A DNA stretch of 64,000 nucleotides, taken from positions 13,917 through 77,916 of the forward strand of contig JAVBQL010000018.1 of NCBI GenBank assembly GCA_031549085.1, written 5' to 3'. Every line of letters starts with the position of its first letter. Position 1 is the stretch's first letter. This document shows positions 1 through 64,000 of this stretch, one piece after another. The notes below the pieces were generated by a model. It was given only the letters and a program-made list of their open reading frames with translations. It ran no database searches and was not told the origin of the DNA. The stretch is from Spirochaetota bacterium. Lineage in GTDB: Bacteria; Spirochaetota; GWE2-31-10; MWDO01. Position numbers and translations under genes: made by a program.

Positions 1-242
1 ACTACAGGTTTCGTCAGGGCAAAGCAAAGCTCAAGAAGGGGATGGTTATTGCAATTGAGCCTATGATCACTTTAGGGAGCGGAAAGCAGCATGTTTTGGA
101 TGATGGCTGGACAGTTGCCACTGTTGATAAAAAGTTCTCTGCACATTTTGAGCACTCTGTTGCTGTTACAGAAGATGGCTACTCTATATTGACAATTGAA
201 CCGGAAGATCTTGACTCTATAAAAAAGAGGTTTGGGATATAG
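1..242 (+). CDS. map: methionine aminopeptidase, C-terminal part (5' end outside window)
   Basis: Frame is open from the window edge. C-terminal ...[10 protein letters not shown]...[18 protein letters not shown] matches the type I MetAP C-terminus. Confidence 0.75.
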
Positions 243-275
243 GTGATGGATTTATTTTTACACCTCTCCCCCTGC

Positions 276-299
276 CCCCTCTCCTTGTTATGAGAGGGG
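276..299. other. GC-rich hairpin (8-bp stem CCCCTCTC/GAGAGGGG) just downstream of map; possible terminator or REP-like element
   Basis: Perfect inverted repeat in an otherwise AT-rich spacer. No U-run follows on either strand. Confidence 0.3.
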
Positions 300-577
300 A
301 GAGAAGAGATGGAAAAAATCATGCTTATTTTTATTTAGAGGGGGCGACTTGAATAATGTACTATACAAGTCATTTTTTGTTAAAATTGCTTTCGCAATTA
401 ATACAAAAAACTTTGTTGTATAGCACATCATTCAAGTCTAACCACTAAATATGGCTTGTTGTTTCATAATAAAGTTTTTTACTTGCTTTCCAAAATTAGA
501 GAGATGATATTTCTTTTTATATAAGATATTTGTCAAAAATGATATGGCACGCCAAAAAATAGTTTAGGATAAAAATT

Positions 578-1165
578 ATGTTTATAATTACAGGACTTGG
601 AAACCCAGATAGGGTATACCAAAACAATAGACACAATGTTGGTTTTCTCTTTCTTGACTATATAGTTACTAAATATAGCCTCTCTGACTTCAAAAAAAAG
701 GGCAATTTTCTATACTCAAAAAATAGTTATCATAATGCAGAGACTGCATTAATTAAACCAATCACATATATGAACTTAAGCGGTGAGGCGATAAGCTCTT
801 CTCTAAACTTTTTTAAAGCTGATAAAAAAAATGTTGTTGTGATTTATGATGATGTGGACTTGCCTTTTGGAAAGATTCGTATTAGAGAGAGTGGAAGCAG
901 TGGTGGGCACAATGGGCTCAAAAATATAGAGCAGCATCTTGGCACCAGAGACTATATGAGGGTTAGAATTGGAATAGGCGGGAGTGACGAGACTTCAGCT
1001 ATATATGATTTGAAAGATTATGTTTTAAGTAACTTTTCTCCCAGTGATTTGGAGCTATTGAGTAGAGATGTTTTTCCTATTGTGGATGACTCCCTTAACT
1101 TTATTCTAAATAATAATATAAAAGAGGCAATGAATAGATTTAATGGAACAGCTAACCACTCTTGA
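578..1165 (+). CDS. pth: peptidyl-tRNA hydrolase
   Basis: N-terminal LGNPDRVYQNNRHNVGF and HNGLKNIE motifs, about 190 aa, typical Pth. Confidence 0.85.
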   Translation: MFIITGLGNPDRVYQNNRHNVGFLFLDYIVTKYSLSDFKKKGNFLYSKNSYHNAETALIKPITYMNLSGEAISSSLNFFKADKKNVVVIYDDVDLPFGKIRIRESGSSGGHNGLKNIEQHLGTRDYMRVRIGIGGSDETSAIYDLKDYVLSNFSPSDLELLSRDVFPIVDDSLNFILNNNIKEAMNRFNGTANHS

Positions 1166-2540
1166 GATAAAAGTCTTAAATAACCTACTAAAATCAATTA
1201 AAAATCACAAAAAACTTCTTGTTGCTCTCTCCGGTGGTAGAGATAGTGTTGCACTTCTTAATATACTTAATAACATTTCTAAAGAGCATAATTTATCACT
1301 CTCCATTGCCTATATTAATCATAACCTAAGGGGAGATGAATCCAAACTTGAGGAGACTTTTGTTAGAGATGTTGCTGAAAAATATAGAGTACCTCTATTC
1401 ATTAAAAATATTGAACCTGAAGTTTGGTTAAATTTGAAGAGAGAGTCAATTGAGATGAGAGCTCGCAGGGTTCGTTATAATTTTTTTTATGAAATTATAG
1501 AGAAAAATAGTATAGATTTTATTGTTACTGCTCACCATCTTGATGATAGAATAGAGACATTTTTTTTGAACCTTATGCGCTCTCCATCTCTTGAAAGCCT
1601 CGATTCTATACCAAAAAAGAATGGAAAGGTTATGCGACCTCTTCTCTCTATTACAAGAGATGAGATTGATAACTATATTAAAGAGAGTAATCTTTCATAT
1701 ATAGAGGATTCAACCAATAAAGAAGATATTTACAAAAGAAATATTGTTAGAAATAGATTAATTCCTATTATTAATGATATCAATTCAAGCTATCATACCT
1801 CATTCAAAAATTTCTTCAATTTTATTGAAGATGATATAGATTTAATAGAGAGGGTAGTAAAAAAATCTATCAAAGATTTGATTGTTTTTAATGATAAGAG
1901 ATTTATTGCTATTGATTTTAATAAATATAAAAAAAAGCATACCTCTATAAAAAAAAGAGTAGTTGATTTTATATTAAAGCGGCTTAATTATCCTATAAAA
2001 CCAAATATGATCTTATTTAAAAAACTATTAAATATAGATGATAGCTTTTATTATGAAGCAAGCAATTTAATTATAACTAAAAAGAGTAGTGCTCTATGGT
2101 TTATAAATAGAGGGCTATTTTCTAAAGATAGGATCGATGAAAAAATTGAAATCTCAAAATTACCATTTAATGTTGCTACTAACCTTTATAATATTAAGAT
2201 AGAGCTGTTTGATAGAGGTAGTTTAGAAAAAAATATTGTTTTATCAAAAGAGCTTCTCTTTTCTGCAGATGAAATAGATAGTATTCAAATAAAAATGATA
2301 GATGAAACTGACTCCTTTCCAATAAAAAAGAGCAATAATAAAAACTTAATTTATAAAAACCTTAAACAACATCTTTTGGATTCCAAAATTCCAAAAGAGA
2401 TTATAAAGGAGACAGTTGTTATAAAAAGTGAAAAAACAACTATCTCCTATATTTTGAATAGAGATATATTTAGAGTATCTGAAAGTTTTTTTGTAACTGA
2501 TAAAACCAAACAGATAGTCAAAATAAGTTTAACTCTATAA
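1143..2540 (+). CDS. tilS: tRNA(Ile)-lysidine synthetase
   Basis: PP-loop SGGRDSVALL near the N-terminus, about 465 aa. Overlaps the pth stop, as is common for pth-tilS neighbours. Confidence 0.8.
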   Translation: MEQLTTLEIKVLNNLLKSIKNHKKLLVALSGGRDSVALLNILNNISKEHNLSLSIAYINHNLRGDESKLEETFVRDVAEKYRVPLFIKNIEPEVWLNLKRESIEMRARRVRYNFFYEIIEKNSIDFIVTAHHLDDRIETFFLNLMRSPSLESLDSIPKKNGKVMRPLLSITRDEIDNYIKESNLSYIEDSTNKEDIYKRNIVRNRLIPIINDINSSYHTSFKNFFNFIEDDIDLIERVVKKSIKDLIVFNDKRFIAIDFNKYKKKHTSIKKRVVDFILKRLNYPIKPNMILFKKLLNIDDSFYYEASNLIITKKSSALWFINRGLFSKDRIDEKIEISKLPFNVATNLYNIKIELFDRGSLEKNIVLSKELLFSADEIDSIQIKMIDETDSFPIKKSNNKNLIYKNLKQHLLDSKIPKEIIKETVVIKSEKTTISYILNRDIFRVSESFFVTDKTKQIVKISLTL

Positions 2541-2556
2541 TAGTTTGGCAAATCAT

Positions 2557-2985
2557 CTAATATTTATAGTTCTCATCTTCATAAGTTATTTGCCAAGGTA
2601 TACCAAATTTATCTATAAGCATACCATAAAAATCGCTCCAAAAAGTTTTCTGAAGCTCCATCTCAACTTTTCCACCCTCTTTTAGAGCATCAAAAATTGT
2701 TTTTATCTCATCTTTATTTTTGCTGCCTATGGAGAGAGCTATGTTATTACCTTTTGTACTCTTCATGTTTGAAGGGTTATCACAAAACATAAAGTTACTG
2801 CCAAAGATTGGTAGAAAGGTATAGAGAACTTTATCCTTATCTTTTGGATCAATCTTAAAATCATCACTTGGCGGCATTTCACCATATGTCATAATTTTTT
2901 GCTTCTCTACTTTGAAAACCTTTGCATAGAAATCAACAGCCTCTCTACAATTGCCATCAAAATTTAAAAACACATCAAAACCCAT
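2557..2985 (-). CDS. VOC/glyoxalase-fold protein (PhnB-like)
   Basis: 142 aa with small beta-alpha-beta modules. Resembles the 3-demethylubiquinone methyltransferase / PhnB-like VOC family. Weak. Confidence 0.45.
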   Translation of the reverse strand: MGFDVFLNFDGNCREAVDFYAKVFKVEKQKIMTYGEMPPSDDFKIDPKDKDKVLYTFLPIFGSNFMFCDNPSNMKSTKGNNIALSIGSKNKDEIKTIFDALKEGGKVEMELQKTFWSDFYGMLIDKFGIPWQITYEDENYKY

Positions 2986-3082
2986 AAAATACTCCTTAAA
3001 TATAGATTGTCTATTTATAATATGTTTACAATTATATCATACTTAAATAGTAATTCAATATAAATATTTATATTTCACTGAA

Positions 3083-3123
3083 TAAAAAAAATCTAGTATT
3101 TGCAATGAAGCAATCTACTAGAT
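3083..3123 (-). terminator. intrinsic terminator downstream of tatD (minus strand)
   Basis: Stem ATCTAGTA/TACTAGAT with 17-nt loop, followed on the minus strand by T8. Confidence 0.5.
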
Positions 3124-3154
3124 TTGAAACGGATTTATAATAATTTGTTATTTA

Positions 3155-3934
3155 CTACTCTTCTAAAGATGTGATATTAAATGCCTTAAGACTATTTTGA
3201 AATAGAATCTCTGATAGCTCTTCAATATTCATACCTCTTAAAGAGGCTAAAAATTTAGCAGTCTCTACAAGATTTGATGGTTTGTTTCTCTGCCCTCTCT
3301 GTGAATGCGGGGTCAAAAATGGGCTATCAGTCTCTATCAAGAGGCTCTCTAATGGGAGTGCCTTTGCTACATCGTGTAGATTTTTTGCATTACGATATGT
3401 TAGATTCCCAGCAAAAGAGATATAGAAACCCAATTCAATCATATCTTTCGCAAAATCTATACCCTCACTAAAGCAGTGCATAATTCCACGAACGTTCTTT
3501 TTGGAGCGAAGAATATCTCTCATATCATTTCCTGCGAGCCTATTGTGTATTACAACAGGTAGGTTGTGATCTGAAGCTATATCAAGCTGCTTAATAAAAA
3601 GTTCGATTTGAGCATTTCTGTCTCCATATTGATGGTGATAGTCCAAGCCAATTTCACCTACACCAACAACTTTTTCATATGATAGCCCCTCCTCAAGCTT
3701 AGCCACCCAATCTCTGTTGTTTGAGTTGACCTCAGAGGGACTTAATCCAATAGTATGAAAAATATTTGGTATATTTTTTGTATTTTTATAGCTAGAGAAA
3801 AAATCCATTAAGTTGGTAGAAATGTTAATTATTACAGATACTCCGTTTCGTTTTGCCTCATCAATTGCTTTTGTTTGAGTAACTGGGTCTTCATTTAGCA
3901 GAGCTAAATGGCAGTGTGTGTCTACAAGCCTCAT
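3155..3934 (-). CDS. tatD: TatD-family metal-dependent hydrolase/DNase
   Basis: N-terminal VDTHCHL motif, about 259 aa, TIM-barrel hydrolase pattern. Confidence 0.8.
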   Translation of the reverse strand: MRLVDTHCHLALLNEDPVTQTKAIDEAKRNGVSVIINISTNLMDFFSSYKNTKNIPNIFHTIGLSPSEVNSNNRDWVAKLEEGLSYEKVVGVGEIGLDYHHQYGDRNAQIELFIKQLDIASDHNLPVVIHNRLAGNDMRDILRSKKNVRGIMHCFSEGIDFAKDMIELGFYISFAGNLTYRNAKNLHDVAKALPLESLLIETDSPFLTPHSQRGQRNKPSNLVETAKFLASLRGMNIEELSEILFQNSLKAFNITSLEE

Positions 3935-4187
3935 AAGAATACCTCTTTAATAATTTGGATTGTTTGTATAAAAGATAAGAAATAATCCTTAAATTACAAA
4001 GAATATTATAATCATTATGGCCTAGAATGTCAATCAATTTTAATTTTTAAATCAAAATTATAAAATAAAGTTGATCTTTTTTTTATGATATAATATTATG
4101 GTTAGATTATTGAGAGTTATAATAGTTTCCATATACTTTTGGATTTTCTCTATTTAGCTTTCTATATTTAATTTGAAGTTTGTTTTA

Positions 4188-4262
4188 GATGAAAAAGGTG
4201 AAATTCCTTAACTGTCGGGCAACCGTAATAGTCGGACCATCTATTATCATTTCTTTCCCGAG
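4188..4262 (+). promoter_or_regulatory. candidate cobalamin-riboswitch-like core in the tonB/receptor leader
   Basis: GGTGAAATTCC...CTGTCGGGCAACCGTAA...AGTCGGACC resembles conserved B12-element cores (GGTGAAAnTCC / CnGTCCCGCAACnGTAA / AGYCAGGA). CCCGA just upstream of the RBS could pair with TCGGG. Not verified. Confidence 0.3.
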
Positions 4263-4270
4263 GTGAGGAG

Positions 4271-4981
4271 ATGAAAATTAGATCTATAAAAATATTTTCC
4301 ATATTAATAGTAGTAGTGCTATTTTGTTTTTTTTCACACTATATAGTCCCATCGAAAAATGTTGATAGATTGAGCTCCGTAAGGGATAATATCATTCTCC
4401 TCTCAAGTGATGAGCTGTCAGTAGCAAGAGATCCATATCTAAATAATTTCTCTTTTGAGGAGATAACAATCTCAAAATCTCTCTATGACAACCCTATTCA
4501 AGAGAAAAAGCCACCTCCTCCAGAGGAGAAACCGCTCAAAAAAGATCCGCCAAAAAGGAAGGTAGAGAAGCCTGTTAAAGAGGATAGTAAAGCTATTGCT
4601 AATGAAAGTGAACTTGATGTTGAGAATAACAGTGAAAATCCATCATCTGCTTCAGATTCTGAAGAATCAGAGAGGGCTATGCTTGCAATAGGCATGGGAG
4701 CTACTAAAAAGCTTGAATACAAACCCAATTTTAAAATCGATAAGATACCAATCTACCCTAAAGCCTCTATAAGGCTGAAGCAGGAGGGAGATGTATCTCT
4801 GCTTATAACACTTAATAATAGCGGTGAAGTCCTCTCTGTAGATGTTGATAAGTCGACTGGGCATAAACTTCTTGATGATTCTGCAATAAAGAGTGCAAAA
4901 GAGTGGAACTACAAACAGCTATTAGATGGGTACACAGAGAACTATCTTGTTACAACAAATATTGTCTTCAAATTGAATTAA
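4271..4981 (+). CDS. tonB: TonB-family energy transducer (N-terminal TM helix, Pro/Lys-rich spacer, TonB_C-like C-terminus)
   Basis: N-terminal hydrophobic helix, EKKPPPPEEKPLKKDPPKRKVEKPVKE spacer, C-terminal ...VSLLITLNNSGEVLSVDVDKSTGHKLLDDSAIKSAKEWNY. Confidence 0.6.
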   Translation: MKIRSIKIFSILIVVVLFCFFSHYIVPSKNVDRLSSVRDNIILLSSDELSVARDPYLNNFSFEEITISKSLYDNPIQEKKPPPPEEKPLKKDPPKRKVEKPVKEDSKAIANESELDVENNSENPSSASDSEESERAMLAIGMGATKKLEYKPNFKIDKIPIYPKASIRLKQEGDVSLLITLNNSGEVLSVDVDKSTGHKLLDDSAIKSAKEWNYKQLLDGYTENYLVTTNIVFKLN

Positions 4982-4989
4982 GGAATATA

Positions 4990-6954
4990 ATGATATTTTT
5001 TTTACTATTCATTTTGTTATTTATGCCTCTATCTATCTCTGCGAAAGATATTAAAATTAATGATATAGAGGTTATAGGTCAAAGTGAAGGGGAGGAGAAT
5101 CTTGACGATATATCCTCCTTTACTAGAATCATAAAAGTTAAAGATGAGTATAACAAGAAGGTCACAGATCTGCTTGAAGAGAGTGGGGTTGTTACTGTTC
5201 TCTCAACTGGCTCTGACTCTGGTGTAACAACTATTTCGATACGTGGCTCATCATCGAAGCAGGTTCTGATTCTTCTTGATGGTATTCCAATTGATAGTAG
5301 TGATAGTCAGTTTGATATTAATATGATTCCATTAAGCTCTGTTGATGGTATCGAGGTCTCAAGGGGGGGCTCATCAGCTCTCTATGGCGGCAAGGCTATG
5401 GGGGGTGTAATCAATATCAAAACAAAAAAGGGTAGTGACACAAGCGGCTCGATTAATATGAACCTAAAGCCTGGTCAGAAGGTTGGAGGAAATGTTTCTC
5501 TTAATTTTAGTAAAAAGTTTTTTAGTTTTATTGGTATAGTTGATGGCTTATATAATAATGGTGAGTATCTCTATCTATATGATAATGGTACGCCAAACTT
5601 TAAAGATGATGACTATATGACCTATAGAATTAATAATGATGTTTGGAAGATGAACTCTTTTTTCGATTTTTCGTTTTCACTACCAAAGGATATGAAGATT
5701 GATTTTAAGTTTAATGAGAGTTTTAAAGATAATGGGGTCTCTGGTCCGACCTACTCCATAGAGTATGAGACAACAAGACTTCAGAGACTCTTTTTAAGCG
5801 GCAATCTTAAGTTTGACTTTGGTAATTTGAATGGCTACTTTACGGCTGATATCTTAAGCTACTACAAGTTTGACTACTTCAACTATACAAGAGATAAAAG
5901 TGATCTTTTTATTGCTTTAGATGATAAGAGCTACTCAAACTTTTTTGGCACATCAACAACATTCGATTTTTTCTCTATACCATACAACAATATTGTTGCA
6001 ACTTTTGATATCAATGGTGAGTTTCTTGACAGTGATTACTATAGAGAAAAGCTTCAAAAGATTGCTTTCTCTTTTAGTATAAAAGATGATATTTTACTGC
6101 TTGATGAGAAGCTTGGTTTTATGCCATCGTTTAGGCTTGATTGGGATAATATTTTTAATGTCAATTTGTCGGGTAAGATTGGTCTCTTCTATGAGTTCGC
6201 TCCAAACTTTAAATTGAAACACAACCTATTTACCTCCTTTAGAAACCCAGATTTTATGGAGCTCTACTTCTCATATGGAACAGTCGTTGGTAATGAGGAT
6301 TTAAAGACAGAGTATGCATTTGGCGGAGATGTTGGGGTTCTATACAACACACAAGATTTTCTGCTTGAGGCTACAGTTTTTGTTGAGTTTTTTCACAATC
6401 TTATAGCTTATACGATATCAAGGGGTTTTATATTTAAACCGCAGAATTTAGATGATAATCTCTCTTTGGGTTTTGAGGGGCGAATGCGTTTTAGACCTCT
6501 TTCATTTTTGCACTTTGAACTTAACTATACTTTTAATTATGTTTTTGATGTTAATGAGGATTCAATATACTATCTTGAGCAGAAGATATCACAGCCCCTC
6601 CATAAGTTCTCATTCCTACTGGAGTTTCCATTTAAATATATCAATTTTGGAACGAAGGCATATATAGAGAGCTGGATGAATATAGGCGGCGGCGGAGATA
6701 AGCCAAACTACTACTCAATGATAAAGGTTGGTTCTAACAATATTATAGATGGCTATCTTCTTGGAACAAAGATAATCCCTGCGAAAGTGATGATTGACTG
6801 TTTTATTAAGCTCTACCTCTTTTCGCCTATAACTAGATTTAAGGCAGAAATTTATATCAACTTTAATAATATTTTAAACAGATATAGCTATGATTATAGG
6901 AATTATCCTCTTGAGGGGTTCAATATAGAGACAGGCTTTACGATCAAGTTCTAA
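4990..6954 (+). CDS. TonB-dependent outer-membrane receptor
   Basis: Signal peptide MIFFLLFILLFMPLSISA after RBS AAGGAA, so the start is likely 4990 rather than ORF-track 4903. Plug-domain motifs (VTVLSTG...SIRG...ILLDGIPIDS...SRGGSSALYGG), long beta-barrel, C-terminal aromatic residue. Confidence 0.75.
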   Translation: MIFFLLFILLFMPLSISAKDIKINDIEVIGQSEGEENLDDISSFTRIIKVKDEYNKKVTDLLEESGVVTVLSTGSDSGVTTISIRGSSSKQVLILLDGIPIDSSDSQFDINMIPLSSVDGIEVSRGGSSALYGGKAMGGVINIKTKKGSDTSGSINMNLKPGQKVGGNVSLNFSKKFFSFIGIVDGLYNNGEYLYLYDNGTPNFKDDDYMTYRINNDVWKMNSFFDFSFSLPKDMKIDFKFNESFKDNGVSGPTYSIEYETTRLQRLFLSGNLKFDFGNLNGYFTADILSYYKFDYFNYTRDKSDLFIALDDKSYSNFFGTSTTFDFFSIPYNNIVATFDINGEFLDSDYYREKLQKIAFSFSIKDDILLLDEKLGFMPSFRLDWDNIFNVNLSGKIGLFYEFAPNFKLKHNLFTSFRNPDFMELYFSYGTVVGNEDLKTEYAFGGDVGVLYNTQDFLLEATVFVEFFHNLIAYTISRGFIFKPQNLDDNLSLGFEGRMRFRPLSFLHFELNYTFNYVFDVNEDSIYYLEQKISQPLHKFSFLLEFPFKYINFGTKAYIESWMNIGGGGDKPNYYSMIKVGSNNIIDGYLLGTKIIPAKVMIDCFIKLYLFSPITRFKAEIYINFNNILNRYSYDYRNYPLEGFNIETGFTIKF

Positions 6955-7156
6955 TAGAGTTTTCTCTAAACTGAATAAGTTTAAAAAAGCTCTACAATAT
7001 CCTTAAACTTGCTCGGTTTGTTAAGATTTGTTTTCAGCATATTCTTACGACTTCAGCTTTAATTGAATATTTCCCACTTTTTGAAAAGGGGGAAAGGGAT
7101 AGAAAGAACTCTAATTTTATCTTGACAAAGTTACTACTTTATTGGAATATTAAAAA

Positions 7157-7843
7157 ATGCGATTTGTTAAAAATTTATTTATATTTCTAGTTTTAATCAT
7201 CATTTTTTCCTGTGGTAATGAGTACCCTGTAGTAGAGTTCCCAATATATAATATACTCATATATCAAGAGGGGGCGCTCTCTGTCCATAATGACTCTATG
7301 TTTCTCTCTCTCTACTTCATTTTGTTTGATGATGATGGAAATGATGATATCGTTGGGGTTAAAATAACCCATATCAAAACTCAATACTCTTGGACAATTC
7401 CATACAGTGAGCTTGAGACTTATGATTATGATAATAAGACCTATTATGGCTCATCATTTTTAGAGTATAATGGGGCAAAGTCTATACTGCTTGGAGAGTA
7501 TGTTATAGAGGTTACAGATAGGTCTGGGGCTCTGACAGCCATTACATTTGTTGTTGAAGTTGATAATAAAGATGATATATATGAACTTCCACCTATAGAC
7601 TATAGCATCTCGTTTAACAAAAATAATAATGAATTTAAACTAAGAGGAGATGAGTATAACTCTGCAGAGATTAGGTTTATAAATGATCCAAATATATTTG
7701 ATGGTGGAAGAAAAAAATTTTTTAGCGGTGGTGACAAGATGATTGTTGATGGGCTCAATTTTAATTATGTTGCCTCATTTAGGGTTAATAAAGATATCAA
7801 CGAAACAATAGTCTATTTCCTTAAAAATTTCCAGCTTGAGTGA
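7157..7843 (+). CDS. lipoprotein, unknown function
   Basis: Signal peptide with lipobox IIFSCG. Confidence 0.45.
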   Translation: MRFVKNLFIFLVLIIIFSCGNEYPVVEFPIYNILIYQEGALSVHNDSMFLSLYFILFDDDGNDDIVGVKITHIKTQYSWTIPYSELETYDYDNKTYYGSSFLEYNGAKSILLGEYVIEVTDRSGALTAITFVVEVDNKDDIYELPPIDYSISFNKNNNEFKLRGDEYNSAEIRFINDPNIFDGGRKKFFSGGDKMIVDGLNFNYVASFRVNKDINETIVYFLKNFQLE

Positions 7844-7927
7844 TCTATTTCTGCTTATCTTTTTTATAATTATTAATTTAAAATAGATTTTATATGTTAT
7901 AATATATCTTAATAAAGTTTAAGTTTT

Positions 7928-8938
7928 ATGGAAATATATGTGAATATTAGATCTATTTTATCTCTTTTTCTTATTTTTTCTGCATTAACAATATTAAATA
8001 GTATAGACTATGATTATATAGGTGAGTATATAGAGGAGTTGGCTTTAGTTAAGCAAAATGATAGATGGGGCTTTATCGATAGAAAAGGAGAGATTGTAGT
8101 TGCTCCAAAATTTGATGCAGCCTACCCTTTTTTTGAAGGTTTGGCATGTGTAGAGCTTTATGGAAAGTGGGGGGCGATAGATATATATGGGGAAATTGTA
8201 GTTCCAATTATTTATGATGAACTTTTCTCCTTTTTTGATGGGGTAATTAGAGCAGAACTTGATGGAAAGTATGGTTTTATATATAATAGAGATGGGGAGA
8301 TTGTGACCTCACTTATATATGATCGTTGGTTAGATTCCCGTTCAGAGGGATTGGTTCTAGTAAGTCAGGATGGTATGTGGGGTTTAGTAGATAGGAGTGG
8401 CAGAGAGGTAGTTCCTCTAAAATACCATGAAGCAGAATCTTGTTATAATGGACTTATCAAAGTTAAACTTAATGGTAAATATGGCTTTATAGGTATAGAT
8501 GGTGTAGAGATAATTCCAATTAAATATGATTATGTAGACTTTTTTTTCTTAGAAAAGTTGATTAAAGTTAAACTTAATGGCAAATATGGCTTTATAGATA
8601 TGGATGGTGTCGAGGTAGTATCCATTAAATATGATTATATAGACTTTTATTGGTGGAGAGAGTTGATTAAAGTTGCACTTAATGGTAAATATGGTTTTTT
8701 AAATAGAAGTGGTGTTGAGGTAGTTCCTTGCATATATGATTATGCGGACTCTTTTTATGATGAGATTACCAGAGTTAAATTAAATAGGAAATATGGTTTT
8801 ATAGATAGAGATGGTGTCGAGGTAATTCCCTCTATATATGATGATGCAGACTCTTTTAGAGATGGAAAAGTTAAGGTAAAGTTGGATGGCAGATGGTTTT
8901 TCATAGATAGAGAGGGAAATAAGATATCAACATATTAA
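7928..8938 (+). CDS. secreted WG-repeat (KWG-like) protein
   Basis: Signal peptide, then about 8 repeats of ...GKYGFID..G.EVVP.KYD....F.....VK.. (WG-containing repeat). Confidence 0.6.
   Translation: MEIYVNIRSILSLFLIFSALTILNSIDYDYIGEYIEELALVKQNDRWGFIDRKGEIVVAPKFDAAYPFFEGLACVELYGKWGAIDIYGEIVVPIIYDELFSFFDGVIRAELDGKYGFIYNRDGEIVTSLIYDRWLDSRSEGLVLVSQDGMWGLVDRSGREVVPLKYHEAESCYNGLIKVKLNGKYGFIGIDGVEIIPIKYDYVDFFFLEKLIKVKLNGKYGFIDMDGVEVVSIKYDYIDFYWWRELIKVALNGKYGFLNRSGVEVVPCIYDYADSFYDEITRVKLNRKYGFIDRDGVEVIPSIYDDADSFRDGKVKVKLDGRWFFIDREGNKISTY
8452..8900 (+). repeat. about 120-bp intragenic tandem repeats (3.7 copies, near-identical) inside the WG-repeat gene
   Basis: aaagttaaacttaatggtaaatatggctttata... 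recurs with few substitutions at about 8452, 8572, 8692 and 8812. Confidence 0.6.
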
Positions 8939-8990
8939 GTGAAAAATTAATAAAATAGATATAATGATAATTTTTTAGGAAAAAAAAGAG

Positions 8991-9899
8991 ATGATAAAAG
9001 AGTTTAATATTACTATAGATGATCCAAGCTTAGTTGATAAGAGATTGGATTTGGTTCTCTCAGAGAAAACCGATCTCACAAGATCTCATGTAAAAAAATA
9101 TCTAGAAAATCTAACAGTTAATGGCAAAAAAGAAAAATTATCTTATAAATGCAGAAATAGAGATAAAATATTCTTCTCATACATCTATGAGGAGAGCGAG
9201 AAAATTCTCCCAGAAAATATACCAATAGATATTGTCTATGAAGATGATAACTATCTTATAATAAATAAGGAGAGCGGGGTTGTAACCCACCCTGCCAAAG
9301 GCAACTGGAGTGGAACGCTTTTAAATGGAGTTTTGGGTTTAAAAAAAGAGCTCTCATCTCCTAAAGAAGATTATCGAATGGGTATTGTCCACAGACTTGA
9401 TAAGGATACAAGCGGGCTTATAATCCTTGCAAAAAACAATAGTGCCCATAGCTACCTTCAAGAGCTCTTTGCTAAGAGAAAAATTAAAAAATATTATAAA
9501 GCTATTGTTAAAGGGTTCGTAACACCATCAATATTCACAATAGAGAATATGATTGGGCGTGACCCAAAAAACAGAAAAAAGATGGCTGTTGTAAACTCAA
9601 AAGGAAAAGAGGCTATTACAAAAGTCAAAGTTATGAAGAGGCTTAAAGATTACTCATATCTATTGATAAAACTTGAGACAGGTAGAACCCATCAGATAAG
9701 AGTTCATCTATCAAATCTTAAATATCCAGTTTTGGGAGATCCTATCTATGGCAGAAAAGATAAAAAATATGATGATATAAAACTATGCCTCCAATCTTTT
9801 AGACTCTCCTTTTTTGATAAATTTACCAATAAAGTTATAGATATCAAAATAGGGTTGCCTAAACATTTTAAAAGAGTTATTATTGAGAATAAAAATTGA
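8991..9899 (+). CDS. rluD: RluA/RluD-family pseudouridine synthase
   Basis: S4-like N-terminus and catalytic HRLDKDTSGLIILAK motif. Confidence 0.75.
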   Translation: MIKEFNITIDDPSLVDKRLDLVLSEKTDLTRSHVKKYLENLTVNGKKEKLSYKCRNRDKIFFSYIYEESEKILPENIPIDIVYEDDNYLIINKESGVVTHPAKGNWSGTLLNGVLGLKKELSSPKEDYRMGIVHRLDKDTSGLIILAKNNSAHSYLQELFAKRKIKKYYKAIVKGFVTPSIFTIENMIGRDPKNRKKMAVVNSKGKEAITKVKVMKRLKDYSYLLIKLETGRTHQIRVHLSNLKYPVLGDPIYGRKDKKYDDIKLCLQSFRLSFFDKFTNKVIDIKIGLPKHFKRVIIENKN

Positions 9900-9933
9900 G
9901 TAGTTTATTAGAAATGTTTTTAAGGAAAAATAG

Positions 9934-10875
9934 ATGGTTGACAAACATGATAATGAGATAAAGCAAAAAATAACAAATATTGTAGATAGTGTTTTTGCAA
10001 CATATAAAAATGAAAAAGAGATAAGCCACATAAGTAAAAATCCTCTTCCATCAAAAGAGAATATAATAGATGTTTTGCAAGATCTCTTTGATATAATATA
10101 TCCGGGATTTTTCTCTAATGTCCATATAAATAATATGGAGTACTACATTGGAAACAAAATCAGCAAAATCTATGATATTCTATCAAATGAGATTGCAAAG
10201 AGCTATCGATATGAGATGTTTCTAAAAAATCCAAATGTTGATAGCTGTGAAAGTTGTCTTGCACTCTGCATGAATAATGGTATTGAATCGACTCTGCTGT
10301 TATTAGAAAGCCTGCCAGATTTGAGAAGGAAGCTTGCTCTTGATGTTGCGGCTGCTTTTGCTGGTGATCCTGCTGCTAAAAGTACAACAGAGGTAACTTT
10401 CAGCTACCCAAGTATTCAAGCTGTTACGATATATAGAGTTGCCCATATCTTGCAGAATCAAAAGATCCCTCTGATTCCACGTATAATGTCAGAGTATGCA
10501 CATACAATAACTGGTATCGATATACACCCTGGTGCAGTGATAGGGGAGAGCTTCTTTATTGATCATGGCAGCGGTGTTGTAATAGGCGGGACTGCGATCA
10601 TAGGTAACAATGTTAGGATGTATCAAGGTGTAACACTTGGAGCCTTCAATTTTCCTAAAGATGAGCATGGTAATTTGATACGTAATCAAAAGAGACACCC
10701 AACCATAGAGGATAATGTTATTATCTATGCAGGTGCTACGATCTCTGGTGGAGATACAATTATAGGGCATGACTCTATAATAGGCGGAAATGTGTGGATT
10801 GCAAAATCAATTAAGCCATGTTCAAAGGTAACAGTAAGTAACCTTGAAAATAGTGTAACTATAAAAGAGAGATAG
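9934..10875 (+). CDS. cysE: serine O-acetyltransferase
   Basis: Hexapeptide left-handed beta-helix repeats (GIDIHPGAVIGESFFIDHGSGVVIGGTAIIGNNV) with a SATase-like N-terminal helical domain. Confidence 0.7.
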   Translation: MVDKHDNEIKQKITNIVDSVFATYKNEKEISHISKNPLPSKENIIDVLQDLFDIIYPGFFSNVHINNMEYYIGNKISKIYDILSNEIAKSYRYEMFLKNPNVDSCESCLALCMNNGIESTLLLLESLPDLRRKLALDVAAAFAGDPAAKSTTEVTFSYPSIQAVTIYRVAHILQNQKIPLIPRIMSEYAHTITGIDIHPGAVIGESFFIDHGSGVVIGGTAIIGNNVRMYQGVTLGAFNFPKDEHGNLIRNQKRHPTIEDNVIIYAGATISGGDTIIGHDSIIGGNVWIAKSIKPCSKVTVSNLENSVTIKER

Positions 10876-10899
10876 TTATAATAGACTTAAATTAAAAAA

Positions 10900-10930
10900 G
10901 GGAGACAATAATATTTTGTCTCCCTTTTTA
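10900..10930. terminator. bidirectional intrinsic terminator between convergent cysE and the PilZ gene
   Basis: GGGAGACAA-taatatt-TTGTCTCCC with A-run upstream and T-run downstream. Confidence 0.65.
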
Positions 10931-10959
10931 CTTTCCAGCGCACATGCCACTATTCAATC

Positions 10960-12174
10960 TTAATCTTTTTTATTATACAGGTGTTTTTCTAAGAATGCAA
11001 AATCCTCAGGCTTTATATCTAAGAATATAAAACCAAGTATATATTTATCATGCTGTTTAATTTTTCTAACCAGTTTTGAAGATACAAAAATCTCTCTGTC
11101 ATCTATTTTAAAAGATAGCTTAAAGTTTTTGCCTTGAGGGAAGATCTGTTCAATTTTTTCATTTTCTGTTCCATCGTTTATTACTATACCAAGTCCACCA
11201 GGGCTTAAATCAGCAATTGGTAAATTAATCTCTACTGGATCACCCTCCTCCTCTTTGAAGTAGTTATTCATCATAAGGGTATATGTCATTATTTTTGAAA
11301 ACTGCACTGTATAGTTTATAATTTTTTCATCTATTTTTATACCTCTGTCGTGATCATTAACTAGATAGATAAGAGCCACAACATAGTCTTTATATAGAAC
11401 AGGTATAATTGCATATGAAAATATATTTGCCCTTGATATTGTTATCAGGTGGCTTGAGATCACCTTGTTAATTGCTTGAAGATCGGTGTTATTCTCTTTC
11501 ACTTCAAAATCGATATAGTCTTGTTTGGTCAAGTTGTCTATAGAGTCATAGATACGTCTTGTTGGAAAATCTGCACGTGTATTTAGAAAAATTACAGCCT
11601 TACCCTTATCAATTAGGGCCTTTTCAAAAAAGGTCTTTGGCTTTATGTTCCGAAGCATCACTATTTTATTGTAATAGACAAGAACATTCATCTTCTCTTT
11701 AAACCTTTTTAAGAGGGTCTCTATCTTTAGCTCACTAAAGTCTGCACTAATCGGCGGTGTATCTGGATAGTATGACATAGAAGTTTTTGGGTAGTTTAAT
11801 TCGTGAAGCTCCCCATGAGTGTGTATTTTTACCTGTATATTTCCATTTATTGCTATTCTATCATATTTTCTATCAAGACTTTTAACTATCACCTCTGGAT
11901 TTTCGACAATTATGGTGTTACTTCTCATTTTTATTATATGTGTCTTAAATGTATGATAGTTATTTTGAAAGTAGAAAAAGGCATTTAAAATATCTGGTAC
12001 ATTAAATATCTCTTTTTCTGATGGTTCAAGCTCAATTTTAAGTTCTCTTGTGTTCATCTCTGTGATGATGCCAGAGCTTGTATTTGATTTTGATTTGAAT
12101 TCTATACCGACTTTGTTTTTTAATAGAAAATTGAAAACGAAATCTTTCTCTAATCTTTTTAAAGATACACCCAT
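10960..12174 (-). CDS. PilZ-domain (c-di-GMP-binding) protein
   Basis: C-terminal PilZ signature ...DLSPGGLGIV... preceded by a region with R-rich motifs. Confidence 0.5.
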   Translation of the reverse strand: MGVSLKRLEKDFVFNFLLKNKVGIEFKSKSNTSSGIITEMNTRELKIELEPSEKEIFNVPDILNAFFYFQNNYHTFKTHIIKMRSNTIIVENPEVIVKSLDRKYDRIAINGNIQVKIHTHGELHELNYPKTSMSYYPDTPPISADFSELKIETLLKRFKEKMNVLVYYNKIVMLRNIKPKTFFEKALIDKGKAVIFLNTRADFPTRRIYDSIDNLTKQDYIDFEVKENNTDLQAINKVISSHLITISRANIFSYAIIPVLYKDYVVALIYLVNDHDRGIKIDEKIINYTVQFSKIMTYTLMMNNYFKEEEGDPVEINLPIADLSPGGLGIVINDGTENEKIEQIFPQGKNFKLSFKIDDREIFVSSKLVRKIKQHDKYILGFIFLDIKPEDFAFLEKHLYNKKD

Positions 12175-12189
12175 ATTTTTTATCCTAAA

Positions 12190-13032
12190 TTAATCCAAAG
12201 TATATATTTTACCGCAAAATTGACAAGATACCTCTATCTTGCCTTGCTCGTTTAATAGAGTATCAATCTCCTCTTTGCTAAAAGAGTTTATTAAATTACT
12301 AATTTTTTCATAATTGCAATTGCACCTAAAAGAGATCTCTTTTTCATCAAGAATTTCTAAATCAAGCTCTTTTGCATATTTAGAGACAATCTCATCTATA
12401 CCATCACTCTTCAATATATTTGTTATTGAACCAACATTTAAAAAAGCATCATATATTTTATCAATATCCTCTTTGCTTGTATTTGGCAATGCCATTACAA
12501 GCACTCCGCCGCAAGACTCAATCTCATTTTTGTTATTGATAGATGAGCCAATGTTTATTGTAGAATCTATCTGCAAAGATTGATTAAGGTAGATTGCAAC
12601 ATCTTCTGCAATTTCACCAGTCTCAATAAGTGTAATTGAGCTATATGGCTTCCCATTTTTAGCATACCTATTTGTAACAATCTCTCCAAGACCAATATAC
12701 TCATTTGCTAAAAGAGAGCCATTCGCAATCGAACCATCAAGCAGAGGCAAATCTGTCTCTTCTATATAGCCTCTGACACTCCCATCTCCTCTAGCTTCCA
12801 CAAAAATATTTTTTGCAGGACCTGTACATTTCCACTGCATAGAGAATATATCAGAATCATTTTTCAAATTGCCGCTTAAGAGAACCACAGCTGTTGCAAC
12901 CCTTGATAGTATTGTTGTTGATATTATATTTGTTTTGTGGTTTTCTTGAAAAACCTTTGCAACATCTTTAAGATCTGCAAAATAGGCATGAATATTTTTA
13001 TCTTTTGATAATGTTCTAATAAGACGACCCAC
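12190..13032 (-). CDS. hslO: redox-regulated chaperone Hsp33
   Basis: About 280 aa with C-terminal zinc centre CxC...CxxC (FRCNCNYEK...SCQFCGKIY). Confidence 0.75.
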   Translation of the reverse strand: MGRLIRTLSKDKNIHAYFADLKDVAKVFQENHKTNIISTTILSRVATAVVLLSGNLKNDSDIFSMQWKCTGPAKNIFVEARGDGSVRGYIEETDLPLLDGSIANGSLLANEYIGLGEIVTNRYAKNGKPYSSITLIETGEIAEDVAIYLNQSLQIDSTINIGSSINNKNEIESCGGVLVMALPNTSKEDIDKIYDAFLNVGSITNILKSDGIDEIVSKYAKELDLEILDEKEISFRCNCNYEKISNLINSFSKEEIDTLLNEQGKIEVSCQFCGKIYTLD

Positions 13033-13245
13033 AAAAAGTACCTTTTTAAATAATATAAATTAACTTAAGTTAAATTGACGAGATTAATTTAACTTTTAGA
13101 GTATATAAATACTATAATATAAAAGTTCTATATTTTCAATCCATAATTAAAAAAAGATTAAAAATAAAAAAAATATTAAATTAATCAACATATAATCTAT
13201 TCATAGAGGGAAATGACTTATAAATAGGTTTTTTATAGCTATATG

Positions 13246-14325
13246 CTAGCTATTGCTATATTTTATTCTAGGATCGACCAGAGCTAGAAGCAAGTCAGAA
13301 ATAATCATTCCAAGAAGTATTAAAAAGCTTATAAACATGAGGTTTGTCATTACAAGGTATATATCTTCCTGCAATACAGCCTCATACATAAGACGCCCTA
13401 TGCCGGGGTAGGAGAATATTATTTCCAATATAAGTGAGCCAGAGAATAGGCTTGCAATCAGGTTAGCGCTGCTTGTTATATATGGATTCAATGTGTTGCG
13501 GAATGCGTGGTTAAAATAGATCCTCTTTTCACTTATACCCCTCGAACGAAGGGCTGTTATATAGGGCTGTCCAATTTGATCAAGCATTGTAGCACGAACC
13601 ATTCGCAGTGTCCCGCCGATGCCCCCAAGAAACGCACCTATCAGAGGCAGTGCTATGTGGTATGTATAGCTAAAGACAAATTTCACAGGTGCATCTTTAT
13701 ATGTAAAGTCTGGGTAGGCTGTTACTGGAAAGAGCGATGTATTTAATGCAAAGAGCTGCAAGAGAATCAAGAGCATCATAGATGGAAAGGCGTGAAAAAC
13801 CATCGAGACAAACGATATTACTATGTCGGCAGTTGTCCCTGCCTTCGAAGAAAAATAGATCCCAAGTATAAATGAGAATACTGTTAGAAAAAATAGTGAA
13901 ATCAAATTCAAGATTAGAGAGTTTATCAATCTCTCTTTTATAAGGAAGGTTATTGGAGCTTTTGATATCAGAGATCGCCCTAAATCATGATCAACAAAGA
14001 CCTTCTTTAGCCAGACATAGTATTGCACATAGAAGGGTTTATCAAGCCCAAGCCTTGCCTTTGCAAGCTTTATCTCCTCTTCATTATATATGTTATCTTT
14101 ATTTCTGAATTCATTTGTATTCATTAGTTGGCTTTTGACATAGTTATCAACCACATCGCCCGGGGATAGCTCCATTAGACCAAATACTGCAAGCCCCAAA
14201 AATAGAAGCATAATAACCATAGAGAAAATTCTCGAGAGCAAAAAATAGAGAAGGGGCAATTTTTTTCTGAAAGCTGCTATTAAATTGAAAAGAGCTTTTG
14301 GAACTATTTTTATGGTATCAAGCAT
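13246..14325 (-). CDS. ABC transporter permease (OppB/DppB-like)
   Basis: Six-TM permease with binding-protein-dependent transporter signature region (...RSRGISEKRIYFNHAFRN...). Confidence 0.6.
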   Translation of the reverse strand: MLDTIKIVPKALFNLIAAFRKKLPLLYFLLSRIFSMVIMLLFLGLAVFGLMELSPGDVVDNYVKSQLMNTNEFRNKDNIYNEEEIKLAKARLGLDKPFYVQYYVWLKKVFVDHDLGRSLISKAPITFLIKERLINSLILNLISLFFLTVFSFILGIYFSSKAGTTADIVISFVSMVFHAFPSMMLLILLQLFALNTSLFPVTAYPDFTYKDAPVKFVFSYTYHIALPLIGAFLGGIGGTLRMVRATMLDQIGQPYITALRSRGISEKRIYFNHAFRNTLNPYITSSANLIASLFSGSLILEIIFSYPGIGRLMYEAVLQEDIYLVMTNLMFISFLILLGMIISDLLLALVDPRIKYSNS

Positions 14326-14587
14326 ACAGCTATTTAATAACTATTAAAAAAAATGTCAACCTATTTTTTTAGTGATGGTAGTTTTATTTAAGATTATTCT
14401 CTCTTTATATAGGTAATGACATAGTTATAACTAATAGTTTTTATTGTATTTTTTATTTAAATATAGTAGTTCTACTTTAATAAAAATAATTGCGTTACCA
14501 ATTATTTTATGTTATAAGATTTTTTGTTCTATTATTTTTTTTCTTAAAACACATACAACATAATTTTTATTAAAAACGGACTTTCCT

Positions 14588-16573
14588 TTGAAAAAATTAT
14601 CTCTTATATTTTTTACACTTTTTTTCTTTGTTTTACCTCATGCTCTCTATTCTCAAGAGTATGATGACGAGAGTGACTACACCTATGATGATTCCACCAA
14701 TAGCAGCGGCGATACTACATACACCTCTCCCTCTGAGCAGCTTCATGTAGGTGGAGATCCTGCAAAGAGAGCTGAAAATGAGAGATTTGATAAAATTGAA
14801 CGTGAAATCTATTCAATAAAAAAAGAGCTTGAACTTTTAAAACGAAATCAATGGTTTAGTTTCAATATAGATGCCTCATCAAGATTGGTTTTTGGTGCTG
14901 CAGTTATAACAAAAGATGGCTACAACTTAAATAGAAATATGCCAGTCTCTCTTGGATTCGATTTTATTAATAGAATTAAGATGAGTATGAACTTGGGGCA
15001 GACTGTGGTCAGCAGCAGCGAGGTGGCGAATAATGGTACAGAGGTATCTGTCAAACTTAAATTTCAATCATATAGAACTGAAGATTTAGTGCCAAAAGGG
15101 AGCTACTACACACTTGATGTTACAGATGATCAAGGCAACAAGACACAAATTTACCTTCCAAAATATGACAATAGTGGCTGGACAAATATGCTATTTGGTA
15201 ATTTTCAGCTGGTTTTTGAAGAGATTAAGGTAAGTAATATTGCTGGAATTGGACTCTTTGTAAACTACTATGATGTTAAAGAGGTTCAAAAATATTATGG
15301 TGTTACAACATTTGCTGATCTTATAATGCTAAATGGCTTCTATTTTGATGATGTCTTCTTCACTGATAGAAGTGAGAACTATGATCCAAAAAGGAACAGA
15401 ACTATATACTATGGCTTTAAATCGGAGAAGTATGATAGATATAGCTATTATGATTATGATGCGACAGCCACAGAGTCTGTTGCTGTTCAATTTTGGAATG
15501 AGTATTCATTGGGTATAAACCCAACAAACAGCAATGGAAATCAGAAGCCGCACGGGTTCTCTATTGGTTATGAGGGTAAGATCTCACAAGGTGTTGAACC
15601 ATATATTGAATTTGGTGGAGCAACAAAAGATGCTTTTGACCCGCAATATTTTGATGATGAGCAGATTGATGCCGGTTTCTTTTTAGAGGGGGCGATACAT
15701 CTCTACACAAAGAGCTTCTCTTTCTATCCAAAGCTTGCATTAAGCTTTGCATTTCAAACAGATACAGTAAATGATGTTGCTCCAGATTCTGGCTATAGTA
15801 CATTTAGCTCCTCTCTAAATGTACCTTTAGCTTTTCAGCTTCCAACAGGTGAGTTTGATAGAGTAAATCTCGACTTCAGCTGGAGCATAAATACCCACTT
15901 TGCATATCCATCTGTTGCAACAATGTTCTCTTTCTTTCCAGAGTTTGTTCTATTTAATAATAAGTTATCAATATCAATCCCACTGGTATATTCATATAAA
16001 TATAGACAGGGTGGCTTCTTAAGTATAGGTAATGAGAACTATAAGGTTCTATATCAAGATGCTGAGGATAGTCTTTTCAATCTTGGCTTTATTGTTAATG
16101 TAGATTCAAGGGACAGATTTGGCGATATGTTTCAATACTCTATAAATAATAAGATACTCTTAGCTGTAAATTCAGTTGAGAATCGCCCAGAGGTATTCTT
16201 TTATGAAATATGCAGAAATACATGGTCATTCAATGATATAGGGCCAAAGAGATTGTCTCTCTACTTTGAGATGGGCTATGCACTTGGATATGATATAAGG
16301 CTTATTAGTGCAAACTACCACTACAATCCATATACAAGATACTGGTACGATGAGAGTGATAATAATACTATCGTGAACGTAAATACATCAACTGAGAGGT
16401 GGCATATTGCCAACATTCTTCGCTTTGAGACGGGTATGGATATGCTTATAATGAAGAACTTAAGCTTTGGTTTTAGTATTGAATCTCCGAAATTGTTCTT
16501 AGGACTTAATACTCCTATTGATCAGCAGAGATACTTTACTACTATTAGAGTATGGTCAGAGATAAGGCTCTAA
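14588..16573 (+). CDS. secreted / outer-membrane protein, unknown family
   Basis: Signal peptide, acidic Tyr/Asp-rich stretch, short coiled coil, then long aromatic-rich beta-strand-like sequence. Confidence 0.4.
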   Translation: MKKLSLIFFTLFFFVLPHALYSQEYDDESDYTYDDSTNSSGDTTYTSPSEQLHVGGDPAKRAENERFDKIEREIYSIKKELELLKRNQWFSFNIDASSRLVFGAAVITKDGYNLNRNMPVSLGFDFINRIKMSMNLGQTVVSSSEVANNGTEVSVKLKFQSYRTEDLVPKGSYYTLDVTDDQGNKTQIYLPKYDNSGWTNMLFGNFQLVFEEIKVSNIAGIGLFVNYYDVKEVQKYYGVTTFADLIMLNGFYFDDVFFTDRSENYDPKRNRTIYYGFKSEKYDRYSYYDYDATATESVAVQFWNEYSLGINPTNSNGNQKPHGFSIGYEGKISQGVEPYIEFGGATKDAFDPQYFDDEQIDAGFFLEGAIHLYTKSFSFYPKLALSFAFQTDTVNDVAPDSGYSTFSSSLNVPLAFQLPTGEFDRVNLDFSWSINTHFAYPSVATMFSFFPEFVLFNNKLSISIPLVYSYKYRQGGFLSIGNENYKVLYQDAEDSLFNLGFIVNVDSRDRFGDMFQYSINNKILLAVNSVENRPEVFFYEICRNTWSFNDIGPKRLSLYFEMGYALGYDIRLISANYHYNPYTRYWYDESDNNTIVNVNTSTERWHIANILRFETGMDMLIMKNLSFGFSIESPKLFLGLNTPIDQQRYFTTIRVWSEIRL

Positions 16574-17544
16574 AATTAAATAAAAAACAGGATTGCATTA
16601 TGAGTGATAACGATTTTACGATCAAAGCAGATGTAATCATTGATTTCATTACAAATTATCAAGAGAAGAACCCAATAATATTGGCTTATGTAAGACCTGA
16701 ATCCAACGAAGTTAATTATGAAAAATCGATAATTAAGGGTGTCTCCAAATATGGGGAGGTTGTCTATCTTGCCAATCTAAATGGAAGGCTCTTTATAAGG
16801 GATCAGCTTATAACAGATCACTACTCTTCACAGTACAGATTTTCAGTATACACAAAAAAAGAGATTGAAAAATACCCAGAACTGGTAAAAAATTTTGAAG
16901 ACCATTTTCATGTTAAGTTTGAAGATGCTGATATAATAGGTCCATTTGATGCTATATTAAAGATGGATATAAGTGATGAGGATCTTTTTAATAGTATAGT
17001 TGGAAAAGATGATTTTCTAAAATTCTGTGGTCAAACAATTAAAAAGATAAAGCAATATTATGTTGTAAACTATAACATGCCATACCTCATAAAAAAATAT
17101 AGTCCCCAATCAAATGTATTTGTAATTGCAATAAGGCTTCATTCAGAAGAGATTAATTTTATGGAGATAAATCAATCCATATTTGAGCAGATGCAATTGA
17201 ATAAGAACCCTCTTATAGGTGAGGATATATTAAAATCTATGGAGTGGAATGAGAAAATCAAGAGGACATACCATGTGTCAAGAAATCACTTGACAGCCAC
17301 ATTTGATATGCTCGATTTTATAATTAGAAACAATGGTTCTCATTTGAATTTGTCAGAGACTCCATTTGGAATGATGCTTATTGATGATTATGGATTTACG
17401 GTAGATGATATCCTTTCAATGAAGGACAGGCAGCTTTTCTATATAAATGATGATAAAGGCAGAAGATTGATCAATATATTAGATGAAGCTAATAATCTCT
17501 CAATGAAAGATTGTGCATCTATGCTTAAAAAGCTTGAATTTTAA
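16552..17544 (+). CDS. hypothetical cytoplasmic protein (start may be 16600, MSDNDF...)
   Basis: 330-aa ORF with no recognisable motif. Overlaps the previous stop. Confidence 0.35.
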   Translation: MVRDKALKLNKKQDCIMSDNDFTIKADVIIDFITNYQEKNPIILAYVRPESNEVNYEKSIIKGVSKYGEVVYLANLNGRLFIRDQLITDHYSSQYRFSVYTKKEIEKYPELVKNFEDHFHVKFEDADIIGPFDAILKMDISDEDLFNSIVGKDDFLKFCGQTIKKIKQYYVVNYNMPYLIKKYSPQSNVFVIAIRLHSEEINFMEINQSIFEQMQLNKNPLIGEDILKSMEWNEKIKRTYHVSRNHLTATFDMLDFIIRNNGSHLNLSETPFGMMLIDDYGFTVDDILSMKDRQLFYINDDKGRRLINILDEANNLSMKDCASMLKKLEF

Positions 17545-17587
17545 AAAAAACTTGACAAAAGAACAACTAAAATTTAGAGTATTACCT

Positions 17588-18304
17588 ATGAAAAAAGATT
17601 TTAAAATAATATTTTTATCCATTTTTATATTTTTACCACTCTTTTCTATTCATTCCGATGATCTTCAGCTTATAGGTGCTAAAGAACTTTTGCAAAAGTT
17701 TTCAGTCAGTTTTAAAGGCAATGCAAAAACCATGAAGGCTGCCATTAAGTGGACTCAGGGAGATGAGATACAAGATGGGGTTTTGATGTTTAAAAACCCG
17801 CAGAAACTTAGAATTAACTTCTCAACTACAAGACAGGTAATTTGTACTAATGGTTATATGCTCTGGGTCTATATTGATTATCTTAATCTGTTGTTAAGAC
17901 AAGAGATAAGAACAAAAGTAAAAAATAAAGATTCCGAAGGACACACCTCTGTAAAGATACCGGATGCCTTGATAAATCCTGTTGGTTATGATAAATATAT
18001 CTCTGATTATTCCATAGACTATGATGTAAAAAACAAACTTGAGTATAAAGATGGCTCTTTTGTATATAGATTTAAGCTTTTAAAGTGGAAATCTTCAAAG
18101 AGCGGATTTAATGTTGTCTATTTGACTGTAAACGAAAATGGTATTATTAGAAAGGTTGAGGGGATAACCCCATCTTTTAAAAGAATAACTATTGAGCTTG
18201 ATGATATAAAATTGAATGAGGATATTGGAGATATCACATTTGAATATGAGCCTCCAACCCATGTTAATATTAAAGATAATTTCATTATTCAAGGGGATGA
18301 GTAG
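17588..18304 (+). CDS. LolA-like periplasmic lipoprotein-carrier-fold protein
   Basis: Signal peptide MKKDFKIIFLSIFIFLPLFS (internal start at 17588 preferred over 17513). LolA-like pattern ...GVLMFKNPQKLRINF...ICTNGYMLWVY.... Confidence 0.45.
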   Translation: MKKDFKIIFLSIFIFLPLFSIHSDDLQLIGAKELLQKFSVSFKGNAKTMKAAIKWTQGDEIQDGVLMFKNPQKLRINFSTTRQVICTNGYMLWVYIDYLNLLLRQEIRTKVKNKDSEGHTSVKIPDALINPVGYDKYISDYSIDYDVKNKLEYKDGSFVYRFKLLKWKSSKSGFNVVYLTVNENGIIRKVEGITPSFKRITIELDDIKLNEDIGDITFEYEPPTHVNIKDNFIIQGDE

Positions 18305-18305
18305 A

Positions 18306-19424
18306 ATGACAAAGTTAGGAGAGTATTTTATAGAGGCTAGAAATAAGCAGAATATTAGTATAGATAGAGTTGTTGAAGATACTCATATAATAAAAAAATT
18401 TATAATTGCTATAGAAAATGATGATTTTTCTGCTTTCCCTGGAGAGGCATATCTCAAAGGTTTTATAAGAACATACAGTGACTATTTGGGACTTGACACC
18501 AAAGAGGCTATAAGGCGCTATGAGATAGTAAAGATGTCTGAGACTCCAACCCCTATGGAGCAGCTTATTCCAAAGCCAAGCTCAAATTTTGGTTTGATAA
18601 TTTCTGTTTGTGTAGTTGTAGCTGTTCTAATCATTGGTATAGGTTTTTTTATTTTTTCAAATCTCTCTAAAGATATATCAACTAAAACAACAGTAGACAA
18701 GACAAAGCAGGCTCAAACTAAACCGGTTAAACCTGTGAAGCCAGCCAAGGCAGCTAATGATACAACCTCTCAAAAAAATTTGATTAAAATTATTGACGAT
18801 ACAAATTCTCTTCAAATAAGAAAGGGAGATAAGATAGAGATTCCAACAGAATTTGGCACTATCTCTTTTGTGATATTGGAGCTTGATCCTGTTCTTAAGA
18901 TTATTGATAACAAAGAGAAGGAGTACTTCTTAATAAAAGGAAATCCAACAAAGATAGATGTAAACAATGATGGAAACTATGATGTTGAAATTACAGTTAA
19001 CTCATGGGATAATAAGAGTGCTGATTTAACTCTTAAAAAATTGGGTGGCGTCTCAAGAAATGAGGAGGTTGACCAAGTTTATGGAAACCTTCAAGGGGAC
19101 AATGTAGAGGTATTGGCTAGAAAAAGTTTAGTAGAGGATATCTCTTTTGAACTTAATATTTTGAGTGATACTTTCTTACGATATAAGGTTGATTTAGAAG
19201 AGCCAGTAGAGAAATGGTTTAAAACAGGTGATAAGATAGAGATAAATGCTAAAACTGGTGCTATAGTATATCTAATTAGTTCTGGAGCTGTAACTTTTGA
19301 TTTCAAATCATTAGATAAAACTTATACAGCAGGAGACATTGGCAAGGTTGATGTAAAACTCATAAAATGGGTGAAAAATAGGACATCAGAAGAGTTTGAG
19401 CTTCAAATTAGCTCTCTAAAATAG
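18306..19424 (+). CDS. rodZ: RodZ-like HTH-TM-periplasmic domain protein
   Basis: N-terminal XRE-type HTH (LGEYFIEARNKQNISIDRVVEDTHI), central TM helix, Pro/Lys/Thr-rich linker, C-terminal beta domain. Start placed at 18306 after the upstream stop, with RBS GGGGATGAG. Confidence 0.5.
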   Translation: MTKLGEYFIEARNKQNISIDRVVEDTHIIKKFIIAIENDDFSAFPGEAYLKGFIRTYSDYLGLDTKEAIRRYEIVKMSETPTPMEQLIPKPSSNFGLIISVCVVVAVLIIGIGFFIFSNLSKDISTKTTVDKTKQAQTKPVKPVKPAKAANDTTSQKNLIKIIDDTNSLQIRKGDKIEIPTEFGTISFVILELDPVLKIIDNKEKEYFLIKGNPTKIDVNNDGNYDVEITVNSWDNKSADLTLKKLGGVSRNEEVDQVYGNLQGDNVEVLARKSLVEDISFELNILSDTFLRYKVDLEEPVEKWFKTGDKIEINAKTGAIVYLISSGAVTFDFKSLDKTYTAGDIGKVDVKLIKWVKNRTSEEFELQISSLK

Positions 19425-19445
19425 GTTTAGGTAAATTATTATATA

Positions 19446-20744
19446 ATGGATAGAGTCTATATAGAGACACTTGGCTGCAGCAAAAACCAAGTTGATTCTG
19501 AAAAATTATTGGCAATTCTTGAAGAGAATGGTTATAAACCAATCACAAATCCTGAAGAGGCAGAGATAATCATCGTTAATACCTGCGGATTTATCAATGA
19601 TGCAAAAGAGGAAGCAATAAATGTTATTCTAGAATTTTCTGAATATAAGAAAATTTGTAACTGCAAAATGTTAATCGCAGCTGGCTGCCTTGTACAAAGA
19701 TACTACAATGAGATAAAAGATGAGCTTCCTGAAGTTGATCTCTTCTTTGGTGTATTTGATCTAACGAAAATAATTGATGCAATAAAAAGTGGTGATAGAG
19801 TATATATACCAAATAAGGGTGAAGATATATACTATAAGCGCAATTTAACTGGCTACCCCGGCAGTGCTTATATCAAGATAAGCGATGGCTGTAATAATAG
19901 ATGCAGCTATTGCGCAATTCCTCTTATAAGAGGCGATCTGAAATCGCGTACAATAGACTCTATAAAAAATGAGATAGAGTTTCTAAAAACTAAAAATGTT
20001 AAAGAGTTTGTTTTTGTGGCACAGGATACAACCAGCTATGGGGTTGATATTAATCTAAGTCTAATAGATTTAATAGAGGCTGTTGATCCAATTTTGCCTA
20101 ATGACAGCTGGCTTAGAATTCTATATATGCACCCTGATAACCTCACAGATGAGATAATAGATGCGTTAAATCATAGTAACCACTTTATACCATACTTTGA
20201 TATTCCACTCCAATCTGGCTCTGATAACATACTAAAACTTATGGGTAGGCGAAACAGCTCATCATATTACCTATCTTTAATAGACAAGATAAAAAAAGAA
20301 TTCGATAATGCTGTGATAAGATCTACTTTTATCGTTGGGTTCCCTGGTGAAACAGAAGAGGATTTTGCTGATACACTAAACTTTATTGAGAAGGCAAGAA
20401 TTGACTGGGTTGGTGGATTTACATATTCAAAAGAGGAGGGGACACGTGCAACACAGTTTCAAGACAAACTCCCTCAAAAAACAAAAGCCAAAAGACTTGA
20501 AGCACTGCTTGACCTATCTGAATCTATAAACAGAGAACTTATGGAGAGATTCTTAGATACAAATCAAAAGGTTTTAATAGAGGAGAAGGTTGGAGATGAC
20601 CTCTATCTTGGTCGTTTTTATGGTCAAGCACCTGAAGTTGATGGTGCTACTGTTGTTACTGCAAATGATGCCACTCTTGGCGATTTTATTAATGTTGATA
20701 TAAAAAAGATAAATGATAAAGATCTTTTTGGCTTTGAATCATAA
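19446..20744 (+). CDS. rimO: MiaB/RimO-family radical-SAM methylthiotransferase (RimO-like)
   Basis: MTTase N-terminal Cys triad (CSKN...NTCGF...), radical-SAM CxxxCxxC (CNNRCSYC), C-terminal TRAM domain, about 432 aa. Confidence 0.75.
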   Translation: MDRVYIETLGCSKNQVDSEKLLAILEENGYKPITNPEEAEIIIVNTCGFINDAKEEAINVILEFSEYKKICNCKMLIAAGCLVQRYYNEIKDELPEVDLFFGVFDLTKIIDAIKSGDRVYIPNKGEDIYYKRNLTGYPGSAYIKISDGCNNRCSYCAIPLIRGDLKSRTIDSIKNEIEFLKTKNVKEFVFVAQDTTSYGVDINLSLIDLIEAVDPILPNDSWLRILYMHPDNLTDEIIDALNHSNHFIPYFDIPLQSGSDNILKLMGRRNSSSYYLSLIDKIKKEFDNAVIRSTFIVGFPGETEEDFADTLNFIEKARIDWVGGFTYSKEEGTRATQFQDKLPQKTKAKRLEALLDLSESINRELMERFLDTNQKVLIEEKVGDDLYLGRFYGQAPEVDGATVVTANDATLGDFINVDIKKINDKDLFGFES

Positions 20745-20927
20745 TATTTTTATATTATATTTTAGTCTAGATAAGATCAAGTTTATTCTATGTGAAGGGA
20801 CAATCCCCCACTCTTTAGAGTGAAGGAAAATGTATTGACCCATGAAGTAAAAATCTTAAAGAACTAGCATATTCCATTGCTTGCGGTGGAGTTGTTAATT
20901 AAGATTAGTTTTGAAGGAGGTCCTGTT

Positions 20928-21359
20928 ATGAACATAGGTCTACTTAATGGTCCAAATCTAAATATGCTTAGTATCAGAGAGCCATCTATTTATGGCCAAG
21001 CAACTCTTAATGAGATAACTCAAAGACTGGAAGAGATGGCAAAGCCACATAAGATTATTTCGTTTCAATCTAACATCGAAGGTGAGCTTATAGATTTTTT
21101 ACAGAAGGCAAAACGAAATAATCTTGAATATATAATATTTAATGCAGCCGCCTATTCGCACAGCTCCATAGCATTAAGAGATGCAGTCTCACTATCAAGT
21201 GCTAAAGTCATAGAGGTTCACATGTCAAATGTCTATGCAAGAGAGGAGTTCCGTCACCACTCTGTAATATCTGCTGTATGTATTGGTAGTATATCTGGTT
21301 TTGGAGAGCATAGCTACTATATTGCTCTTCAATATATCCTAAACAAATTGTCTATTTAA
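20928..21359 (+). CDS. aroQ: 3-dehydroquinate dehydratase, type II
   Basis: MNIGLLNGPNLNMLSIREPSIYG... with strong RBS GAAGGAGG 8 nt upstream. The ORF-track start at 20877 is probably too early. Confidence 0.8.
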   Translation: MNIGLLNGPNLNMLSIREPSIYGQATLNEITQRLEEMAKPHKIISFQSNIEGELIDFLQKAKRNNLEYIIFNAAAYSHSSIALRDAVSLSSAKVIEVHMSNVYAREEFRHHSVISAVCIGSISGFGEHSYYIALQYILNKLSI

Positions 21360-21408
21360 ATTTAAAAAAAATGCTATACAATTAAAAATAACTATTTTAG
21401 GAGATTTT

Positions 21409-21942
21409 ATGTTGAGAGATAAGTTTGTTTTAACAATCTATGGAGATGATAATGTTGGTAAAACTACTACAATTATTGAGTTATTCAAATCAATAATTTC
21501 AGCTTTTATAGATAATATAGAAATTGTAGAAAGTTATAGTTACTATACTGGTAGGCAAGATGGAGTATATAAACAAGATGAATTATTAAAACTATTAAAG
21601 TCTACACGAATAGGAGAGGGGGGAAAACCGCTAGATATTCTTTATATTATTTATTTATCCAATGGTGGGATTATTGGAATTAGAAGTATGGGAGATCCTT
21701 CAAAAAATCTTAAAGGTGGTTTGGAATTTCTAATAGAGAAAAAATGCAATATAATAATATGTGCACATAGAGAACATCTTATGGGTAGTGGGACAGTTTT
21801 ATCTCAAAATGGTTATTCAATATATAAAGAAGAGAAAATAAAATTTGATGAACATGAGAAAGAGGAGAAGAATAAACAATTTATTGAAGATATCTTAAAA
21901 AAATACTTAGATGGATGGATTAATAAGTTAATAGAAAATTAA
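21409..21942 (+). CDS. small stand-alone P-loop NTPase, unknown function
   Basis: Walker A GDDNVGKTT at residues 11-19 and a hydrophobic strand ending IIICAH. 177 aa. Confidence 0.45.
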   Translation: MLRDKFVLTIYGDDNVGKTTTIIELFKSIISAFIDNIEIVESYSYYTGRQDGVYKQDELLKLLKSTRIGEGGKPLDILYIIYLSNGGIIGIRSMGDPSKNLKGGLEFLIEKKCNIIICAHREHLMGSGTVLSQNGYSIYKEEKIKFDEHEKEEKNKQFIEDILKKYLDGWINKLIEN

Positions 21943-22044
21943 GAGCAACTATTTGAATAATTCAGATTTGTTACTCAATAAATTATCTAAATAAAATTGT
22001 CTTTTTTATAAGCTTGTAATATAATATCCTTATAGGATAGATAT

Positions 22045-24036
22045 ATGAAAAAATTTGAAGTACACTCCAATTTTGATCCCTCTGGAGATCAAGCTGTTGC
22101 TATAGAAAAACTCTCATCAAACCTTATTAAAGGTATGGAGAATCAAACTCTTCTTGGTGTTACTGGTTCTGGAAAGACCTTTACTATGGCAAAGGTTATT
22201 GAAAAGATAAATAAACCAACCCTTATAATATCTCATAATAAGACTCTATCAGCACAGTTGTACCGTGAGTTTTGTGATTTCTTTCCAAATAATGCTGTTG
22301 AATACTTTGTAAGCTACTATGACTACTATCAGCCTGAAGCATATGTGCCTTCGAAAGATCTCTATATAGAGAAGGATGCCTCTATAAATGATGAGATTGA
22401 TATGATGCGCCTCTCTGCAACAAGCTCTCTTTTAGAGAGAAATGATGTAATTGTTGTTGCAACTGTATCCTGTATATATGGACTTGGAAGTCCAACAACA
22501 TATAGAAATATGAGTATCAATCTTGAAGTTGGTGCTAATTATGGCAGAGAGCAGCTAATATTGGATCTGGTTAGGATACTCTATGAGAGAGATGATAATA
22601 TTTTTGATAGATCAAGATTTCGTGTTAGAGGAGATATAATAGATATTTTTCCAGCATATGTGAAAACAGGAATACGTGTTGAGTTCTTTGGTGAAACAAT
22701 AGAGTCAATAAAGAGGTTTGATATATTAAATAATTCTGTAACTGAAAACATTAACAAAATAACAATTTTTCCTGCAAAGCACTTTGTCTCTGGACGAGAT
22801 GCCATTCTTAAAGTTGTACCAGAGATAAAAAAAGATCTTGAAGTTAGAGTAGGTGAACTGATAAAAGAGGGAAAGGATCTTGAAGCAAAGCGGCTTAAAA
22901 CCAAGATAGAGTATGATATTGATATGATGCTTGAGGTTGGCTACTGCAAGGGAATAGAGAACTACTCAAGATATTTTGATGGAAGAAAAGTTGGGGCTAA
23001 GCCCTCTACACTTCTAAACTTTTTTCCCAAAGATTTTTTACTATTTATTGATGAGTCTCATGTTACAATTCCACAGATTGGCGGGATGTATGAGGGGGAT
23101 AAGGCTAGAAAAAGTACATTGGTAGAGTATGGTTTTAGGTTATCATCAGCACTGGATAATAGACCACTATTTTTTGAAGAGTTTACTGCAATGCTTAATC
23201 AAACGGTCTTTGTTTCGGCAACTCCTAGAGAGTATGAACTTGGAAAAAGCGGAGCTATTGTTGAGCAAATTATTAGACCAACTGGTTTAATAGATCCTGA
23301 AATTATTGTAAAACCTACAGAGAGACAGATGGATGATCTCTTGAATGAGATATCAGTTGTTGTTGATAGGGGAGAGAGGGTTTTGGTAACCACCCTAACA
23401 AAGAGGATGGCAGAAGATTTAGCGGACTTCCTATCACAAAAGGGTGTAAATGTTAGGTATCTTCACTCTGATATTGAGACAATTGAGAGAGTTGAAATCC
23501 TTCAGGAGCTTCGAGAGGGTGTAATTGATGTACTTATTGGAATAAACCTCTTAAGAGAGGGGCTTGATCTACCTGAGGTATCTTTGGTTGCTATACTTGA
23601 TGCTGATAAGATAGGTTTTTTAAGATCAACAACATCTTTGATACAGACCATTGGGCGTGCAGCTCGTAATGTTAATGGTAAAGTTATTATGTATGCTGAC
23701 CGTTTTAGTGACGCTATGAAGGTTGCCATAACAGAGACAAAAAGACGCCGTGCTCTTCAAAGAGATTATAATGAAAAACATGGTATCACACCAAAGAGTA
23801 TAGAGAAAAAGCTCTCTGTTATGCTTGAGAGACAGAAAAAGCTTGAAATTCAAGAGGAAGAGCATGAAATGGCAGAGATGAAAACAAAGTTCAACCTACT
23901 CGATACTAAAGCTCGAGAAGAGTATGTAAAGATATTAAGAAAAAAGATGCTTGAAGCAGCAGAATCTTTGGAGTTTGAGAAAGCAACAGTATTAAGAGAT
24001 GAGATAAGAAAAATAGAGAAAGGAGATATTTCATAA
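22045..24036 (+). CDS. uvrB: excinuclease ABC subunit B
   Basis: Walker A GVTGSGKTFT, helicase motifs, beta-hairpin region, C-terminal UVR domain (ATVLRDEIRKIE). Confidence 0.9.
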   Translation: MKKFEVHSNFDPSGDQAVAIEKLSSNLIKGMENQTLLGVTGSGKTFTMAKVIEKINKPTLIISHNKTLSAQLYREFCDFFPNNAVEYFVSYYDYYQPEAYVPSKDLYIEKDASINDEIDMMRLSATSSLLERNDVIVVATVSCIYGLGSPTTYRNMSINLEVGANYGREQLILDLVRILYERDDNIFDRSRFRVRGDIIDIFPAYVKTGIRVEFFGETIESIKRFDILNNSVTENINKITIFPAKHFVSGRDAILKVVPEIKKDLEVRVGELIKEGKDLEAKRLKTKIEYDIDMMLEVGYCKGIENYSRYFDGRKVGAKPSTLLNFFPKDFLLFIDESHVTIPQIGGMYEGDKARKSTLVEYGFRLSSALDNRPLFFEEFTAMLNQTVFVSATPREYELGKSGAIVEQIIRPTGLIDPEIIVKPTERQMDDLLNEISVVVDRGERVLVTTLTKRMAEDLADFLSQKGVNVRYLHSDIETIERVEILQELREGVIDVLIGINLLREGLDLPEVSLVAILDADKIGFLRSTTSLIQTIGRAARNVNGKVIMYADRFSDAMKVAITETKRRRALQRDYNEKHGITPKSIEKKLSVMLERQKKLEIQEEEHEMAEMKTKFNLLDTKAREEYVKILRKKMLEAAESLEFEKATVLRDEIRKIEKGDIS

Positions 24037-24272
24037 AGTTAATTTAGAGTGTGGAGGGCTTATTCAAGATTTTGTATTGTTGGAATGAAAAAGTCATTTT
24101 TTTGTTAGATTTTTCTTGTTTACAAGCAAAATTGAGATGCTAATATCTCTTTTATGTACAATATTTTTCAAAAAGGACGTGGTTAATAAAAAAACAAAAA
24201 AAATTATTGATTTTTTTTTAAATATAATGTTATAGTTATTATTTGTATAGGTAAATTTGGGGGAGGGTACAA

Positions 24273-24977
24273 GTGATAAAAAAAGAAATTTCTAAAAAGC
24301 TTAATGAAGCAATAAACCTGTTTAACAGGCGTAAAAATCTTGAAGCTGAGCAGGCTTTTCTTCAAGTCTTGAAAAAAGATCCAAATAATCCAGAAGCAAA
24401 TTACTATCTTGGTCTCACATATACAAAAGAGAACCTCTATCCAAAAGCTGTCTACCATTTAAAAGCAGTTATAGATCTTAATGTAAATTTTCTATTTACT
24501 CAGCAATGCAGAATGATATTGGGCTATATCTATTATAAAAGCGGAAGTTACAGCGAAGCTTGTGATTTTTTCTTGCTGGTGCTTGATTCAAAAATGGAGG
24601 TTTTGCAGGCATCATCTGCCATATCCGCTGTATACTATAATATGGGAGATAGAGAAAATGCCCTTCACTATGCAGAAAAGGCATACAATATGGATAAGTA
24701 TAACTTTAATGCCAGAAATACATATGGGTTTCTACTCTGTGATTATGAAATTGATATACAAAAAGGGTTTGATATTTTGAAAGAATTGGTTCGTTTAAAG
24801 CCAAATAATCCTGCATATCTTGACTCATTAGGGTGGGCCTATTACAAAAAAGGTGATATAAAAGAGGCTATGTCACATCTTGAACTCGCAATAAAAAATG
24901 GGAAAAACAACTGTATAGAGGCAAGAGAACATATTAAAATAATAGCTAAAAAACACAAAATACCTATTAATGTTTAG
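24273..24977 (+). CDS. TPR-repeat protein (GTG start)
   Basis: Multiple 34-aa TPR-like units (AEQAFLQVLKKDPNNPEANYYLGLTY...). Confidence 0.55.
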   Translation: MIKKEISKKLNEAINLFNRRKNLEAEQAFLQVLKKDPNNPEANYYLGLTYTKENLYPKAVYHLKAVIDLNVNFLFTQQCRMILGYIYYKSGSYSEACDFFLLVLDSKMEVLQASSAISAVYYNMGDRENALHYAEKAYNMDKYNFNARNTYGFLLCDYEIDIQKGFDILKELVRLKPNNPAYLDSLGWAYYKKGDIKEAMSHLELAIKNGKNNCIEAREHIKIIAKKHKIPINV

Positions 24978-24986
24978 GGGCAGATT

Positions 24987-27035
24987 TTGAAAAAACTTCT
25001 TTTTTCTTTTTTCTTTTTTCTTTTTATTACTAATCTTTTCTCGTTAGATCTAGATGAAATTGATTTGCCATATGAATACTCTATGGATGAGTTTGAAAAG
25101 GGGATTAGATCTTTTCATAATGCTGAATATGAGCTCTCTATCAACTATTTTGTGAAATCACTTAAGTTCGATAATAACAATAATAAGGCAAGATATTTTC
25201 TTGGAGAGGCATACAGAAAAGGTGGATATGAGGCAAATACACTGTTTGTATGGAACACTCTTCTTGCTATGGGCTACAATGAGAGGTTTATTAAAAATAA
25301 GGTGACAACGCTCTATAATAAGAGAGGAATGTTATCAAATATTCATATAGATAAAGACTATATCTTAAGAGAGGATATAAAAGGTTTTTATGATGACAAA
25401 TCGTATCCGCTCTTTTTAAGACCAACCCAAATAGCAATTGATTCCAACAACCACTACTATATTGCATCTTTTTCTACAGGGGCTGTTGTTGAGCTTGATT
25501 ACAATCTTAACCATGTGAAAAATCATACAATTATGTTTTCAAGTAGCAAAATAGAGGAGCCTTATGGGGTTGCTGTAAATAAAAAAGGAACTATTTTTAT
25601 ATCTGACTACAAAAGTAATGTAGTATATAAATTGAATAGAAGTGGAATTCTTGAAGCAACTATTGGTTTTACTGGAATAGGCAATGGTGGTGCAATGCTT
25701 GGACCGAAAAACCTTCTTATAGATGATGATGATAATTTGTATGTTAATGATAGCGGTAACAAGAGGATAAATAAGTATCGTGATAATGGCGAGTTCTTGT
25801 TCTCTTTTGGTCGTGCAACAAATAATGTTGAAGGGTTGATTTCTCCTGCTGGAATGTTTTTTAATAATGGTATGATCTATGTTGTAGACAGAGATACAAA
25901 CAAGATTCTTATTTTTGATAAAAATGGCAACAAGCTTGATAGCTTTGGAGAGGAGTATCTTGACAAGCCATATGATATAACTATGGATAATCTTGGTCGT
26001 TTTTTGATTGTTTGTAAAGATAAGCTTTGGGCTTATGAAGAGAATAACAATCTTTGGTATCAAATTGATGCTGTTGGAAGAAGATTAAAGAGAGGTATGT
26101 CTATAATATCTGATAAAGATTCTAATATACTTCTAACAGATTTTGATACCTCAAGATTAATGGTTCTCTCTCTTGAAAGAGAGAGATATGCAAATCTTAA
26201 TGTTAATATTGAGCGTATTTTTTCAAATAAATATCCCGATGTTCATGTTGCTGTCTCTGTGGAGAAAGATGATGGTAGTGCAATAACCAATATCAACAAC
26301 CAAAATCTTGCAATATATGAAAATGGCAAATTGGTTCCAATTATAGGAACGGGTTATACAGAACTTAAGAATAGAAATAGTGATATTGCTATAGTGTATG
26401 ATAGATCAAATAGAATGGTACAAAATACACCTGAGTTTAAAAAGGTTTTGGAGAGCTGGCTTGTGAATGCCTCTCCATCAACATCATTCTCTTTTGTATC
26501 ATCTCATATGAACAATGCTGTTCTTGAGAGTGATTTTAATGCTTCAAGGCTATCTTTGCTTGATTCGCTTGACTCAAAGTATAGTGTTGAGTATACTGAT
26601 ATAGGAGATGCTATAAAGTATGCAACCTATAACATGCTGAATCGCTTTTCTAAGAAGTCTATTATCCTTGTAACTGATGGATATGAGACAGGTAAGGATT
26701 TTGAGAAGTTTAGATTAAGTGACTGTGTGGAGCTTGCAAGAAATAATGATGTGAAAATTTATATTTTATCTTTTGGTGATGGCCCTTTAACAGATATGTA
26801 CAAGTATATGGCTAACAAAACTGGTGGGGACTACTATAGAATGTATAAAAGACAAGATATTTTTTCTCTAGTGGATAAAATAGAGAAATCAAAAGGGAAT
26901 GAATTTGTTATATCATATATATCAAGAGCAAAATCTCGTTTTGGTAAAGAGCCTATTAATGTCTATCTTGAGGTTCACTCAAGCGGTATGAGAGGGATTG
27001 CAGATTCAGTTTATTATCCAAGCAATAATTTTTAG
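24987..27035 (+). CDS. secreted NHL-repeat beta-propeller protein with C-terminal vWA domain (TTG start)
   Basis: Signal peptide, then NHL-like repeats (YIASFSTGAVVELD, GVAVNKKGTIFISDYKSNVVYKL, LYVNDSGNKRINKY, IYVVDRDTNKILIFD). C-terminal vWA-like DIAIVYDRSNRM...SIILVTDGYETG. Confidence 0.5.
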   Translation: MKKLLFSFFFFLFITNLFSLDLDEIDLPYEYSMDEFEKGIRSFHNAEYELSINYFVKSLKFDNNNNKARYFLGEAYRKGGYEANTLFVWNTLLAMGYNERFIKNKVTTLYNKRGMLSNIHIDKDYILREDIKGFYDDKSYPLFLRPTQIAIDSNNHYYIASFSTGAVVELDYNLNHVKNHTIMFSSSKIEEPYGVAVNKKGTIFISDYKSNVVYKLNRSGILEATIGFTGIGNGGAMLGPKNLLIDDDDNLYVNDSGNKRINKYRDNGEFLFSFGRATNNVEGLISPAGMFFNNGMIYVVDRDTNKILIFDKNGNKLDSFGEEYLDKPYDITMDNLGRFLIVCKDKLWAYEENNNLWYQIDAVGRRLKRGMSIISDKDSNILLTDFDTSRLMVLSLERERYANLNVNIERIFSNKYPDVHVAVSVEKDDGSAITNINNQNLAIYENGKLVPIIGTGYTELKNRNSDIAIVYDRSNRMVQNTPEFKKVLESWLVNASPSTSFSFVSSHMNNAVLESDFNASRLSLLDSLDSKYSVEYTDIGDAIKYATYNMLNRFSKKSIILVTDGYETGKDFEKFRLSDCVELARNNDVKIYILSFGDGPLTDMYKYMANKTGGDYYRMYKRQDIFSLVDKIEKSKGNEFVISYISRAKSRFGKEPINVYLEVHSSGMRGIADSVYYPSNNF

Positions 27036-27073
27036 ATTTTTTTGTATGAACTTTATTTTAAGAGTTTAATTTT

Positions 27074-28261
27074 ATGGATATTAAAAAAGGTATTATCTCT
27101 GTTTTTTTAATTTTATTTCTCTTAAGCTGCTCTCTTTTTGAGAAAAAAGATCTCAAAATTATACAAAAAAATGGTGTAGAGCGTCCCAAGAAAGTTGCTA
27201 GCAATGGTTCTACTATAGAGAGACCTGATGATAAAGATAAGGAAGAGGATTTAACTCTTGTTACTTTTTCATTTTCTAATGCGAGCGATAAGGCTATTCT
27301 TACATCAAAAAATATCTATAAAACATGCTACGAGTTCTCTTTTAGATTTATTTATAAGAGCGGTTTTAAGGTAAATTATAAAATATTTGATGAGAATAAA
27401 AATCTTCTTTTTCAAGTAGATGATGAAAAAGCAAAATTAATAGATTATGACAATGATATTTATGAGATAAAAAATAGTTTTTATGATCATACATTGCATA
27501 ACTATTTTGGATTTACAATAGATACTAAAATTGAAAATAGGAATATAGATTTTGCAGGAGATTTTATATTGAAAGATCTTCCTGTTTTAGAAAGTCTAAA
27601 TGTTGGTCCCTTTATCTCTACATTTAATCCTAATTCTAAATCTAGCCAAACTTTATTAAAGCTACATTTCACTATTCTTAATTCAACGCTTCCAGTATGG
27701 GCACGTCTAATTCCACCAACAGCCGATTTTTTCTGGAATTTAGAATCAAAACAGATGCACAACAACGTTTTTGTCTCTGGAACTATAACTGATGATAAAC
27801 ATTCAGATTATCTTTTGAATGGAGAATATATTTTGCAGCTTAATTTTGGTAAAATAGGCATGGTTGAGAAAGCAATAGAGGTTGTAGATGTATTTAATAA
27901 TAAAAAGGGGCCAAATTATGGCTTGCCTATTGCAATGGAAGAGAGTAATGATAAAAATTTCATAAAAATAAGTATAACAAGAATGGATAAGATCAACCAT
28001 TTAAATTTAATCTTATATGAAAAAAATGGTAATAATTATAAAAAATTGGGAACAGCACACATTTTGAATAATTTTGATAAGATATCTAAGAAAGATATTT
28101 TTAATACCTTTGAAGATGATACAGGTAATAAGGTGGTTTTGCAGCATAATAAAAAATATTATTATCAAATATCTTTACACTCAAAACCAGCTGACATTGA
28201 GTATGTTTCCCTCTCACTATATTTTCCTATAACATTTGCTGGTTTTGGTTTTTTTGATTAG
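27074..28261 (+). CDS. lipoprotein, unknown function
   Basis: Signal peptide with lipobox LLSCS. Confidence 0.4.
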   Translation: MDIKKGIISVFLILFLLSCSLFEKKDLKIIQKNGVERPKKVASNGSTIERPDDKDKEEDLTLVTFSFSNASDKAILTSKNIYKTCYEFSFRFIYKSGFKVNYKIFDENKNLLFQVDDEKAKLIDYDNDIYEIKNSFYDHTLHNYFGFTIDTKIENRNIDFAGDFILKDLPVLESLNVGPFISTFNPNSKSSQTLLKLHFTILNSTLPVWARLIPPTADFFWNLESKQMHNNVFVSGTITDDKHSDYLLNGEYILQLNFGKIGMVEKAIEVVDVFNNKKGPNYGLPIAMEESNDKNFIKISITRMDKINHLNLILYEKNGNNYKKLGTAHILNNFDKISKKDIFNTFEDDTGNKVVLQHNKKYYYQISLHSKPADIEYVSLSLYFPITFAGFGFFD

Positions 28262-29403
28262 TCTTTAAATAATTCATCTATTGTAAGAAAAGTGCGTGGA
28301 TCTATTGGTACTCCATATATACGGCTTCCCCAATCGAGATGAGGTCCTGTGGCAGCTCCAGTTGCTCCCATTCTTGCTATTAAATCACCTTTTTTAACAA
28401 ATTGCCCAACTTCAACTACTATCTCATTTAAATGGTTGTAATCAGTGAATAGTGAGTGTCCATGATCTATTATTATCATATTTCCAAAATACTCAACATT
28501 AAGTCCTGTAAGCCTAACTATACCATCAGCAGGAGCATATACATTATCCCCCATAACCCCAGGGAAATCAATACCTAGATGCATACTTTTTGAGTTTATT
28601 GTGCCATCAGATAGTATCCACTCTCTTATTAACCCAAAGTCAGATGATACTATCTCATAGTTACTTACAGGATATGCGAAACCAGATTTAAAAAATGGAT
28701 TTTCACTATTTTCATCCCAAATAGCATATCTTTCAGCACGTTCTCTCTCATATTTTTTTCTATCAACTGTTGAAAGCTCTTTCGATTTAGCTTTACTAAA
28801 TTTTATAGTCTGTTTTTTCCATTCTACAGATTCTATATCAATACTTTTTTGTATTTTACAAATTGTACTATTATTATTTGATATCTCTGTGTAGACCTCA
28901 ATTTTTTTATCGAGCCATAGTGGGCTATATGGTATAAAAAAACCATAATAGGTATACTCTTTTCCCACAAAAAGTTTATTAAGAGTAGGGGTAAGGGTAA
29001 GGTTTTGATCTAAATAATATATTTTTGTTGTTGCTTCGAATGAATTTATATTATTTGGAATTTTTAATCTAAAATAGTTTGCTTTTCCCCATACATTATT
29101 CAAAAAAAAACCAGCATCAATATTATATTTACCATTTTTTTTATCAGAGTGAAAAATCATTCCATATTTAAAATCAACTTTTCCGTTGTTTATCTCTATT
29201 TCTGTATTTGGGTATATTTTTATAAAATTATTTTTATCAATTTTGTATATAATGCTATTATTTTCATCAGTTTTTATTTTTGATATAGCACTATCTTCTA
29301 AATATTTTGTAGTGTGTTTTGAAATCTTTTTATCAATTGAATTAGATAGGAGTATGCTTAATGCTGATAAAAGAAATATAATCGAAAATATTGTTTTTTT
29401 CAT
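28258..29403 (-). CDS. secreted M23-family metallopeptidase
   Basis: Signal peptide and C-terminal M23 motifs (HLGIDFPG...GN.IIIDHGHSLFTDYNHL...GATGAATGPHLDW). Confidence 0.7.
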   Translation of the reverse strand: MKKTIFSIIFLLSALSILLSNSIDKKISKHTTKYLEDSAISKIKTDENNSIIYKIDKNNFIKIYPNTEIEINNGKVDFKYGMIFHSDKKNGKYNIDAGFFLNNVWGKANYFRLKIPNNINSFEATTKIYYLDQNLTLTPTLNKLFVGKEYTYYGFFIPYSPLWLDKKIEVYTEISNNNSTICKIQKSIDIESVEWKKQTIKFSKAKSKELSTVDRKKYERERAERYAIWDENSENPFFKSGFAYPVSNYEIVSSDFGLIREWILSDGTINSKSMHLGIDFPGVMGDNVYAPADGIVRLTGLNVEYFGNMIIIDHGHSLFTDYNHLNEIVVEVGQFVKKGDLIARMGATGAATGPHLDWGSRIYGVPIDPRTFLTIDELFKD

Positions 29404-29542
29404 TTTATTTTACCTAGTAATAAAGATAAGCTAATATTAACAATTGTCAAATTCTTAATATTATATATAATTTTAGAAGGTTTTATTATACAGTAACGGC
29501 TTTTTGTCTATATAAAGTTTAATTATTACTTAAATATTATGT

Positions 29543-29567
29543 AAAAAAAGCCGCCTATAGTGGCGGC
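29543..29567 (-). terminator. intrinsic terminator of the tRNA operon
   Basis: GCCGCC-tatagt-GGCGGC stem followed by T7 on the minus strand, immediately 3' of tRNA-Gly. Confidence 0.65.
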
Positions 29568-29571
29568 TATG

Positions 29572-29643
29572 AGCGAGAAACGGGACTTGAACCCGCGACA
29601 TCCACCTTGGCAAGGTGGCGCTCTACCACTGAGCTATTCTCGC
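29572..29643 (-). tRNA. tRNA-Gly (anticodon GCC)
   Basis: Manually folded cloverleaf: acceptor GCGAGAA/TTCTCGC, anticodon loop TTGCCAA, U73. Confidence 0.8.
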
Positions 29644-29654
29644 GGTTATAAACA

Positions 29655-29736
29655 TGCGAGCGAAGGGACTTGAACCCCCACACCTCTCGGCACTAGATCC
29701 TAAGTCTAGCGTGTCTGCCAATTCCACCACGCTCGC
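29655..29736 (-). tRNA. tRNA-Leu (anticodon TAG), long variable arm
   Basis: Acceptor GCGAGCG/CGCTCGC, anticodon stem CTAGA/TCTAG, loop CTTAGGA, long variable arm, A73. Confidence 0.75.
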
Positions 29737-29747
29737 AAAAAAAACAC

Positions 29748-29820
29748 TGATCCGTAAAGGATTCGAACCTTTGACCCGCAGATTAAGAGTCTGCTGCTCT
29801 ACCAACTGAGCTAACGGACC
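29748..29820 (-). tRNA. tRNA-Lys (anticodon CTT)
   Basis: Acceptor GGTCCGT/ACGGATC (one G-U pair), anticodon stem GCAGA/TCTGC, loop CTCTTAA. Confidence 0.75.
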
Positions 29821-29826
29821 GTTTAA

Positions 29827-29900
29827 CGCGTCCGACAGGACTCGAACCTGCGACCATCGGATTCGAAGTCCGGCACTCTATCCAGCTGAGCTACAGACGC
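29827..29900 (-). tRNA. tRNA-Arg (anticodon TCG)
   Basis: Acceptor GCGTCTG/CGGACGC, anticodon loop CTTCGAA. One mismatch at 27-43. Confidence 0.65.
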
Positions 29901-29908
29901 AATATCTG

Positions 29909-29981
29909 GGTGAATGAAGGGATTCGAACCCTCAACAACCAGAACCACAATCTGGGACTCTACCGTTGAGCTACATCCACC
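29909..29981 (-). tRNA. tRNA-His (anticodon GTG) with encoded G-1
   Basis: Extra 5' G pairs with C73. Anticodon stem CCAGA/TCTGG, loop TTGTGGT. Confidence 0.75.
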
Positions 29982-29990
29982 AAGTTTTTT

Positions 29991-30063
29991 CGCGCCAACC
30001 AGGAATCGAACTTGGGACCCACAGCTTAGAAGGCTGTTGCTCTATCCGCTGAGCTATTGGCGC
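29991..30063 (-). tRNA. tRNA-Arg (anticodon TCT)
   Basis: Acceptor GCGCCAA/TTGGCGC, anticodon stem ACAGC/GCTGT, loop CTTCTAA. Confidence 0.75.
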
Positions 30064-30073
30064 AATCATTTAT

Positions 30074-30149
30074 TCGGGATGGAGGGATTTGAACCCCCGA
30101 TCTTCTGCTCCCAAGGCAGACGCCTTGAACCGGGCTAGGCCACATCCCG
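30074..30149 (-). tRNA. tRNA-Pro (anticodon TGG)
   Basis: Acceptor CGGGATG/CATCCCG, anticodon stem TCTGC/GCAGA, loop CTTGGGA, A73. Confidence 0.75.
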
Positions 30150-30284
30150 TATACTCTTAAACCGTGTAAAGTGATATAACCTTTTATATCAAAAAAGTCA
30201 ATATTTTTCGAAAAACTTTGCCTATTTTTTTTAGTTTTTTGATAAAATAGAAAAAATATTTTTTATATGAAACAACAATAAGAT

Positions 30285-31163
30285 TTATAGTATATATTCT
30301 CCATCAATCTTAACAGTCGCTTTTCCTCCAAAGAGTACCATATGATCTTTCATTGAGAGTTTTATGATATTAAATATTTTATTATCTCCGCCTTGTTCAA
30401 TGGAACAAGCCTCTCCATTCCATAGGCTGCTTTTTAACATATAGTATCCAAAGGCACTGTTTCCAGAACCTGTTGCTGGATCCTCCAAATAACCAAATTT
30501 TGGGGCAAATACTCTTGTGTGTGCAATGCAGTTTTTATTATCTGTCTCTTTAGAAAAAATAAGTATTATGTCAATTCCATCTTTCAGACAAAAATCTTTC
30601 AATTCACTCTCAGTTGGATAGATTGATATCTCATCTTTATATTTATCTATTGGAATGATTAGAGTTTTAAGTCCTGCATCAATAAAAGCCAGATCATATT
30701 TACTTGATATGGTTTTTTCATCTATTTTTAGAACACTTGCACACTCTTTTTTGGTTATTGGAACTTTTAAATATTGTGGCTCTGGAGCTGTTATATAGAT
30801 GGTGTTCTCTCTCTCAATTTCGTTATAGATAGTAAGCAGACCTTTTCTATTTGTCTCTATTACTATTTCCTCTTTTTGAAGTAGTGCGGGACTATTTTTT
30901 ATTAAATCATACATGCTAGCTATTGTTCCATGGCCGCAAAAATCAACTTCGCATTCCGATGAGTAGTAGACTAATTTGCAATCTGCAATTTTTGATTTCA
31001 TAACATAGACAACTTCTGAAACAAAACCTTTGTGCTCTTTAGCAATAGAGAGCATTTCACTTTCTGTTAGTATCTCATTTTCTAAATTGAGATATGCAGC
31101 TGGGTTTCCTAAAGAGGTGCCAGATGTAAATGCATCAATCTTTTTATATTTAAATTTTTTCAT
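30285..31163 (-). CDS. PhzF-family (DAP-epimerase-fold) isomerase
   Basis: About 292 aa with PhzF/YddE-like pattern (KYKKIDAFTSGTSLGNPAAYL at the N-terminus, duplicated half-domains). Confidence 0.65.
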   Translation of the reverse strand: MKKFKYKKIDAFTSGTSLGNPAAYLNLENEILTESEMLSIAKEHKGFVSEVVYVMKSKIADCKLVYYSSECEVDFCGHGTIASMYDLIKNSPALLQKEEIVIETNRKGLLTIYNEIERENTIYITAPEPQYLKVPITKKECASVLKIDEKTISSKYDLAFIDAGLKTLIIPIDKYKDEISIYPTESELKDFCLKDGIDIILIFSKETDNKNCIAHTRVFAPKFGYLEDPATGSGNSAFGYYMLKSSLWNGEACSIEQGGDNKIFNIIKLSMKDHMVLFGGKATVKIDGEYIL

Positions 31164-31224
31164 TTTTTTCCCTTAATATAAAATTATGGAAGTTTTTTTT
31201 TGCTTTATATATAAATTAGTTAGT

Positions 31225-32139
31225 TTAGAGAGACTTTAGATCACTGCTATCCCATAGATTATCAATATCATCATATCTATTTTTTACAACACTATTCCCT
31301 CTCTTTACTATTTTTGTTTCTGATCTATTATTTATAGCTTCAACTCCATACTCTCCATTGTAACACCCTCTCTCTCCATATATTTGACTATTTGAGATAG
31401 AAAACTTACTTTTTTTCTCTCCATTAAAACTTATAGCGATAGAGTAGTGGGCGATAGAATTTTCATACATTCCATATATAGTGCTATCCACAATATTAAG
31501 ATCATCTCGCCTATTTTTACTCCATGAGTACTCTGTGTAGTCAATGCCATAGGAGTTGCTTAATGCTTCACTGTTATTAGCTGAACCAAAAATAGTGCTT
31601 TTCTCTACTAATAGAGAGCCACTATACTCAACTCCATATACACCTTGCTCCAAATTTGAACCTATCGCTCCATAGATAGTTGAATTTGTTATAGCTCCTA
31701 CATCAATATTTCCAGATATTCCATAGGCATACCCCTCTATTTTAGAGTCCTCTGCACCACATATGGTTGAGTTTTTTATTTTAAGTGGTGCAACTATGCT
31801 ATGGATGGCATAGGAGCTTCCTCTTGTTATTGTGGATTTTTTTGCTCCATATATAGTAGAATTATATATAGTAAGCTCTGTTTCATCGTTTTCAATAGCA
31901 TAGGCAAACTCTAAATTTGAGTTTGTTGCTCCATAAATTGTGGAGTTTAATATAGTAGTTGATGACTTTTTAAATTTCATACCATGTCGATACTCTATTC
32001 CACTATTGCTCACAACAACATTTGCCCTCCTGCCGTTGCTGTATACCCCATACACTGTGTTAATATCCATCTCACTTGTGCCTCTATCTATTCCAACTAT
32101 TTCACAATTATGTATGGTTGAAATTCCCCTCCAGAGCAA
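31225..32139 (-). CDS. repeat protein, probable right-handed beta-helix/beta-roll; no signal peptide
   Basis: At least 8 copies of a roughly 23-aa unit NSTIYGA..S...AYGI.... The start is uncertain: it lies only 30 bp from a divergent ORF. Confidence 0.4.
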   Translation of the reverse strand: MLWRGISTIHNCEIVGIDRGTSEMDINTVYGVYSNGRRANVVVSNSGIEYRHGMKFKKSSTTILNSTIYGATNSNLEFAYAIENDETELTIYNSTIYGAKKSTITRGSSYAIHSIVAPLKIKNSTICGAEDSKIEGYAYGISGNIDVGAITNSTIYGAIGSNLEQGVYGVEYSGSLLVEKSTIFGSANNSEALSNSYGIDYTEYSWSKNRRDDLNIVDSTIYGMYENSIAHYSIAISFNGEKKSKFSISNSQIYGERGCYNGEYGVEAINNRSETKIVKRGNSVVKNRYDDIDNLWDSSDLKSL

Positions 32140-32168
32140 GTTAATCCAAAACTTAAGGAGGGTTATTT

Positions 32169-33146
32169 ATGAGTTTTTCAGCTTTACAGGATTTTATTAG
32201 AGTAAGACGTGGTCGTAAAGATTTAACTTCTACTAGCTGTAAAAATGTTAGGTTATACTTTGCAGACGGAACTTCACAAAAGATTCCCGTGGCTTGTTAT
32301 CTATATATTTTAGAGACAAGAGAAACCGATCTATCTATGCAGTACACTTATGGAGTTGTAGAGAAGATAGTCAGAAGGTCAAAAAATGTTAGCCGTGTTT
32401 TGCTTGCTGGCGGTGTTTCTGTTAGAGTCTACACTACACCAGCTTTACAGGTAGGTTCTTTTGTCAAGACAATTCCTGTTAAGGTAAAACAATCTAAAAA
32501 AGATTATGTTTTTTATAGAACTCATGCTGAAGTGAATTATCATAGAGAATATAAAATTATTGAATCTGTTATGGCAAGGAAACTTAAAAATTTCAGATTG
32601 CCTAAACATTTAACTATACAAGATTTAGCAATGGAGTATTTCAAATATCTTTATAAAAATAACGCATTTCTACGTTATCAAACCAGATCCTACTTAATAG
32701 TTGCTACAAACAATTGGATTAAGAATTTTATAAAATCTAGGGTTGTAAAAGAAGTAGATGTTACCCGTTCTCTCAACGACTTGGTTGGAGATGAAGGAGA
32801 TCAAATTGAATATATCGATAGATTACAGTATTCAAGTGCCTCTCAAGACCATATGGCAGACTGTCATATGAGCAATCTTGAGACAGCTGAATATTTAAAG
32901 TTTATTAGAGAAAAATTAAAAAAACAAGATTCTATACCTGCTTTAGAAGGAAATGGTAAAAACTTAAAAAGTATAACTTTTTCAGAGTTATTTGAACTTC
33001 TATATGAAAAAGAGACAATTGATTCTATAGCTAAAAAGATAGGTTATGGGGTTACTGCAGTAAGGACAGTGGTAAAAGAATTGCATACTTACTTAAAAAG
33101 AGTAACGGAAACTTGCTATGGCTACAAAGAACTTATGGCTAATTGA
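32169..33146 (+). CDS. putative transcriptional regulator with C-terminal sigma-70 region-4-like HTH
   Basis: C-terminus ...ETIDSIAKKIGYGVTAVRTVVKELHTYLKR resembles a region-4 / LuxR-type HTH. First gene of the same-strand block. Confidence 0.35.
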   Translation: MSFSALQDFIRVRRGRKDLTSTSCKNVRLYFADGTSQKIPVACYLYILETRETDLSMQYTYGVVEKIVRRSKNVSRVLLAGGVSVRVYTTPALQVGSFVKTIPVKVKQSKKDYVFYRTHAEVNYHREYKIIESVMARKLKNFRLPKHLTIQDLAMEYFKYLYKNNAFLRYQTRSYLIVATNNWIKNFIKSRVVKEVDVTRSLNDLVGDEGDQIEYIDRLQYSSASQDHMADCHMSNLETAEYLKFIREKLKKQDSIPALEGNGKNLKSITFSELFELLYEKETIDSIAKKIGYGVTAVRTVVKELHTYLKRVTETCYGYKELMAN

Positions 33147-33459
33147 TAAACCTCCTCTGGATCAGAGGCTAGTTGTGGTGCATTCAGGTAATTTTCTGGA
33201 CATCTATAATCAGTATTATGGAGGCAGTTTTGGTAAACTTCAGTTATTGGTTCATTCTAATTTAAGAATAGAAAACCTCTTAAAGTTTGTAGAAGACTAT
33301 GAGGATGACCTAGAGGTTTTTGTTTTGGGTTTTGTTACTCTCACTTTTATTTCAAGATTTACCCGAGTAGAAAATCTACGGAAGTATCAGTTGCAAGATA
33401 TTAAGATTGAGTCTGAAAATCAGATTTTGTTAAATGAAATTAAGAAATATTGTAAATAA
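33118..33459 (+). CDS. hypothetical protein
   Basis: 113-aa ORF, no motif. Confidence 0.3.
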   Translation: MATKNLWLIDKPPLDQRLVVVHSGNFLDIYNQYYGGSFGKLQLLVHSNLRIENLLKFVEDYEDDLEVFVLGFVTLTFISRFTRVENLRKYQLQDIKIESENQILLNEIKKYCK

Positions 33460-33502
33460 GCTTTAGAATTATGTCATATCTATTTATATGGTTGTTTAAA
33501 GA

Positions 33503-33527
33503 CATCTCTGAAAGTTTTTCAGAGATG
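33503..33527 (+). other. perfect 9-bp hairpin (CATCTCTGA / TCAGAGATG)
   Basis: Seen directly. Lies immediately 5' of the terminator at 33533. Confidence 0.5.
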
Positions 33528-33532
33528 CTTTA

Positions 33533-33572
33533 CTAAAGTAGGTCAATTGTTAATTTACCTACTTTAGTTTTT
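33533..33572 (+). terminator. intrinsic terminator
   Basis: 11-bp perfect stem CTAAAGTAGGT/ACCTACTTTAG, 13-nt loop, followed by TTTTT. Confidence 0.6.
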
Positions 33573-33590
33573 AAATTATTAGGAGTAGCT

Positions 33591-33809
33591 ATGAGCGGTA
33601 AAAAACAAAAATTATTAAGGCAAAAAGTTAATGAAGAGTTTATAAATCAGGGGGGGATACCTACTAACTCTTATGAGTCCATACCCCATAGGAATGATAC
33701 CATAGATGAAAAAGGCAATGTTATACGGGGTTATACTTATCAGCGAAAAGGTAGCGAGGGCAATCTCAAGTCAATGGTTCGTAAAATTAATAAGAGGTCA
33801 AAGATATAG
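33591..33809 (+). CDS. small basic protein
   Basis: 72 aa, Lys/Arg-rich ends, RBS AGGAG upstream. Confidence 0.35.
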   Translation: MSGKKQKLLRQKVNEEFINQGGIPTNSYESIPHRNDTIDEKGNVIRGYTYQRKGSEGNLKSMVRKINKRSKI

Positions 33810-34402
33810 TGGAAATAAAGATTAATATGTATAAAGATATACATCTTTTAAAGTTTATTTTTCCTAATATTAAAATTAACTCCTATGGCTATATAATTTT
33901 TAGAACTGCAGATTCTCTCTATGACTTTAGTGGCTCGGAGCTGACGCTGGTTCAAGACGTGGGTGGTTTTAATCTTCTCACTCAAAAGGGGTTAATTTTG
34001 TTTTTAAAACATATCCAATTTTTAAAAAATGATACTTTAGATCGTTTCTCAAAAATTCAAATTAAGGGCATTACAGAACTCTATAAGTTAATTTCTAAAT
34101 ACAGAATTAAGTTGTTTTCACTAGCTGGCGAGGATGATCAGTATCAATTAGATATTTTTCAATTACCTATTAGAGATAGACTGGAAGCTGTTTTTAATGG
34201 AGAGATTAAATTAAAGTCCATTCTTAAAATTCTCAATCAAACTTTTGATAGCTCCACTCACAGATTTCTTAATCCTTTTTACGTTAAGAAATTATTTGAG
34301 TTTAAATCTAAAGTGTTAAAGCATGAGGTTTTAAAGGTTGAGTTATCTGGCAATGATTTAATGGATACACTTCAATTGGTTTTATGTATAAGGAGTTTTT
34401 AG
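33809..34402 (+). CDS. hypothetical protein
   Basis: 197-aa ORF, start overlaps the upstream stop (ATAGTG). Confidence 0.35.
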   Translation: MEIKINMYKDIHLLKFIFPNIKINSYGYIIFRTADSLYDFSGSELTLVQDVGGFNLLTQKGLILFLKHIQFLKNDTLDRFSKIQIKGITELYKLISKYRIKLFSLAGEDDQYQLDIFQLPIRDRLEAVFNGEIKLKSILKILNQTFDSSTHRFLNPFYVKKLFEFKSKVLKHEVLKVELSGNDLMDTLQLVLCIRSF

Positions 34403-34403
34403 A

Positions 34404-34688
34404 GTGACAAAAGATTATGTAAAAAATAGATATGACTACTATGAGGGGTACATTACTAAGTTTTTAGGTTTAAAGAAAGATATGACACTAGAGTCATTCC
34501 GTCAGGTGCTTATGAATGATCTTGAGCTTTTAATACTTGAGATTTGCTATGATACCAATAGAGCTTATAGCTATTTAAGTGGCAATCCTAATGAGTATAC
34601 AAAAAGTTCTATTGTAGAGTTTGTTAAGTATTTAGAGAGTCTAAAATGGAACTTGAAATTTTTATATGAAGTGGAGACAAGAACATAA
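34404..34688 (+). CDS. hypothetical protein
   Basis: 94-aa ORF tightly coupled to the upstream gene. Confidence 0.3.
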   Translation: MTKDYVKNRYDYYEGYITKFLGLKKDMTLESFRQVLMNDLELLILEICYDTNRAYSYLSGNPNEYTKSSIVEFVKYLESLKWNLKFLYEVETRT

Positions 34689-34823
34689 GGAGTAAATATT
34701 ATTTCCCTTATGTTCTTTTTTTGTGAAAAGAAGACAGAAGAAGATGTCACATAAAGTAGGATAAATTATGAACTACCTCCTTTTGGTAGTAAGTTTTAAA
34801 TTATAAATTATGGGAGTAAATTT

Positions 34824-35732
34824 ATGGGAGTGTTACCGTTTGGAACAAAGATGGAGTCATCTTTTCTTGAGAGATTTAAACCAATAGCTGGTACTAAACA
34901 AAGAATATATGTTTTGGACTGGACAAGAGTGTGTGCTTTAGAAACACATTTTGTAAATAACCCAGATCATATAGGTAATTATAATTGCATAAAAGGTATT
35001 TGTTGCAGTCATTTTGGAATACCTAGGCAGACATATAATTTTATATGTTATCACTATTCAGGGCAGGGCTATGAAGGTCAACTAAAAGTTCTAACTCTAA
35101 ACAAAGATCAATATGAATCTTTTATTGAAAAAGCTCAAACAGATAATTTAGGGAACTTCGATTGGATTGTATCTGCTAAAGATAAAGGACGATATACACA
35201 GGCTGAATATAACAAAGCTAGTGGAGGTATTATTTTAAATAATGCACCGGAAGATTTTATAGGAGAGCTTAAAAAAGCAGTAGAAGACTTTTACTCCTTT
35301 AGTGAGAAGTTTTTAGCTAAAACAATCACAGAAAATGACTATTTTAATATGATCCAAGATATTGGAGGGGAGGATCAAAGTCAACAACCCACCATTCGTA
35401 TGAAGGGACCAGGTAACTCAAGTGGTTTACAGACAGGAACCCAACAGAGACGGATTACTGGAGGTATTGGTAATACTAATAATACATCTAGTAAGGTGAA
35501 TGCTTTTGGGAGCAATAGTTCATCTAAAGTTAATAGCAGTCCATTTTCAAGTAAGGTTAATGAAGTACAACCAACGACTGCACATTTTGGCAATGAAGTT
35601 AAAGAGACTAACAATGAGGTTACTATCTCTAATGACGAGGTAGATTCTATTAATAGTGAGTTTAATAATACTGTTAACACCACTGATAAGATTGATCCAA
35701 AAGATTTAAATAGCATGCTGGACGAAGAGTAG
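34824..35732 (+). CDS. possible ssDNA-binding protein (gp32-like?) with Cys/His cluster, low-complexity region and acidic C-terminal tail
   Basis: H..H....C...CC.H......C.H cluster near the N-terminus, Ser/Asn/Thr-rich linker, C-terminal ...DPKDLNSMLDEE. Sits at the head of the recombination/replication module. Speculative. Confidence 0.25.
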   Translation: MGVLPFGTKMESSFLERFKPIAGTKQRIYVLDWTRVCALETHFVNNPDHIGNYNCIKGICCSHFGIPRQTYNFICYHYSGQGYEGQLKVLTLNKDQYESFIEKAQTDNLGNFDWIVSAKDKGRYTQAEYNKASGGIILNNAPEDFIGELKKAVEDFYSFSEKFLAKTITENDYFNMIQDIGGEDQSQQPTIRMKGPGNSSGLQTGTQQRRITGGIGNTNNTSSKVNAFGSNSSSKVNSSPFSSKVNEVQPTTAHFGNEVKETNNEVTISNDEVDSINSEFNNTVNTTDKIDPKDLNSMLDEE

Positions 35733-35741
35733 GAGTTTTCA

Positions 35742-36284
35742 ATGGTTAAGGTCTTTATAGATCCAGCCTACTTTTCTACTGGTCTTTTCATTTTAAATGA
35801 GAAGACCAGTAAGTTTTCTTTTGATGCAGTAGTCTGTGAGGGAGACTCTCTAAAGAGCTATGAAAACTATCTACACAAGGCAGACATAGTCTCTAATATG
35901 GTAGTAAAGAGAATAGCTCACTATAATCCAATTGAGGTGTATGTTGAAATACCCCCTCCAATAGGTCATACATCTGCGGGGTTATATGGGCTATCCTTTT
36001 TATTAGTAACACGATTAAAATCACAAGGTTATAGGGTTTTTGCAATTCCCACACAGCTAGTTTACAACTTTCAAAAGAAATACTATCAATCCAAAAAACA
36101 TAAAGACAGACTATATATTGCTTTAGATCTTTTTAAACAACAGCGGATTTTAAATAACGGTATCACTTTTGATGGTATTATGCACTTAGAAAATAACATA
36201 GATACTGCGACAGCCTATCTATTTTATGTCTTTAGTAATGAGCGAATAAAGACAGATAAGAAGTTTAAGTTAAAGGAGATATAA
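35742..36284 (+). CDS. RuvC-like Holliday-junction resolvase
   Basis: N-terminal VFIDPAYFSTG (compare RuvC ILGIDPGSRVTG), central YVEIPP (Glu), later DRLYIALD acidic pair. Confidence 0.45.
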   Translation: MVKVFIDPAYFSTGLFILNEKTSKFSFDAVVCEGDSLKSYENYLHKADIVSNMVVKRIAHYNPIEVYVEIPPPIGHTSAGLYGLSFLLVTRLKSQGYRVFAIPTQLVYNFQKKYYQSKKHKDRLYIALDLFKQQRILNNGITFDGIMHLENNIDTATAYLFYVFSNERIKTDKKFKLKEI

Positions 36285-37405
36285 TGAGCAACGATTTTTT
36301 CTCAAGTTATGAGAATGAGGTATCTACTGAAGATCTTTATATTAAAACAAATTACTTACCTTTTGATTTAGTTACTGGAGGTAAGGGGCTACCGCTAGGG
36401 GGATTTACACATCTTTATGGAGGCAATGGTTTGGGTAAAACTACCCTGCTCTATACTGTAGTTAAGAATTTAGTTATCAGAGGAGAGGGAGTTTTATGGG
36501 TAGGAGCGGAGAATACCAAAGAACTTGCTAATTCAATGGGGCTTTATGGTGAGGAGTCTTTTTTAAAAAAGCCAGAATACAGCCATTTAAAAGATAAATT
36601 TCGATATCTAGATGCTGGATTTTATACCGAGCTGGAGGAAATTTCAAGAGAGTTTATTAAGTCACCCTACAGGGTTATGGTTATAGACTCTATGACTGCG
36701 TTTTGTGCCTCACCAGAGACAATAAAAGAGAAAGGTATTGAAGATGTCCTTGTTGGACTGGATGCAAGAATTCAAACACAGTACTTTAAGCTCTATGCTA
36801 ATCTTTTAAAATCTACTAAAAAATCTATTATCTTTGTTACGCAATCTAGAGCTGATATAGGGGGAAGATCCTTTGGTTTTACCGCACCACAAGATAAGCC
36901 CGCTACAGGAAATGCTGGTTTGTTTTATTCCATATTGAGAGTTCTTTTACAGGGGGATGCTACTCTAAAAGCAAGCGATATGGGTCAGCAAGGGGATCAT
37001 CAGGTTGGTAAGACAGGTTGGCTCAAAGCGGAAAAGAACAGAATGGCTCTACCTTTTGTTAGGCTACCAGTATTTATTCTTTTTGGTAAGGGAGCAAGTA
37101 ATATTCAAGCTCTGCGGTCCTATATGGAAGCTATGAGCTACTTTAAATCTGCAGGATCAAGATTTCAAATCAGTTTTAAGGGGACTGAAGTATCAGTTGC
37201 TGGTCGTAAGGGACTGCTAGATTGGATTAGCAATAACATGGATGCACTTATGGAAGATGTCTATGAGAACATTTCGGCTTACTACAACATACTCTCTCTG
37301 GGGGCTTTTAAGAACATAAAGGGACAAGCTCCAATGGTCGCTACTAGTGAAGTGCAGATAGAAGTTCCTAGTAGCTCTATTTTAGAAGATAAAAAGGAAG
37401 CTTAA
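36284..37405 (+). CDS. RecA-superfamily recombinase/ATPase (UvsX/RadA/Sak4-like)
   Basis: Walker A GGNGLGKTT, Walker B-like VMVIDSMTA, RecA-core-like SIIFVTQSRADIGG...GN.AGLFYSILRV. Confidence 0.55.
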   Translation: MSNDFFSSYENEVSTEDLYIKTNYLPFDLVTGGKGLPLGGFTHLYGGNGLGKTTLLYTVVKNLVIRGEGVLWVGAENTKELANSMGLYGEESFLKKPEYSHLKDKFRYLDAGFYTELEEISREFIKSPYRVMVIDSMTAFCASPETIKEKGIEDVLVGLDARIQTQYFKLYANLLKSTKKSIIFVTQSRADIGGRSFGFTAPQDKPATGNAGLFYSILRVLLQGDATLKASDMGQQGDHQVGKTGWLKAEKNRMALPFVRLPVFILFGKGASNIQALRSYMEAMSYFKSAGSRFQISFKGTEVSVAGRKGLLDWISNNMDALMEDVYENISAYYNILSLGAFKNIKGQAPMVATSEVQIEVPSSSILEDKKEA

Positions 37406-38536
37406 ATGGATTTAAAAATCTCTGTCAAAGATTATAAGAAAATTAGAGATGCAAAGGTAGATATAGTTGGACTTACTATGGTTAAGGGGGACAACTCTGC
37501 TGGCAAGTCTACTCTCATAAAAGCCTTAAGATCCTTTATTTTGAACCAGTATAGCCCATCATCCAATCGTTATGGCACTTCTAAAGCAGAGGTCTATGTT
37601 AAGGTAGGAGACGAAGAAGTTACTGCCATAAGAACAGACTCTACTTCTTATATCTATAAGGAACAAACTTTTTCAAAATTAGGTAGGGATAATCTTTATA
37701 AGATTATCCCAGCTTTTCCTTTAAGGGTACTAGAGCTTAATGATGATAAGTTTATGCCTAATTTTGTATTTCAAAATGAGATACCAATTTTTGGACAGGT
37801 AGATATCTATAATCTGTTCAGTTCTATGTTTAAGGTTTACTCAGATCTATCAGGCAAGTTACTAGAGATTAAAACTACCAATAGTCAAAATAATAAAAAG
37901 CTAGACTCTCTTTTGGAGAGTAATGAGAATTATCAGGTTGAATTAAATAAGATAGAGCAGTTTATTAAGAATCACTTTATTTATGAACATGAGTATAATC
38001 AATACCTCGTATATGAGGAACTCAAAGTACAAAGTGATAGACTTGAAAATGGGTTAGGACAGATCCAAAATCTGCTGGACAGTCCAATTTCAGCTGATCG
38101 AAGTTTAAGAGATATGCAGATCTACGAGGGCTATAATTTTAATGGACTTGAGTCTTTTGTTGCTTTTGCAAGTAAGTTTTCTATGTTAGCAGAGGCTTAT
38201 ATTTCCAATCAACGTGATATACAGGCTCTACAAGAGGTTGAAGATAGTGAAAAAGTGTGTAGGGATCAGCTGGAGTTTTTAGAGGCTTGTCAGCATTATA
38301 ATGAATTATCTTTAGAAATTGATGAGTTAAACAATTCATTAGTTCTTGAGTTTTTTATACGAGAAAGTTCAAAAATTTTATGTCTTATTAAGCAGTATTG
38401 TAGCAATGATTTATCAATGGCTCAATTGGTTTCAGATATATCTCAATTAGAGAATGAGATATATGCCATTGAAGATGAGTTGGCTAATTATGATATATGT
38501 CCACTTTGCAATCAGGAGTGGGAGCATAAACATTAG
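37406..38536 (+). CDS. Rad50/SbcC-like ATPase, N-terminal head and coiled coil ending at a CxxC zinc hook
   Basis: Walker A GDNSAGKST, long heptad-rich region, CPLC motif 9 codons before the stop. Confidence 0.6.
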   Translation: MDLKISVKDYKKIRDAKVDIVGLTMVKGDNSAGKSTLIKALRSFILNQYSPSSNRYGTSKAEVYVKVGDEEVTAIRTDSTSYIYKEQTFSKLGRDNLYKIIPAFPLRVLELNDDKFMPNFVFQNEIPIFGQVDIYNLFSSMFKVYSDLSGKLLEIKTTNSQNNKKLDSLLESNENYQVELNKIEQFIKNHFIYEHEYNQYLVYEELKVQSDRLENGLGQIQNLLDSPISADRSLRDMQIYEGYNFNGLESFVAFASKFSMLAEAYISNQRDIQALQEVEDSEKVCRDQLEFLEACQHYNELSLEIDELNNSLVLEFFIRESSKILCLIKQYCSNDLSMAQLVSDISQLENEIYAIEDELANYDICPLCNQEWEHKH

Positions 38537-38545
38537 GAGATTACT

Positions 38546-38779
38546 ATGTCAGCAGGTGCAATAGCAGAGATAGAGAATTTACAGAGTAGACTCAATAAAA
38601 ATATAGTTCTTTTAGAAGAGCGAAAAAAGAGACTAGAGTCTCTTATACAAGATCAGATGCAGGTAACTTCAGAATTGGAGTTGCTATTAAAAGATAGATA
38701 TATCAATAAAACAACGGAAGAAGCAATAGAACTAGAGTACGAGAGAATAAAGAGAGAGATAGTTACTTTTAGTATTTAA
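38546..38779 (+). CDS. Rad50/SbcC-like coiled-coil fragment (separate ORF with its own RBS)
   Basis: 77 aa, entirely heptad/coiled-coil. AGGAG 7 nt upstream of the ATG. Confidence 0.45.
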   Translation: MSAGAIAEIENLQSRLNKNIVLLEERKKRLESLIQDQMQVTSELELLLKDRYINKTTEEAIELEYERIKREIVTFSI

Positions 38780-38830
38780 TATTTTATGTTGTGTATAATT
38801 TATTTAGAAATTTATTTTGGGTAATTTATT

Positions 38831-39718
38831 ATGTTAGATTTTGTTAGTTATGATTTTAAAAATTTAAATATCATTTTAGGTAAATTTAATAATATTTTAA
38901 GAGATAAAAATAATTATATTAATTTTAAGAATTTAAGTGAAAAAGAAAAAAAGATTTTAAGTGAAAAAGAGTCGGTGTCCATAGAATTGTCAGCATATGC
39001 TGACAGGGAGTGGACACCTAATTTATTACAGATAGTTAAAGATTTAAATTACAATCGAAGCAGAAAAATAGAGATAGATACGAATATAGCTAAACTTGAT
39101 ATTTCAATTGAAGAGTTAAAAAAGATACTTAAGCTTGATGACAAAGCTTTTAAGTTCTTTTCCTTTATGTTGGACAAGATGACAGAGAGGTATATCCAGT
39201 CTTTTGAGAAGTCTCTTAACGAGATCTATTATTTTGTTTATAGGGATGAGTCTAAACAGATACGACTGGACTCTACAGAGAGCAGAGGTAAAAAAGTTTT
39301 GAAACTAAAGATATGCTCTATTGTAGATGGTAAAACTTATGAAGAGGACATTCAAGATAGTGGTCATTCTGTTTCAGTGGTTTTAGGTAGTGTTCTATTG
39401 GTTTACTATATTGTCTACTGTAAGCTTCCAAGAATACTATTTTTTGATGAGACTTTCAGCGGTCTCTCTACATTAACCATCAGTCGCTTCTTTCAGTTGC
39501 TACAAAACTTTTCAAAAGATTTAGGTTTCAAGTTTCTTATTATATCTCACGATCCCCGCATTGTCAATTTCATGGATCGTATCTATCTGGTTAAGGACGG
39601 GGTCTATTCTTTGGTTAAAGAAAATCTAGATGATGAAGTCCAATCTTTTTTGGAAGATTTAGCTGATGGTTCTACTGAGGGCTTTAGTGTTAGTGACAGC
39701 AATACAGTTGGGGGGTAA
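38831..39718 (+). CDS. Rad50/SbcC-like ATPase, C-terminal coiled coil and head
   Basis: Coiled-coil N-terminus, then an SGH (signature-like) motif, Walker B ILFFDETFSG and D-/H-loop ...LIISHDP. Confidence 0.55.
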   Translation: MLDFVSYDFKNLNIILGKFNNILRDKNNYINFKNLSEKEKKILSEKESVSIELSAYADREWTPNLLQIVKDLNYNRSRKIEIDTNIAKLDISIEELKKILKLDDKAFKFFSFMLDKMTERYIQSFEKSLNEIYYFVYRDESKQIRLDSTESRGKKVLKLKICSIVDGKTYEEDIQDSGHSVSVVLGSVLLVYYIVYCKLPRILFFDETFSGLSTLTISRFFQLLQNFSKDLGFKFLIISHDPRIVNFMDRIYLVKDGVYSLVKENLDDEVQSFLEDLADGSTEGFSVSDSNTVGG

Positions 39719-39721
39719 ATT

Positions 39722-39961
39722 ATGGATTTTGTTATTTTTGTCTTAACTCATATTTTACTTTTTATATTTGCTTTTTTAAAAGTTCTTTTACTGTTCATTG
39801 TATTATTTGTTCTTTATTGCATGATAGATAAGAATTTCAGTCACAGGTTGGCTTCATTTTTAATAGATTTAGTGAACAGAGCAGAGGAGATAATGAAAGA
39901 ACAAGATGATTTAGAGAGTAATGAAGATGATGAGGACGATATCAACGATTCAAAATTATAA
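39722..39961 (+). CDS. small membrane protein (2 TM) with acidic tail
   Basis: Hydrophobic N-terminal 35 aa, then C-terminal ...NEDDEDDINDSKL. Confidence 0.35.
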   Translation: MDFVIFVLTHILLFIFAFLKVLLLFIVLFVLYCMIDKNFSHRLASFLIDLVNRAEEIMKEQDDLESNEDDEDDINDSKL

Positions 39962-40002
39962 ATACCTATGTGACAGGGTTCTAGTGTGAATGGGAGGCTT
40001 AA

Positions 40003-40266
40003 ATGTTTAGAATTAGAAAGATTGAGTATAGACGATTTGCATTAGGGCTTACAAGAGGCAACTTAATTCATAATTGTAAGTTAGCCTCTTGTAAAGTAGG
40101 ATCTTCAGCGTGCAGTCTTTGTCCAAATTATCTCTTTACAATAGGCAAATATCTCTTTTGTGGAAATAAGAAACTTACTTTTGTTAAGTGTCCTAGAGTT
40201 AAAGCTACAGCTGTTATGTGTTTTCATAGTTCAAAGTGTGATATGTGTGATGTTCAGAGGGCTTAA
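40003..40266 (+). CDS. Cys-rich small protein (putative zinc-binding)
   Basis: 11 Cys in 87 aa, including CSLC and CDMC pairs. Confidence 0.35.
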   Translation: MFRIRKIEYRRFALGLTRGNLIHNCKLASCKVGSSACSLCPNYLFTIGKYLFCGNKKLTFVKCPRVKATAVMCFHSSKCDMCDVQRA

Positions 40267-40268
40267 AA

Positions 40269-40682
40269 ATGGATGATAGAAAGATAGATGAGTCAGGTTT
40301 TAATCCTGTTGATAACATAAAGCTACCTCCAAAAACTTATAAAACTAATCATAAGGACTACTATGAAAGAAACAAGTCTAAAAGTATTAATCGAGCGAAT
40401 AATCATTACCATTTTTGGAAAAATACAGCTCAAAAAATAGCCAAAGTTTATGATGAATTTGTGAGAAAAATGGGTGTTGTTTTTGTTAGAAAAGGAAACC
40501 TCTGGGGCGTTATTAGTTTGGAGATGGATGAGTTGATTCCATGTGTATATGATAGCATTGTTTCTTATTCTGTTAAAACAGGAGTGGCTATTGTCTTATA
40601 TGAGGGTAGTTGCCGTACCGCCAATAAGGATGGTTTAATAGAGTCAGTTATTTCCAATGGGTTTAGGGATAATAAAAAATAA
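40269..40682 (+). CDS. small protein with a WG-type repeat
   Basis: KGNLWGVISLEMDELIPCVYDSI matches the WG-repeat consensus seen in the host gene at 7928. Confidence 0.35.
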   Translation: MDDRKIDESGFNPVDNIKLPPKTYKTNHKDYYERNKSKSINRANNHYHFWKNTAQKIAKVYDEFVRKMGVVFVRKGNLWGVISLEMDELIPCVYDSIVSYSVKTGVAIVLYEGSCRTANKDGLIESVISNGFRDNKK

Positions 40683-40717
40683 GTTGAGATTGAGTAGCTA
40701 AAAGGGAGGGTTATTTT

Positions 40718-41065
40718 ATGGACTCTAATAAAAAGAAAGCTGATGTAGTTGCTAATCTTGAGGTTTTTCAGACATTGATTAGTGATAGAACATCAAAAAT
40801 AGAGAGTTCTTCTGATTATGCAAATTCTAATTCACTTTTAGAATTTCAACAAGATTTAGGTAATTTTAGCTTAATAGATTTCATTGAGTTGCTGTGTAAA
40901 TGGCTATATGAGTTTAGAGAGGAGTTCTCTTCAAGTAATGTGGATTTGCTTTTTAGCTTTTTAATACAGAGAGCTAGAGAGTATAAGATGTCAGATGACT
41001 TATTCACAATGGTTTTAAGAACCTTTGATTTGTTATATTTCTATGATGGAGAGGCAGATAAGTAA
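40718..41065 (+). CDS. hypothetical protein
   Basis: 115-aa ORF. Confidence 0.3.
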   Translation: MDSNKKKADVVANLEVFQTLISDRTSKIESSSDYANSNSLLEFQQDLGNFSLIDFIELLCKWLYEFREEFSSSNVDLLFSFLIQRAREYKMSDDLFTMVLRTFDLLYFYDGEADK

Positions 41066-42053
41066 AGTGAAAAAAACTAAACTAAGATTTGATTGGAATG
41101 GAGATAATATTTTAGATAGAAAAACTATATTTTTGAATTGGTTGCATAGTAAATCTTCATACAAGTACAAAAGGTATTTGGGATCTCCTTTGAGATATGG
41201 TGGTGGAAAATCTTTAGCAGTTGGAAATATTATTGAGCTTTTACCAGAAAAAATAACAAAAGTTGTCAGTCCATTTATTGGTGGAGGTTCTGTTGAAATT
41301 GCAATTGCTAAAGAACTTGCTATACCAGTAATTGCTTATGATGTTTTTGATATGTTAGTTAACTATTGGCAAATACAAATTAGTAATCCTCAAGGATTAT
41401 ATGAATTTTTAACAAATCTCAAACCAACAAATGAAGAGTATGACAGAGTAAAGAAAGAACTTTCAAATCATTGGAATAAAAAAGATGGGTATTTAGGTGG
41501 ACTTGACGATTTGGAGAGAGCAGCGTACTATTTTTTTAATCATAATTTATCATATGGTCCTGGATTTTTAGGTTGGATGTCTTCTATATACAAAAATGAA
41601 AAAAGATATATTAGTATGATTGAAAAAGTGAGAGATTTCAAAATAGACAATATGCAAGTTTTTTGTGAAAATTTTGAGAATTCTATTTCTAAACATAATG
41701 AAGATTTTCTTTATTTAGATCCGCCATATTTTTTGGATGGAGATAGTAGGATGTTTAAAGGAATTTATCCTATGAGAAACTTTCCAATACATCATAACAA
41801 GTTTAGACACGATGTTTTGGCTGAATTACTAAAAAAACATAGAGGTGGCTTTATATTATCTTATAATGATTGTAGTTATGTGAGAGAAGCTTATAGAGAT
41901 TTCAATATTGTTGAGGTAGAGTGGCAGTATACAATGGGACAGGGAGAGACTCGCATTGGTAAAAACAGATTAGAACGTGAGTATGATAATGGGAATGTAA
42001 AATCATCACACGAACTATTAATTATAGGAGAAATAAAAAATGAAAATCTCTGA
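41025..42053 (+). CDS. dam: Dam-family N6-adenine DNA methyltransferase (D12 class), orphan
   Basis: Motifs YGGGKS (compare WAGGK), SPFIGGGSVEI, YLDPPYF (DPPY), about 45-aa N-terminal extension. No adjacent endonuclease. Confidence 0.8.
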   Translation: MICYISMMERQISKVKKTKLRFDWNGDNILDRKTIFLNWLHSKSSYKYKRYLGSPLRYGGGKSLAVGNIIELLPEKITKVVSPFIGGGSVEIAIAKELAIPVIAYDVFDMLVNYWQIQISNPQGLYEFLTNLKPTNEEYDRVKKELSNHWNKKDGYLGGLDDLERAAYYFFNHNLSYGPGFLGWMSSIYKNEKRYISMIEKVRDFKIDNMQVFCENFENSISKHNEDFLYLDPPYFLDGDSRMFKGIYPMRNFPIHHNKFRHDVLAELLKKHRGGFILSYNDCSYVREAYRDFNIVEVEWQYTMGQGETRIGKNRLEREYDNGNVKSSHELLIIGEIKNENL

Positions 42054-42153
42054 AGTAAAGACCGCTTTTAAAATTGCAGACAAGTTGTTATTAGAAGAAA
42101 TAGAGGTTGTAGAAATCTAAAAACAGGGGGTAATAGCATGACAACAGAAAAGA

Positions 42154-42516
42154 TTGAAAATGGTGATTTTGATGAGGAGGATATATGAGAAAACCTATAT
42201 ATATAGAATAGGTATCAAAATATATAGACTAATCCAAAATTGGATATTAGAAATAAAGCGAAGAAGGTTAATAAAAATATTAAGAGGATTAGGCTATAAC
42301 TGGTGGGGGAAATTAGCTAAAAAGTCAATCCTCTCTGCTTATGGAGTTATTATTAAAACTCAAGATCCCTGCACTAAAAAGTGGGGATATGTGTATAAAA
42401 ATGACAATTCTTTAGCAATTGACATAATATTTGATGAGATTGTTTGGTATGATCGAGGTTTGTGTTTAGGGTTGAGAGATGGAGAGATATTATATTCAAA
42501 TATTATGTCTAGATAA
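42154..42516 (+). CDS. hypothetical protein with WG-like motif
   Basis: ...TKKWGYVYKNDNSLAIDIIFDEI.... The true start is probably internal. Confidence 0.3.
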   Translation: MKMVILMRRIYEKTYIYRIGIKIYRLIQNWILEIKRRRLIKILRGLGYNWWGKLAKKSILSAYGVIIKTQDPCTKKWGYVYKNDNSLAIDIIFDEIVWYDRGLCLGLRDGEILYSNIMSR

Positions 42517-42605
42517 TTAATAGAAAAAACAAAGTGAAAAATTGACTACAATCACTTGTTAAGTGCTAGTAGTCAATATAAAGGATTTTTAAAGGGAGTA
42601 AAAGA

Positions 42606-42920
42606 ATGAAAGTATTTATCAGTAATGGATTAAGAGACAAAGAGAATCCAAAAGAGTATGTTGAGAGATGCAGAAAAGTAGTTGAAGAGGAGATGGCAAA
42701 GTTATTTCCAGATGAAACTATTGAGAGAATTGATACCTATTTTGAGGATTTTAATGGGAACAGACTACAATTTTTAGGTAAGTCAATTATGGAAGGGCTG
42801 GCGGTGTGTGATGTTGCTGTCTTTATGGATGATTGGCAATGGTTTGAAGGTTGTAGAAGTGAACATTTCATTGCAACACAGTATGGGATACCTTGCTATT
42901 ATTTTAGCACAAAGAATTAA
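42606..42920 (+). CDS. DUF4406-like (nucleoside 2-deoxyribosyltransferase-fold) protein
   Basis: MKVFISNG...LAVCDVAVFMDDWQWFEGCRSEHFIATQYGIPCYYF tracks the DUF4406 consensus (MKIYIAGPM...CDAIALLPGWE.S.GAR.E...A..LG.PV). Confidence 0.55.
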   Translation: MKVFISNGLRDKENPKEYVERCRKVVEEEMAKLFPDETIERIDTYFEDFNGNRLQFLGKSIMEGLAVCDVAVFMDDWQWFEGCRSEHFIATQYGIPCYYFSTKN

Positions 42921-42933
42921 GAAGTGGTGTCTA

Positions 42934-42965
42934 CCCAACTGAATTATCCATTCAGTTGGGTTTTT
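42934..42965 (+). terminator. intrinsic terminator
   Basis: CCCAACTGAAT-tatcc-ATTCAGTTGGG followed by TTTTT. Confidence 0.7.
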
Positions 42966-42992
42966 AAAAAGAGTTAAGGGAGATTAAGTACT

Positions 42993-43457
42993 ATGGGAGA
43001 TCTTAATATTAAGGATTATACAAGTTATGAGTATGTAAAAAGGAATCATTATGGTGTGGCTATTTTAAATATGGGAGGCTTACCTCACTTACATTTTTTA
43101 TTGGTAAACTACAGTGATAATGTTAATTCTTATCTTCTTTTACTGGATAGAGGGTTAGTATCTCAAACATTTTCTCATATGGAGGGTGGTAATTTTAAAG
43201 GAGACATACAAAATAGAGTAATAGAACTTGCAACTGAATACTATATGTCCTTTCAAGACTCTAAATTAGAACTAGAGAAGATAGTAAAAAAAGAAGTTTG
43301 GGATCTCTTTATAAATAAAAAGAAGCGTGTATTTATACAGGCATATAACAATGTAACTAAACATATAGAACAAACTGAAGCACGATGTTTTTTCATGTTT
43401 GATGGTTTTTTAGACACAGACGGAAAAGTTAAGCTAATAGAAGATATAAAGGAGTAA
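42993..43457 (+). CDS. hypothetical protein
   Basis: 154-aa ORF. Confidence 0.3.
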   Translation: MGDLNIKDYTSYEYVKRNHYGVAILNMGGLPHLHFLLVNYSDNVNSYLLLLDRGLVSQTFSHMEGGNFKGDIQNRVIELATEYYMSFQDSKLELEKIVKKEVWDLFINKKKRVFIQAYNNVTKHIEQTEARCFFMFDGFLDTDGKVKLIEDIKE

Positions 43458-43460
43458 GTT

Positions 43461-43862
43461 ATGAATTGGAAATATTTTTTAGGAATAGGATTAACTATTG
43501 GGATAATAGTATTTCTGCTTGCCTCTGGATTGTTCATACGTGGGTGTAAAAGCATAGCAATGTTTTCTGGAGATGTAGATGAAGCTTGGGCTGTTAGAGC
43601 TGATGCCAGTAGGAGATTACAAAACTATCATGAGTTTGAAGATATGTATAATCTCATAAAATCTAGTAAAGCTACATTAGTTCTAAGATTAGAGAATGGA
43701 GAAAAGCTTAAAGATTTAGCACCAGAGATTATGATCATCAATAATGATATGATTGCTAGGTATAATTCAAGGTCAAAGCAATATGATCGCAATATGTGGA
43801 AATCAGAGCATTTACCCTATCAGCTGGAGCTGATAAGTAGTATTGAAGATTTAAGAAAATAA
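43461..43862 (+). CDS. single-pass membrane protein (possible holin/spanin-type lysis component)
   Basis: N-terminal TM helix NWKYFLGIGLTIGIIVFLLASGLFI. Confidence 0.3.
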   Translation: MNWKYFLGIGLTIGIIVFLLASGLFIRGCKSIAMFSGDVDEAWAVRADASRRLQNYHEFEDMYNLIKSSKATLVLRLENGEKLKDLAPEIMIINNDMIARYNSRSKQYDRNMWKSEHLPYQLELISSIEDLRK

Positions 43863-43879
43863 GTCTAAAGGAGTTATAA

Positions 43880-44011
43880 ATGTCAATAGAAAAAACTGAG
43901 AATGGTGATTATGTAATCGCTTGGCTTGAAGAGGCACAAGAAATCACTAATCCAAATCAAGTAATAGATGATTTATTTGATCATATTAATAGTGGTAAAA
44001 GGAAAACATAA
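43880..44011 (+). CDS. small ORF (43 aa) starting MSIEK
   Basis: Not in the ORF track (<60 aa). Shares the 14-nt start ATGTCAATAGAAAA with the next gene. Confidence 0.2.
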   Translation: MSIEKTENGDYVIAWLEEAQEITNPNQVIDDLFDHINSGKRKT

Positions 44012-44012
44012 T

Positions 44013-44213
44013 ATGTCAATAGAAAAGATGAATTATAATCATTATGATTTATTTTGTAATGAATGTGGAGAACTGATAGAGGGTGGGTTTGAGAGCTTTG
44101 ATGATGTTGTAAGATGGAAAAAGAACAATAAACATTTATGTAAATCAGTGAAATCTCCAAGTGGAGAATGGAGTGATCATTGTGACGAATGTATGGATAA
44201 GTTAAAAAATTAA
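44013..44213 (+). CDS. small zinc-ribbon protein
   Basis: CNEC...(31)...C...HCDEC: two CxxC pairs. Internal MSIEK start preferred over ORF-track 43968. Confidence 0.35.
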   Translation: MSIEKMNYNHYDLFCNECGELIEGGFESFDDVVRWKKNNKHLCKSVKSPSGEWSDHCDECMDKLKN

Positions 44214-44222
44214 GGAGAGAAT

Positions 44223-44720
44223 ATGAAAAGAATATTTTTATTAATAGTGCTTCTCGTTGGGATATTATTTATCAATGCAAAATGTGAGTTAGATGAAACA
44301 AGTTATATCTCAAATAAGAGTATTGAATATGACTCAAGAAAAAAGGTTGAAGTTCCAAAAAATGAGTATTTTATTGAAAGGGAGAAGGTTGCTGAATGGT
44401 TTAAAAATTGGGATAGCCCTAGTAAAATATCTTATTTATATATTTTTACTCAACAAGGATGTATTGGATATTTTGTTGTAAGTGGAAAACCTGTGTCTAA
44501 TAGATCTTATTTATTACCTGAATATATTTATGATGGGCATACTAATTATGGTTTTGAAAAACAAGCACCATCTCTTGATGGAACTTATGGTGAGGATTTA
44601 TATGGAATAAGATTCAAGTCTGCAAATGGAGTATGGCATGAGTTTGGCGGTATGAACTTTAGTTACATATATGCAGACAAACCAATTACAAGTTTAAGTA
44701 AAAATTTATTAGGAGATTAA
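44223..44720 (+). CDS. lipoprotein / secreted protein
   Basis: Signal peptide LLIVLLVGILFINAKC. Confidence 0.35.
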   Translation: MKRIFLLIVLLVGILFINAKCELDETSYISNKSIEYDSRKKVEVPKNEYFIEREKVAEWFKNWDSPSKISYLYIFTQQGCIGYFVVSGKPVSNRSYLLPEYIYDGHTNYGFEKQAPSLDGTYGEDLYGIRFKSANGVWHEFGGMNFSYIYADKPITSLSKNLLGD

Positions 44721-44722
44721 AT

Positions 44723-44908
44723 ATGCGTTTATATGGAACAGACGATGGTAAACCAACTGAAGAAATGAAAGAGAATCTGTTAAATGATGCTCTGTCAGAT
44801 TTGGAAGAATTCAAGGATCATATAGAGATAGATGAAGAAAGTGCAGAACCAACAAACGATGATGATGTAGAAATATATAATGCTGTTTGTCAAGCTACTT
44901 TATTTTAG
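44723..44908 (+). CDS. small acidic protein
   Basis: 61 aa, Asp/Glu-rich. Confidence 0.25.
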   Translation: MRLYGTDDGKPTEEMKENLLNDALSDLEEFKDHIEIDEESAEPTNDDDVEIYNAVCQATLF

Positions 44909-44963
44909 AAGAGGCAATAGATAAGCTTCAGGATAGAAAAAAGTAAATATTTAGGGAGGAAGT

Positions 44964-45521
44964 ATGAAAGTCTTTAGTAGATTATCATTAAGGTTATGGT
45001 TGCCAATCAAATTAGTTTTGAGTGGCCTTTTTGACTACAGGAGATATAAGGTTGAAGAAGAGATAAACTTCATGGAAAGGTCATCTCTTAATCCGCATAA
45101 AATAGATTGGAGTAGAAAAGGGTTATATAGAGATGATAAGCTTTTTGGAAAAACCCAATTTGATTGGCAACTGGACGCTATCAATCTATTTGTTAGAGGT
45201 GGGGATTGCAACTCTATCCATCGTCTTTGGCAGGTGTGGTATCATATTCAGGGCTACACTGCTTATCTAATCACTTTAAAAACAAAGCCATTTAAAAATA
45301 GTCACTCCTTTGTTGTTTTTCAAAAGCCATTAGATAATGGTGCAATAAAGTGGTTTATGAGTGATTATGGGGATGAGATAGAACTTGATTCTAGTTTTAA
45401 TGTGGCACTCACAAAGTTAAAAGAGATCTACCCAAAGTTAGATAAAAGCTATACAAAAGGTGTCCAAATAAAAGCAATGGCTTTGCAGGACATAAACTTC
45501 AAAGTCATCAAAGTTGTTTAA
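44964..45521 (+). CDS. possible papain-fold cysteine peptidase (NlpC/P60- or CHAP-like), candidate endolysin
   Basis: GGDCNSIHRLW (Cys) followed about 45 aa later by NSHSFVVF (His), resembling the Cys...His spacing of NlpC/P60 or CHAP domains. Weak. Confidence 0.25.
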   Translation: MKVFSRLSLRLWLPIKLVLSGLFDYRRYKVEEEINFMERSSLNPHKIDWSRKGLYRDDKLFGKTQFDWQLDAINLFVRGGDCNSIHRLWQVWYHIQGYTAYLITLKTKPFKNSHSFVVFQKPLDNGAIKWFMSDYGDEIELDSSFNVALTKLKEIYPKLDKSYTKGVQIKAMALQDINFKVIKVV

Positions 45522-45544
45522 TTAAAAAATGTTTAGTAGGGAGA

Positions 45545-45934
45545 GTGTCTGCTATGGGTGAGAAAAAAATTGTAGAAGTTGATTCTATGTTTGATTCAGA
45601 TGAGTCTCTCTTTAATAAAGATGACTTCGGAGGCGGAGTTTTAAGCTCTACCATAGATGAGATAACGAAACTCTCGAATGCTAACTTTAGTATGATGGTG
45701 GCTCAATCACTAGAGTGCAATAATAAAGAGATTATGAAGATATTAAATCCACCTTTCTATAGTTTGATTCATGCAGTCACTCATTTGGCTCTATTCGATA
45801 ATACCTACCCTAATCCATCTCTAAAAGAAAAGTTAGCTCTTGTTAAAAAAGAGCTAACTAGTTTTACTGCTGTTTTAGAATTAGTGTGTGAGACTGAAAA
45901 TAAGTTGTCTCAACTTACAGAGGATAAAGTATGA
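45545..45934 (+). CDS. hypothetical protein
   Basis: 129-aa ORF. Confidence 0.3.
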   Translation: MSAMGEKKIVEVDSMFDSDESLFNKDDFGGGVLSSTIDEITKLSNANFSMMVAQSLECNNKEIMKILNPPFYSLIHAVTHLALFDNTYPNPSLKEKLALVKKELTSFTAVLELVCETENKLSQLTEDKV

Positions 45935-46007
45935 GAACAAGATTAACATTTAAGTTTCTTTTCTGGCTTGAAGGTATAGTTCATAGATTAATAGCAAGGA
46001 TATTTAA

Positions 46008-46964
46008 GTGAAAATTATAGTAGTTGGAGATCCACATTTCTGGGATAGAGATATTTCAAGCAGATGTGATAACTATCAAGACACTTCAATCAATAAGTTA
46101 AAACAAGTTGTAGAGTATCAAAAAAGATATCAAGTGGATTGTGTAATCTTTTTGGGGGACTTTTTTCATGCTCCCCTAACCTCCAAAGAGTATTTAAATG
46201 AGTTGGTTTTGGAACTTAAAAAGTTTCAGTGTCCATTGTACACACTAGTCGGAAATCATAGGGGCGATCAGTCTTATAAAGATTGGAGGTCTTTTGAAAA
46301 GAAAGATTTAGGGACTCTAGTTTTCACTGGTGTTTTAAATATTTTATTAGCATATGAGAGTAGCAATGGGTCTATTGTAGGTATGTCAGCTTATGAAACT
46401 TTATATGATGTTCTATTTGAGATGAATAGATACACCGAGACAACCAAGCCAATTAAAAATGAAGCTATACATATTTTAGCTTGCCACCACTTTATAAAAG
46501 GCAGTGGCTCTTCTTTTGAGGATGATTTAATTTTAGATGTCTCAGAAGTTAAACAAACTTTTCCTAATCTCAAATATATTCTGGCAGGCCATGATCATGC
46601 AAAGTATGATACAAAAATAATTGATGGAGTTAAGATAATACGACCTGGAAGTTTGATGAGAACATCATCAGCTGGGGATCAAGATAGAAATATATGTGTT
46701 GCTTATCTTGATACAGATATGGATATAGTTGAATATCTACCTATCTCTTCTTTAGCTTATAAATCTCTTTTTGTTAACAAGGATCATAAAAAAGATATTC
46801 AAGATAAAATGATGATAGATCAAATTGTATCTAATTTTTCAAACGGTGACAATTTAGATACAATTATGGCAGAGGATTTATTAAAGGAGTCGGTTGAACA
46901 GATTGATAATCTGGAAATCAGAGACTATATAAAAAGTATTTTAAGAAGTATGGGGGTTATTTAG
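46008..46964 (+). CDS. Mre11/SbcD-like calcineurin-fold phosphoesterase (GTG start)
   Basis: Metallophosphatase motifs GDPHF, GDFFH, GNHR, ACHH, GHDHAK in canonical order. Confidence 0.65.
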   Translation: MKIIVVGDPHFWDRDISSRCDNYQDTSINKLKQVVEYQKRYQVDCVIFLGDFFHAPLTSKEYLNELVLELKKFQCPLYTLVGNHRGDQSYKDWRSFEKKDLGTLVFTGVLNILLAYESSNGSIVGMSAYETLYDVLFEMNRYTETTKPIKNEAIHILACHHFIKGSGSSFEDDLILDVSEVKQTFPNLKYILAGHDHAKYDTKIIDGVKIIRPGSLMRTSSAGDQDRNICVAYLDTDMDIVEYLPISSLAYKSLFVNKDHKKDIQDKMMIDQIVSNFSNGDNLDTIMAEDLLKESVEQIDNLEIRDYIKSILRSMGVI

Positions 46965-46966
46965 TT

Positions 46967-47422
46967 ATGTCTATCTGGGACACTTTTGAAAAAGATATGC
47001 GTGGAGATTCTTATGAGTCTAATTGTGAAAAGTATTTTGATAAGGCCACTTCCTATATGAAGAATAGATGTTACAAACAGGATGCCTTTTATTTCAATGA
47101 TTTTAGTTTCTATAAGAATTCAAGCACTCTACTTCTAAAAAGTTTTAATATGTCCATCAGCAGTTTCTATGGTATGCGTAATAGTAAAATATGGAACAAT
47201 AAAGAGTTTGTCTGTTTTTATGATGGAGATAAAGAACCTACTCAACAAGAGAAAGAACGTCTCTGTCTGCCTAGCAGGAACAATCTAAAAATTAACAAAG
47301 CAAACCCGCTATCTTTTTATGTCTTATTCAAACGAATGATAAAAGCATTAGCTTTTATGGATTCAGTACCAGCAGATAAGATACTAGAGAGTATTTATGG
47401 TACTAGTATCAATTTAAATTAG
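46967..47422 (+). CDS. hypothetical protein
   Basis: 151-aa ORF. Confidence 0.3.
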   Translation: MSIWDTFEKDMRGDSYESNCEKYFDKATSYMKNRCYKQDAFYFNDFSFYKNSSTLLLKSFNMSISSFYGMRNSKIWNNKEFVCFYDGDKEPTQQEKERLCLPSRNNLKINKANPLSFYVLFKRMIKALAFMDSVPADKILESIYGTSINLN

Positions 47423-47432
47423 GAGCATAACA

Positions 47433-48839
47433 GTGTCAGATAGTCAAAAAAATGAAGTTCCCTTAGATGATAAGGGTTTTGATTTTGATCTCATTGATGA
47501 GTCCGAAAATGTAGAGATTTCTGTAGGAGAGGTTAAGACTGACCAAGCTTTTTGGAAAATAGATAGGCTGGCTCTTCTCAAGTTCCTATCGGTTGTGGAA
47601 CAATTCCCAACCAATACTTTCATCTATTTTTCTATAAATCAAATTGTTGATGGTTCCAAGGCTTATCTAAAATTTATGGCTAGTAATAGAGACTATCACA
47701 TAGTGCAAAGGTTTCCAATTTTAAATGCCAACTACTTTGTTACAGATCAAGTATTCTATGTACGGGATAAGGTTTTTACGCATCTAGTTAAATCCTATTC
47801 AGATTTCATTTTGCTTTATGCTAATCAAAGTAATCTTATTTTCTTTAATAACTATATAGATTGCAAGCTTGACAATCTCACTTTAAATATTAAAGATTAT
47901 GATCTGCTTATCCCAGATGCTATTTATAAATCACATGATGAGTTTATTTTAGATAAAAGGCTAGCTATGTCTATCAGACAGTTGCTTGCTTTTTCTCTAA
48001 AAGCATCAGACAATAAGATTCTATTTTCAGAAAGTGTGGTTAGAGGTTTCTTTTCTACCTATGCTTTTAAGTACTCTTTTAGCACAGATAAGTTTAAAAA
48101 TCCTTTTATAATGCGTAAACTTGATATATCCGCTTTAGTTCCTTTGCTGGAGTATGAAAATATTCATATAGCTCTTATGAATGATAGAGTCTGGTTTAGG
48201 CTAGATGATACAGGCTACTTCTCCTTTCTCAAATCTAATTTAGAGAGCCCAATGGAGATAAAACAAGATGATTCAAGGTCTATTGGTAAAATTCTAATAG
48301 ATTTAACTTTAATGAAAAAAGCTTTGTTAGTTTCTGGCTTTTTAAACTCCAATATCTTAAAGTTTGAGTCAGTTGGAGACAGCATCATTCTAAATGCTAA
48401 TGATACAACAAAGTTTTCTATAGGGAGCGGCTCTATTTCAGAGCCTTGTAGTCTGTCTATTGATGTCTTTAAAAAGATAATCTTTTTAATTCCAGACTAC
48501 CTAGCTCAATTTACTATTGAGGTCTATGAGAAAGGCTTTTTTATAATGATTGGCAATCAAACAGATTCCTTTAGGTTGGAGTATTTTGTTAGCAAAATCA
48601 ACTCTAATCAGCTTCAAAAAAAGCAGGGAACAGATGTTAAAACAAACGTAGTTGCTAACACACCACAGGTTAAACAATCTACAGATACTATTCAAAATAG
48701 AGTAGCTAATAATTCAGAGTCTAACTTCTTTTCAGGCAGTGACACTACTCCAAGTACATCTTTAAGTGATAAAGATGTAGAAACGAATGTCTCATTAAGT
48801 GATGAGTTAAACGAAATGCTTGGGGATTCTGGAGGGTAG
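47433..48839 (+). CDS. DnaN-like sliding clamp (beta clamp) with low-complexity C-terminal tail (GTG start)
   Basis: About 370-aa core whose three-domain periodicity and patterns (KIDRLALLKFLSVV..., ...MRKLDISALVPLLEY...VWFRLDD...) resemble DnaN. A clamp-loader gene lies 2.7 kb downstream. Confidence 0.45.
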   Translation: MSDSQKNEVPLDDKGFDFDLIDESENVEISVGEVKTDQAFWKIDRLALLKFLSVVEQFPTNTFIYFSINQIVDGSKAYLKFMASNRDYHIVQRFPILNANYFVTDQVFYVRDKVFTHLVKSYSDFILLYANQSNLIFFNNYIDCKLDNLTLNIKDYDLLIPDAIYKSHDEFILDKRLAMSIRQLLAFSLKASDNKILFSESVVRGFFSTYAFKYSFSTDKFKNPFIMRKLDISALVPLLEYENIHIALMNDRVWFRLDDTGYFSFLKSNLESPMEIKQDDSRSIGKILIDLTLMKKALLVSGFLNSNILKFESVGDSIILNANDTTKFSIGSGSISEPCSLSIDVFKKIIFLIPDYLAQFTIEVYEKGFFIMIGNQTDSFRLEYFVSKINSNQLQKKQGTDVKTNVVANTPQVKQSTDTIQNRVANNSESNFFSGSDTTPSTSLSDKDVETNVSLSDELNEMLGDSGG

Positions 48840-49472
48840 ATGTTAGATTTTTATTGCTCACTACCAAAAATAAATACCTTTGATTTCTATATAAAAGGTT
48901 ACACAGAGGTTCTAGAGTTAGTTAGGGGGGTTAGACTAGTCCCTAATAGGGATTTTCTAACCTCATTAGATAAAAGATGGGAAGACTATTTTTATTCTCT
49001 ACCCTTTCCTTACTATTTTATTCCAATTTTTATTGGTTACAAGTGCATTGGTTTTATTCTTAAGGGGGAAGCTAAAAAAACTATAAAGTATTCAGTTGGT
49101 ATTAATGCTTTTAATTTAGATGCAGTCTATTCCAATCTACCTTTTGTTATTTTAGTTGAAGGCATTAAGGATGCTTATGTGTTCTTGCAGGCTGGTCTAC
49201 CTACCATTGCTATACTTACAAATATAGCTTCGCCAGATTTACTGGATTTTATTAAAAAGCATAATAAAAAGATTATCTTTATCCCTGATAATGACTCCGC
49301 TGGAGAGAGTGGTCTACATAGAATGAAAGAGAGATTACAGGGTAACTTTATGAGTTGGAAGTGGAAAGAGTTTAAGGATAGTGGTGATTATTTTAATGAA
49401 CAGTTATCAGGTAAGGTCATTAGAGAGAGTGATAGATGTATAAAGTTTATTCATCAAGCTTTTAGTGTCTAG
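48840..49472 (+). CDS. Toprim-domain protein (DnaG-type primase catalytic core?)
   Basis: Conserved Glu in ILVEGIKD and DxD in IFIPDNDSAGESG. No zinc-finger domain in this ORF. Confidence 0.5.
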   Translation: MLDFYCSLPKINTFDFYIKGYTEVLELVRGVRLVPNRDFLTSLDKRWEDYFYSLPFPYYFIPIFIGYKCIGFILKGEAKKTIKYSVGINAFNLDAVYSNLPFVILVEGIKDAYVFLQAGLPTIAILTNIASPDLLDFIKKHNKKIIFIPDNDSAGESGLHRMKERLQGNFMSWKWKEFKDSGDYFNEQLSGKVIRESDRCIKFIHQAFSV

Positions 49473-49537
49473 TAAATCAGCACAAACCTGAAATCTATGT
49501 TATAGTATTGCATACTTGATTTTATAAGGGGTTACTT

Positions 49538-50917
49538 ATGGATAAAGTATTTTCAATGGCACAAGTTGGAGATAAGAATTTAAGAGCATCTAATTATGCT
49601 GGTATAGATAGTAATACACCAATCACACTTTATGAACGGGGGGATCGAGCTACAGATGATAAGGTTTATATACCAAATGAGATTTTAAAGTTTAGGGATA
49701 TTTCTGATCTAATTAGAATAGAAATATGGGTAAATAAATTCTCACCTGCTTTAGGAGATAATGATTCTATACCTTTTAATGTTCGATGTGATATAAGTGA
49801 TGAAGTGGGTCAAGTTATATTTACTTGGAGTGTAAAAAATAAATTTGAGAGCCTTAAATTAGATTATTTCTGTGATATTTTTTTAGAGCCTAGCAAAGTT
49901 TCTATAAGTGATTTATATGAAAAATTGGATAAACGAGGTGAAAGTTTAGCAAAATCAATGGATTTGAGAGACTTTATACTTAAAAATATGACTCCTAATA
50001 AGGGAGCAGAAGATAAGTTAAAAAGACATTGGTTTTTGCAAGATGGAACTTATGGACATTTAAATATACTACAAAATCCTGACAAAGATGTTAGCCAACA
50101 TAGAGACTACAAAGTTATACCTAGCATGCAAATGTATAAGGGACGCTATTTTAATATTTCTAAAATGTATAAAGATAAGGAAATGACACAAGAAGTGTGG
50201 GTTGTAGAAGGTGATTTAGCTTTTACTTTTTCTGGCAAAGGTCATGCAGTAGATAATGTTAGGATTGAAGATATCAAAAAAAATTTTAACACTTTTGATG
50301 AAGCACAAACTTTTGTCTTATTAAAAATCCCAGAGATTATAGACATACTTCGACAGGCACTAATACAAGAGACAGACAAAATTGAAATAGATACCTTTAA
50401 TCATAGAATTAAAGAGTTTGAACAAGAGGCTCGGAGAATCAAAAAAATAGCATTAGCAGATTTTATTGATTCATCTGTTATAATAAGACAGAGATTCCTA
50501 AAATCTCATGATAATGATTTAGAGCTTTATAAAAAAATCAGGGATAATTATTACAGCGGTTTTAGTGAGGTTTATACTTCAGATTGGAAAATAAATAAAT
50601 GGGTTTTAGATATATTAGCAGATAATTTGGTATGGGGATTCTTTAATTGGAAACGAGAAGATGAGAGCCATTTAGAAGGTAAAAATGAGTTTAGTATGCT
50701 TAAAACTGCTAAAGAGGAGTTTCTTAACTATGCAAGGGGGTTAATGTCAAAACTCAAGGCTCTTAAGCTGGATGATGATGGGTATCACATTATGGTTTTA
50801 GTAAAGAAAACCATTAAAGATTTTAATAAACAATGGCAATCCGAAACGGGTCTTATTAATAGTGATGGTCTACTTAACTATACTAAAGAGATGTATACTC
50901 AAAAGGTTCGGAGATAA
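49538..50917 (+). CDS. hypothetical protein (459 aa)
   Basis: No motif recognised and no P-loop. Confidence 0.35.
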   Translation: MDKVFSMAQVGDKNLRASNYAGIDSNTPITLYERGDRATDDKVYIPNEILKFRDISDLIRIEIWVNKFSPALGDNDSIPFNVRCDISDEVGQVIFTWSVKNKFESLKLDYFCDIFLEPSKVSISDLYEKLDKRGESLAKSMDLRDFILKNMTPNKGAEDKLKRHWFLQDGTYGHLNILQNPDKDVSQHRDYKVIPSMQMYKGRYFNISKMYKDKEMTQEVWVVEGDLAFTFSGKGHAVDNVRIEDIKKNFNTFDEAQTFVLLKIPEIIDILRQALIQETDKIEIDTFNHRIKEFEQEARRIKKIALADFIDSSVIIRQRFLKSHDNDLELYKKIRDNYYSGFSEVYTSDWKINKWVLDILADNLVWGFFNWKREDESHLEGKNEFSMLKTAKEEFLNYARGLMSKLKALKLDDDGYHIMVLVKKTIKDFNKQWQSETGLINSDGLLNYTKEMYTQKVRR

Positions 50918-50919
50918 TT

Positions 50920-51243
50920 TTGGCAAAGAAAGTTAGACATAATACAGCAAAGAAAGTTCATAAAAATGATACTCCGCTTAAGGATAGTTTAACAGATGAT
51001 AGTGAGGTAGTAACTATACGCTATCGTTTTCTGGTCTTAGAAGACATCTCTTTTATGCCAGAAGAGTTCAGAGTTCTTTTTTATGGTAGAGTCTTTTTAA
51101 AGAAGGGTCTCTACTATTTTCATTTTAAGTTTACGCAATTATGGTATGAGCGTTTAATACAGCGATTTATAAAAGATAGTTTTTATAAAAAAAGAATTAT
51201 AGCAAAAGTTGAACAAGGCTTAATGGAGGATATTGATGGCTAA
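50920..51243 (+). CDS. hypothetical protein with basic N-terminus
   Basis: 107-aa ORF. Confidence 0.3.
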   Translation: MAKKVRHNTAKKVHKNDTPLKDSLTDDSEVVTIRYRFLVLEDISFMPEEFRVLFYGRVFLKKGLYYFHFKFTQLWYERLIQRFIKDSFYKKRIIAKVEQGLMEDIDG

Positions 51244-51589
51244 AAAAGTAAGTGTTAATGTTATCGGGGAGAGAGTTTTTTTACAGCTTATAGAAGATAA
51301 GGCTGAAGTTCAGTCTGATGGAGGAGTTCTCACTGGCTCTATCCAAGTTGATAAGAGGTACACAGGGAGGGTTTTAGGTGTAGGAGATGCTTTAGTAGAT
51401 AAAGCACTCCCTTTTGGTATAGGCTCTATTGTTGTTTATGATAAGTTCGGGGGACAAAAGATTTCATTTGATTACACTAATCAATATCTAATAGTTAGGT
51501 TAGATGAAATCTTAGGAGTTATTTCTTATACAGAAACAGAAGATAAATCTAAAATAATTCAGACAGAAAGTGAGTTATTTACGGGGTAG
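51233..51589 (+). CDS. GroES/cpn10-family co-chaperonin (phage gp31-like)
   Basis: Aligns along its length with GroES: VNVIGERVFLQLIEDKAEVQSDGGVLTGS...RVLGVGDAL......GSIVVYDKFGGQKI......YLIVRLDEILGVI. Confidence 0.65.
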   Translation: MMAKKVSVNVIGERVFLQLIEDKAEVQSDGGVLTGSIQVDKRYTGRVLGVGDALVDKALPFGIGSIVVYDKFGGQKISFDYTNQYLIVRLDEILGVISYTETEDKSKIIQTESELFTG

Positions 51590-51590
51590 T

Positions 51591-52514
51591 ATGCAAAATT
51601 TAGCACAGAAATATAGACCTAAACTTCTAAAAGATATTTATGGCCAAAAAGAGGTAGTACAATACTTTCAATCAGTTGTTCGTAAGACAGATTTAGCTTG
51701 CAGGAACTATGTTGTTTTGGGAGCTTATGGCTGTGGTAAAACAACACTAGTTAGGGCTTTTGCTAATGAGCTAATAGGAACTAATAATTGTCAAGGGCAT
51801 CCTAACTATCTTGAACTTGATAGCTCCGAGATATTTTCTAAGAAAGATTTTTCTATTTTAAAGGATTTAATATTTCAATATCAAAATGGTTGGAGAGTAG
51901 TTGTTTTTGATGAAGTACATCTGCTTCCTAGAGAGGTTCAAGGTCAACTTCTAAAAATGATAGAAGAGTCAGAGGAAAGAATCTTTTTCTTTTTTCTCTC
52001 TACAGAACGAGAGGGCATTTTAGATACTATAGTTTCAAGATCATTAGATTTTAATCTTTCTACTTTTACTCATGATCAAGTTATAAACTATTTGGATAAT
52101 ATTCTACAAAAAGAAAATATTACAATCTCAAATGAGTGTAAAGAGATGATAGCTCTAAAAGTTAATGGACATCTTCGAGACGCTATAATGCAACTAGACT
52201 TAATTAAAATATCTGGGGAGTCTTTTTATGTTAGCAACTATGTAAATCTTATGGGTTTATGGGCTAACTATTTCAAAGAGATGGATAGAGTCATTATAGA
52301 TGAGCTTATTAAAAATCCTGTGCCTATTTTAAGAGATACTTTAGATCGCTTTATACTAAATGAACTTATACGCAGAAAGCAAATTTTCACAGATGTTGTT
52401 TTTGTAAAATTTTACTCTACCTATTTAAAAATGAAAAAGAACATCAATACGGATAATGATTTCTTTTGTTTTCTTTATATACTGCTTGATTTTATTAAGA
52501 CATTAAGGAATTAA
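51591..52514 (+). CDS. AAA+ clamp-loader subunit (DnaX/gp44/RFC-like)
   Basis: KYRPK box at the N-terminus (internal start at 51591), Walker A GAYGCGKTT, Walker B VVFDEVHLL, sensor-1-like TIVSRS. Confidence 0.65.
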   Translation: MQNLAQKYRPKLLKDIYGQKEVVQYFQSVVRKTDLACRNYVVLGAYGCGKTTLVRAFANELIGTNNCQGHPNYLELDSSEIFSKKDFSILKDLIFQYQNGWRVVVFDEVHLLPREVQGQLLKMIEESEERIFFFFLSTEREGILDTIVSRSLDFNLSTFTHDQVINYLDNILQKENITISNECKEMIALKVNGHLRDAIMQLDLIKISGESFYVSNYVNLMGLWANYFKEMDRVIIDELIKNPVPILRDTLDRFILNELIRRKQIFTDVVFVKFYSTYLKMKKNINTDNDFFCFLYILLDFIKTLRN

Positions 52515-52521
52515 TTTTGTT

Positions 52522-52977
52522 ATGAAGAATGATTTAAATCACTATTTTAGAAATGGATTAACAGAAGATTTCTTTATTGAGCTTAAGAGGTTTGTCTCTT
52601 ACCTACATAAAAGATATAATCTGGGGGTAAGATTTGATGACTTTTATCAGAGAGTATATGATAAGACAATAGATTTTTATATGTCTGGCAAATGGGATGA
52701 GAGCAGAGGGAGTGTTGCTACCTATATCTATTATATAGCTAGGAATGAGTCATCAAATTTAAAATCTAAAGGTAAAAAGCAAGCAGATTTAAATGATCAG
52801 ATTGTACAAAAAGAGTATAAGAGTATAAAAGACAACGATAGCTATCAGAGATTTATACTCTATGCCAAGCGTTTGGGTATCAAAATAGAAGAGAATGAGT
52901 TTGTTAATAATCTGCATGAGCAGGTGTTAACTCCTATTGTTAAATGTTTTTTATGGAAGACTTACTTGGGGGCTTGA
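52522..52977 (+). CDS. sigma-70 region-2-like factor (phage late/ECF-like sigma)
   Basis: DFYQRVYDKTIDFYMSGKWDESRGSVATYIYYIARNE matches the region 2.1-2.4 pattern (D..Q..F.K.........F..WL..IA.N). Only region 2 is present, as in T4 gp55. Confidence 0.5.
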   Translation: MKNDLNHYFRNGLTEDFFIELKRFVSYLHKRYNLGVRFDDFYQRVYDKTIDFYMSGKWDESRGSVATYIYYIARNESSNLKSKGKKQADLNDQIVQKEYKSIKDNDSYQRFILYAKRLGIKIEENEFVNNLHEQVLTPIVKCFLWKTYLGA

Positions 52978-53389
52978 ATTGTGGATAAACTTCAAAGAGT
53001 TATCAGAAGAGGAATTATTAGATTTTCTTGATGAGATGGCCAAGCTAAATGGTTTTTTATCGAGAGATGAACTCTACTCTCTCTATTTAACTTTTGGAGT
53101 TAATTTTTTCTATATCTTTTGGATGTTGGAAGGCAGGTCGATTAAGTTTCCCAAACTTCAGTTTCATAAAACAATGTTGACTAGGTCAAAAAAGAAGAGC
53201 TTAGAAAAGACATTAGAACCACTCATTATGAAAGAGAATGGAAAATGTTTTGTCCCTGATATAAATAAACATTGTGATTTTTATAAAAACTGCAGATGTT
53301 CTATCTTCAGTGAAGATATCATAAATCTTGAGAGTGCTGGCTGGTGTAATTTTACTTATACACTATATTACATCGGGAAAAAGGTTTAA
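52937..53389 (+). CDS. Cys-rich hypothetical protein
   Basis: C-terminal HCDFYKNCRCS...WC cluster. Confidence 0.3.
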   Translation: MLNVFYGRLTWGLELWINFKELSEEELLDFLDEMAKLNGFLSRDELYSLYLTFGVNFFYIFWMLEGRSIKFPKLQFHKTMLTRSKKKSLEKTLEPLIMKENGKCFVPDINKHCDFYKNCRCSIFSEDIINLESAGWCNFTYTLYYIGKKV

Positions 53390-53429
53390 TACTTTATTTG
53401 AATAACACATTACTTTGATTACTTGCTAA

Positions 53430-53463
53430 AAGAACTTGTCTTACTAAGACAGGTTCTTTTTTT
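53430..53463 (+). terminator. intrinsic terminator
   Basis: AAGAACTTGTC-ttactaa-GACAGGTTCTT (one G-U pair) followed by T7. Confidence 0.6.
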
Positions 53464-53484
53464 ATTTAAAGTTAGGAGTGTTAT

Positions 53485-53868
53485 ATGGTGTTTGGAGATA
53501 AAGCTGTTCAATTAGTAGAACAGAATTTAGATGTTTTATCTAGGGTTACAAATGCTTTAGTTGAACAATTAGAAGTTCCAGAGAATATTAGTAATCCCAA
53601 ATTCTTGTTAGAAGTACATGATACTTTAACAAGAAACTCAACAGCTATTTTGGAGTCAGTTAGAAAGTTAGCTATTACAGATAACAAACTATTTTCCAAT
53701 GGTGTTCTTACTAACACATCAATAGTTACAGTATCAGATGGAGTTATTGGTGAGATAGATCAGGCATCTGTTAATAACTCAAAGTTTGGGAGTGATAATG
53801 CTGTTGTAGAGGCAACTCCTAGCACAGAAGTAACTTCTGAAACTAAAGAGGGAAAGAAAGTTAGTTAA
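53485..53868 (+). CDS. possible small terminase subunit
   Basis: 127 aa. Position immediately 5' of TerL, with the stop overlapping the TerL start (TAATAATG). Confidence 0.3.
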   Translation: MVFGDKAVQLVEQNLDVLSRVTNALVEQLEVPENISNPKFLLEVHDTLTRNSTAILESVRKLAITDNKLFSNGVLTNTSIVTVSDGVIGEIDQASVNNSKFGSDNAVVEATPSTEVTSETKEGKKVS

Positions 53869-53870
53869 TA

Positions 53871-55682
53871 ATGAAAAACTTGAGACTTAAGCGACCCATA
53901 CTTCCTATAGAAGAGTGGATCAATGATCCTTATTATGTTGGTAAAGAGGTAGACTCTATTTATCCTTTTTGGAAAGAGAGGACAATAGAGTTTTTCAATT
54001 CTAAATATAATAAGTTTATAGGTTATGGCTCTTATCGTTTGGGTAAGGGACATGTAATGGGTTGCTTATGGCTCTTCAGGATTCTATATGAAATTAGTTG
54101 CTGTGAAAATTTTTTAGAACAATTTCATCTCTCTCCATCTACTAAACTCAAGTTTGCATTTATCTCATTTTCAAAAGACAAGGCTAGATCTACAGGTTTA
54201 GATAAAATGATTAGAATGATAGATTCTATTCCCTATTTCAATGAGGTATGTCCACGCAATAAAAATCTAAAGTCTAAAATAGATTTAGGTTTTGCAGAGA
54301 TTTATTGTGCTAGTAATGTCTCACATCTCACTGGGGAAGATCTATACGGTGTTATCTTTGATGAGGCAGATTTTGTTAAGTCCGCCGCAGGTGAAGAGTA
54401 TGAGAAAGCAAAAGAGATATTTTTGGAAGCTCAAATCAGAGGTCATGCCACCTATTCCATAGGGGGTAAGCATTATGGTTTTTATGGTCTCTTGTCATCT
54501 GCTCAATATGAGACTTCTTTTACTGAGCAACAATTAAAGTCTGCGGAAGAGAACGATGATGCCTATGTAGTTAAAGCATCCGTTTTTGAGGTTAAACCTT
54601 GGTCTTTTGCAAAAGAGAAGTTTAGGGTATTTTTAGGAGCTGGGGAGATACCACCTTTTATTTTAGATGAAGAGCAAGATTTAAGTACAATTAAAAATCT
54701 TATAAATACTACGTATGGAATAACGTTTGATCAGTTTATTAAAAACTATGAGAATAGAATTAAGTTAGTTCCAGTAGATTTAAAGCCCTATTTTGTCAAT
54801 GACATATCTTATGCAATTAAAACTTTAGTTGGTGAACCTATCCGAAGATCTGGACTATTTCTTAAAAATCACACACTACTTCATAAAGCTTATTTTTTGG
54901 GTTTAAAGTCCCCTTTGTTAGTTGAAGTTCCTCAACTATCTCTTTTTGGATCAGAGGTTATTCAAGATTTTGTAAATGAGGATATCCTATTAGATAACTA
55001 CGAAGCTGGGCAGAGGGTCTACATTCACATTGACCAATCCAAATCTGGAGATAGAACAGGCTTTGGTGCTTTTTTTAAAACATCGTCTGGTCGTATTAGA
55101 TCCCTACTCTATATGGCAATCTACTATGATGATTCAAGAAAAGAGATTGATATTTCAAAAGTTGAAGACATAGTTTATTGGTTTATAGATTTAGGAATTC
55201 CTATAGGTAAACTTACCTATGATCAGTATGCTAGTATCTATGCTAGCCAGTCTCTTAAAAAGAGAGTGGGTAGAGAGAAAGTCGAAACACAATCAGTTGA
55301 TAAAGATGATACTCAATATATGGTTTTTCTATTTTTACTTAAAAAGGGTTTGATAGATATGTACAGGTATCTGCCATTCGAGAAGGAACTATTCACACTT
55401 GAACATGATGCTTATCAGAACAAAGTTTTAAAAGCAAAAGATGGTTCAGATGATGTTAGCCAAGCAGTTGTTGGGGCTATCTATAATCTTTTTCAAAAAG
55501 ATGGAATGTCTAGGGATGAATTGGTTTACACATCTTTAAATAAAGAAGAGGTCATAGATGACTTCTATCTGTCTGCTTTAGCAGATGCAAGCGTAGATAC
55601 CTACTACGATGATTTATTAGTGGATGAGAAAGAGATAGATGCAGAGTATGATTTAATGTCTGGTTTATTAGACAGTGACTAA
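53871..55682 (+). CDS. terminase large subunit (TerL)
   Basis: Walker A-like GYGSYRLGKGHVMG, Walker B VIFDEADF, C-terminal RNase-H-like nuclease acidic residues (HIDQSKSGDRTGF...DGSDDVSQA). Confidence 0.7.
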   Translation: MKNLRLKRPILPIEEWINDPYYVGKEVDSIYPFWKERTIEFFNSKYNKFIGYGSYRLGKGHVMGCLWLFRILYEISCCENFLEQFHLSPSTKLKFAFISFSKDKARSTGLDKMIRMIDSIPYFNEVCPRNKNLKSKIDLGFAEIYCASNVSHLTGEDLYGVIFDEADFVKSAAGEEYEKAKEIFLEAQIRGHATYSIGGKHYGFYGLLSSAQYETSFTEQQLKSAEENDDAYVVKASVFEVKPWSFAKEKFRVFLGAGEIPPFILDEEQDLSTIKNLINTTYGITFDQFIKNYENRIKLVPVDLKPYFVNDISYAIKTLVGEPIRRSGLFLKNHTLLHKAYFLGLKSPLLVEVPQLSLFGSEVIQDFVNEDILLDNYEAGQRVYIHIDQSKSGDRTGFGAFFKTSSGRIRSLLYMAIYYDDSRKEIDISKVEDIVYWFIDLGIPIGKLTYDQYASIYASQSLKKRVGREKVETQSVDKDDTQYMVFLFLLKKGLIDMYRYLPFEKELFTLEHDAYQNKVLKAKDGSDDVSQAVVGAIYNLFQKDGMSRDELVYTSLNKEEVIDDFYLSALADASVDTYYDDLLVDEKEIDAEYDLMSGLLDSD

Positions 55683-55726
55683 TTTTAGCATGATTATTTT
55701 ATTAGAAATATATATTCAGATATTAC

Positions 55727-58700
55727 TTGTCGGAGTTTGTAATGAATACAGCTGGAAAGATTCAATCAAATTTAAATTATCCTGCAGACTATGAAGATAG
55801 TGGGTTATTTAAATATAGTGCTCTTATGCGAGAAGCTCAAAAGATAGCAAAACTCTATGGTTATAGAGAGGATGGATATTATCATGAGGGTGACGATTTA
55901 GCTATTCATTTTAAAGGTGAAACTTTGATTGATAAAGACACTCTTTATGATATAAATAGTGAATGGGAAAGTTTAGTCAATAATTTTGGAGAAGTTAACT
56001 TTTATCCCAATGAGGAAAACCCTAGTGAGTCATCAAGCCTTGTTTTTTACTATTTTGTATACAGTCACTTACTAATTGAGCGAGAAGCAAGAGATGATGA
56101 GGTTAATTCTAGTAAGAATACTAAATCTGTTAAGAGCAATAGTTTTAATTCCAATGAAGATTTCTTAGAGTGGTTTAATAAATCAACAGATGAGGATATG
56201 GATTTCAAGCCTTCTACTGAAATGAGTGTTTTTGTGGAGGGTGAGGAATTTAGTTCTCCCCAAGAAGCAAAAGATATCATTGATGAATTATTAGATGTTG
56301 AATTAGACGAATCTGAAAATAAAGTTTTAGATGAGGCTCTTGTAGATAATCCTATTGTAGAAGATATTTTAATTGAAGATGATTCTATAACTATTACTTT
56401 TACAGAGGATGTTATAAATCAAGATTATCATAGGTTTAAAAAAATTGATATAGATCAATACATGCTCTTTTCTGAAAAAAATCTTAATATCAATATTGAA
56501 GGTAAGATAATAAATTTTTCTGGTAGCAACAGCAATTCAGAGTCAGATTTTTTATATAGGGCTATTCTTAATCAATCTTATCAAGAGTATCAAAAACAGG
56601 GACATCCCTTATTGTCAGATAGCCTAGAACCTTTAAGAAATATAATCAAATATAATCTTTTAAAACGATATAGTTCTATTTTCAGGGATTGCAATACCCC
56701 AATCAGGTGTGAGTCAGAAGACGAACATTTAAAAGATAAAGCTGTTAATGAGTTTATGAATACTCATAATGAGTACCCTGATTCATCAGATGACTGGCAA
56801 GAGGTCGCTCAAATAATGGGCAGGATGAAAGAGGAAGCTGGTGTAGTTACTAGTGACAATAATGAGCCTGCAACACAAGAGGAGATTACAGAAGAGCCAG
56901 CATTCTTTGAAGGGACTCTTACAGAAGAGATCCCCGATGAAGAGAACTCATTGGTATCTTGGATCAATCAATCTGCTTATCATGGTTTTTTGTTTGAAGA
57001 GTCTTATAATGAGTTTATGTCATTTAAACAAAGAATTCCATCTACCAAAAATGATTTTAACTATTTAGTTTTTAAGTCATCTCTTAAATTAAATGACTTC
57101 AAAAAAAATCCAAGACGGGATTTTATTGTGGAGTCTAATTTCATAAATCTCTACTGGCATAATATAATCTTATCAAGATACTTTTTAGGTAAAGAGGGGC
57201 AAGTAAAAGGCATTTTTTCACATTGGAAAAATAAGTCACCCGATCATACTATTGCGTGGATGGAAGCGGAAAATAAATTTAAACTCTTAAATAATCAAGA
57301 GCCAGAGACATCAAGAGATTGGGCAGTTGTTACCTCAACTGCTAAAAAGTATATTGACAGAGTTGTAGAGACTAATTCAGTTGTATCAATGCCTAATATA
57401 GCTCATTTAGGAATTATTGAAGAGAGCAAAAAACTACAAACATCTCTATATCAGGTTATTGGAGTTAATAAAGATGAATCAGGCAAGAAGCATGAATATA
57501 TCATAGATTGTGTTAGAACAAAATCAGAAGCGGATATGTATGAGCCAATGTATAAAAACCAATATTCAGAGGGCATTATAATAAAAGAGCATAAGCATTT
57601 TGGTTTTGGTTTAGACTTAATGGAAGAACTCGTTTCAAGTTTTGACATTAGAAAAAGTTTAGTTTCAAAAAAGAGACAGGTGTTAAGCCAGCTATCTTTA
57701 AGTCTTTTGGGAGATAGCAAGTTTAAGGTTATTAGCAGTATCTTGAGTTTTGTAAAATATTTAAATAAACCTTTGATGAAAAAGTTAGTCAATAACTATT
57801 CTATTGTAATGTCTAGAGTTCTCAAAAATCTACTGGGTAGTAATATTAAATCGTTTTTAACTTTAAGGGACTATCCTTTGATAAACAGACGAGTGGTATC
57901 TGGTCTGTTTATCAATAACTCTTTTACTCTTCATACAGAAGAGGACTTTGATGTTACACAAGCAGACACTTTTACAAAGTGGCTCAATAAGAACTCTGAT
58001 AGTTTTGTATCTCAATATGTAGATAAATTTACGAGGCTTACAGGTAAGACACATCCAACAACTACTGAGGAGTTTATTAGTATTCTTAAATCGGCTGGCT
58101 CTCTTATTTCGGAGGATCTAGAGACTTCTTTTAGAATTCTACCTTTAGGAGAGGTTGAGGCTGAAAAACTAGAGTCCACTTTCTATTCAGATAATTTCTT
58201 AAGGGTCTATAATTATAATCTTCATTCCTTGATGTCAGCAAAAGCTTTTATTAGAACAGAGGCAGATTTAAAGGATTCTAAAAAAGAGACTATTGGATGG
58301 TGGCTTGCTAGTACAGATGAGAATGTAGCTTTTAATACTTTAGATAGCTGGCAAAGTTGGAATGATGGTGCCTTGCCATCTACTTCAGATGAGTTAGTAA
58401 GATTTTTATTATTAGGTAATAGTCATCTTTTTGGTAACGAGGAATTGTTAAATATTTTTAAAGAGTTACCAGATGGCTCAAGCTGGGGTGAAGGTCAGTC
58501 TGTTATTGATGCTTTTAGTAATAGCTCTATTGAAGAAGATGAGGATGATGACAAAGATGATGTAGGTTTTAAAGAGCTTGCAGTGGCTCAATGTGAAAAA
58601 ATTCGTAAATCTAACTTTAATGATAGATTAGTTGAATATCAAGATACTTATAAAATAGCTTTTCAGAGTGATACAAGTAGAGAAGTTAAATCAAGGGCTT

Positions 58701-59995
58701 TACGTATTTTTGGGTCAACTGCTCTTAGGTCTTATTATAGAGCAACAAACTCTGCTTATAAATGGGATACCCCGATGAGTGAGTTATCTGATAATTTACA
58801 GTATGTTATGGGTGTTTATTATGATCTTGAAGCAATTAGTCAAACTGTGGATTTTGATGATTTTCAAAAGGCTTTAGATAAAAAGAGGGTAAAAAAATTA
58901 ACACAGGAAGAGGCTGATTATTTAGAAGATGCTAACTGGCATACCTTATTAAGGTATCTGGGGAAGATGGGTTTAGCATCAAGTCTAAAAAAGCATAATC
59001 TAAAGAATTCTATTGAAGGATACATTGGTGGTTTTAAAATTATTAAATCATCCTCTTTTAAAGTAGGAACACTTCCTGATGCAATGGTAAAAAATTTTCA
59101 AGAGAAGAGTTTTGAAGATTATTCATCTGCAAGGCGTTATCTTTTAGATTCAATTCAAAGTTATATAAAATATATAAAGACTAATACAAACAAGTTTAGT
59201 GATCCACATTCTTTGCAGGCTCGTTTAGAGTTAGAAGAAGAATTTTGGTCTAAGCAGGCTGAAGGAATTAGAAGTAATAAAAATAATATAAAATCACATG
59301 AGAAAAAAACTTGTGGGTCATGTATTCATAGAGATCCAGAGGATGGCCAATGTTTTGTAGACTCTTACGGTTTGAAAGTTGATGCTGATGATGAGGATAT
59401 TTGTGATTATTATAACGGGGAGTCTGATTGGATAAAAAAACGTTTTCCTAGAGATAATTCTAATTCAACTTCTAGTGGCAAGTCTTATAGGGTTATAGGA
59501 ATTAAAAATAATAAAAAGATAGTTATAACACAATCTAAAAATAAAGACTTAGTGAATAGAGTAGCTAGTAAGCATAGAAGCAGTGGCATATATTCTGAAG
59601 TCATTATAGAGAGTGGTAATGAGGTAACCAAATATAACGGAGGTAATACTCAAACAGATTTATCTAATTTAGAAGGATATCTCTCTTGGTTACAGATTTT
59701 TATAGGAGATATTCATAACGGATTATATAGAATGAAACCTCGTGATAGAACTGTAGGTTTTAAGCAGGTTCTTAATTTTTTGGATGAGATGTATAAAAAG
59801 ACTATGGATATTGTTAATCGTTATGGAAATGAATCTAACCAAGGGGAGTTGGGACAAATAGTAAGACTTATAAAGAATGCAAAATCCTCTATTACAAACT
59901 TTTTTGAAGATCCTATTGACGATGAGGCAACTTATTCAGATGTCTTTAGTTATTTAAGCAAGATATTAGAAATAGCAGAATCTTTAGGTGAGTAA
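55727..59995 (+). CDS. very large virion-associated protein (1422 aa); portal-containing fusion or polyvalent structural protein?
   Basis: Position directly after TerL. Acidic, coiled-coil-rich, C-terminal Cys cluster (CGSCIHRDPEDGQCF...ICDYY). No motif assignable by eye. Confidence 0.35.
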   Translation: MSEFVMNTAGKIQSNLNYPADYEDSGLFKYSALMREAQKIAKLYGYREDGYYHEGDDLAIHFKGETLIDKDTLYDINSEWESLVNNFGEVNFYPNEENPSESSSLVFYYFVYSHLLIEREARDDEVNSSKNTKSVKSNSFNSNEDFLEWFNKSTDEDMDFKPSTEMSVFVEGEEFSSPQEAKDIIDELLDVELDESENKVLDEALVDNPIVEDILIEDDSITITFTEDVINQDYHRFKKIDIDQYMLFSEKNLNINIEGKIINFSGSNSNSESDFLYRAILNQSYQEYQKQGHPLLSDSLEPLRNIIKYNLLKRYSSIFRDCNTPIRCESEDEHLKDKAVNEFMNTHNEYPDSSDDWQEVAQIMGRMKEEAGVVTSDNNEPATQEEITEEPAFFEGTLTEEIPDEENSLVSWINQSAYHGFLFEESYNEFMSFKQRIPSTKNDFNYLVFKSSLKLNDFKKNPRRDFIVESNFINLYWHNIILSRYFLGKEGQVKGIFSHWKNKSPDHTIAWMEAENKFKLLNNQEPETSRDWAVVTSTAKKYIDRVVETNSVVSMPNIAHLGIIEESKKLQTSLYQVIGVNKDESGKKHEYIIDCVRTKSEADMYEPMYKNQYSEGIIIKEHKHFGFGLDLMEELVSSFDIRKSLVSKKRQVLSQLSLSLLGDSKFKVISSILSFVKYLNKPLMKKLVNNYSIVMSRVLKNLLGSNIKSFLTLRDYPLINRRVVSGLFINNSFTLHTEEDFDVTQADTFTKWLNKNSDSFVSQYVDKFTRLTGKTHPTTTEEFISILKSAGSLISEDLETSFRILPLGEVEAEKLESTFYSDNFLRVYNYNLHSLMSAKAFIRTEADLKDSKKETIGWWLASTDENVAFNTLDSWQSWNDGALPSTSDELVRFLLLGNSHLFGNEELLNIFKELPDGSSWGEGQSVIDAFSNSSIEEDEDDDKDDVGFKELAVAQCEKIRKSNFNDRLVEYQDTYKIAFQSDTSREVKSRALRIFGSTALRSYYRATNSAYKWDTPMSELSDNLQYVMGVYYDLEAISQTVDFDDFQKALDKKRVKKLTQEEADYLEDANWHTLLRYLGKMGLASSLKKHNLKNSIEGYIGGFKIIKSSSFKVGTLPDAMVKNFQEKSFEDYSSARRYLLDSIQSYIKYIKTNTNKFSDPHSLQARLELEEEFWSKQAEGIRSNKNNIKSHEKKTCGSCIHRDPEDGQCFVDSYGLKVDADDEDICDYYNGESDWIKKRFPRDNSNSTSSGKSYRVIGIKNNKKIVITQSKNKDLVNRVASKHRSSGIYSEVIIESGNEVTKYNGGNTQTDLSNLEGYLSWLQIFIGDIHNGLYRMKPRDRTVGFKQVLNFLDEMYKKTMDIVNRYGNESNQGELGQIVRLIKNAKSSITNFFEDPIDDEATYSDVFSYLSKILEIAESLGE

Positions 59996-60019
59996 TTTAA
60001 ATTAAAAGGAGTCAGAATT

Positions 60020-62263
60020 ATGTATAATCCAAATAATAGTATTAAATCAACTAGAGTAGATACAGATTTCGGGAACTTTGAGGCTATAGGAAATTTAGTA
60101 CAAGATCAGCCTCTATTTGTAATTAAAGTATGGCAAGGTAGTGGTTATGTTATTGAAAGATTTATTGTGAATGCTACTTCGGAAGAGGAAGCACTTGAGA
60201 AGACTTTTAATTTTATAAAGGGTAATACACATTATAAAAACCTTGATCAGACAGAACTTGCTTGGAAGGAAGAGCTGGATGAAGGAGATGAGTCGTCTTT
60301 TTTTACTCTTGATGGAGGATTTTATGTTTGGGCTGAAAATCTTGCAGTTGTAGAAGTATCTTGGGATAAATGGCAATCCATACAACCAAGTGGTAAAAGT
60401 TCTAATTTAAAAGAGCTTAGTAGTAGTAAAAACCTTAAGTCAGGTGAAAATATAAAAGAAGTCTATAAACAAATAGAGCAATTTTTTAGAGCTCCTGTAG
60501 GAGTTGTAGACAGTGTTGTTTTTGATGGCTCTGATGAAGATATGAGCCGTTTTAATGTCTCTTTACAAAAATACGCAAGCTGGAATAATGACAATAGAGA
60601 ACTTTCAGATGAGTGGTATAATAGATTTAAAAATAGAATTAAGTCATCTTTAACTAAGCCTAGTCTTTTTATGAAAGGTTCACGGGTAGTAAAAAAATCA
60701 GCTTTAGAATCAATTAAAAAGTTTGTTGTGTCTGAAAACATTAATCAGGCTAAATTTGAAAAAGGTAATAAAGTAAAATTTAGAGACACTTTATCTAAAA
60801 AATTTGGGGATGCTATAGGCAAGATTACTGAACTTATAGATAAAGCAAAGGGTTTATTTCAAGTTACTTGGGACGATGGAACAACATCTACCGAGGTTGA
60901 CTATGATTTAGTAATGGCGTCTAAATTCTTTAAACTTAATTCTAACGATGAAATAGAAACTATTTTTGATAATAATCAAGATAACATACTTGAAGGAGGA
61001 ACTAATGAAGATATCAATAATTTCAACGAAGGTGAAGATATCACTGGGATAATGGCTTTAGATATCAATAATGTAGATGCTTTATTAATATCACCATCAC
61101 AATTTATTGGAGAGGAAGGTAGCAACGGTGATTGTTTTGTTAATATATCTATAATGACAGGAGATAGCGAAGATCCATCAGTTTTAGTAGCAGATACCTC
61201 AATTTCTGCCTATATCCCTTTATCAACTTTAGATGAATGGGGCGTTGATTCAGGCGAAGTAAAACTAATAGATAATATAGAAGAAATACGAGATGTTTTA
61301 GAAACTGTGAAGGACACTGATGATTATTCTGTATCTACTTCTAATATAGTTATCAACAAAATCCTCTACCCTAAAAACTCTAACAATGCTTATAAGATAT
61401 TTAATAGCAAGTTTGGTCTTATAGCTCTAAAATGTAAAAAAATAGGCAGTTCAAAAAATATCAAACCAAAAGATACTAATAGCAGTAATTCTCTCAAATC
61501 ATCATCTTTTAAAACTGATAAAGAAGCTATAAAGATAGCAGAAAAGGTTTTGAATGCTTTTTTCAATAGGGATGACTTCAGATGGTGTGGTTCTTTTGAG
61601 GAGGAGGATGAGTGGCATACTTCTTTCGTAGTTAAAAATGCTTTTGATCTTAATGACCTACCTCGATTTAATGAACTTTGGAAAAAAGAGGGGGGGATTA
61701 GGGTATATAAAGGCTATACAGATACAGAAATTATCTTTGTTTGCAATATGCCTAATGATTTTGTTTTGTCCAATAAATCTTTCACATCAAATGATATGAC
61801 CTTTTTCAAAAAAATGGATTCTAACTACTATCTGTCTGCGGATGGATTTAAGGTTAAATCCTCTCATTTAACAAAGCTAGGCTACCCTAAATATATCGTG
61901 ATGGCGTCAGACTTTAAAAAGAGTTTTGCAGAAAAGACTACTCTCAAGTTAGGAGATTTTGAGAAAGTGCTATCTGAAAAACTTGATAAATCTATAGTTT
62001 CTAGACTGGTTAAATGCATTAAATTACAAAGTGAAAAAATTAAGTCCTTGCAGTCTAATAGGAACAATATATTTCAAGGAAAGGTTGAACAAACTAATCA
62101 ATTACTAGCAGAGATTGAAAGGCTTAAAAAGGATAACTTTAAACTTAATCAGTCTTTAGTAAAAACTCAAAGTTTTATTGGCAGTAAGAAATCATTAAAA
62201 CTTGGTTTATCAGAATATAAAGATGATTCAAATAAAAAGAGTGATGATGAGTCTATATTCTAG
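60020..62263 (+). CDS. structural/morphogenesis protein (747 aa) with C-terminal coiled coil
   Basis: C-terminal heptads (LLAEIERLKKDNFKLNQSL). Position in the late module. Confidence 0.3.
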   Translation: MYNPNNSIKSTRVDTDFGNFEAIGNLVQDQPLFVIKVWQGSGYVIERFIVNATSEEEALEKTFNFIKGNTHYKNLDQTELAWKEELDEGDESSFFTLDGGFYVWAENLAVVEVSWDKWQSIQPSGKSSNLKELSSSKNLKSGENIKEVYKQIEQFFRAPVGVVDSVVFDGSDEDMSRFNVSLQKYASWNNDNRELSDEWYNRFKNRIKSSLTKPSLFMKGSRVVKKSALESIKKFVVSENINQAKFEKGNKVKFRDTLSKKFGDAIGKITELIDKAKGLFQVTWDDGTTSTEVDYDLVMASKFFKLNSNDEIETIFDNNQDNILEGGTNEDINNFNEGEDITGIMALDINNVDALLISPSQFIGEEGSNGDCFVNISIMTGDSEDPSVLVADTSISAYIPLSTLDEWGVDSGEVKLIDNIEEIRDVLETVKDTDDYSVSTSNIVINKILYPKNSNNAYKIFNSKFGLIALKCKKIGSSKNIKPKDTNSSNSLKSSSFKTDKEAIKIAEKVLNAFFNRDDFRWCGSFEEEDEWHTSFVVKNAFDLNDLPRFNELWKKEGGIRVYKGYTDTEIIFVCNMPNDFVLSNKSFTSNDMTFFKKMDSNYYLSADGFKVKSSHLTKLGYPKYIVMASDFKKSFAEKTTLKLGDFEKVLSEKLDKSIVSRLVKCIKLQSEKIKSLQSNRNNIFQGKVEQTNQLLAEIERLKKDNFKLNQSLVKTQSFIGSKKSLKLGLSEYKDDSNKKSDDESIF

Positions 62264-62310
62264 TCGGGGGTTATTTTAATTGTAATTATTTTAGTTAAGG
62301 GGTTATTAGT

Positions 62311-63678
62311 ATGAGTGGGTTTATAAAAGAGATTAAAGAGGCATTAGATATAATTTCTATTAAGGGTTTTATCGAACCAGTTAGGAGTGAAAGGGGTTTA
62401 AATGAGGAGCTATTTCATTTAACTAGCAAGAATAAAAACATAGATTTAAGAGTTAATGATAATGCAGATGTTGTAATTCACTCTTTATTTAATGATGCTG
62501 TAACCATTTTGAACAGAGTTCCAACAGACTTCGTTATGCGAGTTATAATGCAGTCATTGTCATCTGGCTCTTACCATCCATCAAAAGAGATTAAGTCTTT
62601 TTTCAATAGAATCAATTTTGACCAAACTTTTTCTAATGTTGTTTTACATCCTGACTCTTTTATAAAAGAGGGTGTAATCTACACAGATTTAAATGGTAAG
62701 AAATATCTACATCAAGAGGATCATAGAATTTCTCTCTATATATGGAGAAGGCTTTTTGATCTTAATAAAGAGAATGAGATGATAACTTTCCCTAATCTAA
62801 CTTTTAGTGATGAAAAAATAGCAGTTGCTAATTCTATAAAGCTTACATCGGGCATTTCAGAGGATGATTTAGTAAGTGTAAAGTCATCTGGTTTTGGAGT
62901 TCCAGATATAATGGAGGGGTTAAATTCTTACGTTCCGATAAGAATAGGTAAAGATGATTTAAAGGAGAGTGTTAATTCATCTTTAGAGAGTAATAATCTT
63001 CAGGTAGACTTTTATGGCTTTAGTAATACTAATTTACAAAAAGCTATTCTCTTTAGCTCTATTTTTAATATTAACACAGCAAAAGACTTATATCAAAGAG
63101 CATCAGAGAGTGGCAAGGATAATACAAAGTTGGTTAAAAATAATATAGACTCTTTTGAGGTAGTCTTATTACAAGAGGGGGATAATAAATATAAACTTCA
63201 GATATCTTCTAAAAGCTTTTTCAAAGATAATTATGACACTTTCAAAGTTTCATCTTACTACATACCTGTTAATCAGCAATCCTTAGAAAAGGATTTTGCT
63301 TTTTTAGGACTTAAGAATGCAGTTGATCAAGAGTATATGAAAAAAGAGTATGCTTTCACAGGCATATCAGATTTTACTCAAAAAAAGGTTTTTTCAAAAG
63401 ATACAAAAGAGTTTGCTCTGCTTAAGGACATAGTTAACTATGGTAGTACAAAAGCAATAAGTTCTAATATTAATAAAACTCCAAAACCTCTTTTTTCATT
63501 TGTTAAGAGGTTCTTTTCTATCGTTAAGTCTGGAGCTAATGCGAGTGACTATACTATTCTGGTTATGGATACGAATGGTTTTAGAGAGGAAAAAAGTATG
63601 AGAGAATTCTTAAAGAATAATAAACTGCCAGAACTCTATACCAATTTAGATAAAATTACAATGATAGCTTTTATGTAG
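62311..63678 (+). CDS. structural protein (455 aa), capsid-module candidate
   Basis: Size and position only. Confidence 0.25.
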   Translation: MSGFIKEIKEALDIISIKGFIEPVRSERGLNEELFHLTSKNKNIDLRVNDNADVVIHSLFNDAVTILNRVPTDFVMRVIMQSLSSGSYHPSKEIKSFFNRINFDQTFSNVVLHPDSFIKEGVIYTDLNGKKYLHQEDHRISLYIWRRLFDLNKENEMITFPNLTFSDEKIAVANSIKLTSGISEDDLVSVKSSGFGVPDIMEGLNSYVPIRIGKDDLKESVNSSLESNNLQVDFYGFSNTNLQKAILFSSIFNINTAKDLYQRASESGKDNTKLVKNNIDSFEVVLLQEGDNKYKLQISSKSFFKDNYDTFKVSSYYIPVNQQSLEKDFAFLGLKNAVDQEYMKKEYAFTGISDFTQKKVFSKDTKEFALLKDIVNYGSTKAISSNINKTPKPLFSFVKRFFSIVKSGANASDYTILVMDTNGFREEKSMREFLKNNKLPELYTNLDKITMIAFM

Positions 63679-63705
63679 ACTGCTACTTTAAAGGAGATTT
63701 ACTTA

Positions 63706-64000
63706 ATGGTTGATTTTGCAACTTTTATTTTTAATAATTTAAGCAAGGTCATCTTGGATCTAAATTTTAAACTAACAAAGAGTGGTGGCCATAGCAATGA
63801 TGTTAATTTAGATATTGGAAGAGATAGTGGAAAAATAGATTTCACTCTCTTCATAGATGACACTTCAATACAAGTTAAAAAAATCTCTTTTGAGTTAGAG
63901 ACAGAGCTAGAGAAAGAGTATTCTATAGGTACTACTTTTCAAAGTCAGGTGGAGTTACTTGATCTGCTGTATATTATCTTCTCTTTATATAAAGAGGGTT
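63706..64000 (+). CDS. hypothetical protein, 3' end outside window
   Basis: ORF is open to the window end. Confidence 0.3.
   Translation, partial: MVDFATFIFNNLSKVILDLNFKLTKSGGHSNDVNLDIGRDSGKIDFTLFIDDTSIQVKKISFELETELEKEYSIGTTFQSQVELLDLLYIIFSLYKEG

Follow-up and report, generated by a model that had tools for sequence, protein, structure and literature searches.

In its right half, from position 32169 to the end, the 64,000-nt stretch of Spirochaetota DNA analysed here (the window) probably contains the left portion of a prophage that is integrated, seemingly intact, and a member of a deep-branching and uncultured lineage of large tailed phages, with its insertion in a gene for a beta-helix surface lipoprotein (probability roughly 0.7). 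The block comprises 41 ORFs, all encoded on the plus strand, with 96% of the sequence coding; minus-strand ORFs within 32169–64000 are short, and each is overlapped by a longer plus-strand ORF. A phage hallmark lies within this contiguous block in the form of a confirmed large terminase gene (TerL), and the genes are arranged in synteny with phage contigs carrying Portal_T4. Capsid, portal, and tail genes were not found inside the window; the element runs past the window end at position 64000, and its right end lies beyond. An initial annotation had described a densely packed, single-stranded phage block from 32.17 kb next to chromosomal genes and had considered a novel prophage, a phage-plasmid junction, or a decaying integration. 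The ORF layout bears out this description, the physical joining of an intact-looking block to chromosomal DNA is supported, and the novel prophage is the best fit among the three natures proposed.

Host Chromosome and Left Junction

Host chromosomal DNA on the left side is seen in the housekeeping genes, in the change of codon usage near 32.15 kb, and in an independent assembly across the junction. The left 29 kb are ordinary housekeeping chromosome of low GC content (32%), encoding TilS, TatD, a TonB receptor, an RluD-type synthase, CysE, Hsp33, an Opp-type permease, RimO, AroQ, UvrB, an M23 peptidase, and a seven-tRNA operon. This gene set agrees with the earlier assignment of the flank to the chromosome, which had named uvrB, rimO, aroQ, and the tRNA operon. 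A search of 185,579 species representatives gave no close relative of the host; the most similar UvrB was 59% identical. The tRNA operon (29571–30149, minus strand), identified with ARAGORN and scoring 55–73 bits against the Rfam tRNA family, contains Pro-TGG, Arg-TCT, His-GTG, Arg-TCG, Lys-CTT, Leu-TAG, and Gly-GCC and has its own terminator hairpin at 29549–29568. Between the operon and the junction lies a gene for a PhzF-family isomerase (30285–31163, minus strand; TIGR00654, E = 3.4e-39) with a host-like leave-one-out codon log-likelihood ratio of -9.1.

The last gene before the block is the remnant of a beta-helix lipoprotein gene with ‘STIYGA’ repeats (31225–32139, minus strand), which is also host-like in its codons (log-likelihood ratio -2.7). 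A search of 1.84 billion representatives yielded only two homologs of its product, 742 and 974 aa long. In BLASTP alignments, the C-terminus of the repeat protein matches residues 501–739 of the 742-aa homolog, and its residues 8–259 match residues 190–464, including sequence encoded upstream of the ATG at 32070; the reading frame is open as far as 32166. The 742-aa lipoprotein has a signal peptide and a lipobox, whereas the repeat protein has neither. Judged by this one good homolog, for a protein that is repetitive, the gene appears to be truncated at its 5′ end, at the junction. The host-phage junction, equivalent to attL, is placed within 32120–32168, where codon usage switches and just to the right of the point at which the repeat-gene homology ends (~32118). 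The strong ribosome-binding site of the first phage gene, AAGGAGG at 32155–32161, falls inside this interval.

The change in synonymous codon usage at ~32.15 kb was located with the leave-one-out log-likelihood ratio, by which 21 of 25 genes on the left are host-like and 38 of 40 on the right phage-like, the first plus-strand gene of the block among the latter. The tetranucleotide profiles of the two halves correlate at r = 0.83, which is higher than the values for either half against unrelated low-GC loci (at most 0.78) and lower than those within each half (0.90–0.93).

An independent assembly of run SRR23967709 (Logan) is identical to the window over 30018–43146, one and the same contig carrying the PhzF gene, the 5′-truncated repeat gene, and, from the block start onwards, 11 kb of phage sequence. 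Because this assembly reproduces the segment exactly, the junction is taken as real DNA. Independent Logan contigs end inside the tRNA array, at 29619 and 30018, and the SRR23967709 assembly does not bridge this array; what connects the PhzF and truncated genes with the housekeeping region is thus the deposited contig, together with codon usage. A chimeric join between 29.4 and 32.2 kb, a concern raised with the initial annotation, is thus largely excluded at the 32.15-kb junction, while the tRNA array stays unbridged.

Recombination, Replication, and Regulatory Genes

The block opens with six ORFs of 325, 113, 72, 197, 94, and 302 aa (32169–35732; plus strand, as are all features described below), which have phage-like codon usage and match no Pfam or PHROG family. 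The leftmost, 325-aa protein found no homolog but itself in 5.8 billion proteins. They are followed by a candidate RuvC-like resolvase (35742–36284), whose D7, E69, and D154 align with D7, E66, and D138 of E. coli RuvC in a global alignment. Three of the four catalytic acid positions (D7, E66, D138, D141) are thereby matched, the fourth being Thr. The candidate found no Pfam, PHROG, or PDB match and aligned to E. coli RuvC by BLASTP at E = 86; the RuvC-like call of the initial annotation is not confirmed by these searches. The adjoining gene encodes a RecA/UvsX-like recombinase (36284–37405; PF00154, 62.7 bits, E = 4.9e-17; PHROG_97, UvsX-like, E = 1.8e-20) with phage-type relatives at 40% and 37% identity, in line with the ATPase predicted initially. 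Recombinases of this type are classically linked to virulent phages (PMC2896510).

An SbcC/Rad50-like ATPase is encoded in three ORFs (37406–38536, 38546–38779, and 38831–39718), the first and third of which match PHROG_77 with E-values of 3e-10 and 7e-4. The first ORF ends just past the CxxC zinc hook, with ‘CPLC’ near its C-terminus. An uncultured relative (L093) is divided into three genes in the same way, its first piece carrying ‘CPVC’ close to the end, and since this relative shares the three-piece form at 37–39% identity, the split is not regarded as decay. The corresponding SbcD/Mre11-like nuclease (46008–46964; Metallophos, 59.3 bits; PHROG_100, E = 2.1e-9) likewise has an ortholog in L093, and both halves of the predicted Rad50-Mre11 pair are thereby recovered. 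Between them lies a gene for a Dam-type N6-adenine DNA methyltransferase (41025–42053; PF02086, 129.5 bits; PHROG_56, E = 1.5e-38).

A 468-aa member of a conserved group of 380–470-aa proteins (47433–48839) is located after the gp46/47-type genes and before the clamp loader, as is gp45 in T4, and is a candidate sliding clamp by this position. L093 has a 26%-identical ortholog of 380 aa at the same place, and a 101-kb JGI contig has a 386-aa gene there. The protein matched no Pfam family (including DNA_pol3_beta), PHROG, or PDB entry; hhalign gave probabilities of 0.35% against DnaN of phage MS1 and 0.6% against T4 gp45, and a single-sequence AlphaFold model was unusable (pLDDT 31). The beta clamp of the initial annotation is accordingly not upheld, only the location and the length (380 aa for the L093 ortholog) being compatible with it. 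Directly downstream lies a stand-alone, primase-related Toprim protein (48840–49472; Toprim_2, 31.6 bits; PHROG_47, DNA primase, E = 2.6e-11), with orthologs ~40% identical in L093 and a second relative, L006. A GroES-type co-chaperonin (51233–51589; Cpn10, 43.6 bits; PHROG_3188), which the relatives also possess, precedes an AAA+ clamp loader subunit (51570–52514; DNA_pol3_delta2, 50.1 bits; PHROG_5846, E = 5.5e-40). The latter is ~40% identical to its orthologs in L006 and L093. Its likeness is to DnaX/RFC proteins in general, the similarity to T4 gp44 being weak and N-terminal only (E = 3e-4 over 60 residues). The Toprim, GroES, and clamp loader predictions made initially all stand.

Immediately after the clamp loader, across the whole lineage, lies a gene for a small protein resembling sigma-70 region 2 (52522–52977), with orthologs in L093, L006, and a third relative, L003. 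The match to Sigma70_r2 (E = 0.003) scores 17.7 bits, below the cut-off of 24, and three of four orthologs match the same family. The profile of the sigma-like protein found only RpoE in the PDB (E = 2.1) and had an hhalign probability of 0.5% against T4 gp55. The region-2-only sigma factor described earlier thus retains its position before the packaging genes and the agreement of its orthologs, with a domain match that is weak.

Packaging Genes and Downstream Region

A strong hairpin resembling an intrinsic terminator (53428–53460), with a 15-bp stem followed by a T run, divides the replication and regulation genes from the packaging module. The first gene thereafter encodes a 127-aa protein (53485–53868) that matches no family and is a candidate small terminase by its position directly upstream of TerL, where similar small ORFs are found in the relatives. 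The TerL gene itself (53871–55682) was recognised by tblastn to annotated large terminases (E = 1e-34), which confirms the earlier TerL-like call; identity to the TerL of SIO-2-like Vibrio phages is 24–25% over ~90% of the length. TerL has 91 homologs, the nearest about 50–51% identical and relatives among them carrying PF27249, and a 12-sequence TerL profile had an hhalign probability of 0.6% against T4 gp17. The remainder of the window (55727–64000) encodes large proteins of 1422, 747, and 455 aa and an ORF cut by the window end (from 63706), which are probably virion or morphogenesis proteins and would precede a portal gene beyond the window. They showed no family matches; a 95-residue stretch of the 455-aa protein aligns at 33% identity (E = 8e-14) with a portion of a 692-aa protein that L006 encodes at the corresponding place. 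As stated initially, most ORFs of the block are without a recognisable motif.

Domains of integrases (Phage_integrase), excisionases, resolvases (Resolvase/Recombinase), transposases (rve), and HTH repressors were absent from every ORF of 32169–64000, and the earlier statement that no integrase or repressor is in view holds for the 32 kb searched. Furthermore, no att-like repeat was found within 28–64 kb. These absences count against the prophage reading, as does the classical association of RecA/UvsX-type recombinases with virulent phages.

Uncultured Relatives and Known Phages

The closest relatives of the block are uncultured contigs of 23–115 kb, among them JGI Ga0490024_000010 (114.5 kb), GenBank LSQA01000008.1 (76.7 kb), a JGI 3300075153 contig (101.5 kb), and Logan SRR23285957_57536 (23 kb). 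Their TerL proteins are 41–53% identical to that of the block, and they share a one-stranded core order of RecA, three-piece SbcC, SbcD, the 380–470-aa protein, Toprim, GroES, clamp loader, small sigma-like protein, small ORFs, TerL, and then very large proteins. This order was seen on L093, L006, L003, and the 101-kb JGI contig, and in three relatives a Portal_T4 gene (PF07230) follows ~4–10 kb downstream of TerL. None of the relatives is described or annotated, most small ORFs are not common to them and the block, and none was found beside host genes within the available 10-kb flanks, which likewise weighs against the prophage reading. Searches of IMG/VR with TerL and RecA profiles recovered no relative.

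Among cultured phages, the best TerL match is to SIO-2-like Vibrio siphophages such as vB_ValS_VA-RY-4 (~80 kb), which, like the block, carry RecA upstream of TerL on one strand and have their portal gene ~10 kb downstream of TerL. Over 75 kb, what VA-RY-4 and the block have in common is limited to TerL and a weak RecA similarity (E = 6e-6), and no match was found in it to the SbcCD proteins, clamp loader, GroES, or sigma-like protein. SIO-2-like siphophages are described as lytic (PMC10272388).

In functional repertoire the block parallels T4: it encodes a uvsX-type recombinase, a gp46/47-type nuclease, and a clamp loader, its GroES protein is the analogue of gp31, and the small sigma-like protein encoded ahead of the packaging genes is comparable to the late-gene sigma factor gp55. 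The PHROG names of the SbcC-like (PHROG_77) and SbcD-like (PHROG_100) proteins also annotate T4 gp46 and gp47, and the local order in T4 is 47-46-45-44. The UvsX and gp46/47 families are nonetheless common to many non-T4 phages, no gp62-like gene was identified in the block, and, unlike in T4, Rad50 is distributed over three ORFs. The “T4-type” label used earlier is hence apt for the repertoire and not for the proteins, which are not detectable members of T4 families (hhalign below 1% for gp45, gp55, and gp17). T4-type phages are known as strictly virulent, a further difference from the apparently integrated block. Temperate phages are known to integrate inside coding genes by site-specific recombinases, as SPbeta does in spsM and A118 in comK. 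The block resembles these in that a coding gene is interrupted and host coding sequence lies very close to the first phage gene; their gene content is unrelated to that of the block.

Alternative Explanations

A different reading of the assembly holds that the phage is of a lytic type and not integrated, that the tRNA array, the PhzF gene, and the beta-helix fragment form its own left arm, and that the contig is chimeric within shared tRNA sequence. Large phages often carry tRNA clusters, and the independent contigs from either side stop within the array, at 29619 and 30018. The 29–98 bp between the minus-strand gene and the first plus-strand gene also resemble an ordinary divergent pair, and the block has a virulent-type gene set in which no lysogeny gene is seen. 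This reading is nevertheless improbable, since the codon switch falls at 32.15 kb and not at the tRNA array, leaving the PhzF and repeat genes on the host-like side, and since the repeat gene lacks the N-terminal signal peptide and domain of its homolog. Moreover, the tRNAs are canonical bacterial ones (55–73 bits) in an operon with its own terminator, no tRNA genes occur in the five relatives’ loci examined, and any metagenome can be expected to show assembly breaks within tRNA genes.

That the block is a cryptic or defective remnant, the left-hand fragment of an old integration which no longer excises or makes particles, is quite improbable. The absence of an integrase and a repressor from the 32 kb in view would fit such a remnant, as would the window ending inside the element and the occurrence of the exact proteins in one sample only, as singleton clusters. 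Against it stand a coding density of 96% with 41 ORFs free of interruptions, the presence of terminators and of strong ribosome-binding sites, and a gene order and three-piece Rad50 that agree with free-looking relatives; moreover, codon usage still differs from that of the host, which indicates that no amelioration has taken place. The decaying integration considered initially is disfavoured on the same coding density and conserved gene order. Integration could also have occurred without a dedicated integrase, by homologous or illegitimate recombination through the phage’s own RecA, Rad50-Mre11, and resolvase set, by transposition, or by an episomal phage-plasmid recombining once into the chromosome. 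The position of the junction within a coding gene, where an att-like non-coding spacer is lacking, the full recombination toolkit 4–15 kb from it, and the lack of an integrase in view are compatible with such a route, which is highly improbable all the same: DDE, rve, or Mu-like genes are absent from the left end, partition and plasmid-replication genes were not found, and the one clean junction is reproduced by independent assembly. Intragenic sites are in any case common for site-specific serine and tyrosine integrases, and a recombinase may simply sit at the right end beyond the window.

Proposed Mode of Life

For the intact prophage favoured here, insertion would have taken place inside the beta-helix surface-lipoprotein gene adjoining the PhzF gene and the seven-tRNA operon, driven by a site-specific recombinase encoded at the right end beyond the window. 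A large serine recombinase would be the most likely type of integrase, given the intragenic insertion and the only ~30–50 bp from host coding sequence to the first phage start codon. Upon induction, replication may become recombination-dependent, as in T4, with the 180-aa protein as a putative junction resolvase and the 468-aa protein as a putative sliding clamp. The sigma-like protein may then direct the RNA polymerase of the host towards genes for packaging and morphogenesis, and the portal, capsid, tail, lysis, and lysogeny genes would be expected to the right of the window.

A broader and rather doubtful proposal is that this whole lineage of large phages (~65–115 kb or more) is truly temperate despite its virulent-style, T4-like gene set. 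Such phages would integrate in a surface-lipoprotein gene via a recombinase of unrecognised type, possibly a left-end ORFan, or via their own recombination machinery, and the division of their Rad50 at the zinc hook, with each half translated separately, would be its natural form.

Gene content of the phage block and its chromosomal flank

The left flank (1–29403) encodes ordinary chromosomal functions, as the initial annotation had held. Its genes include those for TilS, TatD, a TonB-dependent receptor, a WG-repeat protein, an RluD-type synthase, CysE, a PilZ protein, Hsp33, an Opp-type permease, RodZ, RimO, AroQ, UvrB, a VWA/NHL protein and an M23 peptidase. It is followed on the minus strand by an operon of seven canonical tRNAs with its own terminator (29571–30149; Rfam, 55–73 bits), a PhzF-family gene (30285–31163) and a repeat-protein gene (31225–32139). 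The idea that the whole window belongs to a giant phage was rejected on this gene content (TonB receptor, Opp-type permease, RodZ, CysE, Hsp33, RimO, AroQ and UvrB in the left 29 kb).

From 32169 to 64000 all 41 ORFs lie on the plus strand and 96% of the DNA is coding, in agreement with the densely packed, one-stranded block described earlier. Minus-strand ORFs of at least 60 aa in this block are each overlapped by a longer plus-strand ORF. Family searches identify, all on the plus strand, a RecA/UvsX-like recombinase (36284–37405; PF00154, 62.7 bits; PHROG_97, E = 1.8e-20), an SbcC/Rad50-like ATPase in three ORFs (37406–39718; PHROG_77), a Dam methylase (41025–42053), an SbcD/Mre11-like nuclease (46008–46964), a Toprim protein (48840–49472), GroES (51233–51589) and a clamp loader (51570–52514; PHROG_5846, E = 5.5e-40). 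The large terminase, TerL (53871–55682, plus strand), has no Pfam match in the library searched and was recognized by its similarity to SIO-2-like Vibrio phage proteins annotated as large terminases (E = 1e-34), in an alignment that spans about 90% of its length. A strong terminator (53428–53460) separates the recombination and replication-accessory genes from the packaging module. In domain and family searches, none of the ORFs in these 32 kb has a domain of an integrase, resolvase, transposase or repressor, consistent with the earlier remark that neither an integrase nor a repressor module is in view. A Mu-like transposable phage was considered and rejected, as the left end carries no DDE or MuB-like genes.

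Most of the gene functions proposed from the sequence thus stand, with the exception of three that do not reach the level of the others. The sigma-like protein of 151 aa (52522–52977), described as a region-2-only sigma factor preceding the packaging genes, matches Sigma70_r2 with a score under the gathering threshold (E = 0.003), and its AlphaFold model (pLDDT 67) has no significant PDB match; of four orthologs on related contigs, three independently match Sigma70_r2. For the putative RuvC-like resolvase of 180 aa (35742–36284), three of the four RuvC catalytic positions align in a global alignment, while database searches return no matches and BLASTP against RuvC gives E = 86. The proposed beta clamp, a 468-aa protein (47433–48839), is not borne out: it has no match in Pfam, PHROG or PDB and no profile similarity to phage DnaN or T4 gp45, and its single-sequence AlphaFold model (pLDDT 31) is unusable. 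Its conserved position is the one point in its favor as a clamp candidate.

Among the smaller ORFs, those beginning at 42138–42171, 43880–43913 and 44013–44046 share similar starts, M(S/T)(I/T)EK.ENGD, which suggests a small paralogous family within a region of ORFs without assigned function. A small phage protein (40269–40682; also 42154–42516) shows one WG repeat below the cut-off (E = 1e-4), and a host protein (7928–8938) contains six WG-containing repeats (PF14903, E = 9e-78), so that the domain may be common to the two. Toward the left end, hairpins in two stretches between genes (33460–33590 and 34689–34823) have the motif AAAGTAGG in common, for example CTAAAGTAGGT...ACCTACTTTAG, and may act as regulatory or terminator elements of an early region. 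Sigma-70 promoter-like sites occur at background level, and the T4 late-promoter motif TATAAATA shows no notable placement.

A probably interrupted host gene at the junction

The GC content is even across the whole window (about 32%), although synonymous codon usage shifts. In a leave-one-out likelihood test of host-like against phage-like usage, 21 of 25 left genes are host-like and 38 of 40 right genes phage-like. The switch falls between the PhzF gene (−9.1) and the repeat gene (−2.7), both host-like, and the first plus-strand gene (+12.7), which is phage-like. Between the two halves, tetranucleotide signatures show a correlation of r = 0.83, compared with 0.90–0.93 inside either half and at most 0.78 between either half and the unrelated low-GC loci compared. 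This is the pattern expected of a phage adapted to the host of the left half.

The repeat gene itself appears to be a remnant. Searched exhaustively with HMMER, a set of 1.84 billion representative proteins yielded only two homologs, of 742 and 974 aa. The 742-aa homolog comprises a lipoprotein signal peptide, an N-terminal region of about 190 aa and then beta-helix-like "NSTIYGA" repeats. Its C-terminus (residues 501–739) is matched by the C-terminus of the window protein, whose first residues pair with the homolog from residue 190 onward, where its repeats begin ("TIHNCEIVGI" versus "TLDNCEITGI"); the signal peptide is absent from the window protein. Furthermore, the alignment takes in residues coded upstream of the ATG at 32070, and the minus-strand frame stays open to 32166, where its closing stop shares bases with the start codon (ATG, 32169) of the first phage gene. 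The simplest reading is a host lipoprotein gene deprived of its 5′ part by the insertion; this reading depends on a single good homolog, and the protein is repetitive. It would place the junction within 32120–32168. No att-like repeats are present within 28–64 kb.

Support for the join comes from Logan, an independent per-run assembly of SRR23967709 whose contigs were found by exact-sequence look-ups. These contigs reproduce the window sequence without a mismatch over 25435–29619 and 30018–43146, and a further contig matches 45113–63795 with one mismatch. On one of them the PhzF gene and the truncated gene lie together with 11 kb of phage DNA, so the 32.15-kb junction is real DNA and no artefact of the deposited assembly. 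The check for a chimeric contig is therefore favorable at the junction itself, with one interval left unbridged by Logan contigs, 29619–30018 inside the tRNA array; unitig breaks within tRNA genes are expected in metagenomes. What ties the PhzF and truncated genes to the housekeeping region is the deposited 181,980-bp contig, together with host-like codon usage. A further break in the Logan assembly falls inside the block, from about 43574 to 45113 (43575–45112); strain-level variation among the small ORFs there may account for it and for the single mismatch. TerL and the 455-aa protein encoded downstream of it are carried only by the 18.7-kb Logan contig ending at 63795, and a scan of genome contigs with the 455-aa protein gave no match. 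The accession of the run gave no match in the literature searched.

An uncultured lineage with a conserved gene order

In their exact form the proteins are singletons at 90% identity, and the first phage gene (325 aa) is an ORFan with no homolog. TerL has 91 homologs, the closest of which (41–53% identity) lie on uncultured contigs of 8–115 kb. More distant homologs, often intein-containing, are found on contigs of about 175–215 kb, including some from human-gut samples; those at 25–29% identity (P0028–P0089) carry intein/Hint domains (PF14890, PF07591) inside the terminase. These large contigs point to an extensive clade of big phages whose terminases bear inteins. IMG/VR contains no relative detectable with the single TerL sequence, a TerL profile or a RecA profile.

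The neighborhoods of four relatives share a one-stranded core in which RecA, SbcC in three pieces, SbcD and a 380–470-aa protein are followed by Toprim, GroES, the clamp loader, a 150–190-aa sigma-like protein and two or three small ORFs, and then by TerL, very large proteins and Portal_T4 (PF07230) about 4–10 kb past TerL. From this spacing, the portal gene of the element itself should lie just past the window end. Immediately downstream of TerL, or separated from it by a few genes, there is always a very large gene whose sequence is not conserved: 1422 aa without a domain in the window (55727–59995, plus strand), 1318 aa with ankyrin repeats in the related locus L006 (11605–15561) and, in L003 (from 21320), more than 2300 aa that include ART-PolyVal and NUDIX domains. 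The position looks like a slot for variable "polyvalent" proteins.

The Rad50-like ATPase is encoded by three successive ORFs of 376, 77 and 295 aa, the first of which stops nine residues past the CxxC zinc hook (CPLC). In the related locus L093 (2333–4739) the same three genes, 37–39% identical to those of the window, encode 447, 99 and 256 aa, the stop codon of one overlapping the start of the next, and CPVC lies near the end of the first piece. Judged by this conservation, the three-piece Rad50 is a feature of the lineage, a natural split at the hook and not a sign of decay.

RecA-like relatives are located either at the ends of contigs or in small elements that are unrelated, and the RecA profile, when scanned against metagenomes, yielded two loci, neither informative on the left end. 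The closest RecA-like homolog (P0099, 40% identity) lies on small contigs (L094–L096) with HTH_3 and HTH_17 genes, repressor-like and excisionase-like, respectively; this context looks temperate and is unrelated to the large-phage lineage.

With cultured phages the element shares only TerL, at about 25% identity. The best match is to SIO-2-like lytic Vibrio siphophages, and a comparison over 75 kb of one such phage showed nothing in common beyond TerL and a weak RecA match. The designation "T4-type" holds for the functional repertoire and in part for the gene order, but not for family membership: T4 gp17, gp45 and gp55 are unlike the profiles of the element's TerL, clamp candidate and sigma-like protein (probability <1%), and gp44 gives only a short N-terminal match to its clamp loader.

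On the host side, a scan of 185,579 GTDB species representatives with UvrB (22045–24036), restricted to exact 8-residue patterns, gave a best identity of 59%, with top matches scattered over many phyla (L012–L091) and neither host relatives nor an empty site among them. The taxonomic hint is limited to weak NCBIfam matches to Leptospira-named families (LIC_12708, BatA_Lepto). By these comparisons the host bacterium appears to be without close sequenced relatives.

Probable integration and alternative explanations

A phage genome segment with intact ORFs thus runs contiguous with host-like DNA, and the element is probably a real, intact prophage of an undescribed phage lineage, the first of the possibilities raised initially. 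It would combine a virulent-style gene set with an integrated state and an intragenic insertion, with no recombinase in its first 32 kb. A chimeric contig joined in tRNA sequence, in which the tRNAs, the PhzF gene and the gene fragment would belong to a lytic phage, is permitted by the assembly breaks in the tRNA array. It is nevertheless unlikely given the position of the codon-usage switch, the host type of the truncated gene, the canonical nature of the tRNA operon and the lack of tRNAs in the relatives' loci. Decay of an integrated phage, also suggested initially, fits poorly with intact ORFs, a conserved gene order and codon usage that has not ameliorated, and a defective remnant is accordingly given little credence. 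The one positive sign of integrase-independent integration or a phage-plasmid co-integrate is that no integrase is in view, and such a route seems very improbable.

Under the prophage interpretation, the recombinase and lysogeny genes would lie at the right end, outside the window. The integrase would most likely be a large serine recombinase, a type with small att sites, which is favored by the intragenic insertion and by the mere 30–50 bp or so between host coding sequence and the first phage start codon. Following induction, replication would be recombination-dependent, involving RecA/UvsX, Rad50-Mre11 and the candidate resolvase, and the element's own clamp loader, probably together with its own clamp, would recruit a polymerase. 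The small sigma-like protein could then switch the host RNA polymerase to late genes, and GroES may help in capsid folding, as gp31 does in T4.

Implications

The element adds a deep-branching, uncultured phage lineage, and its tie to a host chromosome offers a host assignment for otherwise orphan metagenomic phage contigs. The conserved three-gene Rad50 provides a natural experiment on how coiled-coil halves assemble. The combination of UvsX, Rad50-Mre11, clamp loader, GroES and sigma factor is usually taken as a marker of an obligately lytic lifestyle. If lysogeny is confirmed, this toolkit would be present in a prophage, and lifestyle predictors that use such markers would be misled.

Follow-up and report, generated by a model that had tools for sequence, protein, structure and literature searches.

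A Rad50/SbcC-type ATPase encoded in pieces, with a probably natural split at the zinc hook, in a family of phage enzymes

A Rad50/SbcC-type ABC ATPase is probably encoded here by three genuine genes, ORF1, ORF2 and ORF3, in a layout native to a family of phage enzymes. Every relative examined, long-sequenced Bacillus phages included, has its gene cut at this place, which argues for a natural layout and against a broken gene. In the window, by which we mean the whole 64,000-nt stretch of DNA analysed and in whose numbering all coordinates are given, the enzyme occupies three ORFs, and none of the 149 classifiable relatives among the best 150 of 970 matches spans both lobes of the ABC head; we therefore regard it as a split variant rather than a canonical member of the Rad50/SbcC/gp46 group. 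To our knowledge, the single-chain head-coil-hook-coil-head architecture of Rad50 and SbcC has been treated as universal. No description of such a split Rad50 was found in the literature searched, and the natural split of this enzyme is apparently undescribed so far. Rad50/SbcC proteins are among the best-studied DNA-repair machines, and the control of the Mre11 nuclease and of DNA tethering by hook and coiled coil is still debated. The split family offers a ready-dissected machine, including members from cultivable Bacillus phages and prophages, in which it could be tested which covalent connections matter.

Gene layout and motifs in the window

The genes and motifs discussed below are the following.

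36284..37405, + strand: UvsX/RecA-like recombinase gene, a recombination module member that directly abuts ORF1
37406..38536, + strand: ORF1 (376 aa), the N-half, with head lobe I, ascending helix, terminal CPLC hook and EHKH tail
37487..37513, + strand: Walker A GDNSAGKST (ORF1 aa 28-36), read from sequence
37757..37810, + strand: family-specific Q-loop block PNFVFQNEIPIFGQVDIY of ORF1, with Q123
38498..38509, + strand: putative CPLC zinc-hook motif (ORF1 aa 365-368)
38522..38536, + strand: His-rich tail EHKH and TAG stop, an N-half end typical of the family
38535..38539, + strand: AGGAG ribosome-binding site of ORF2, read from sequence, overlapping the ORF1 stop and 6 nt 5' of the ATG
38546..38779, + strand: ORF2, a small all-helical protein of 77 aa with its own AGGAG
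38780..38830, + strand: AT-rich non-coding spacer between ORF2 and ORF3 (51 nt), with two in-frame TAA and one TATAAT
38831..39718, + strand: ORF3 (295 aa), the C-half, with N-terminal coil and head lobe II
39356..39388, + strand: signature-like motif DSGHSVSVVLG (ORF3 aa 176-186), a divergent version of the Rad50 S-G-G
39431..39469, + strand: Walker B and D-loop RILFFDETFSGLS (ORF3 aa 201-213)
39539..39553, + strand: H-loop IISHD (ORF3 aa 237-241)
46008..46964, + strand: Mre11/SbcD-like phosphoesterase, presumed nuclease partner (Pfam PF00149 Metallophos, E=8.8e-16; phrog_100 SbcD-like, E=2e-9)

The original prediction had described a Rad50/SbcC-like ATPase in three ORFs, broken just past a CxxC hook, with a stop and a 51-nt gap separating the pieces, and this layout, with its coordinates and motifs, holds throughout. 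The ORF1 stop falls eight residues after CPLC (NQEWEHKH, then TAG at 38534-38536), ORF2 encodes 77 helical residues behind its own AGGAG (38535-38539), and the spacer lies at 38780-38830. All three ORFs are in one reading frame, and only the TAG and three sense codons stand between ORF1 and ORF2.

ORF1 matches the SbcC-like family phrog_77 (E=3e-10). In alignments A3 and A7 its Walker A residues G33 and K34 are invariant, as is the hook residue C365, with P366 nearly so; the hook consensus, CP[LV]CG, is that of Rad50/SbcC. Q123, within the motif PNFVFQ, shows no variation in A3, an alignment of 34 sequences, and hardly any in A7, and the Q-loop block PNFVFQNEIPIFGQVDIY is common to ORF1 and the Bacillus prophage protein BC1852 (hhalign 98.5%, E=2.4e-15). 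The C-half motifs are likewise conserved in alignment A1: in the signature-like motif, G186 is invariant and G178, S180 and L185 nearly so; Walker B (ILFFDE, followed by the D-loop SGLS) has D206 and E207 without variation, and H240 of the H-loop is nearly invariant.

Read from the sequence, the overlap of AGGAG with the ORF1 stop looks like a translational-coupling arrangement, and equivalent arrangements of ribosome-binding site plus restart occur, in other frames, in two relatives (L018 and L028). The spacer, whose own GC content is ~13-18%, forms an island of ~10-18% GC together with the ~45 codons that open ORF3, and promoter-like sites in the spacer showed no enrichment over shuffles. 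The start of ORF3 is somewhat uncertain (ATG at 38831 or GTG at 38975).

Division of the gene across the family

An exhaustive HMMER search with the concatenated pieces as query gave 970 matches, and the best 150 of these were classified: 51 hold lobe I only, 98 (116-350 aa long) hold lobe II only, and one is ORF2 itself. The N-halves are typically cut 4-20 residues past a CP[LV]C hook; 27 of the 51 end no more than 20 aa past a CxxC, 16 close with a terminal Cys-Pro variant, and 3 are extended by a tail of ~80 aa. The tails behind the hook contain 10.2% His/Cys against a background of 2.0% (P~4e-14, with kinship between sequences ignored), at least two such residues being present in 17 of 33 tails; in the window ORF1 the pattern is CPLC-x5-H-x-H.

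The gene context was readable at seven loci, namely the window, its closest relative L028, the metagenomic phages L018 and L021, and the Bacillus phages 0305phi8-36 (gp8/gp7/gp6/gp5), vB_BboS-125 (gp32/33/34/35) and phBC6A51 (BC1852-1855). These loci cover 32-55% GC and hosts from Gram-positive to Gram-negative, and in all seven the order is N-half, a small helical ORF of 77-92 aa, then C-half. The original prediction had raised a naturally split two- or three-piece Rad50 and proposed a comparison with related phages; that comparison bears it out, the split being seen in every classifiable relative (149/149 of the best 150 of 970) and, together with the small middle ORF, at every locus read. 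At the profile level, ORF3 also matches the Bacillus protein BC1855 (hhalign 88%, E=2.8e-6).

The details of the junctions vary. The small ORF is often out of frame with the N-half, and some junctions hold unrelated genes, among them MazG and an AP2-domain protein. In L028, whose N-half ends in "...ICPLCGSEGVHFAC*", the small ORF (79 aa) is read in another frame and its stop is overlapped by the C-half. L018 and L021 have an overlap between the small ORF and the end of the N-half, of 8 nt in L018, where the frame differs, and of 23 nt in L021, and both of these phages carry MazG before the C-half. In one clade (P0047, P0070 and P0075) the small piece is fused to the N-half, and in 0305phi8-36 gp8, which matches both Metallophos and AAA_23, an Mre11-like nuclease is joined to the N-half. 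Inteins are present in two N-halves (P0072 and P0119).

A single Rad50/SbcC gene that has decayed in a degenerating prophage, or was mis-sequenced, would also leave three ORFs in one frame with no more than a TAG and three codons between the first two, and the bacterial chromosome that adjoins the element and the absence of close database relatives of the three proteins could be taken in the same sense. Nevertheless, we consider this explanation extremely improbable. The stop sits exactly at the N-half end point seen throughout the family, the small ORF is out of frame with the N-half in L028, the nearest relative, and in L018, and no classifiable relative among the best 150 of 970 retains both lobes. 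Moreover, ORF2 has its own AGGAG, and codon usage is coding-like and in frame in ORF2 (LLR 0.22, against an off-frame mean of -0.64) and in ORF3 codons 1-48, while the spacer is non-coding-like (LLR -0.55). Positions 30018-43574 of the window, stops included, recur with 100% identity in an independent Logan assembly of run SRR23967709 (L001), and the genes around the three ORFs are intact and follow the order seen in the phage contigs L018 (~117 kb) and L021 (45 kb). The sequencing or pseudogene artefact that the original prediction had allowed for is, by the second assembly, the codon usage and the frame in L028, excluded as far as sequence data allow.

The same short junction would permit the TAG to be read through, by a programmed event or by suppression, so that ORF1 and ORF2 are made as one protein like the fused forms, and the fused proteins of the one clade do align nearly collinearly over this junction. 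However, an in-frame arrangement is expected by chance in one case in three, and the frames differ in L028. ORF2 also has a well-spaced AGGAG and an ATG of its own, and TAG is a common stop in the window, where it ends 18 of 61 ORFs and where none of the seven tRNAs (Gly, Leu, Lys, Arg, His, Arg, Pro) is a suppressor. Readthrough is hence highly improbable in our judgement. A reassignment of TAG in the window was considered as well; TAG behaves as a normal terminator, with no suppressor tRNA among the seven. In databases, the products of ORF1, ORF2 and ORF3 are singletons.

Identity of the ATPase and its genomic setting

The AF2 model of ORF1 has a mean pLDDT of 83.6 (above 90 in the head), and in Foldseek its top matches are the Rad50 N-lobes 1F2U, 9A9J, 3AUY and 1II8 (E 4e-5 to 1e-4), with TM 0.49 by target for 1F2U (E=3.9e-5) and 0.55 for 9A9J. 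As modelled, the fold of lobe I is Rad50-like. In sequence, the N-half profile matches Rad50 chains of the PDB with E 1e-8 to 1e-7 over ~45 residues, a region common to OLD, PtuA and RecF. ORF3 matches the Walker B to H-loop regions of solved ABC structures, its Walker B region aligning with the ABC Walker B in these PDB matches; at the sequence level, lobe II, with its divergent signature (SGHS), is better matched by generic ABC transporters than by Rad50. Long helices are predicted for ORF1 134-224 and 245-360, and for ORF2 at 379-452 of the joined model. Hook structures were absent among the Foldseek matches of the predicted model.

Judged by motifs and predictions, the enzyme appears to share with Rad50, SbcC and T4 gp46 a two-lobe ABC head, with Walker A and Q-loop on the N-side and signature, Walker B, D-loop and H-loop on the C-side, a long helical insertion between the lobes that carries a CP[LV]C(G) hook motif, and a module that holds an Mre11/SbcD-type phosphoesterase and an adjoining UvsX/RecA-like recombinase gene. 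In contrast to these proteins, the chain is cut 4-20 residues past the hook and again ~80 residues on, giving two or three genes, the tail behind the hook is His/Cys-rich, and the signature is divergent (SGHS or GGS). Sequence identity with canonical Rad50 is detectable at the profile level only. As the cut lies past the hook, the hook motif is placed at a free C-terminus and the presumed apex of the coiled coil would not be covalently closed; since the chain is split, the coil between the lobes cannot be intramolecular.

A further proposal of the original prediction was an unrelated SMC/ABC-type ATPase of a defence-like module. LmuB, GajA, OLD, the Septu/retron PtuA and the PARIS AriA do share the Rad50/SMC-class N-terminal P-loop lobe, some with coiled-coil insertions, and PtuA, OLD and GajA are among the lower-ranked Foldseek matches of ORF1. 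A PADLOC scan of ORF1, ORF2, ORF3, the Mre11-like gene and two neighbours gave weak matches: LmuB over ORF1 residues 4-374 (3.8e-6), mad3 on ORF3 (1.4e-10), and HEC-01A, Old and GajA on the P-loop region (E-values 1e-4 to 1e-6, mostly residues 4-45); ORF2, the Mre11-like gene and the two neighbours gave none. However, most of these matches concern the ~45 N-terminal residues that every Rad50/SMC-class head has in common, while Rad50 lobes rank top structurally and the CP[LV]CG hook consensus is the Rad50/SbcC one. The defence proteins are each a single polypeptide with an effector partner or domain of its own (LmuA, GajB, Toprim, HNH PtuB or AriB), and no such partner was found among the neighbours tested. 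In addition, the genes lie inside a replication/recombination module whose order is conserved over phage contigs, 0305phi8-36 has an Mre11-type nuclease fused to its N-half, and in phBC6A51 SbcD follows the system. A defence-type or other non-Rad50 SMC/ABC ATPase (LmuB, GajA, OLD, PtuA, AriA or MADS-like), unrelated to the Mre11-like gene, is thus disfavoured, and we rate it as very unlikely. As to membership in the Lamassu, Gabija, OLD, PtuA or AriA families, no full-length family match with a cognate partner was found among the genes scanned.

With all five phosphoesterase motifs (GDPHF, GDFFH, GNH, HH and GHDH), the gene at 46008..46964 is, as originally noted, the window's sole Metallophos/Mre11-like gene; it lies downstream of ORF3 at a distance of 6,289 nt. 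The distance is real, and the uncoupling of the ATPase from its Mre11-like partner is to be read against an otherwise conserved gene order. In L018 and L021, orthologs of the 46008 gene (30-33% identity, E~1e-33), themselves Metallophos genes, follow the C-half at 1.6-2.0 kb, and in phBC6A51 SbcD comes two genes past the C-half. By sequence and position, the 46008 gene appears to be the syntenic partner, moved off by a 6.3-kb lineage-specific insert into the conserved gene order. Separation of the SbcC and SbcD genes is already known in phiKZ-like phages (PMC5105663). The split genes sit within a collinear UvsX/Mre11-like/primase/clamp-loader module, with 10-13 collinear orthologs common to the window and L018/L021, including the UvsX-like, Mre11-like, toprim and clamp-loader genes. 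The UvsX/RecA-like gene (Pfam RecA, E=4.9e-17; phrog_97 UvsX-like, E=1.8e-20) has orthologs upstream of the N-half in both contigs (35-36% identity, E~1e-58). Bacterial chromosome, not phage, makes up the left half of the window, and as the element adjoins it, the element is probably a prophage or a phage-derived island rather than a free phage genome.

An Mre11/Rad50 fusion in 0305phi8-36 gp8 was already reported by Yoshida, Claverie and Ogata in 2011 (PMC3175470), where one P-loop NTPase segment of the phage fusion protein "was not observed". This protein, of the Mimivirus R555 type of Mre11/Rad50 fusions, belongs to the split family found here: it consists of a Metallophos domain, lobe I, coil and CPTC, and ends 17 aa past the hook. 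It thereby ties the N-half in function to a nuclease of the Mre11 type. On sequence grounds, the missing segment is the separate gene gp5, three genes downstream and annotated as "chromosome segregation ATPase". In the window, unlike in such fusions, the nuclease is a separate gene.

The middle piece and a proposed assembly

On balance we favour ORF2 as a structural piece of the ATPase, a view that draws on its position, size and helicity. When ORF2 is joined to ORF1, AF2 predicts a single helix with high confidence over the first ~40 aa of ORF2 (pLDDT 85-93), and the coil lengths in the window, ~227 aa outgoing and ~190 aa returning, agree only if ORF2 is counted. There is a smaller though appreciable chance that the ATPase consists of two pieces, ORF1 and ORF3, and that ORF2 is an unrelated small gene at an insertion-tolerant junction. 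Small helical ORFs are common in phage genomes, unrelated genes (MazG, AP2-domain and others) do gather at these junctions, and in comparisons with the small proteins and the fused tails of other lineages ORF2 reached no significance (3.9 bits, a score attained by 109 of 1000 shuffles). Against this, all seven loci, with their varied GC and hosts, have a helical ORF of 77-92 aa between the halves, one clade carries the equivalent ~80 aa as a covalent tail of its N-half, and the small proteins of the other lineages resemble one another and the fused tails weakly, yet more than shuffled sequences do (several with 0-12 of 500 shuffles).

With ORF2 as a structural piece, ORF1 would contribute head lobe I, with Walker A and Q-loop, as well as the long outgoing helix and, at its free C-terminus, the CPLC hook; ORF2 would most likely add the first stretch of the return helix, beside the hook, and ORF3 the last stretch together with head lobe II, which carries the signature-like motif, Walker B, D-loop and H-loop. 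We infer that the pieces zip non-covalently, through the antiparallel coiled coil and the packing of lobe I on lobe II, into a Rad50-like protomer with ATPase activity. Two protomers would sandwich ATP between their heads, and zinc bound at the hooks would bridge or cap them. Such a complex may, with the Mre11-like nuclease (46008) as partner, act like T4 gp46/gp47 and process DNA ends for recombination and replication that depend on UvsX. The small piece and the C-half coil together reach ~140-180 aa in several relatives, far short of the outgoing helix there (~270-355 aa), so that this zip-up model may not be complete, or the enzyme may have more pieces.

A two-chain head is feasible, as the catalytic domain of P. 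furiosus Rad50 (Rad50cd, PDB 1F2U/1F2T) has reportedly been reconstituted from N- and C-terminal polypeptides expressed separately, lobes I and II forming an active ABC head; its N-fragment chains, 1F2U_A and 1F2U_C, are the top structural matches to ORF1. In contrast to that laboratory construct, which has neither coiled coil nor hook, the division described here is natural and conserved, and coil and hook are kept.

More speculatively, and with doubt on our part, the family may represent an "open-apex" Rad50 with CxxC at a free C-terminus, in which the His/Cys pair of about half of the members could complete a Cys2His2-type zinc site, instead of or besides an intermolecular Cys4 hook, and the return strand would come from separate small subunits. 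If so, the apex would be closed by non-covalent contacts only and the ring could open there, which would make the family a natural separation-of-function system for the debated roles of the Rad50 hook and coiled coil.

Naturally split phage genes include those of the T4 topoisomerase (gp39/gp60), of Aeromonas phage Aeh1 nrdA, split by mobE, and of the RNA polymerase and DNA polymerase subunits of phiKZ-type phages; naturally split enzyme genes have also been described in phiKZ-like phages (PMC5105663). As in those cases, an essential enzyme would be made in pieces and assembled after translation, and mobile or accessory genes are found at the junctions of some relatives; no homing endonuclease is present at the junctions in the window. 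In contrast to such sporadic splits, the one described here is ancient and universal in its family and falls at a structurally special place, the presumed hook apex. At present the pieces go by "exonuclease", "hypothetical protein" and "chromosome segregation ATPase", and such piecewise labels, together with the segment recorded as missing (PMC3175470), indicate that SbcC/Rad50 is under-called or mis-called in phage genomes.

Three open reading frames for a probable split ATPase

The Rad50/SbcC-like ATPase of the window had been described in the original prediction as three ORFs, and on re-reading the window sequence we find them exactly as described.

37406-38536: ORF1, 376 aa, the N-half (lobe I, coil and hook), with Walker A GDNSAGKST at aa 28-36 and CPLC at aa 365-368
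38546-38779: ORF2, 77 aa, the small middle ORF, starting 9 nt past ORF1, with an AGGAG overlapping the ORF1 stop
38831-39718: ORF3, 295 aa, the C-half (lobe II), with DSGHSVSVVLG, RILFFDETFSGLS and IISHD

ORF1 carries a distinctive Q-loop block (PNFVFQNEIPIFGQVDIY) and closes with the CPLC, NQEWEHKH and a TAG stop, and 51 nt separate ORF2 from ORF3. Given that all three share one reading frame, recoding, readthrough and a recent nonsense mutation have to be weighed. Stop-codon recoding or a suppressor tRNA was rejected as the cause of the in-frame TAG: TAG terminates 18 of 61 ORFs, and none of the seven tRNAs of the window is a suppressor. An artefact or a pseudogene, which had also been proposed, is disfavoured by an independent Logan assembly of SRR23967709 that is 100% identical over 13.5 kb, stops included, by coding codon usage and by the family-wide cut at the hook. 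Codon usage also speaks for three genes. ORF2 has a per-codon log-likelihood of 0.22, and the first 48 codons of ORF3, which are AT-rich, have one of 0.28; reference genes score 0.29±0.08 when read in frame and -0.64±0.22 when read off frame, and the spacer, at -0.55, is non-coding.

A stretch of ~180 nt with 10-18% GC covers the spacer and the first ~45 codons of ORF3. It lies in an AT-rich island (38746-38979, GC ~11%), running from the end of ORF2 through the spacer to codon 48 of ORF3, which is the sole extreme AT-rich island of the phage-like half and has no second copy elsewhere in the window; the other such islands of the window are all intergenic. Since the N-terminus of ORF3 is ~15 aa longer than that of its closest relative, the island may have arisen by a small insertion or serve as a promoter region. 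The start of ORF3 is uncertain between ATG 38831 and GTG 38975. A promoter and terminator scan over 36-41 kb gave no excess over shuffles and is uninformative in such AT-rich DNA.

The cut after the hook in relatives

With the three pieces concatenated as the query, an exhaustive HMMER search returned 970 matches, 163 of them below 1e-10, and the best 150 of the 970 were reclassified by each lobe separately. Of these 150, 51 correspond to lobe I alone (median 408 aa) and 98 to lobe II alone (median 226 aa); no entry covers both lobes, and the remaining one is ORF2 itself. More than half of the N-halves (27/51) end no more than 20 residues past the CxxC and a further 16/51 in a terminal Cys...Cys-Pro variant, while three (P0047, P0070 and P0075, one clade in the head-domain tree) run 76-81 residues past the hook, which is the length of ORF2; the remaining 5/51 are of other types, apparent fragments among them. 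Cutting after the hook thus characterises the family as a whole and is not peculiar to this genome. The variant terminus, 'C-x(5-9)-C-P' in place of CxxC (P0030, P0043, P0050, P0055 and P0061 among others; e.g. GCPVLAQGLCPV), may correspond to a different hook geometry. Two N-half relatives, P0072 (795 aa) and P0119 (578 aa), contain inteins near the P-loop, with a splicing domain in both and LAGLIDADG in P0072 too, as would suit a gene important for replication or recombination. The metagenomic phage contig L018 has a further intein-containing gene at its end (20387-20804).

Other searches recovered little of the family. A word-indexed protein search found no matches with the concatenate, three proteins with the C-half alignment, and only itself, on a 1.2-kb contig (locus L028), with P0003, the closest known ORF3 relative (46% identity). 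Among phage records, neither megablast nor tblastn recovered family members with ORF1, ORF3 drew only generic ABC proteins, and tblastn with the relative P0082 gave no match. Four IMG/VR scans (ORF1, the adjoining UvsX-like recombinase gene, the C-half alignment and the N-head alignment) yielded no relatives, a genome-contig collection excluding the window's own genome just ordinary ABC transporters over residues 200-275, and a metagenome scan one locus, L021.

Gene order is readable at seven loci.

Gene order around the split ATPase
Window: ORF1; ORF2; ORF3
L028, locus of the closest relative: N-half ending in SIDICPLCGSEGVHFAC and a stop; 33-nt spacer with AAGGGAG; 79-aa ORF in another frame; C-half, its start overlapping the stop of the 79-aa ORF
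L018, ~117-kb contig, two samples, 55% GC: N-half; ~83-aa ORF overlapping the N-half end by 8 nt in a different frame; MazG-type gene (junction, 9427-10004); C-half
L021, 45-kb contig: N-half; ~83-aa ORF overlapping the N-half end by 23 nt; MazG-type gene and 61-aa ORF (junction, 11307-12093); C-half
Bacillus phage 0305phi8-36: gp8 (Metallophos, lobe I, coil and CPTC); gp7 (92 aa); gp6 (junction); gp5 ('ATPase')
vB_BboS-125: gp32; gp33 (AP2 domain, junction); gp34 (78 aa); gp35
Prophage phBC6A51 of B. cereus ATCC 14579: BC1852 ('SbcC'); BC1853 (junction); BC1854 (77 aa); BC1855 ('chromosome segregation ATPases'); BC1856; BC1857 ('SbcD')

The N-halves of L018 and L021 end 17 aa past CPTC or CPVC. 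By profile comparison the Bacillus proteins belong to the family: their N-half matches with 98.5% probability (E=2.4e-15), NFxFQ Q-loop block included, and their C-half with 88% (E=2.8e-6). With the order kept in 7/7 readable loci and the cut family-wide, the evidence supports the possibility, raised at the outset, of a naturally split protein.

The two junctions between ATPase pieces contain unrelated genes time and again in relatives (a MazG-type pyrophosphatase, an AP2-domain protein and ORFs of unknown function). Insertions seem to favour these sites, which recalls the splitting of genes by mobile elements in T4-like phages. Magritte, a Microbacterium phage, and LR745208.1, a 485-kb uncultured phage, were considered as further split loci and left uncounted. 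Their N-half-like genes (gp155 in Magritte; 3495-4862 in LR745208.1, ending 13 aa past a CPVC hook) have no recognisable small piece or C-half within 3.5 kb. The pieces may be dispersed in some genomes.

Genes of the split ATPase have stood in public databases since the early 2000s, each under its own label. GenBank EF583821 lists gp8 as 'DNA repair exo subunit 2' and gp5 as 'chromosome segregation ATPase', and Yoshida et al. 2011 noted that one NTPase segment of gp8 'was not observed' (PMC3175470). We found no explicit description of a split Rad50/SbcC in full-text-searchable papers; an earlier description in subscription-only papers, which lie outside that set, is possible.

Probable Rad50/SbcC identity and genomic context

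The sequence evidence for a Rad50/SbcC identity is modest. ORF1 matches the SbcC-like phrog_77 along its coil and hook (3e-10), and ORF3 matches it at 7e-4; the N-half profile matches Rad50 chains in the PDB over only ~45 residues, a stretch common to OLD, PtuA and RecF, and lobe II gives generic ABC ATPase matches. An AF2 model of ORF1 (44-sequence alignment, mean pLDDT 83.6, head >90) has its best PDB matches in Rad50 lobe I (1F2U, 9A9J, 3AUY, 1II8), followed by SMC, RecN and RecF. No Rad50 hook structure was among the Foldseek matches of the ORF1+ORF2 model.

The strongest argument is gene context. The window has 10-13 collinear orthologs in L018 and L021. Besides the UvsX-like gene and both halves, they include the Mre11-like gene (30-33% identity, E~1e-33) and genes for a 468-aa protein, a toprim protein and a clamp-loader ATPase. 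In 0305phi8-36 the Mre11-type domain is fused to the N-half in gp8 (PMC3175470), and in phBC6A51 SbcD is adjacent to the split genes. Matches to defence-family models are weak and mostly on the P-loop, and the alternative that the ATPase belongs to a defence module is disfavoured by this weakness, the replication and recombination context and the Mre11-type fusion. The halves probably form one functional Rad50/SbcC-like ATPase working with the Mre11-like nuclease, a machine alike in kind that departs from the single-chain architecture by which Rad50/SbcC is defined. This architecture would surprise specialists and offers a tractable natural system for questions about the hook and coiled coil.

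The sole Mre11-type phosphoesterase of the window, as had been noted, lies 6,289 nt downstream of ORF3 (46008-46964; Metallophos E=8.8e-16, all five motifs). Its uncoupling from the ATPase had been regarded as unusual. The separation is real and not remarkable: the orthologous nuclease gene follows the C-half by 1.6-2.0 kb in L018 and L021, the interval of 6.3 kb in the window is filled by lineage-specific genes, and SbcC and SbcD genes are already documented apart in phiKZ-like phages (PMC5105663). The block without counterpart in L018 or L021 (39722-45934) contains, besides many small ORFs of unknown function:

40003-40266: Cys-rich 87-aa ORF
41025-42053: Dam-like DNA methyltransferase
42606-42920: nucleoside 2-deoxyribosyltransferase-like ORF

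Upstream of the UvsX-like gene (34824-36284), a 302-aa ORF with a Ser/Asn/Gly-rich low-complexity C-terminal half and a 180-aa ORF are likewise arranged in both phage contigs, L018 and L021 (E 1e-16 to 1e-26), match no known family and may be further members of the recombination module.

The window is bacterial chromosome from 1 to ~31 kb and phage-like from ~33 kb, the right half (33100-64000) being collinear with metagenomic phage contigs. The left half (1-31200) includes:

1143-2540: TilS
4903-6954: TonB-dependent receptor
19446-20744: RimO
22045-24036: UvrB
28258-29403: M23 peptidase
29571-30149: seven tRNAs
30285-31163: PhzF-like

GC is uniform at ~32% and no integrase was recognised; the element, with only approximate boundaries, may be a prophage, a remnant or an assembly join. 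Four large consecutive ORFs at 53871-63678 (603, 1422, 747 and 455 aa) lack any PHROGs match, and those of 603 and 747 aa any Pfam match; they could encode polymerases or structural proteins that have diverged strongly.

Proposed assembly of the pieces and the hook tail

We lean slightly toward ORF2 being a true third structural piece. An ORF of 77-92 aa occupies its position in 7/7 loci, and in one clade the N-half carries an equivalent tail as part of its own chain. Joined to ORF1, ORF2 is modelled by AF2 as a single helix (pLDDT 85-93 over the first ~40 residues), and in the window the outgoing helix is ~227 aa long, a length that only ORF2 and the N-terminal region of ORF3 together (~190 aa) can match. 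Three observations count against a third piece. ORF2 against the profile of other small proteins scores a non-significant 3.9 bits (109/1000 shuffles as high); the small pieces of other lineages have only weak mutual similarity, although several comparisons beat all or nearly all of 500 shuffles; and the outgoing helix of several relatives is far longer than the known return pieces.

In the assembly that we propose, lobes I and II would associate non-covalently, which is feasible because the catalytic domain of P. furiosus Rad50 was reportedly crystallised from N and C fragments expressed separately; its N fragments are the top structural matches of the ORF1 model. The return helices of ORF2 and ORF3 would zip onto the long helix of ORF1, and the hook, with zinc, would dimerise or cap the apex. 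The complex would regulate the Mre11-like nuclease in end processing upstream of the UvsX-like recombinase, the role that gp46/gp47 have in T4.

The tails past the CxxC (4-20 residues) are enriched in His/Cys, at 10.2% compared with 2.0% elsewhere (binomial P~4e-14, ignoring phylogeny). At least two His/Cys occur in 17/33 tails, often as H-x-H 5-10 residues past the CxxC, as in EHKH of the window (38522-38533), and such tails are also found in P0029, P0058, P0063, P0071, P0076, P0077, P0101, P0120, P0145, P0150, BC1852, L018, L028 and others. With such a composition, some members may be able to coordinate zinc fully within a single chain, through a CxxC...HxH site.

Follow-up and report, generated by a model that had tools for sequence, protein, structure and literature searches.

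A probable phage orphan of an HpyAORF481P-type restriction-modification cassette, with a stub of its endonuclease gene

Phages T4 and P1 carry orphan DNA methyltransferases (T4 Dam and P1 Dam), and other orphan methyltransferases derive from restriction-modification systems. Systems of the HpyAORF481P type, represented by Helicobacter pylori HP0481/0482, Campylobacter upsaliensis CupORF237P and cyanophage S-PM2, contain a methyltransferase (MTase) of the alpha class of family PF02086, and Kaminska et al. (2008; PMC2630997) describe the pairing of such MTases with endonucleases of the R.HpyAORF481P branch, seen in phage S-PM2 as well as in H. pylori and C. upsaliensis. In the bacterial systems the endonuclease gene follows the MTase gene, its start overlapping or abutting the MTase gene end. 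The large phage described here encodes an MTase of the same alpha-class family in the same gene order as these bacterial systems, and the first 14 residues of the stub that follows it match the N-terminus of the endonuclease family; it differs from the HpyAORF481P systems in that its endonuclease gene appears to have been deleted after about codon 14, leaving no working restriction-modification system. It also differs from the cyanophages and from locus L007, where the nuclease gene is intact and lies upstream of the MTase gene. With the orphan phage MTases it shares the lack of a working endonuclease and the expected self-protection of phage DNA; unlike T4 Dam and P1 Dam, however, it scores below the TIGR00571 cut-off and is not established as a Dam orthologue, and its restriction-modification origin is directly visible as an endonuclease stub, which is unusual.

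The locus lies in a window of 64,000 nucleotides, the whole stretch of DNA that was analysed, which is part of a longer phage contig (at least 182 kb; 181,980 bp). The region of interest, 40003-42965, is part of a block of small accessory genes of about 6 kb, bordered by homologues of rad50 and mre11, with the following features:

37406..39718, + strand: Rad50/SbcC homologue, split into three ORFs (phrog_77, AAA_21/SMC_N matches); upstream border of the small-gene block
40003..40266, + strand: 87-aa basic protein (pI 9.8) with nine cysteines, including CSLC and CDMC pairs; GGGAGG ribosome-binding site
40269..40682, + strand: basic protein of 137 aa carrying a single putative, degenerate WG-type repeat (residues 79-113)
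40718..41065, + strand: 115-aa acidic ORFan (pI 4.4), predicted all-helical; strong ribosome-binding site; codon score 0.40
41043..42053, + strand: D12/alpha-class DNA MTase of the M.HpyAORF481P family, 335-336 aa; intact ORF
42040..42120, + strand: stub of 26 codons left from the gene of the cognate GIY-YIG endonuclease; homology covers codons 1-14, and the rest is unrelated
42160..42516, + strand: 118-120-aa basic ORF, start uncertain, with a KKWGY...FDEI motif, filling the former endonuclease space
42541..42577, no strand assigned: imperfect 17-nt inverted repeat (I4), dG -14.2, lying 3' of the 120-aa ORF and 5' of the DUF4406-like gene
42606..42920, + strand: 104-aa minimal DUF4406 / nucleoside 2-deoxyribosyltransferase-fold protein (phrog_355 E=3.3e-9; AF2 fold)
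42933..42961, + strand: intrinsic terminator with a 12-bp perfect stem, 5-nt loop and T5 tail, dG -17 kcal/mol, ending the gene run
46008..46964, + strand: Mre11/SbcD-like phosphoesterase (phrog_100 E=2e-9, Metallophos E=9e-16); downstream border

A preliminary description of this DNA had placed six ORFs, counted without the stub, between Rad50-like genes and a strong terminator at 42934, and this outline was borne out: all six were found on the + strand at the positions it gave, each scoring highest in its own frame in a codon-usage test, the upstream genes are a split Rad50/SbcC homologue, and the terminator is real. Against the long ORFs of the window, which average 0.29 +/- 0.06 bits/codon, the codon scores of the 87-aa ORF (0.05 bits/codon) and of the N-terminal half of the 120-aa ORF (0.06) are weak. 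The small-gene block between the rad50 and mre11 homologues spans about 6.2 kb. A repeat search found no mobile-element-type repeats flanking the cassette. No relatives of the phage were found in IMG/VR with its UvsX-like and Rad50 C-terminal proteins as queries, a metagenome scan returned only RecA-like proteins at 25-28% identity, and a 10-kb megablast query had no match in the phage collection. From its gene context the rad50-mre11 block may be variable, no close relative of the phage having been found in which empty and filled sites could be compared.

The MTase matches Pfam PF02086 over the full domain (profile positions 1-253 of 253, E=2.3e-37, 129.5 bits, threshold 22), in agreement with its earlier assignment to the D12 class, and the PADLOC model PDLC03281 MTase_II across residues 24-329 (E=8e-121). 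It has 3992 homologues, the best of which are 65-79% identical and come from many phyla; identity is 56-57% to the H. pylori loci and 44% to the cyanophage copies, including that of S-PM2. All 70 invariant family columns are kept (70/70, alignment A4), among them the SAM-binding FIGGGS (FxGxG), which lies N-terminal to the catalytic DPPY ((D/N)PP(Y/F)). The ORF is full length, contains no frameshift or stop, and has a normal codon score of 0.29, like the phage's long genes. By these sequence comparisons it is a genuine and intact alpha-class member of the M.HpyAORF481P family. The likely start is the ATG at 41043 or 41046, whereas the preliminary description had used a TTG far upstream (41025) and reported an extra N-terminal extension of 45 residues. 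That segment is present but is not an addition: part of it follows from the upstream TTG, and about 25 residues preceding the motif GSPLRYGGGK show conservation among the bacterial homologues, which makes the segment typical of the family.

The partner of this MTase family could be recognised from three independent metagenomic bacterial contigs, in which a conserved protein of 183-202 aa is encoded directly 3' of the MTase gene. Campylobacter and Helicobacter members of the partner family are named 'type II restriction endonuclease' by NCBI, the partner profile matches R.Hpy188I (PDB 3OQG) with E=3.6e-5, and the partner is homologous to the GIY-YIG nuclease adjoining the cyanophage MTases (E=1e-28 to 1e-38). 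On this homology the partner is a GIY-YIG type II restriction endonuclease of about 200 aa, which within the Hpy188I family falls in the R.HpyAORF481P branch. R.Hpy188I recognises TCNGA; the partner lost from the phage, of which only 14 codons survive, falls in another branch of that family and is paired with an alpha-class rather than a gamma-class MTase, so its specificity need not be TCNGA.

In the phage, the position of this gene is taken by the short ORF at 42040-42120, whose sequence MKISEVKTAFKIAD corresponds to the partner N-terminus at 13 of 14 residues in the bacterial locus L009 and 12 of 14 in L010, in syntenic position. The partner gene is intact in both loci, at 1759-2361 in L009 and at 5933-6541 in L010. 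The nucleotide alignment of the MTase region with L009 (41088-42080, 79.6%) is continuous, crosses the junction between the two genes and ends at 42080, and the partner profile matches the stub at positions 1-20 only (E=0.002). These agreements identify 42040-42120 as the remnant of the cognate endonuclease gene, deleted after about codon 14. The preliminary description had noted that the MTase lacks a cognate endonuclease, which is correct in that neither an intact endonuclease gene nor any other match to the partner profile occurs within the 64-kb window of the contig of at least 182 kb, but it had missed the stub. It had also named recognition of the MTase as half of a complete restriction-modification pair elsewhere as grounds for refuting its reading; this holds for the family, whose members normally pair with a GIY-YIG endonuclease. 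In the window the endonuclease is a stub and the MTase is now an orphan.

Comparable decay is found in other genomes. Among 80 genome loci, the partner downstream of the MTase gene is intact in 44 and fragmentary in 14; another 20 lack a partner although 700 nt or more of flank is available on either side, and two without one have too little flank to judge, so that the endonuclease has decayed in 34 of the 80 (14 fragmentary plus 20 without). About a quarter of the genome loci of this MTase family are therefore without an endonuclease, and another sixth retain it only in fragments. An independent endonuclease stub, of 38 codons, is present on the viral contig L006.

The phage MTase is quite probably the orphan of a restriction-modification cassette of the HpyAORF481P type, of which the modification gene was kept and the restriction gene lost, the neighbouring genes being unrelated to it. 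A whole type II cassette, with the MTase gene followed by that of a GIY-YIG endonuclease of about 200 aa, would have arrived in the phage; deletion of the endonuclease gene after about codon 14 would have left the 26-codon stub 3' of the MTase gene, and unrelated DNA, including the 120-aa ORF, would now fill the former endonuclease space. The MTase would methylate phage DNA at the target site of the cassette and thereby shield it from cleavage by the cognate endonuclease, an enzyme distributed widely among bacteria and archaea. As the preliminary description proposed, the MTase is solitary in the window and intact, with its invariant residues kept and no intact endonuclease beside it, and it is plausibly protective; that it is active and shields the phage is our inference from these features. 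If so, the locus would show with unusual clarity how phages can acquire a protective orphan MTase, through capture of a cassette and loss of its toxic endonuclease with a scar of 14 codons left behind; current understanding is unchanged by it, as the derivation of orphan MTases from restriction-modification systems is already well known.

Two other readings of the MTase itself were weighed. MTase and stub could together be an inert relic, a decaying cassette without current function, which would fit the destruction of the endonuclease gene and the frequency of fragmentary cassettes among the 80 genome loci, as well as the H. pylori methylome paper, in which no motif is assigned to HP0481/jhp0433, suggesting that some family members may be silent. 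However, a full-length frame free of frameshifts and stops, the retention of every invariant residue and a codon usage matching that of the phage's own long genes are not what a relic would lead one to expect, and we regard this reading as improbable. It is similarly doubtful that the enzyme is a true Dam, methylating GATC for phage physiology (replication, packaging or transcription control, as in P1 and T4) rather than for escape from restriction. Its D12 class with a DPPY motif, the label 'DNA adenine methylase' on relatives in database records and the absence of GATC depletion would agree with a Dam, as the preliminary description had called it. GATC, the motif whose depletion that description proposed to check, occurs 179 times in the window against 186 expected (zero order) and is therefore not depleted, a result that is uninformative on GATC methylation; in the region there are five occurrences against about eight expected. 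The match to the NCBIfam Dam model TIGR00571, by contrast, reaches 75.4 bits, below the cut-off of 114.85, E. coli Dam is a remote relative (E=4e-4; DpnM, E=1e-12) to which the stretch from motif I to DPPY aligns poorly in the HMMER alignment, the family partner is a GIY-YIG endonuclease unrelated to GATC enzymes, and in H. pylori GATC is assigned to another gene, the beta-class hp0092, according to the methylome literature. The closest solved structure is that of M.CbeI, an alpha-class N4-cytosine enzyme (E=7e-16), so that even the base modified by the phage MTase is uncertain. Neither the name Dam nor the GATC target that goes with it is thus established, and the present analysis corrects an annotation that would probably lead to a wrong prediction of GATC methylation. 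No target sequence for the HpyAORF481P family was found in the literature searched; several palindromes are depleted in the window (GGCC, GCGC, CATG, CTAG, CTNAG and CCNGG), a pattern that cannot identify the MTase target.

The preliminary description further suggested an anti-restriction or DNA-modification island, in which the six genes would be coordinated and the small proteins might be new anti-defence factors working with the MTase. The genes do share a strand, follow one another closely and end at a single strong terminator, the 3' end of the acidic 115-aa ORF overlaps the start of the MTase gene, and the DUF4406-fold protein shares its superfold with TIR/ThsB and with nucleotide N-glycosidases, proteins that act in or against immune signalling. 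Tight packing, however, is common to the whole 6-kb rad50-mre11 block, which has the same architecture, and is therefore not specific to these six genes. The neighbours recur beside the MTase in none of 7 viral, 3 metagenomic bacterial and 80 genome loci, so that no shared gene order supports a functional island, and the overlapping 115-aa ORF is an ORFan. None of the four small ORFs matches an anti-defence family in PHROGs, Pfam, NCBIfam or PADLOC, libraries that cover only part of such families, and relatives of the DUF4406-like gene occur in structural, Mu-like or ParB phage contexts without an MTase. A coordinated island consequently has little probability in our view. Nothing positive links the small neighbours to evasion of restriction, no relatives or signatures of that kind having been detected, and there is only a slim chance that one or more of the small lineage-specific proteins is a new anti-defence factor, for which the 115-aa ORFan would be the best candidate, or that the DUF4406-fold protein destroys or sequesters a defence nucleotide.

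Beside the orphan MTase, the 87-, 137-, 115- and 120-aa ORFs are lineage-specific genes without an assignable function. The 87-aa protein is Cys-rich as described before, its nine cysteines including two CxxC pairs, and may, judging from this composition, bind zinc; it has no match in Pfam, PHROG, NCBIfam or PADLOC and no relative in IMG/VR. The 115-aa ORF likewise has no relative in IMG/VR, and an exhaustive HMMER search of 1.84 billion representative proteins returned itself as the sole match; its single-sequence AF2 model, with a pLDDT of 62, is too low in confidence to use for a fold search. Among 50,697 phage records, tblastn found no match to the ORFs of 87, 137 and 120 aa. Two of these ORFs had been associated with WG repeats. 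The 137-aa protein has one putative repeat of this kind. An HMM made from the nine-repeat WG protein of the phage picks out the 137-aa protein as its best non-self match (E=0.025), but the repeat stays below the Pfam threshold (WG_beta_rep, PF14903: E=1.1e-4, 22.6 bits, threshold 25.6). In the 120-aa ORF, KKWGY...FDEI resembles a WG repeat without statistical support, neither Pfam nor the phage-specific WG HMM detecting one; the ORF has no match in Pfam, PHROGs, NCBIfam or PADLOC, and it may be a gene fragment. The two ORFs are not detectable as paralogues (BLASTP E=0.72).

The last gene of the run had been assigned to DUF4406, a call that holds for the fold but hardly for the sequence, which matches Pfam PF14359 at only 14.4 bits (E=0.05, gathering threshold 22). 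The AlphaFold2 (AF2) model has a pLDDT of 95.7, and its best match in BFVD, which collects structures predicted for viral proteins, is a DUF4406 protein (E=1.3e-8, TM 0.83), followed by a deoxyribosyltransferase (E=1.2e-7, TM 0.82), both at 37% identity. The phage protein thus has the same fold as DUF4406, nucleoside 2-deoxyribosyltransferase and DNPH1-like phage proteins (phrog_355), and compared with the PF14359 family it is a minimal form of 100 aa; among its 103 homologues of about 100 aa, the Pfam call is made in one. The literature searched gives no function for DUF4406. In our reading this small phage gene is mobile and independent. The best PDB matches of the protein, TIR/ThsB and the BcmB N-glycosidase, are both weak. 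Binding or cleavage of a nucleotide is its probable activity. Across 66 homologues Glu86 does not vary; it stands in a G-C-x-x-E context that resembles the catalytic Glu motif of the superfamily, and by this likeness of motif it is a candidate for the catalytic Glu nucleophile.

Six ORFs had been described here as a candidate anti-restriction or DNA-modification island, an orphan Dam methyltransferase with small neighbours ahead of a strong terminator. All six were reproduced on the positive strand and the terminator is real. A codon-usage score trained on 27 long ORFs of the window (long-ORF mean 0.29 ± 0.06 bits/codon) ranked the proper frame highest for 6/6 ORFs, with values well under the mean for the 87-aa ORF (0.05) and the N-terminal half of the 120-aa ORF (0.06).

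Features of the region and its flanks (ORFs of the gene run from the ORF listing)
37406-39718, Rad50/SbcC homologue, split into three consecutive ORFs
40003-40266, + strand, 87-aa ORF
40269-40682, + strand, 137-aa ORF
40718-41065, + strand, 115-aa ORF
41025-42053, + strand, methyltransferase, 342 aa counted from the first TTG
42040-42120, endonuclease stub, a tiny ORF (MKISEVKTAFKIADKLLLEEIEVVEI, then stop) matching the N-terminus of the partner endonuclease, MKISDVKTAFKIADVELIEGS...
42154-42516, + strand, 120-aa ORF, start ambiguous
42606-42920, + strand, 104-aa ORF
42933-42961, terminator, 12-bp perfect stem, 5-nt loop, T5, dG -17 kcal/mol
46008-46964, Mre11/SbcD-like phosphoesterase

In three independent metagenomic bacterial contigs (L009, L010 and L014), a 183-202-aa protein is encoded immediately 3′ of a homologous methyltransferase, that of L009 being 79% identical to the window enzyme. 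These partner proteins share 57-65% mutual identity and have no Pfam, PADLOC or NCBIfam match; their profile matches R.Hpy188I (PDB 3OQG), a GIY-YIG type II restriction endonuclease (E = 3.6e-5), and their conserved pattern VYLIVVDGxIxKIGGS...GRPSxRS...KKxExY would fit a GIY-YIG nuclease. Members from Campylobacter and Helicobacter carry the NCBI annotation "type II restriction endonuclease". The partner also has a homologue (E = 1e-28 to 1e-38) in T4-like cyanophages, a gene annotated "GIY-YIG nuclease" or "endonuclease" that abuts a related methyltransferase from upstream, whereas the partner lies downstream in the bacterial contigs. The R.HpyAORF481P branch of the Hpy188I family, with members in H. 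pylori 26695 and J99, C. upsaliensis and cyanophage S-PM2, pairs with alpha-class PF02086 methyltransferases (Kaminska et al. 2008, PMC2630997).

The first 14 residues encoded at 42040-42120 match the partner N-terminus at 13/14 positions for L009 and 12/14 for L010, and the partner profile matches the stub at positions 1-20 (E = 0.002). At the DNA level, L009 and the window align without a break (79.6% identity) between 41088 and 42080, a span that crosses the methyltransferase stop and reaches codon 14 of the partner. Homology goes no further, and the rest of the partner gave no profile match downstream, upstream or anywhere else in the 64-kb window. These alignments identify the ORF as the start of the cognate endonuclease gene and its sole portion in the window. 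The preliminary description, which reported no cognate endonuclease, was correct that the window holds no intact gene, but missed the stub. The 120-aa ORF fills the space vacated by the deleted gene. Just 3′ of the stub and overlapping the start of the 120-aa ORF, a 16-codon ORF (42138-42188, MTTEKIENGDFDEEDI) has a good GGGGG ribosome-binding site and is too short to judge.

Among 80 family loci from the species-representative genome collection, the partner is intact, directly downstream and on the same strand in 44, fragmentary in 14, absent despite flanks of 700 nt or more on both sides in 20, and absent with flank too short for judgement in two. The nuclease is intact upstream in one of seven IMG/VR loci (L007), and five of the seven have no nuclease trace. 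The 45-kb IMG/VR contig L006 carries an independent 38-codon GIY-YIG endonuclease stub (592-708) 3′ of a homologous methyltransferase, a parallel loss of the endonuclease with the methyltransferase kept. What happened in the window is thus what usually becomes of such a cassette: the methyltransferase persists and the endonuclease is lost. A protective role for the orphan is a reasonable reading, strengthened because the restriction-modification scar is visible. Another IMG/VR contig (L005, 78 kb) encodes two D12-class methyltransferases in tandem (8001-9688), the second sharing just 27% identity with the enzyme described here.

The label "D12-class Dam" is right as to class, but its Dam part is not supported and is probably a mislabel. 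D12/alpha membership is solid (PF02086, E = 2.3e-37; phrog_56, E = 1.5e-38), and 70/70 invariant columns of an alignment with ten homologues are kept, including FIGGGS and DPPY; the NCBIfam Dam model scores 75 bits, under its cut-off of 114.85, and similarity to E. coli Dam is weak (E = 4e-4). Among solved structures the best match is M.CbeI (7M6B, E = 7e-16), according to its depositors an alpha-class N4-cytosine methyltransferase yet with a DPPY motif, and the top library match by far is the PADLOC type II model PDLC03281 (E = 8e-121, residues 24-329). The family is large (3992 matches at E ≤ 1e-10) and unusually conserved, with 65-79% identity to proteins of Rickettsiales, Capnocytophaga, Endomicrobiaceae, Cloacimonadota and Patescibacteria and 52-71% across the 80 genome loci, which include many Helicobacter and Campylobacter and several DPANN archaea. 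The supposed extra 45-aa N-terminal extension is not borne out: TTG 41025 falls within the preceding ORF, gene callers start at ATG 41046 or 41043, and the ~25 residues ahead of GSPLRYGGGK (DRKTIFLNWLHSKS..YKYKRY) are conserved in bacterial homologues, this segment being missing from cyanophage copies only.

Neither methylome motif assignments nor palindrome counts in the window identified the methyltransferase target. HP0481/jhp0433 has no motif assigned in either of two H. pylori methylomes, and GATC, whose depletion had been proposed as a check, shows no avoidance across the window (179 observed vs 186 expected at zero order; Markov ratio 0.69). CTNAG is depleted (61 observed vs 170 expected, ratio 0.36), as are GGCC (0.32), GCGC and CCNGG (both 0.42), CATG (0.50) and CTAG (0.53) over the whole window, a pattern that suggests restriction pressure, perhaps at sites outside the reach of the phage's own methyltransferase.

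The preliminary observations were largely right, but the island and Dam readings are not supported. Across the 7 viral, 3 metagenomic bacterial and 80 genome loci compared, none has the window's neighbour genes beside the methyltransferase, and relatives of the 104-aa ORF are set elsewhere; the "island" consists of accessory genes that are unrelated and simply lie side by side. The 104-aa ORF has 103 homologues of ~100 aa (PF14359 in 1/103) and an invariant Glu86. Its alignment-based structure model is excellent (pLDDT 95.7) and matches viral proteins annotated as DUF4406 or deoxyribosyltransferase (E = 1.3e-8 and 1.2e-7; TM 0.83 and 0.82), with weak PDB matches to TIR/ThsB and the BcmB N-glycosidase; the modelled fold agrees with the original DUF4406 (deoxyribosyltransferase) call. 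Its relatives lie in an SU10-like structural module, in a Mu-like region, near ParB/VRR-NUC genes and, from a sequence reading, beside a putative RuvC-like gene; no methyltransferase adjoins them at the loci examined. In the gap 5′ of this gene, a 17-nt imperfect inverted repeat (42541-42577, dG -14 kcal/mol) could be an internal terminator or operator.

The acidic 115-aa ORF is well expressed as judged by codon score, was without relatives in a search of 1.84 billion cluster representatives, and gave a single-sequence structure model too weak for use (pLDDT 62). No library, IMG/VR or phage record matches the Cys-rich 87-aa ORF. The two proposed WG proteins fare differently: the 137-aa ORF has one repeat, just below the Pfam threshold, and is the best non-self match (E = 0.025) of an HMM of the window's own nine-repeat WG protein, but a WG repeat in the 120-aa ORF lacks statistical support, and the two ORFs have no detectable similarity (E = 0.72). 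The nine-repeat protein (7928-8938; 336 aa, hydrophobic N-terminus then tandem repeats, Pfam E = 9e-78) comes from the one gene of the window whose WG repeats are well supported.

The window (32% GC, nearly all genes on one strand) also encodes a UvsX/RecA-like recombinase, a clamp loader and a seven-gene tRNA array (Gly, Leu, Lys, Arg, His, Arg, Pro; 29571-30149, - strand). In the split Rad50/SbcC homologue, the N-terminal ATPase half terminates in CPLCNQEWEHKH, a CxxC motif resembling the zinc hook, and is followed by a 77-aa ORF that looks like coiled coil and then by the C-terminal ATPase half. In T4-type phages, rad50 and mre11 adjoin each other; here the Mre11-like gene lies 6.2 kb beyond, not adjacent, and ~17 small ORFs fill the ~6.2 kb between. 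The positions of these flanking genes place the six-gene region inside this run. Exact-sequence look-ups matched the genes to a Logan contig of 13.6 kb and an NCBI contig of 181,980 bp. Searches of the phage collection, IMG/VR and metagenomes yielded no close relative of the window phage for comparing the block. A full-length UvrB-like protein (22045-24036), set in an otherwise large-phage-looking genome, shares 54-56% identity with UvrB sequences from records of the phage collection, several of them containing bacterial DNA. A 465-aa protein (1143-2540) weakly matches phosphoadenosine-phosphosulfate reductase (phrog_2302, E = 1e-5), a fold sometimes tied to DNA modification in phages.

Follow-up and report, generated by a model that had tools for sequence, protein, structure and literature searches.

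A highly diverged Cpn10/GroES-family gene next to a clamp-loader gene in a phage gene block, and its possible role as a lid on host GroEL

Which role does a GroES-like gene play in a phage gene block in which no GroEL gene accompanies it? The question is posed by one small gene in the window, as we call the whole stretch of 64,000 nucleotides that was analysed. A first-pass annotation had described it as a phage-encoded GroES (cpn10) homolog of 118 aa at 51233-51589. In the ORF listing of the window the frame 51233-51589 (+) is indeed open. However, the TTG at 51233 lies one codon upstream of a likelier start, the ATG at 51236, and the gene most likely comprises 51236-51589 (+), i.e. 117 aa and a stop codon. 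We adopted this call because a GGAGG and the ATG can be read in the sequence and because the NCBI and Logan gene calls, which are public and independent of each other, both give the identical product of 117 aa. The start codon overlaps the final 8 nt of the upstream 107-aa ORF, which suggests translational coupling. At the other end, the stop codon TAG is followed 1 nt downstream by the ATG of the clamp-loader gene. The features around the start are:

50920..51243, + strand: upstream gene of 107 aa (BLASTP synteny, gene table of the related locus L087)
51224..51228, + strand: Shine-Dalgarno sequence GGAGG, 7 nt before the ATG (read from the sequence)
51236..51589, + strand: Cpn10/GroES-family co-chaperonin gene (Pfam Cpn10, phrog_3188, AlphaFold2 and Foldseek, NCBI and Logan calls)

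The assignment to the GroES (cpn10) family was borne out by profile comparisons. The Pfam Cpn10 model (PF00166) aligns with the protein over profile positions 2-93 of 93 with an E-value of 3e-11, and a significant match to the cpn10 profile, on which the annotation had made its reading depend, was thus found (43.6 bits at a gathering cut-off of 21.1 bits). Among the PHROGs, phrog_3188 ('co-chaperonin GroES') was matched with an E-value of 6.8e-10. Solved Cpn10/GroES chains recognised by sequence include Chlamydomonas Cpn20/Cpn23 and the proteins of Thermus, Mycobacterium and E. coli (GroES); the best of these PDB matches is Chlamydomonas Cpn20, the structure of which was solved in complex with ClpP. 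The window gene is a genuine but highly diverged member of the Cpn10/GroES family.

How far it has diverged is seen from the more specific models and from the search for relatives. All 12 NCBIfam GroES models are matched (12/12), the best with 35.1 bits, and all matches stay under the respective cut-offs of 96-215 bits. An exhaustive search of 1.84 billion representatives delivered 70 matches at E<=1e-3, the query among them; none of the others reaches 1e-10 or exceeds about 40% identity. A word-indexed search of 5.8 billion proteins returned the query as sole entry, tblastn against 50,697 GenBank phage records gave nothing at E<=0.01, pattern scans for the protein in GTDB genomes and IMG/VR found none, and megablast of the 10-kb neighbourhood was without a match. 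By these searches the protein is a sequence orphan without a close homolog. Since it is such an orphan and scores far under every NCBIfam GroES cut-off, we regard it as a Cpn10-family protein that is not an orthodox cellular GroES. A groES-groEL operon setting was not found either, the neighbours being the phage 107-aa ORF and the clamp loader. The significant Pfam and PHROGs matches are to Cpn10/GroES, and similarity to gp31 or CocO was not found among them; judged by sequence, the protein belongs to Cpn10 proper and not to the gp31 family.

The AlphaFold2 model, which was built from 38 aligned Cpn10 sequences, has a mean pLDDT of 83.6, with 66 residues above 90. Low confidence is confined to the mobile loop and to the C-terminal tail (residues 101-117). 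A structure prediction of the mobile loop had been proposed in the first-pass annotation; with a pLDDT of about 60 at residues 21-40, the loop is predicted to be flexible. In a Foldseek comparison with the PDB, ranks 1-34 all go to Cpn10/GroES chains, mostly solved as part of GroEL-GroES complexes (probability 1.0, E-values from 7e-6 upwards), and T4 gp31 (1g31) follows at rank 35 with an E-value of 7e-3 and 13% identity. Among the predicted viral structures of BFVD there are 74 matches at E<=1e-3, and many of the top matches listed are named co-chaperonin GroES. The mobile loop, the GVGD and the C-terminal strands, which had been noticed from the letters, are all present in the alignment as a GGVLTGS loop, an LGVGD motif and the C-terminal strands; conserved are the loop glycine, GxVxxVG and, in the C-terminal strands, YLIxxxxxILG.

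Three regions depart from the common pattern:

51293..51364, + strand: mobile-loop region, residues 20-43, with G30-V31-L32-T33 (pLDDT, alignment)
51386..51421, + strand: shortened roof region, residues 51-62 (alignment and AlphaFold2 model)
51524..51586, + strand: C-terminal extension of 21 residues, SYTETEDKSKIIQTESELFTG (alignment and AlphaFold2 model)

In the loop, G30 stands in an invariant alignment column and is equivalent to G24 of E. coli. The residues that come after it are V-L-T-G-S, whereas E. coli has I-V-L-T-G-S; the flanking TGS is kept as in E. coli. The hydrophobic stretch of the loop therefore consists of two residues and not of three, which can be read as a tripeptide V-L-T or as a deletion of one residue. 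The polar third residue is the sole case among the 26 aligned Cpn10s that served for the comparison of loop and tail. Between two conserved glycines the roof measures 12 residues, five fewer than the 17 of E. coli GroES, and the AlphaFold2 model contains no beta-hairpin in it. The tail of 21 residues, set against a median of 2 in the same 26 proteins, is acidic (5 acidic and 2 basic residues) and is modelled with low confidence as a short predicted helix.

From about 32 kb on, all genes of the window lie on the + strand and their content is phage-like. The position of the Cpn10 gene between replication genes and the clamp loader, as first described, is evident from this part of the block:

36284, + strand: UvsX-like recombinase
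37406-38536 and 38831-39718, + strand: SbcC-like ATPase in two parts, separated by a small ORF
41025, + strand: DNA methyltransferase
46008, + strand: SbcD-like phosphoesterase
48840, + strand: toprim primase
51591..52514, + strand: clamp-loader ATPase, DnaX/RFC-like (phrog_5846, E 5.5e-40; PDB DnaX gamma/tau, E 1.6e-18)
52522..52977, + strand: protein of 151 aa with a weak Sigma70_r2 match (E 0.0031, below cut-off)
53428..53460, + strand: terminator-like hairpin, 15-bp stem and T-run (the strongest in the scanned region 46000-56000)

The split of the SbcC-like gene is also present in the related locus L087 and, given this same arrangement, appears to be conserved and not a frameshift. The clamp loader is nearer to bacterial DnaX than to T4 gp44. 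The 151-aa gene stands directly after the clamp loader in 5/5 relatives compared, and its product, for which no PDB match was found, is a candidate phage (late) sigma factor. The hairpin at 53428-53460 probably closes the transcription unit of Cpn10 and clamp loader, ahead of the packaging and structural genes. In GC3 and codon preferences, the Cpn10 gene is closer to the phage genes than to the host genes, and this better fit makes it less likely that the host gene was captured very recently.

That the window contains no GroEL gene had been noted in the first-pass annotation, and both checks agree with this: no Pfam match to Cpn60 was obtained in any of the 14 ORFs of at least 400 aa within the window, and the motif GDGTT / DGTTT is absent from every frame of it. 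The wording 'without a GroEL partner' holds for the window only; the rest of the element, which could encode a GroEL, extends beyond it.

The packaging and structural module begins with the terminase and has these genes in the window:

53871..55682, + strand: terminase large subunit
55727-59995, + strand: ORF of 1422 aa
60020-62263, + strand: ORF of 747 aa
62311-63678, + strand: ORF of 455 aa

By tblastn the terminase matches 92 phage records (E 1e-34; identity about 25%, coverage 89%). Terminases of Vibrio siphophages of roughly 80 kb show such an identity of about 25% over 89% of its length. The 1422-aa ORF has no Pfam or PHROG match, and the same place is taken by a 1318-aa ankyrin-repeat protein in the relative L089. 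The 747-aa and 455-aa ORFs are conserved in the lineage, where they stand between terminase and portal. For these two no significant match was found in Pfam, PHROGs, the GenBank phage tblastn or the PDB profiles; a head-completion match of the 747-aa ORF in Pfam is weak and below cut-off. Their position parallels that of the T4 tail sheath and tube genes, a resemblance of position only.

Closer relatives of the terminase (41-51% identity) are encoded on metagenomic contigs of 30-115 kb. These share a common gene order, which is clamp loader, sigma-like gene, small genes, terminase, two to four conserved genes, portal and protease. The portal is of the Portal_T4 type and is followed by a large protein with a Peptidase_S77 domain; in L087 the protease exceeds the Pfam cut-off (29.6 vs 27) and a Gp23-family protein is recorded. 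BLASTP synteny between the window and L087 covers UvsX, SbcCD, the primase, the 107-aa ORF, the clamp loader, the sigma-like gene, the terminase and the 455-aa ORF at 62311. It follows from this synteny that the 1422-aa ORF has been inserted behind the terminase gene. Likewise, since the homolog of the 107-aa ORF directly adjoins the clamp loader in L087, the Cpn10 gene is additional at this place. Some relatives carry inteins and HNH or LAGLIDADG insertions in portal and terminase genes (L088 9712-12789; P0098-P0160), and one large group of terminases with inteins, roughly 825-835 aa long, comes from contigs of which the longest measure about 120-217 kb. In other relatives, polyvalent proteins of 2400-2700 aa (ART-PolyVal, NUDIX, acetyltransferase) are located after the protease gene.

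Does the element of the window possess such a head module as well? A portal protein of 648 aa (P0177), 37% identical to the L087 portal and matching Portal_T4 over nearly the whole profile (E 8e-12), is encoded on a contig of 181,980 bp; this is the exact size of the contig of the Cpn10 gene, and the protein stems from the same sources as the Cpn10 protein. Peptidase_S77 and Gp23 were seen in the relatives only, and for the Cpn10 element this portal is the sole head-gene match. Because of this portal on a contig of the same size and the head genes of the relatives, the element probably carries a T4-type head module just past the window end. The first-pass annotation had suggested looking for the major capsid gene at 62311 or later. 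The ORF at 62311 was rejected as a capsid gene, as it is homologous to the gene that precedes the portal in the relatives according to L087 synteny, and the capsid gene is expected beyond the window. The terminase, with its identity of about 25% to Vibrio siphophages, is not T4-like, and the clamp loader is of DnaX-like appearance.

The Cpn10 gene is unevenly distributed in this lineage. It was found in 3/8 members examined (the window element, L084, L086, L087, L089, L093, L094 and the P0080 contig), at three different positions. A Cpn10 profile search of the loci of the relatives identified a single gene, in L089, which encodes 94 aa, is located downstream of the clamp loader and shows 23% identity to the window Cpn10. 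The gene table of the P0080 contig contains a Cpn10 of 89 aa about 2.6 kb upstream of the clamp loader. Within about 10 kb upstream of the terminase, no Cpn10 was found in L084, L086, L087, L093 and L094, and none was found in L088, where just 3.5 kb upstream of the terminase are covered. On account of these three occurrences at three positions, Cpn10 is best described as a patchy and variable accessory gene in the lineage, which has either been gained more than once or evolves and moves fast. As five relatives with the same head module are without a Cpn10 near the terminase, the capsid protein of the lineage does not generally need a phage-encoded lid. This also bears on the proposal that the gene supports a large-capsid, T4-like biology: T4-type head genes do exist at the level of profiles. 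However, with 5/7 relatives having the same head module and no Cpn10 near the terminase, the presence of Cpn10 is itself no evidence for such a biology.

The first half of the window poses a question of its own. From position 1 to about 29.6 kb (up to 31163 in a wider reckoning), i.e. for about half of its length, the window is bacterial chromosome with genes for TilS, a TonB-dependent receptor, a pseudouridine synthase, an ABC permease, MiaB, AroQ, UvrB and an M23 peptidase. UvrB has matches of 53-59% identity in GTDB genomes, scattered over many phyla. Weak matches of host genes (7928-8938, 24273-27035, 28258-29403) to the Leptospira-specific NCBIfam models LIC12708, BatA_Lepto and LIC_10271 were also observed, besides a WG-repeat protein; the weak Leptospira-model matches hint at a spirochaete-like host of low GC content (32%). 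Between the bacterial and the phage genes lies a tRNA array:

29545-30149, - strand: compact operon of seven tRNAs (Pro, Arg-TCT, His, Arg-TCG, Lys, Leu-TAG, Gly) set about 5-10 nt apart, also delimited as 29571-30149

The operon ends in a GCCGCC/GGCGGC hairpin with a T-run, and a PhzF-family gene is situated after the array. Compared with the phage database, the array showed generic tRNA similarity only, and no tRNAs were found in the loci of the relatives. Two Logan contigs of the same run break, with an overlap of about 30 nt, inside tRNA-Gly(GCC) at 29571-29643; one contains the M23 peptidase and bacterial DNA, the other the remaining tRNA array, PhzF and the phage genes. Since both contigs break there, a repeat of at least k-mer length must be present at tRNA-Gly. 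Such a break could stem from a duplicated attachment site, from a multicopy tRNA gene or from a false join within the long NCBI contig. An integrase was not found between 31.2 and 36.3 kb. The designation as a phage element is thus supported by the block of phage genes and has to be amended in that the block is joined to a bacterial chromosome, so that we are dealing either with a prophage or with a mis-join at the tRNA-Gly gene. T4-type head genes would be unusual in a prophage.

What, then, might the protein do? We consider a phage-borne, highly diverged Cpn10 that serves as a lid on host GroEL for phage proteins, with a gp23-type capsid protein as likeliest client, to be the best account of the data, and hold it with moderate confidence. 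In the lytic cycle, the protein would assemble as a heptameric lid, and the flexible loop with G30-V31-L32-T33 would dock onto the apical domains of host GroEL. Such a lid would divert the host chaperonin to the folding of phage proteins. The most plausible client would be the gp23-type major capsid protein, which in the lineage is encoded downstream of the T4-type portal and the S77 protease. Shortened roof and acidic 21-residue tail may alter the folding chamber, comparable to the roofless lid of T4 gp31. Here, we infer the heptamer, the binding to GroEL and the client from what is established for GroES, T4 gp31 and RB49 CocO (PMC5649160); the timing of expression is likewise a proposal. That the protein acts as a GroEL lid as such is quite likely, despite the degenerate tripeptide of its loop (V-L-T, or V-L after a deletion of one residue), which speaks against a lid. 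The capsid-directed version is rated lower because of the five relatives which have the same head module and in which no Cpn10 was found in the roughly 10 kb ahead of the terminase.

The same patchy distribution at differing positions, which is accessory-like, would also suit a general-purpose helper that boosts the supply of co-chaperonin or replaces host GroES and serves many clients instead of being dedicated to the capsid. The gene is part of a replication (early/middle) operon and does not stand among the head genes, and viral GroES genes are spread over many kinds of phage, as seen from the BFVD matches and in PMC5649160. However, the two phage co-chaperonins studied experimentally, gp31 and CocO, are capsid-specific (PMC5649160), the lineage encodes a gp23-type capsid protein and the shortened roof resembles that of chamber-enlarging lids; we therefore regard such a helper as possible and rather unlikely. 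Somewhat less probable still is a protein that does not cap GroEL at all, be it a Cpn10 fold re-purposed for another partner, as a decoy or as an inhibitor, or the product of a decaying or functionless gene. The degenerate V-L-T tripeptide, the unusual 21-residue tail and an orphan sequence with bit scores far under the cellular GroES cut-offs would fit this, and Cpn10 proteins can bind other machines, as Chlamydomonas Cpn20 solved with ClpP exemplifies. Against both versions stand the intact frame with its good ribosome-binding site and the full-length Cpn10 core, which is modelled confidently (pLDDT >90 for 66 residues). E. coli GroES has the same loop glycine and flanking TGS, and 23% of environmental viral GroES likewise have position 2 or 3 of the loop occupied by a polar or charged residue (PMC5649160). 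Very improbable is a cellular GroES paralog of the bacterium that fills the first half of the window. The window is continuous with the bacterial genes TilS, UvrB, MiaB and TonB-dependent receptor, and extra groES copies do exist in some bacteria. Yet this origin is contradicted by synteny, as the block corresponds to stand-alone phage contigs from UvsX to the terminase; moreover, the nearest bacterial gene is 20 kb away, the Cpn10 gene is translationally packed with the phage clamp loader, and its product fails every NCBIfam GroES cut-off.

Returning to the lid on host GroEL, the protein can be compared with three known systems. With E. coli GroES (PDB 1AON) and PF00166 it shares the fold, the length of the domain, the loop glycine with TGS, GxVxxVG and the C-terminal strands. 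Unlike bacterial GroES, it has a polar third residue in the tripeptide, a roof that is 5 residues shorter and the acidic C-terminal tail of 21 residues, its gene lies outside a groES-groEL operon in a phage block, and identities do not exceed about 40%. Phage and virioplankton GroES (phrog_3188, PMC5649160) resemble it in being divergent and present as small subunit only, and both polar loops and roof deletions are known there. Environmental viral GroES are abundant and very diverse, with a mean pairwise identity of 28.8% among viral clusters (Marine et al. 2017, PMC5649160), and 165/175 chaperonin-carrying phage genomes encode the small subunit only (PMC5649160). Roof deletions occur in gp31, CocO and some environmental viral GroES and are thought to enlarge the chamber (PMC5649160). 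In contrast to known phage GroES, the window gene has no match in GenBank phages or IMG/VR, belongs to an uncultured lineage and is contiguous with bacterial DNA. T4 gp31 and RB49 CocO are similar in the proposed role as GroEL lid, in the reduced roof and in a lineage with gp20-type portal, gp21-type protease and gp23-type capsid. The protein differs from gp31, however, in sequence (the identity of 13% mentioned above), in a roof that is shortened and not absent, and in a loop only about 2 residues longer than that of GroES; unlike in T4, terminase and clamp loader of the window element are not T4-type.

Taken further, the element could be an integrated or integrating member of an undescribed phage lineage (contigs of roughly 80-115 kb with T4-type head genes) at the tRNA-Gly of a low-GC Gram-negative bacterium, in which co-chaperonins were gained repeatedly at different positions. 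Two-residue hydrophobic loop, truncated roof and acidic C-terminal tail would then mark a new lid variant which reshapes the chamber of GroEL to suit a gp23-type capsid protein. We put this forward as a speculative proposal that we do not expect to hold in full.

Phage-encoded GroES is a textbook case of a virus that re-tools a host machine, and many such proteins have been catalogued. A phage GroES without GroEL is already well documented, and the window gene is a further example of this known phenomenon, which alone opens no new question. What it contributes is one very divergent sequence, from a phage lineage that is uncultured and has distant T4-type head genes. The odd loop, roof and tail of the protein could serve studies of how lid variants tune the GroEL chamber, and the patchy occurrence among close relatives allows capsid folding to be compared in nature between phages that have a lid of their own and phages that lack one.
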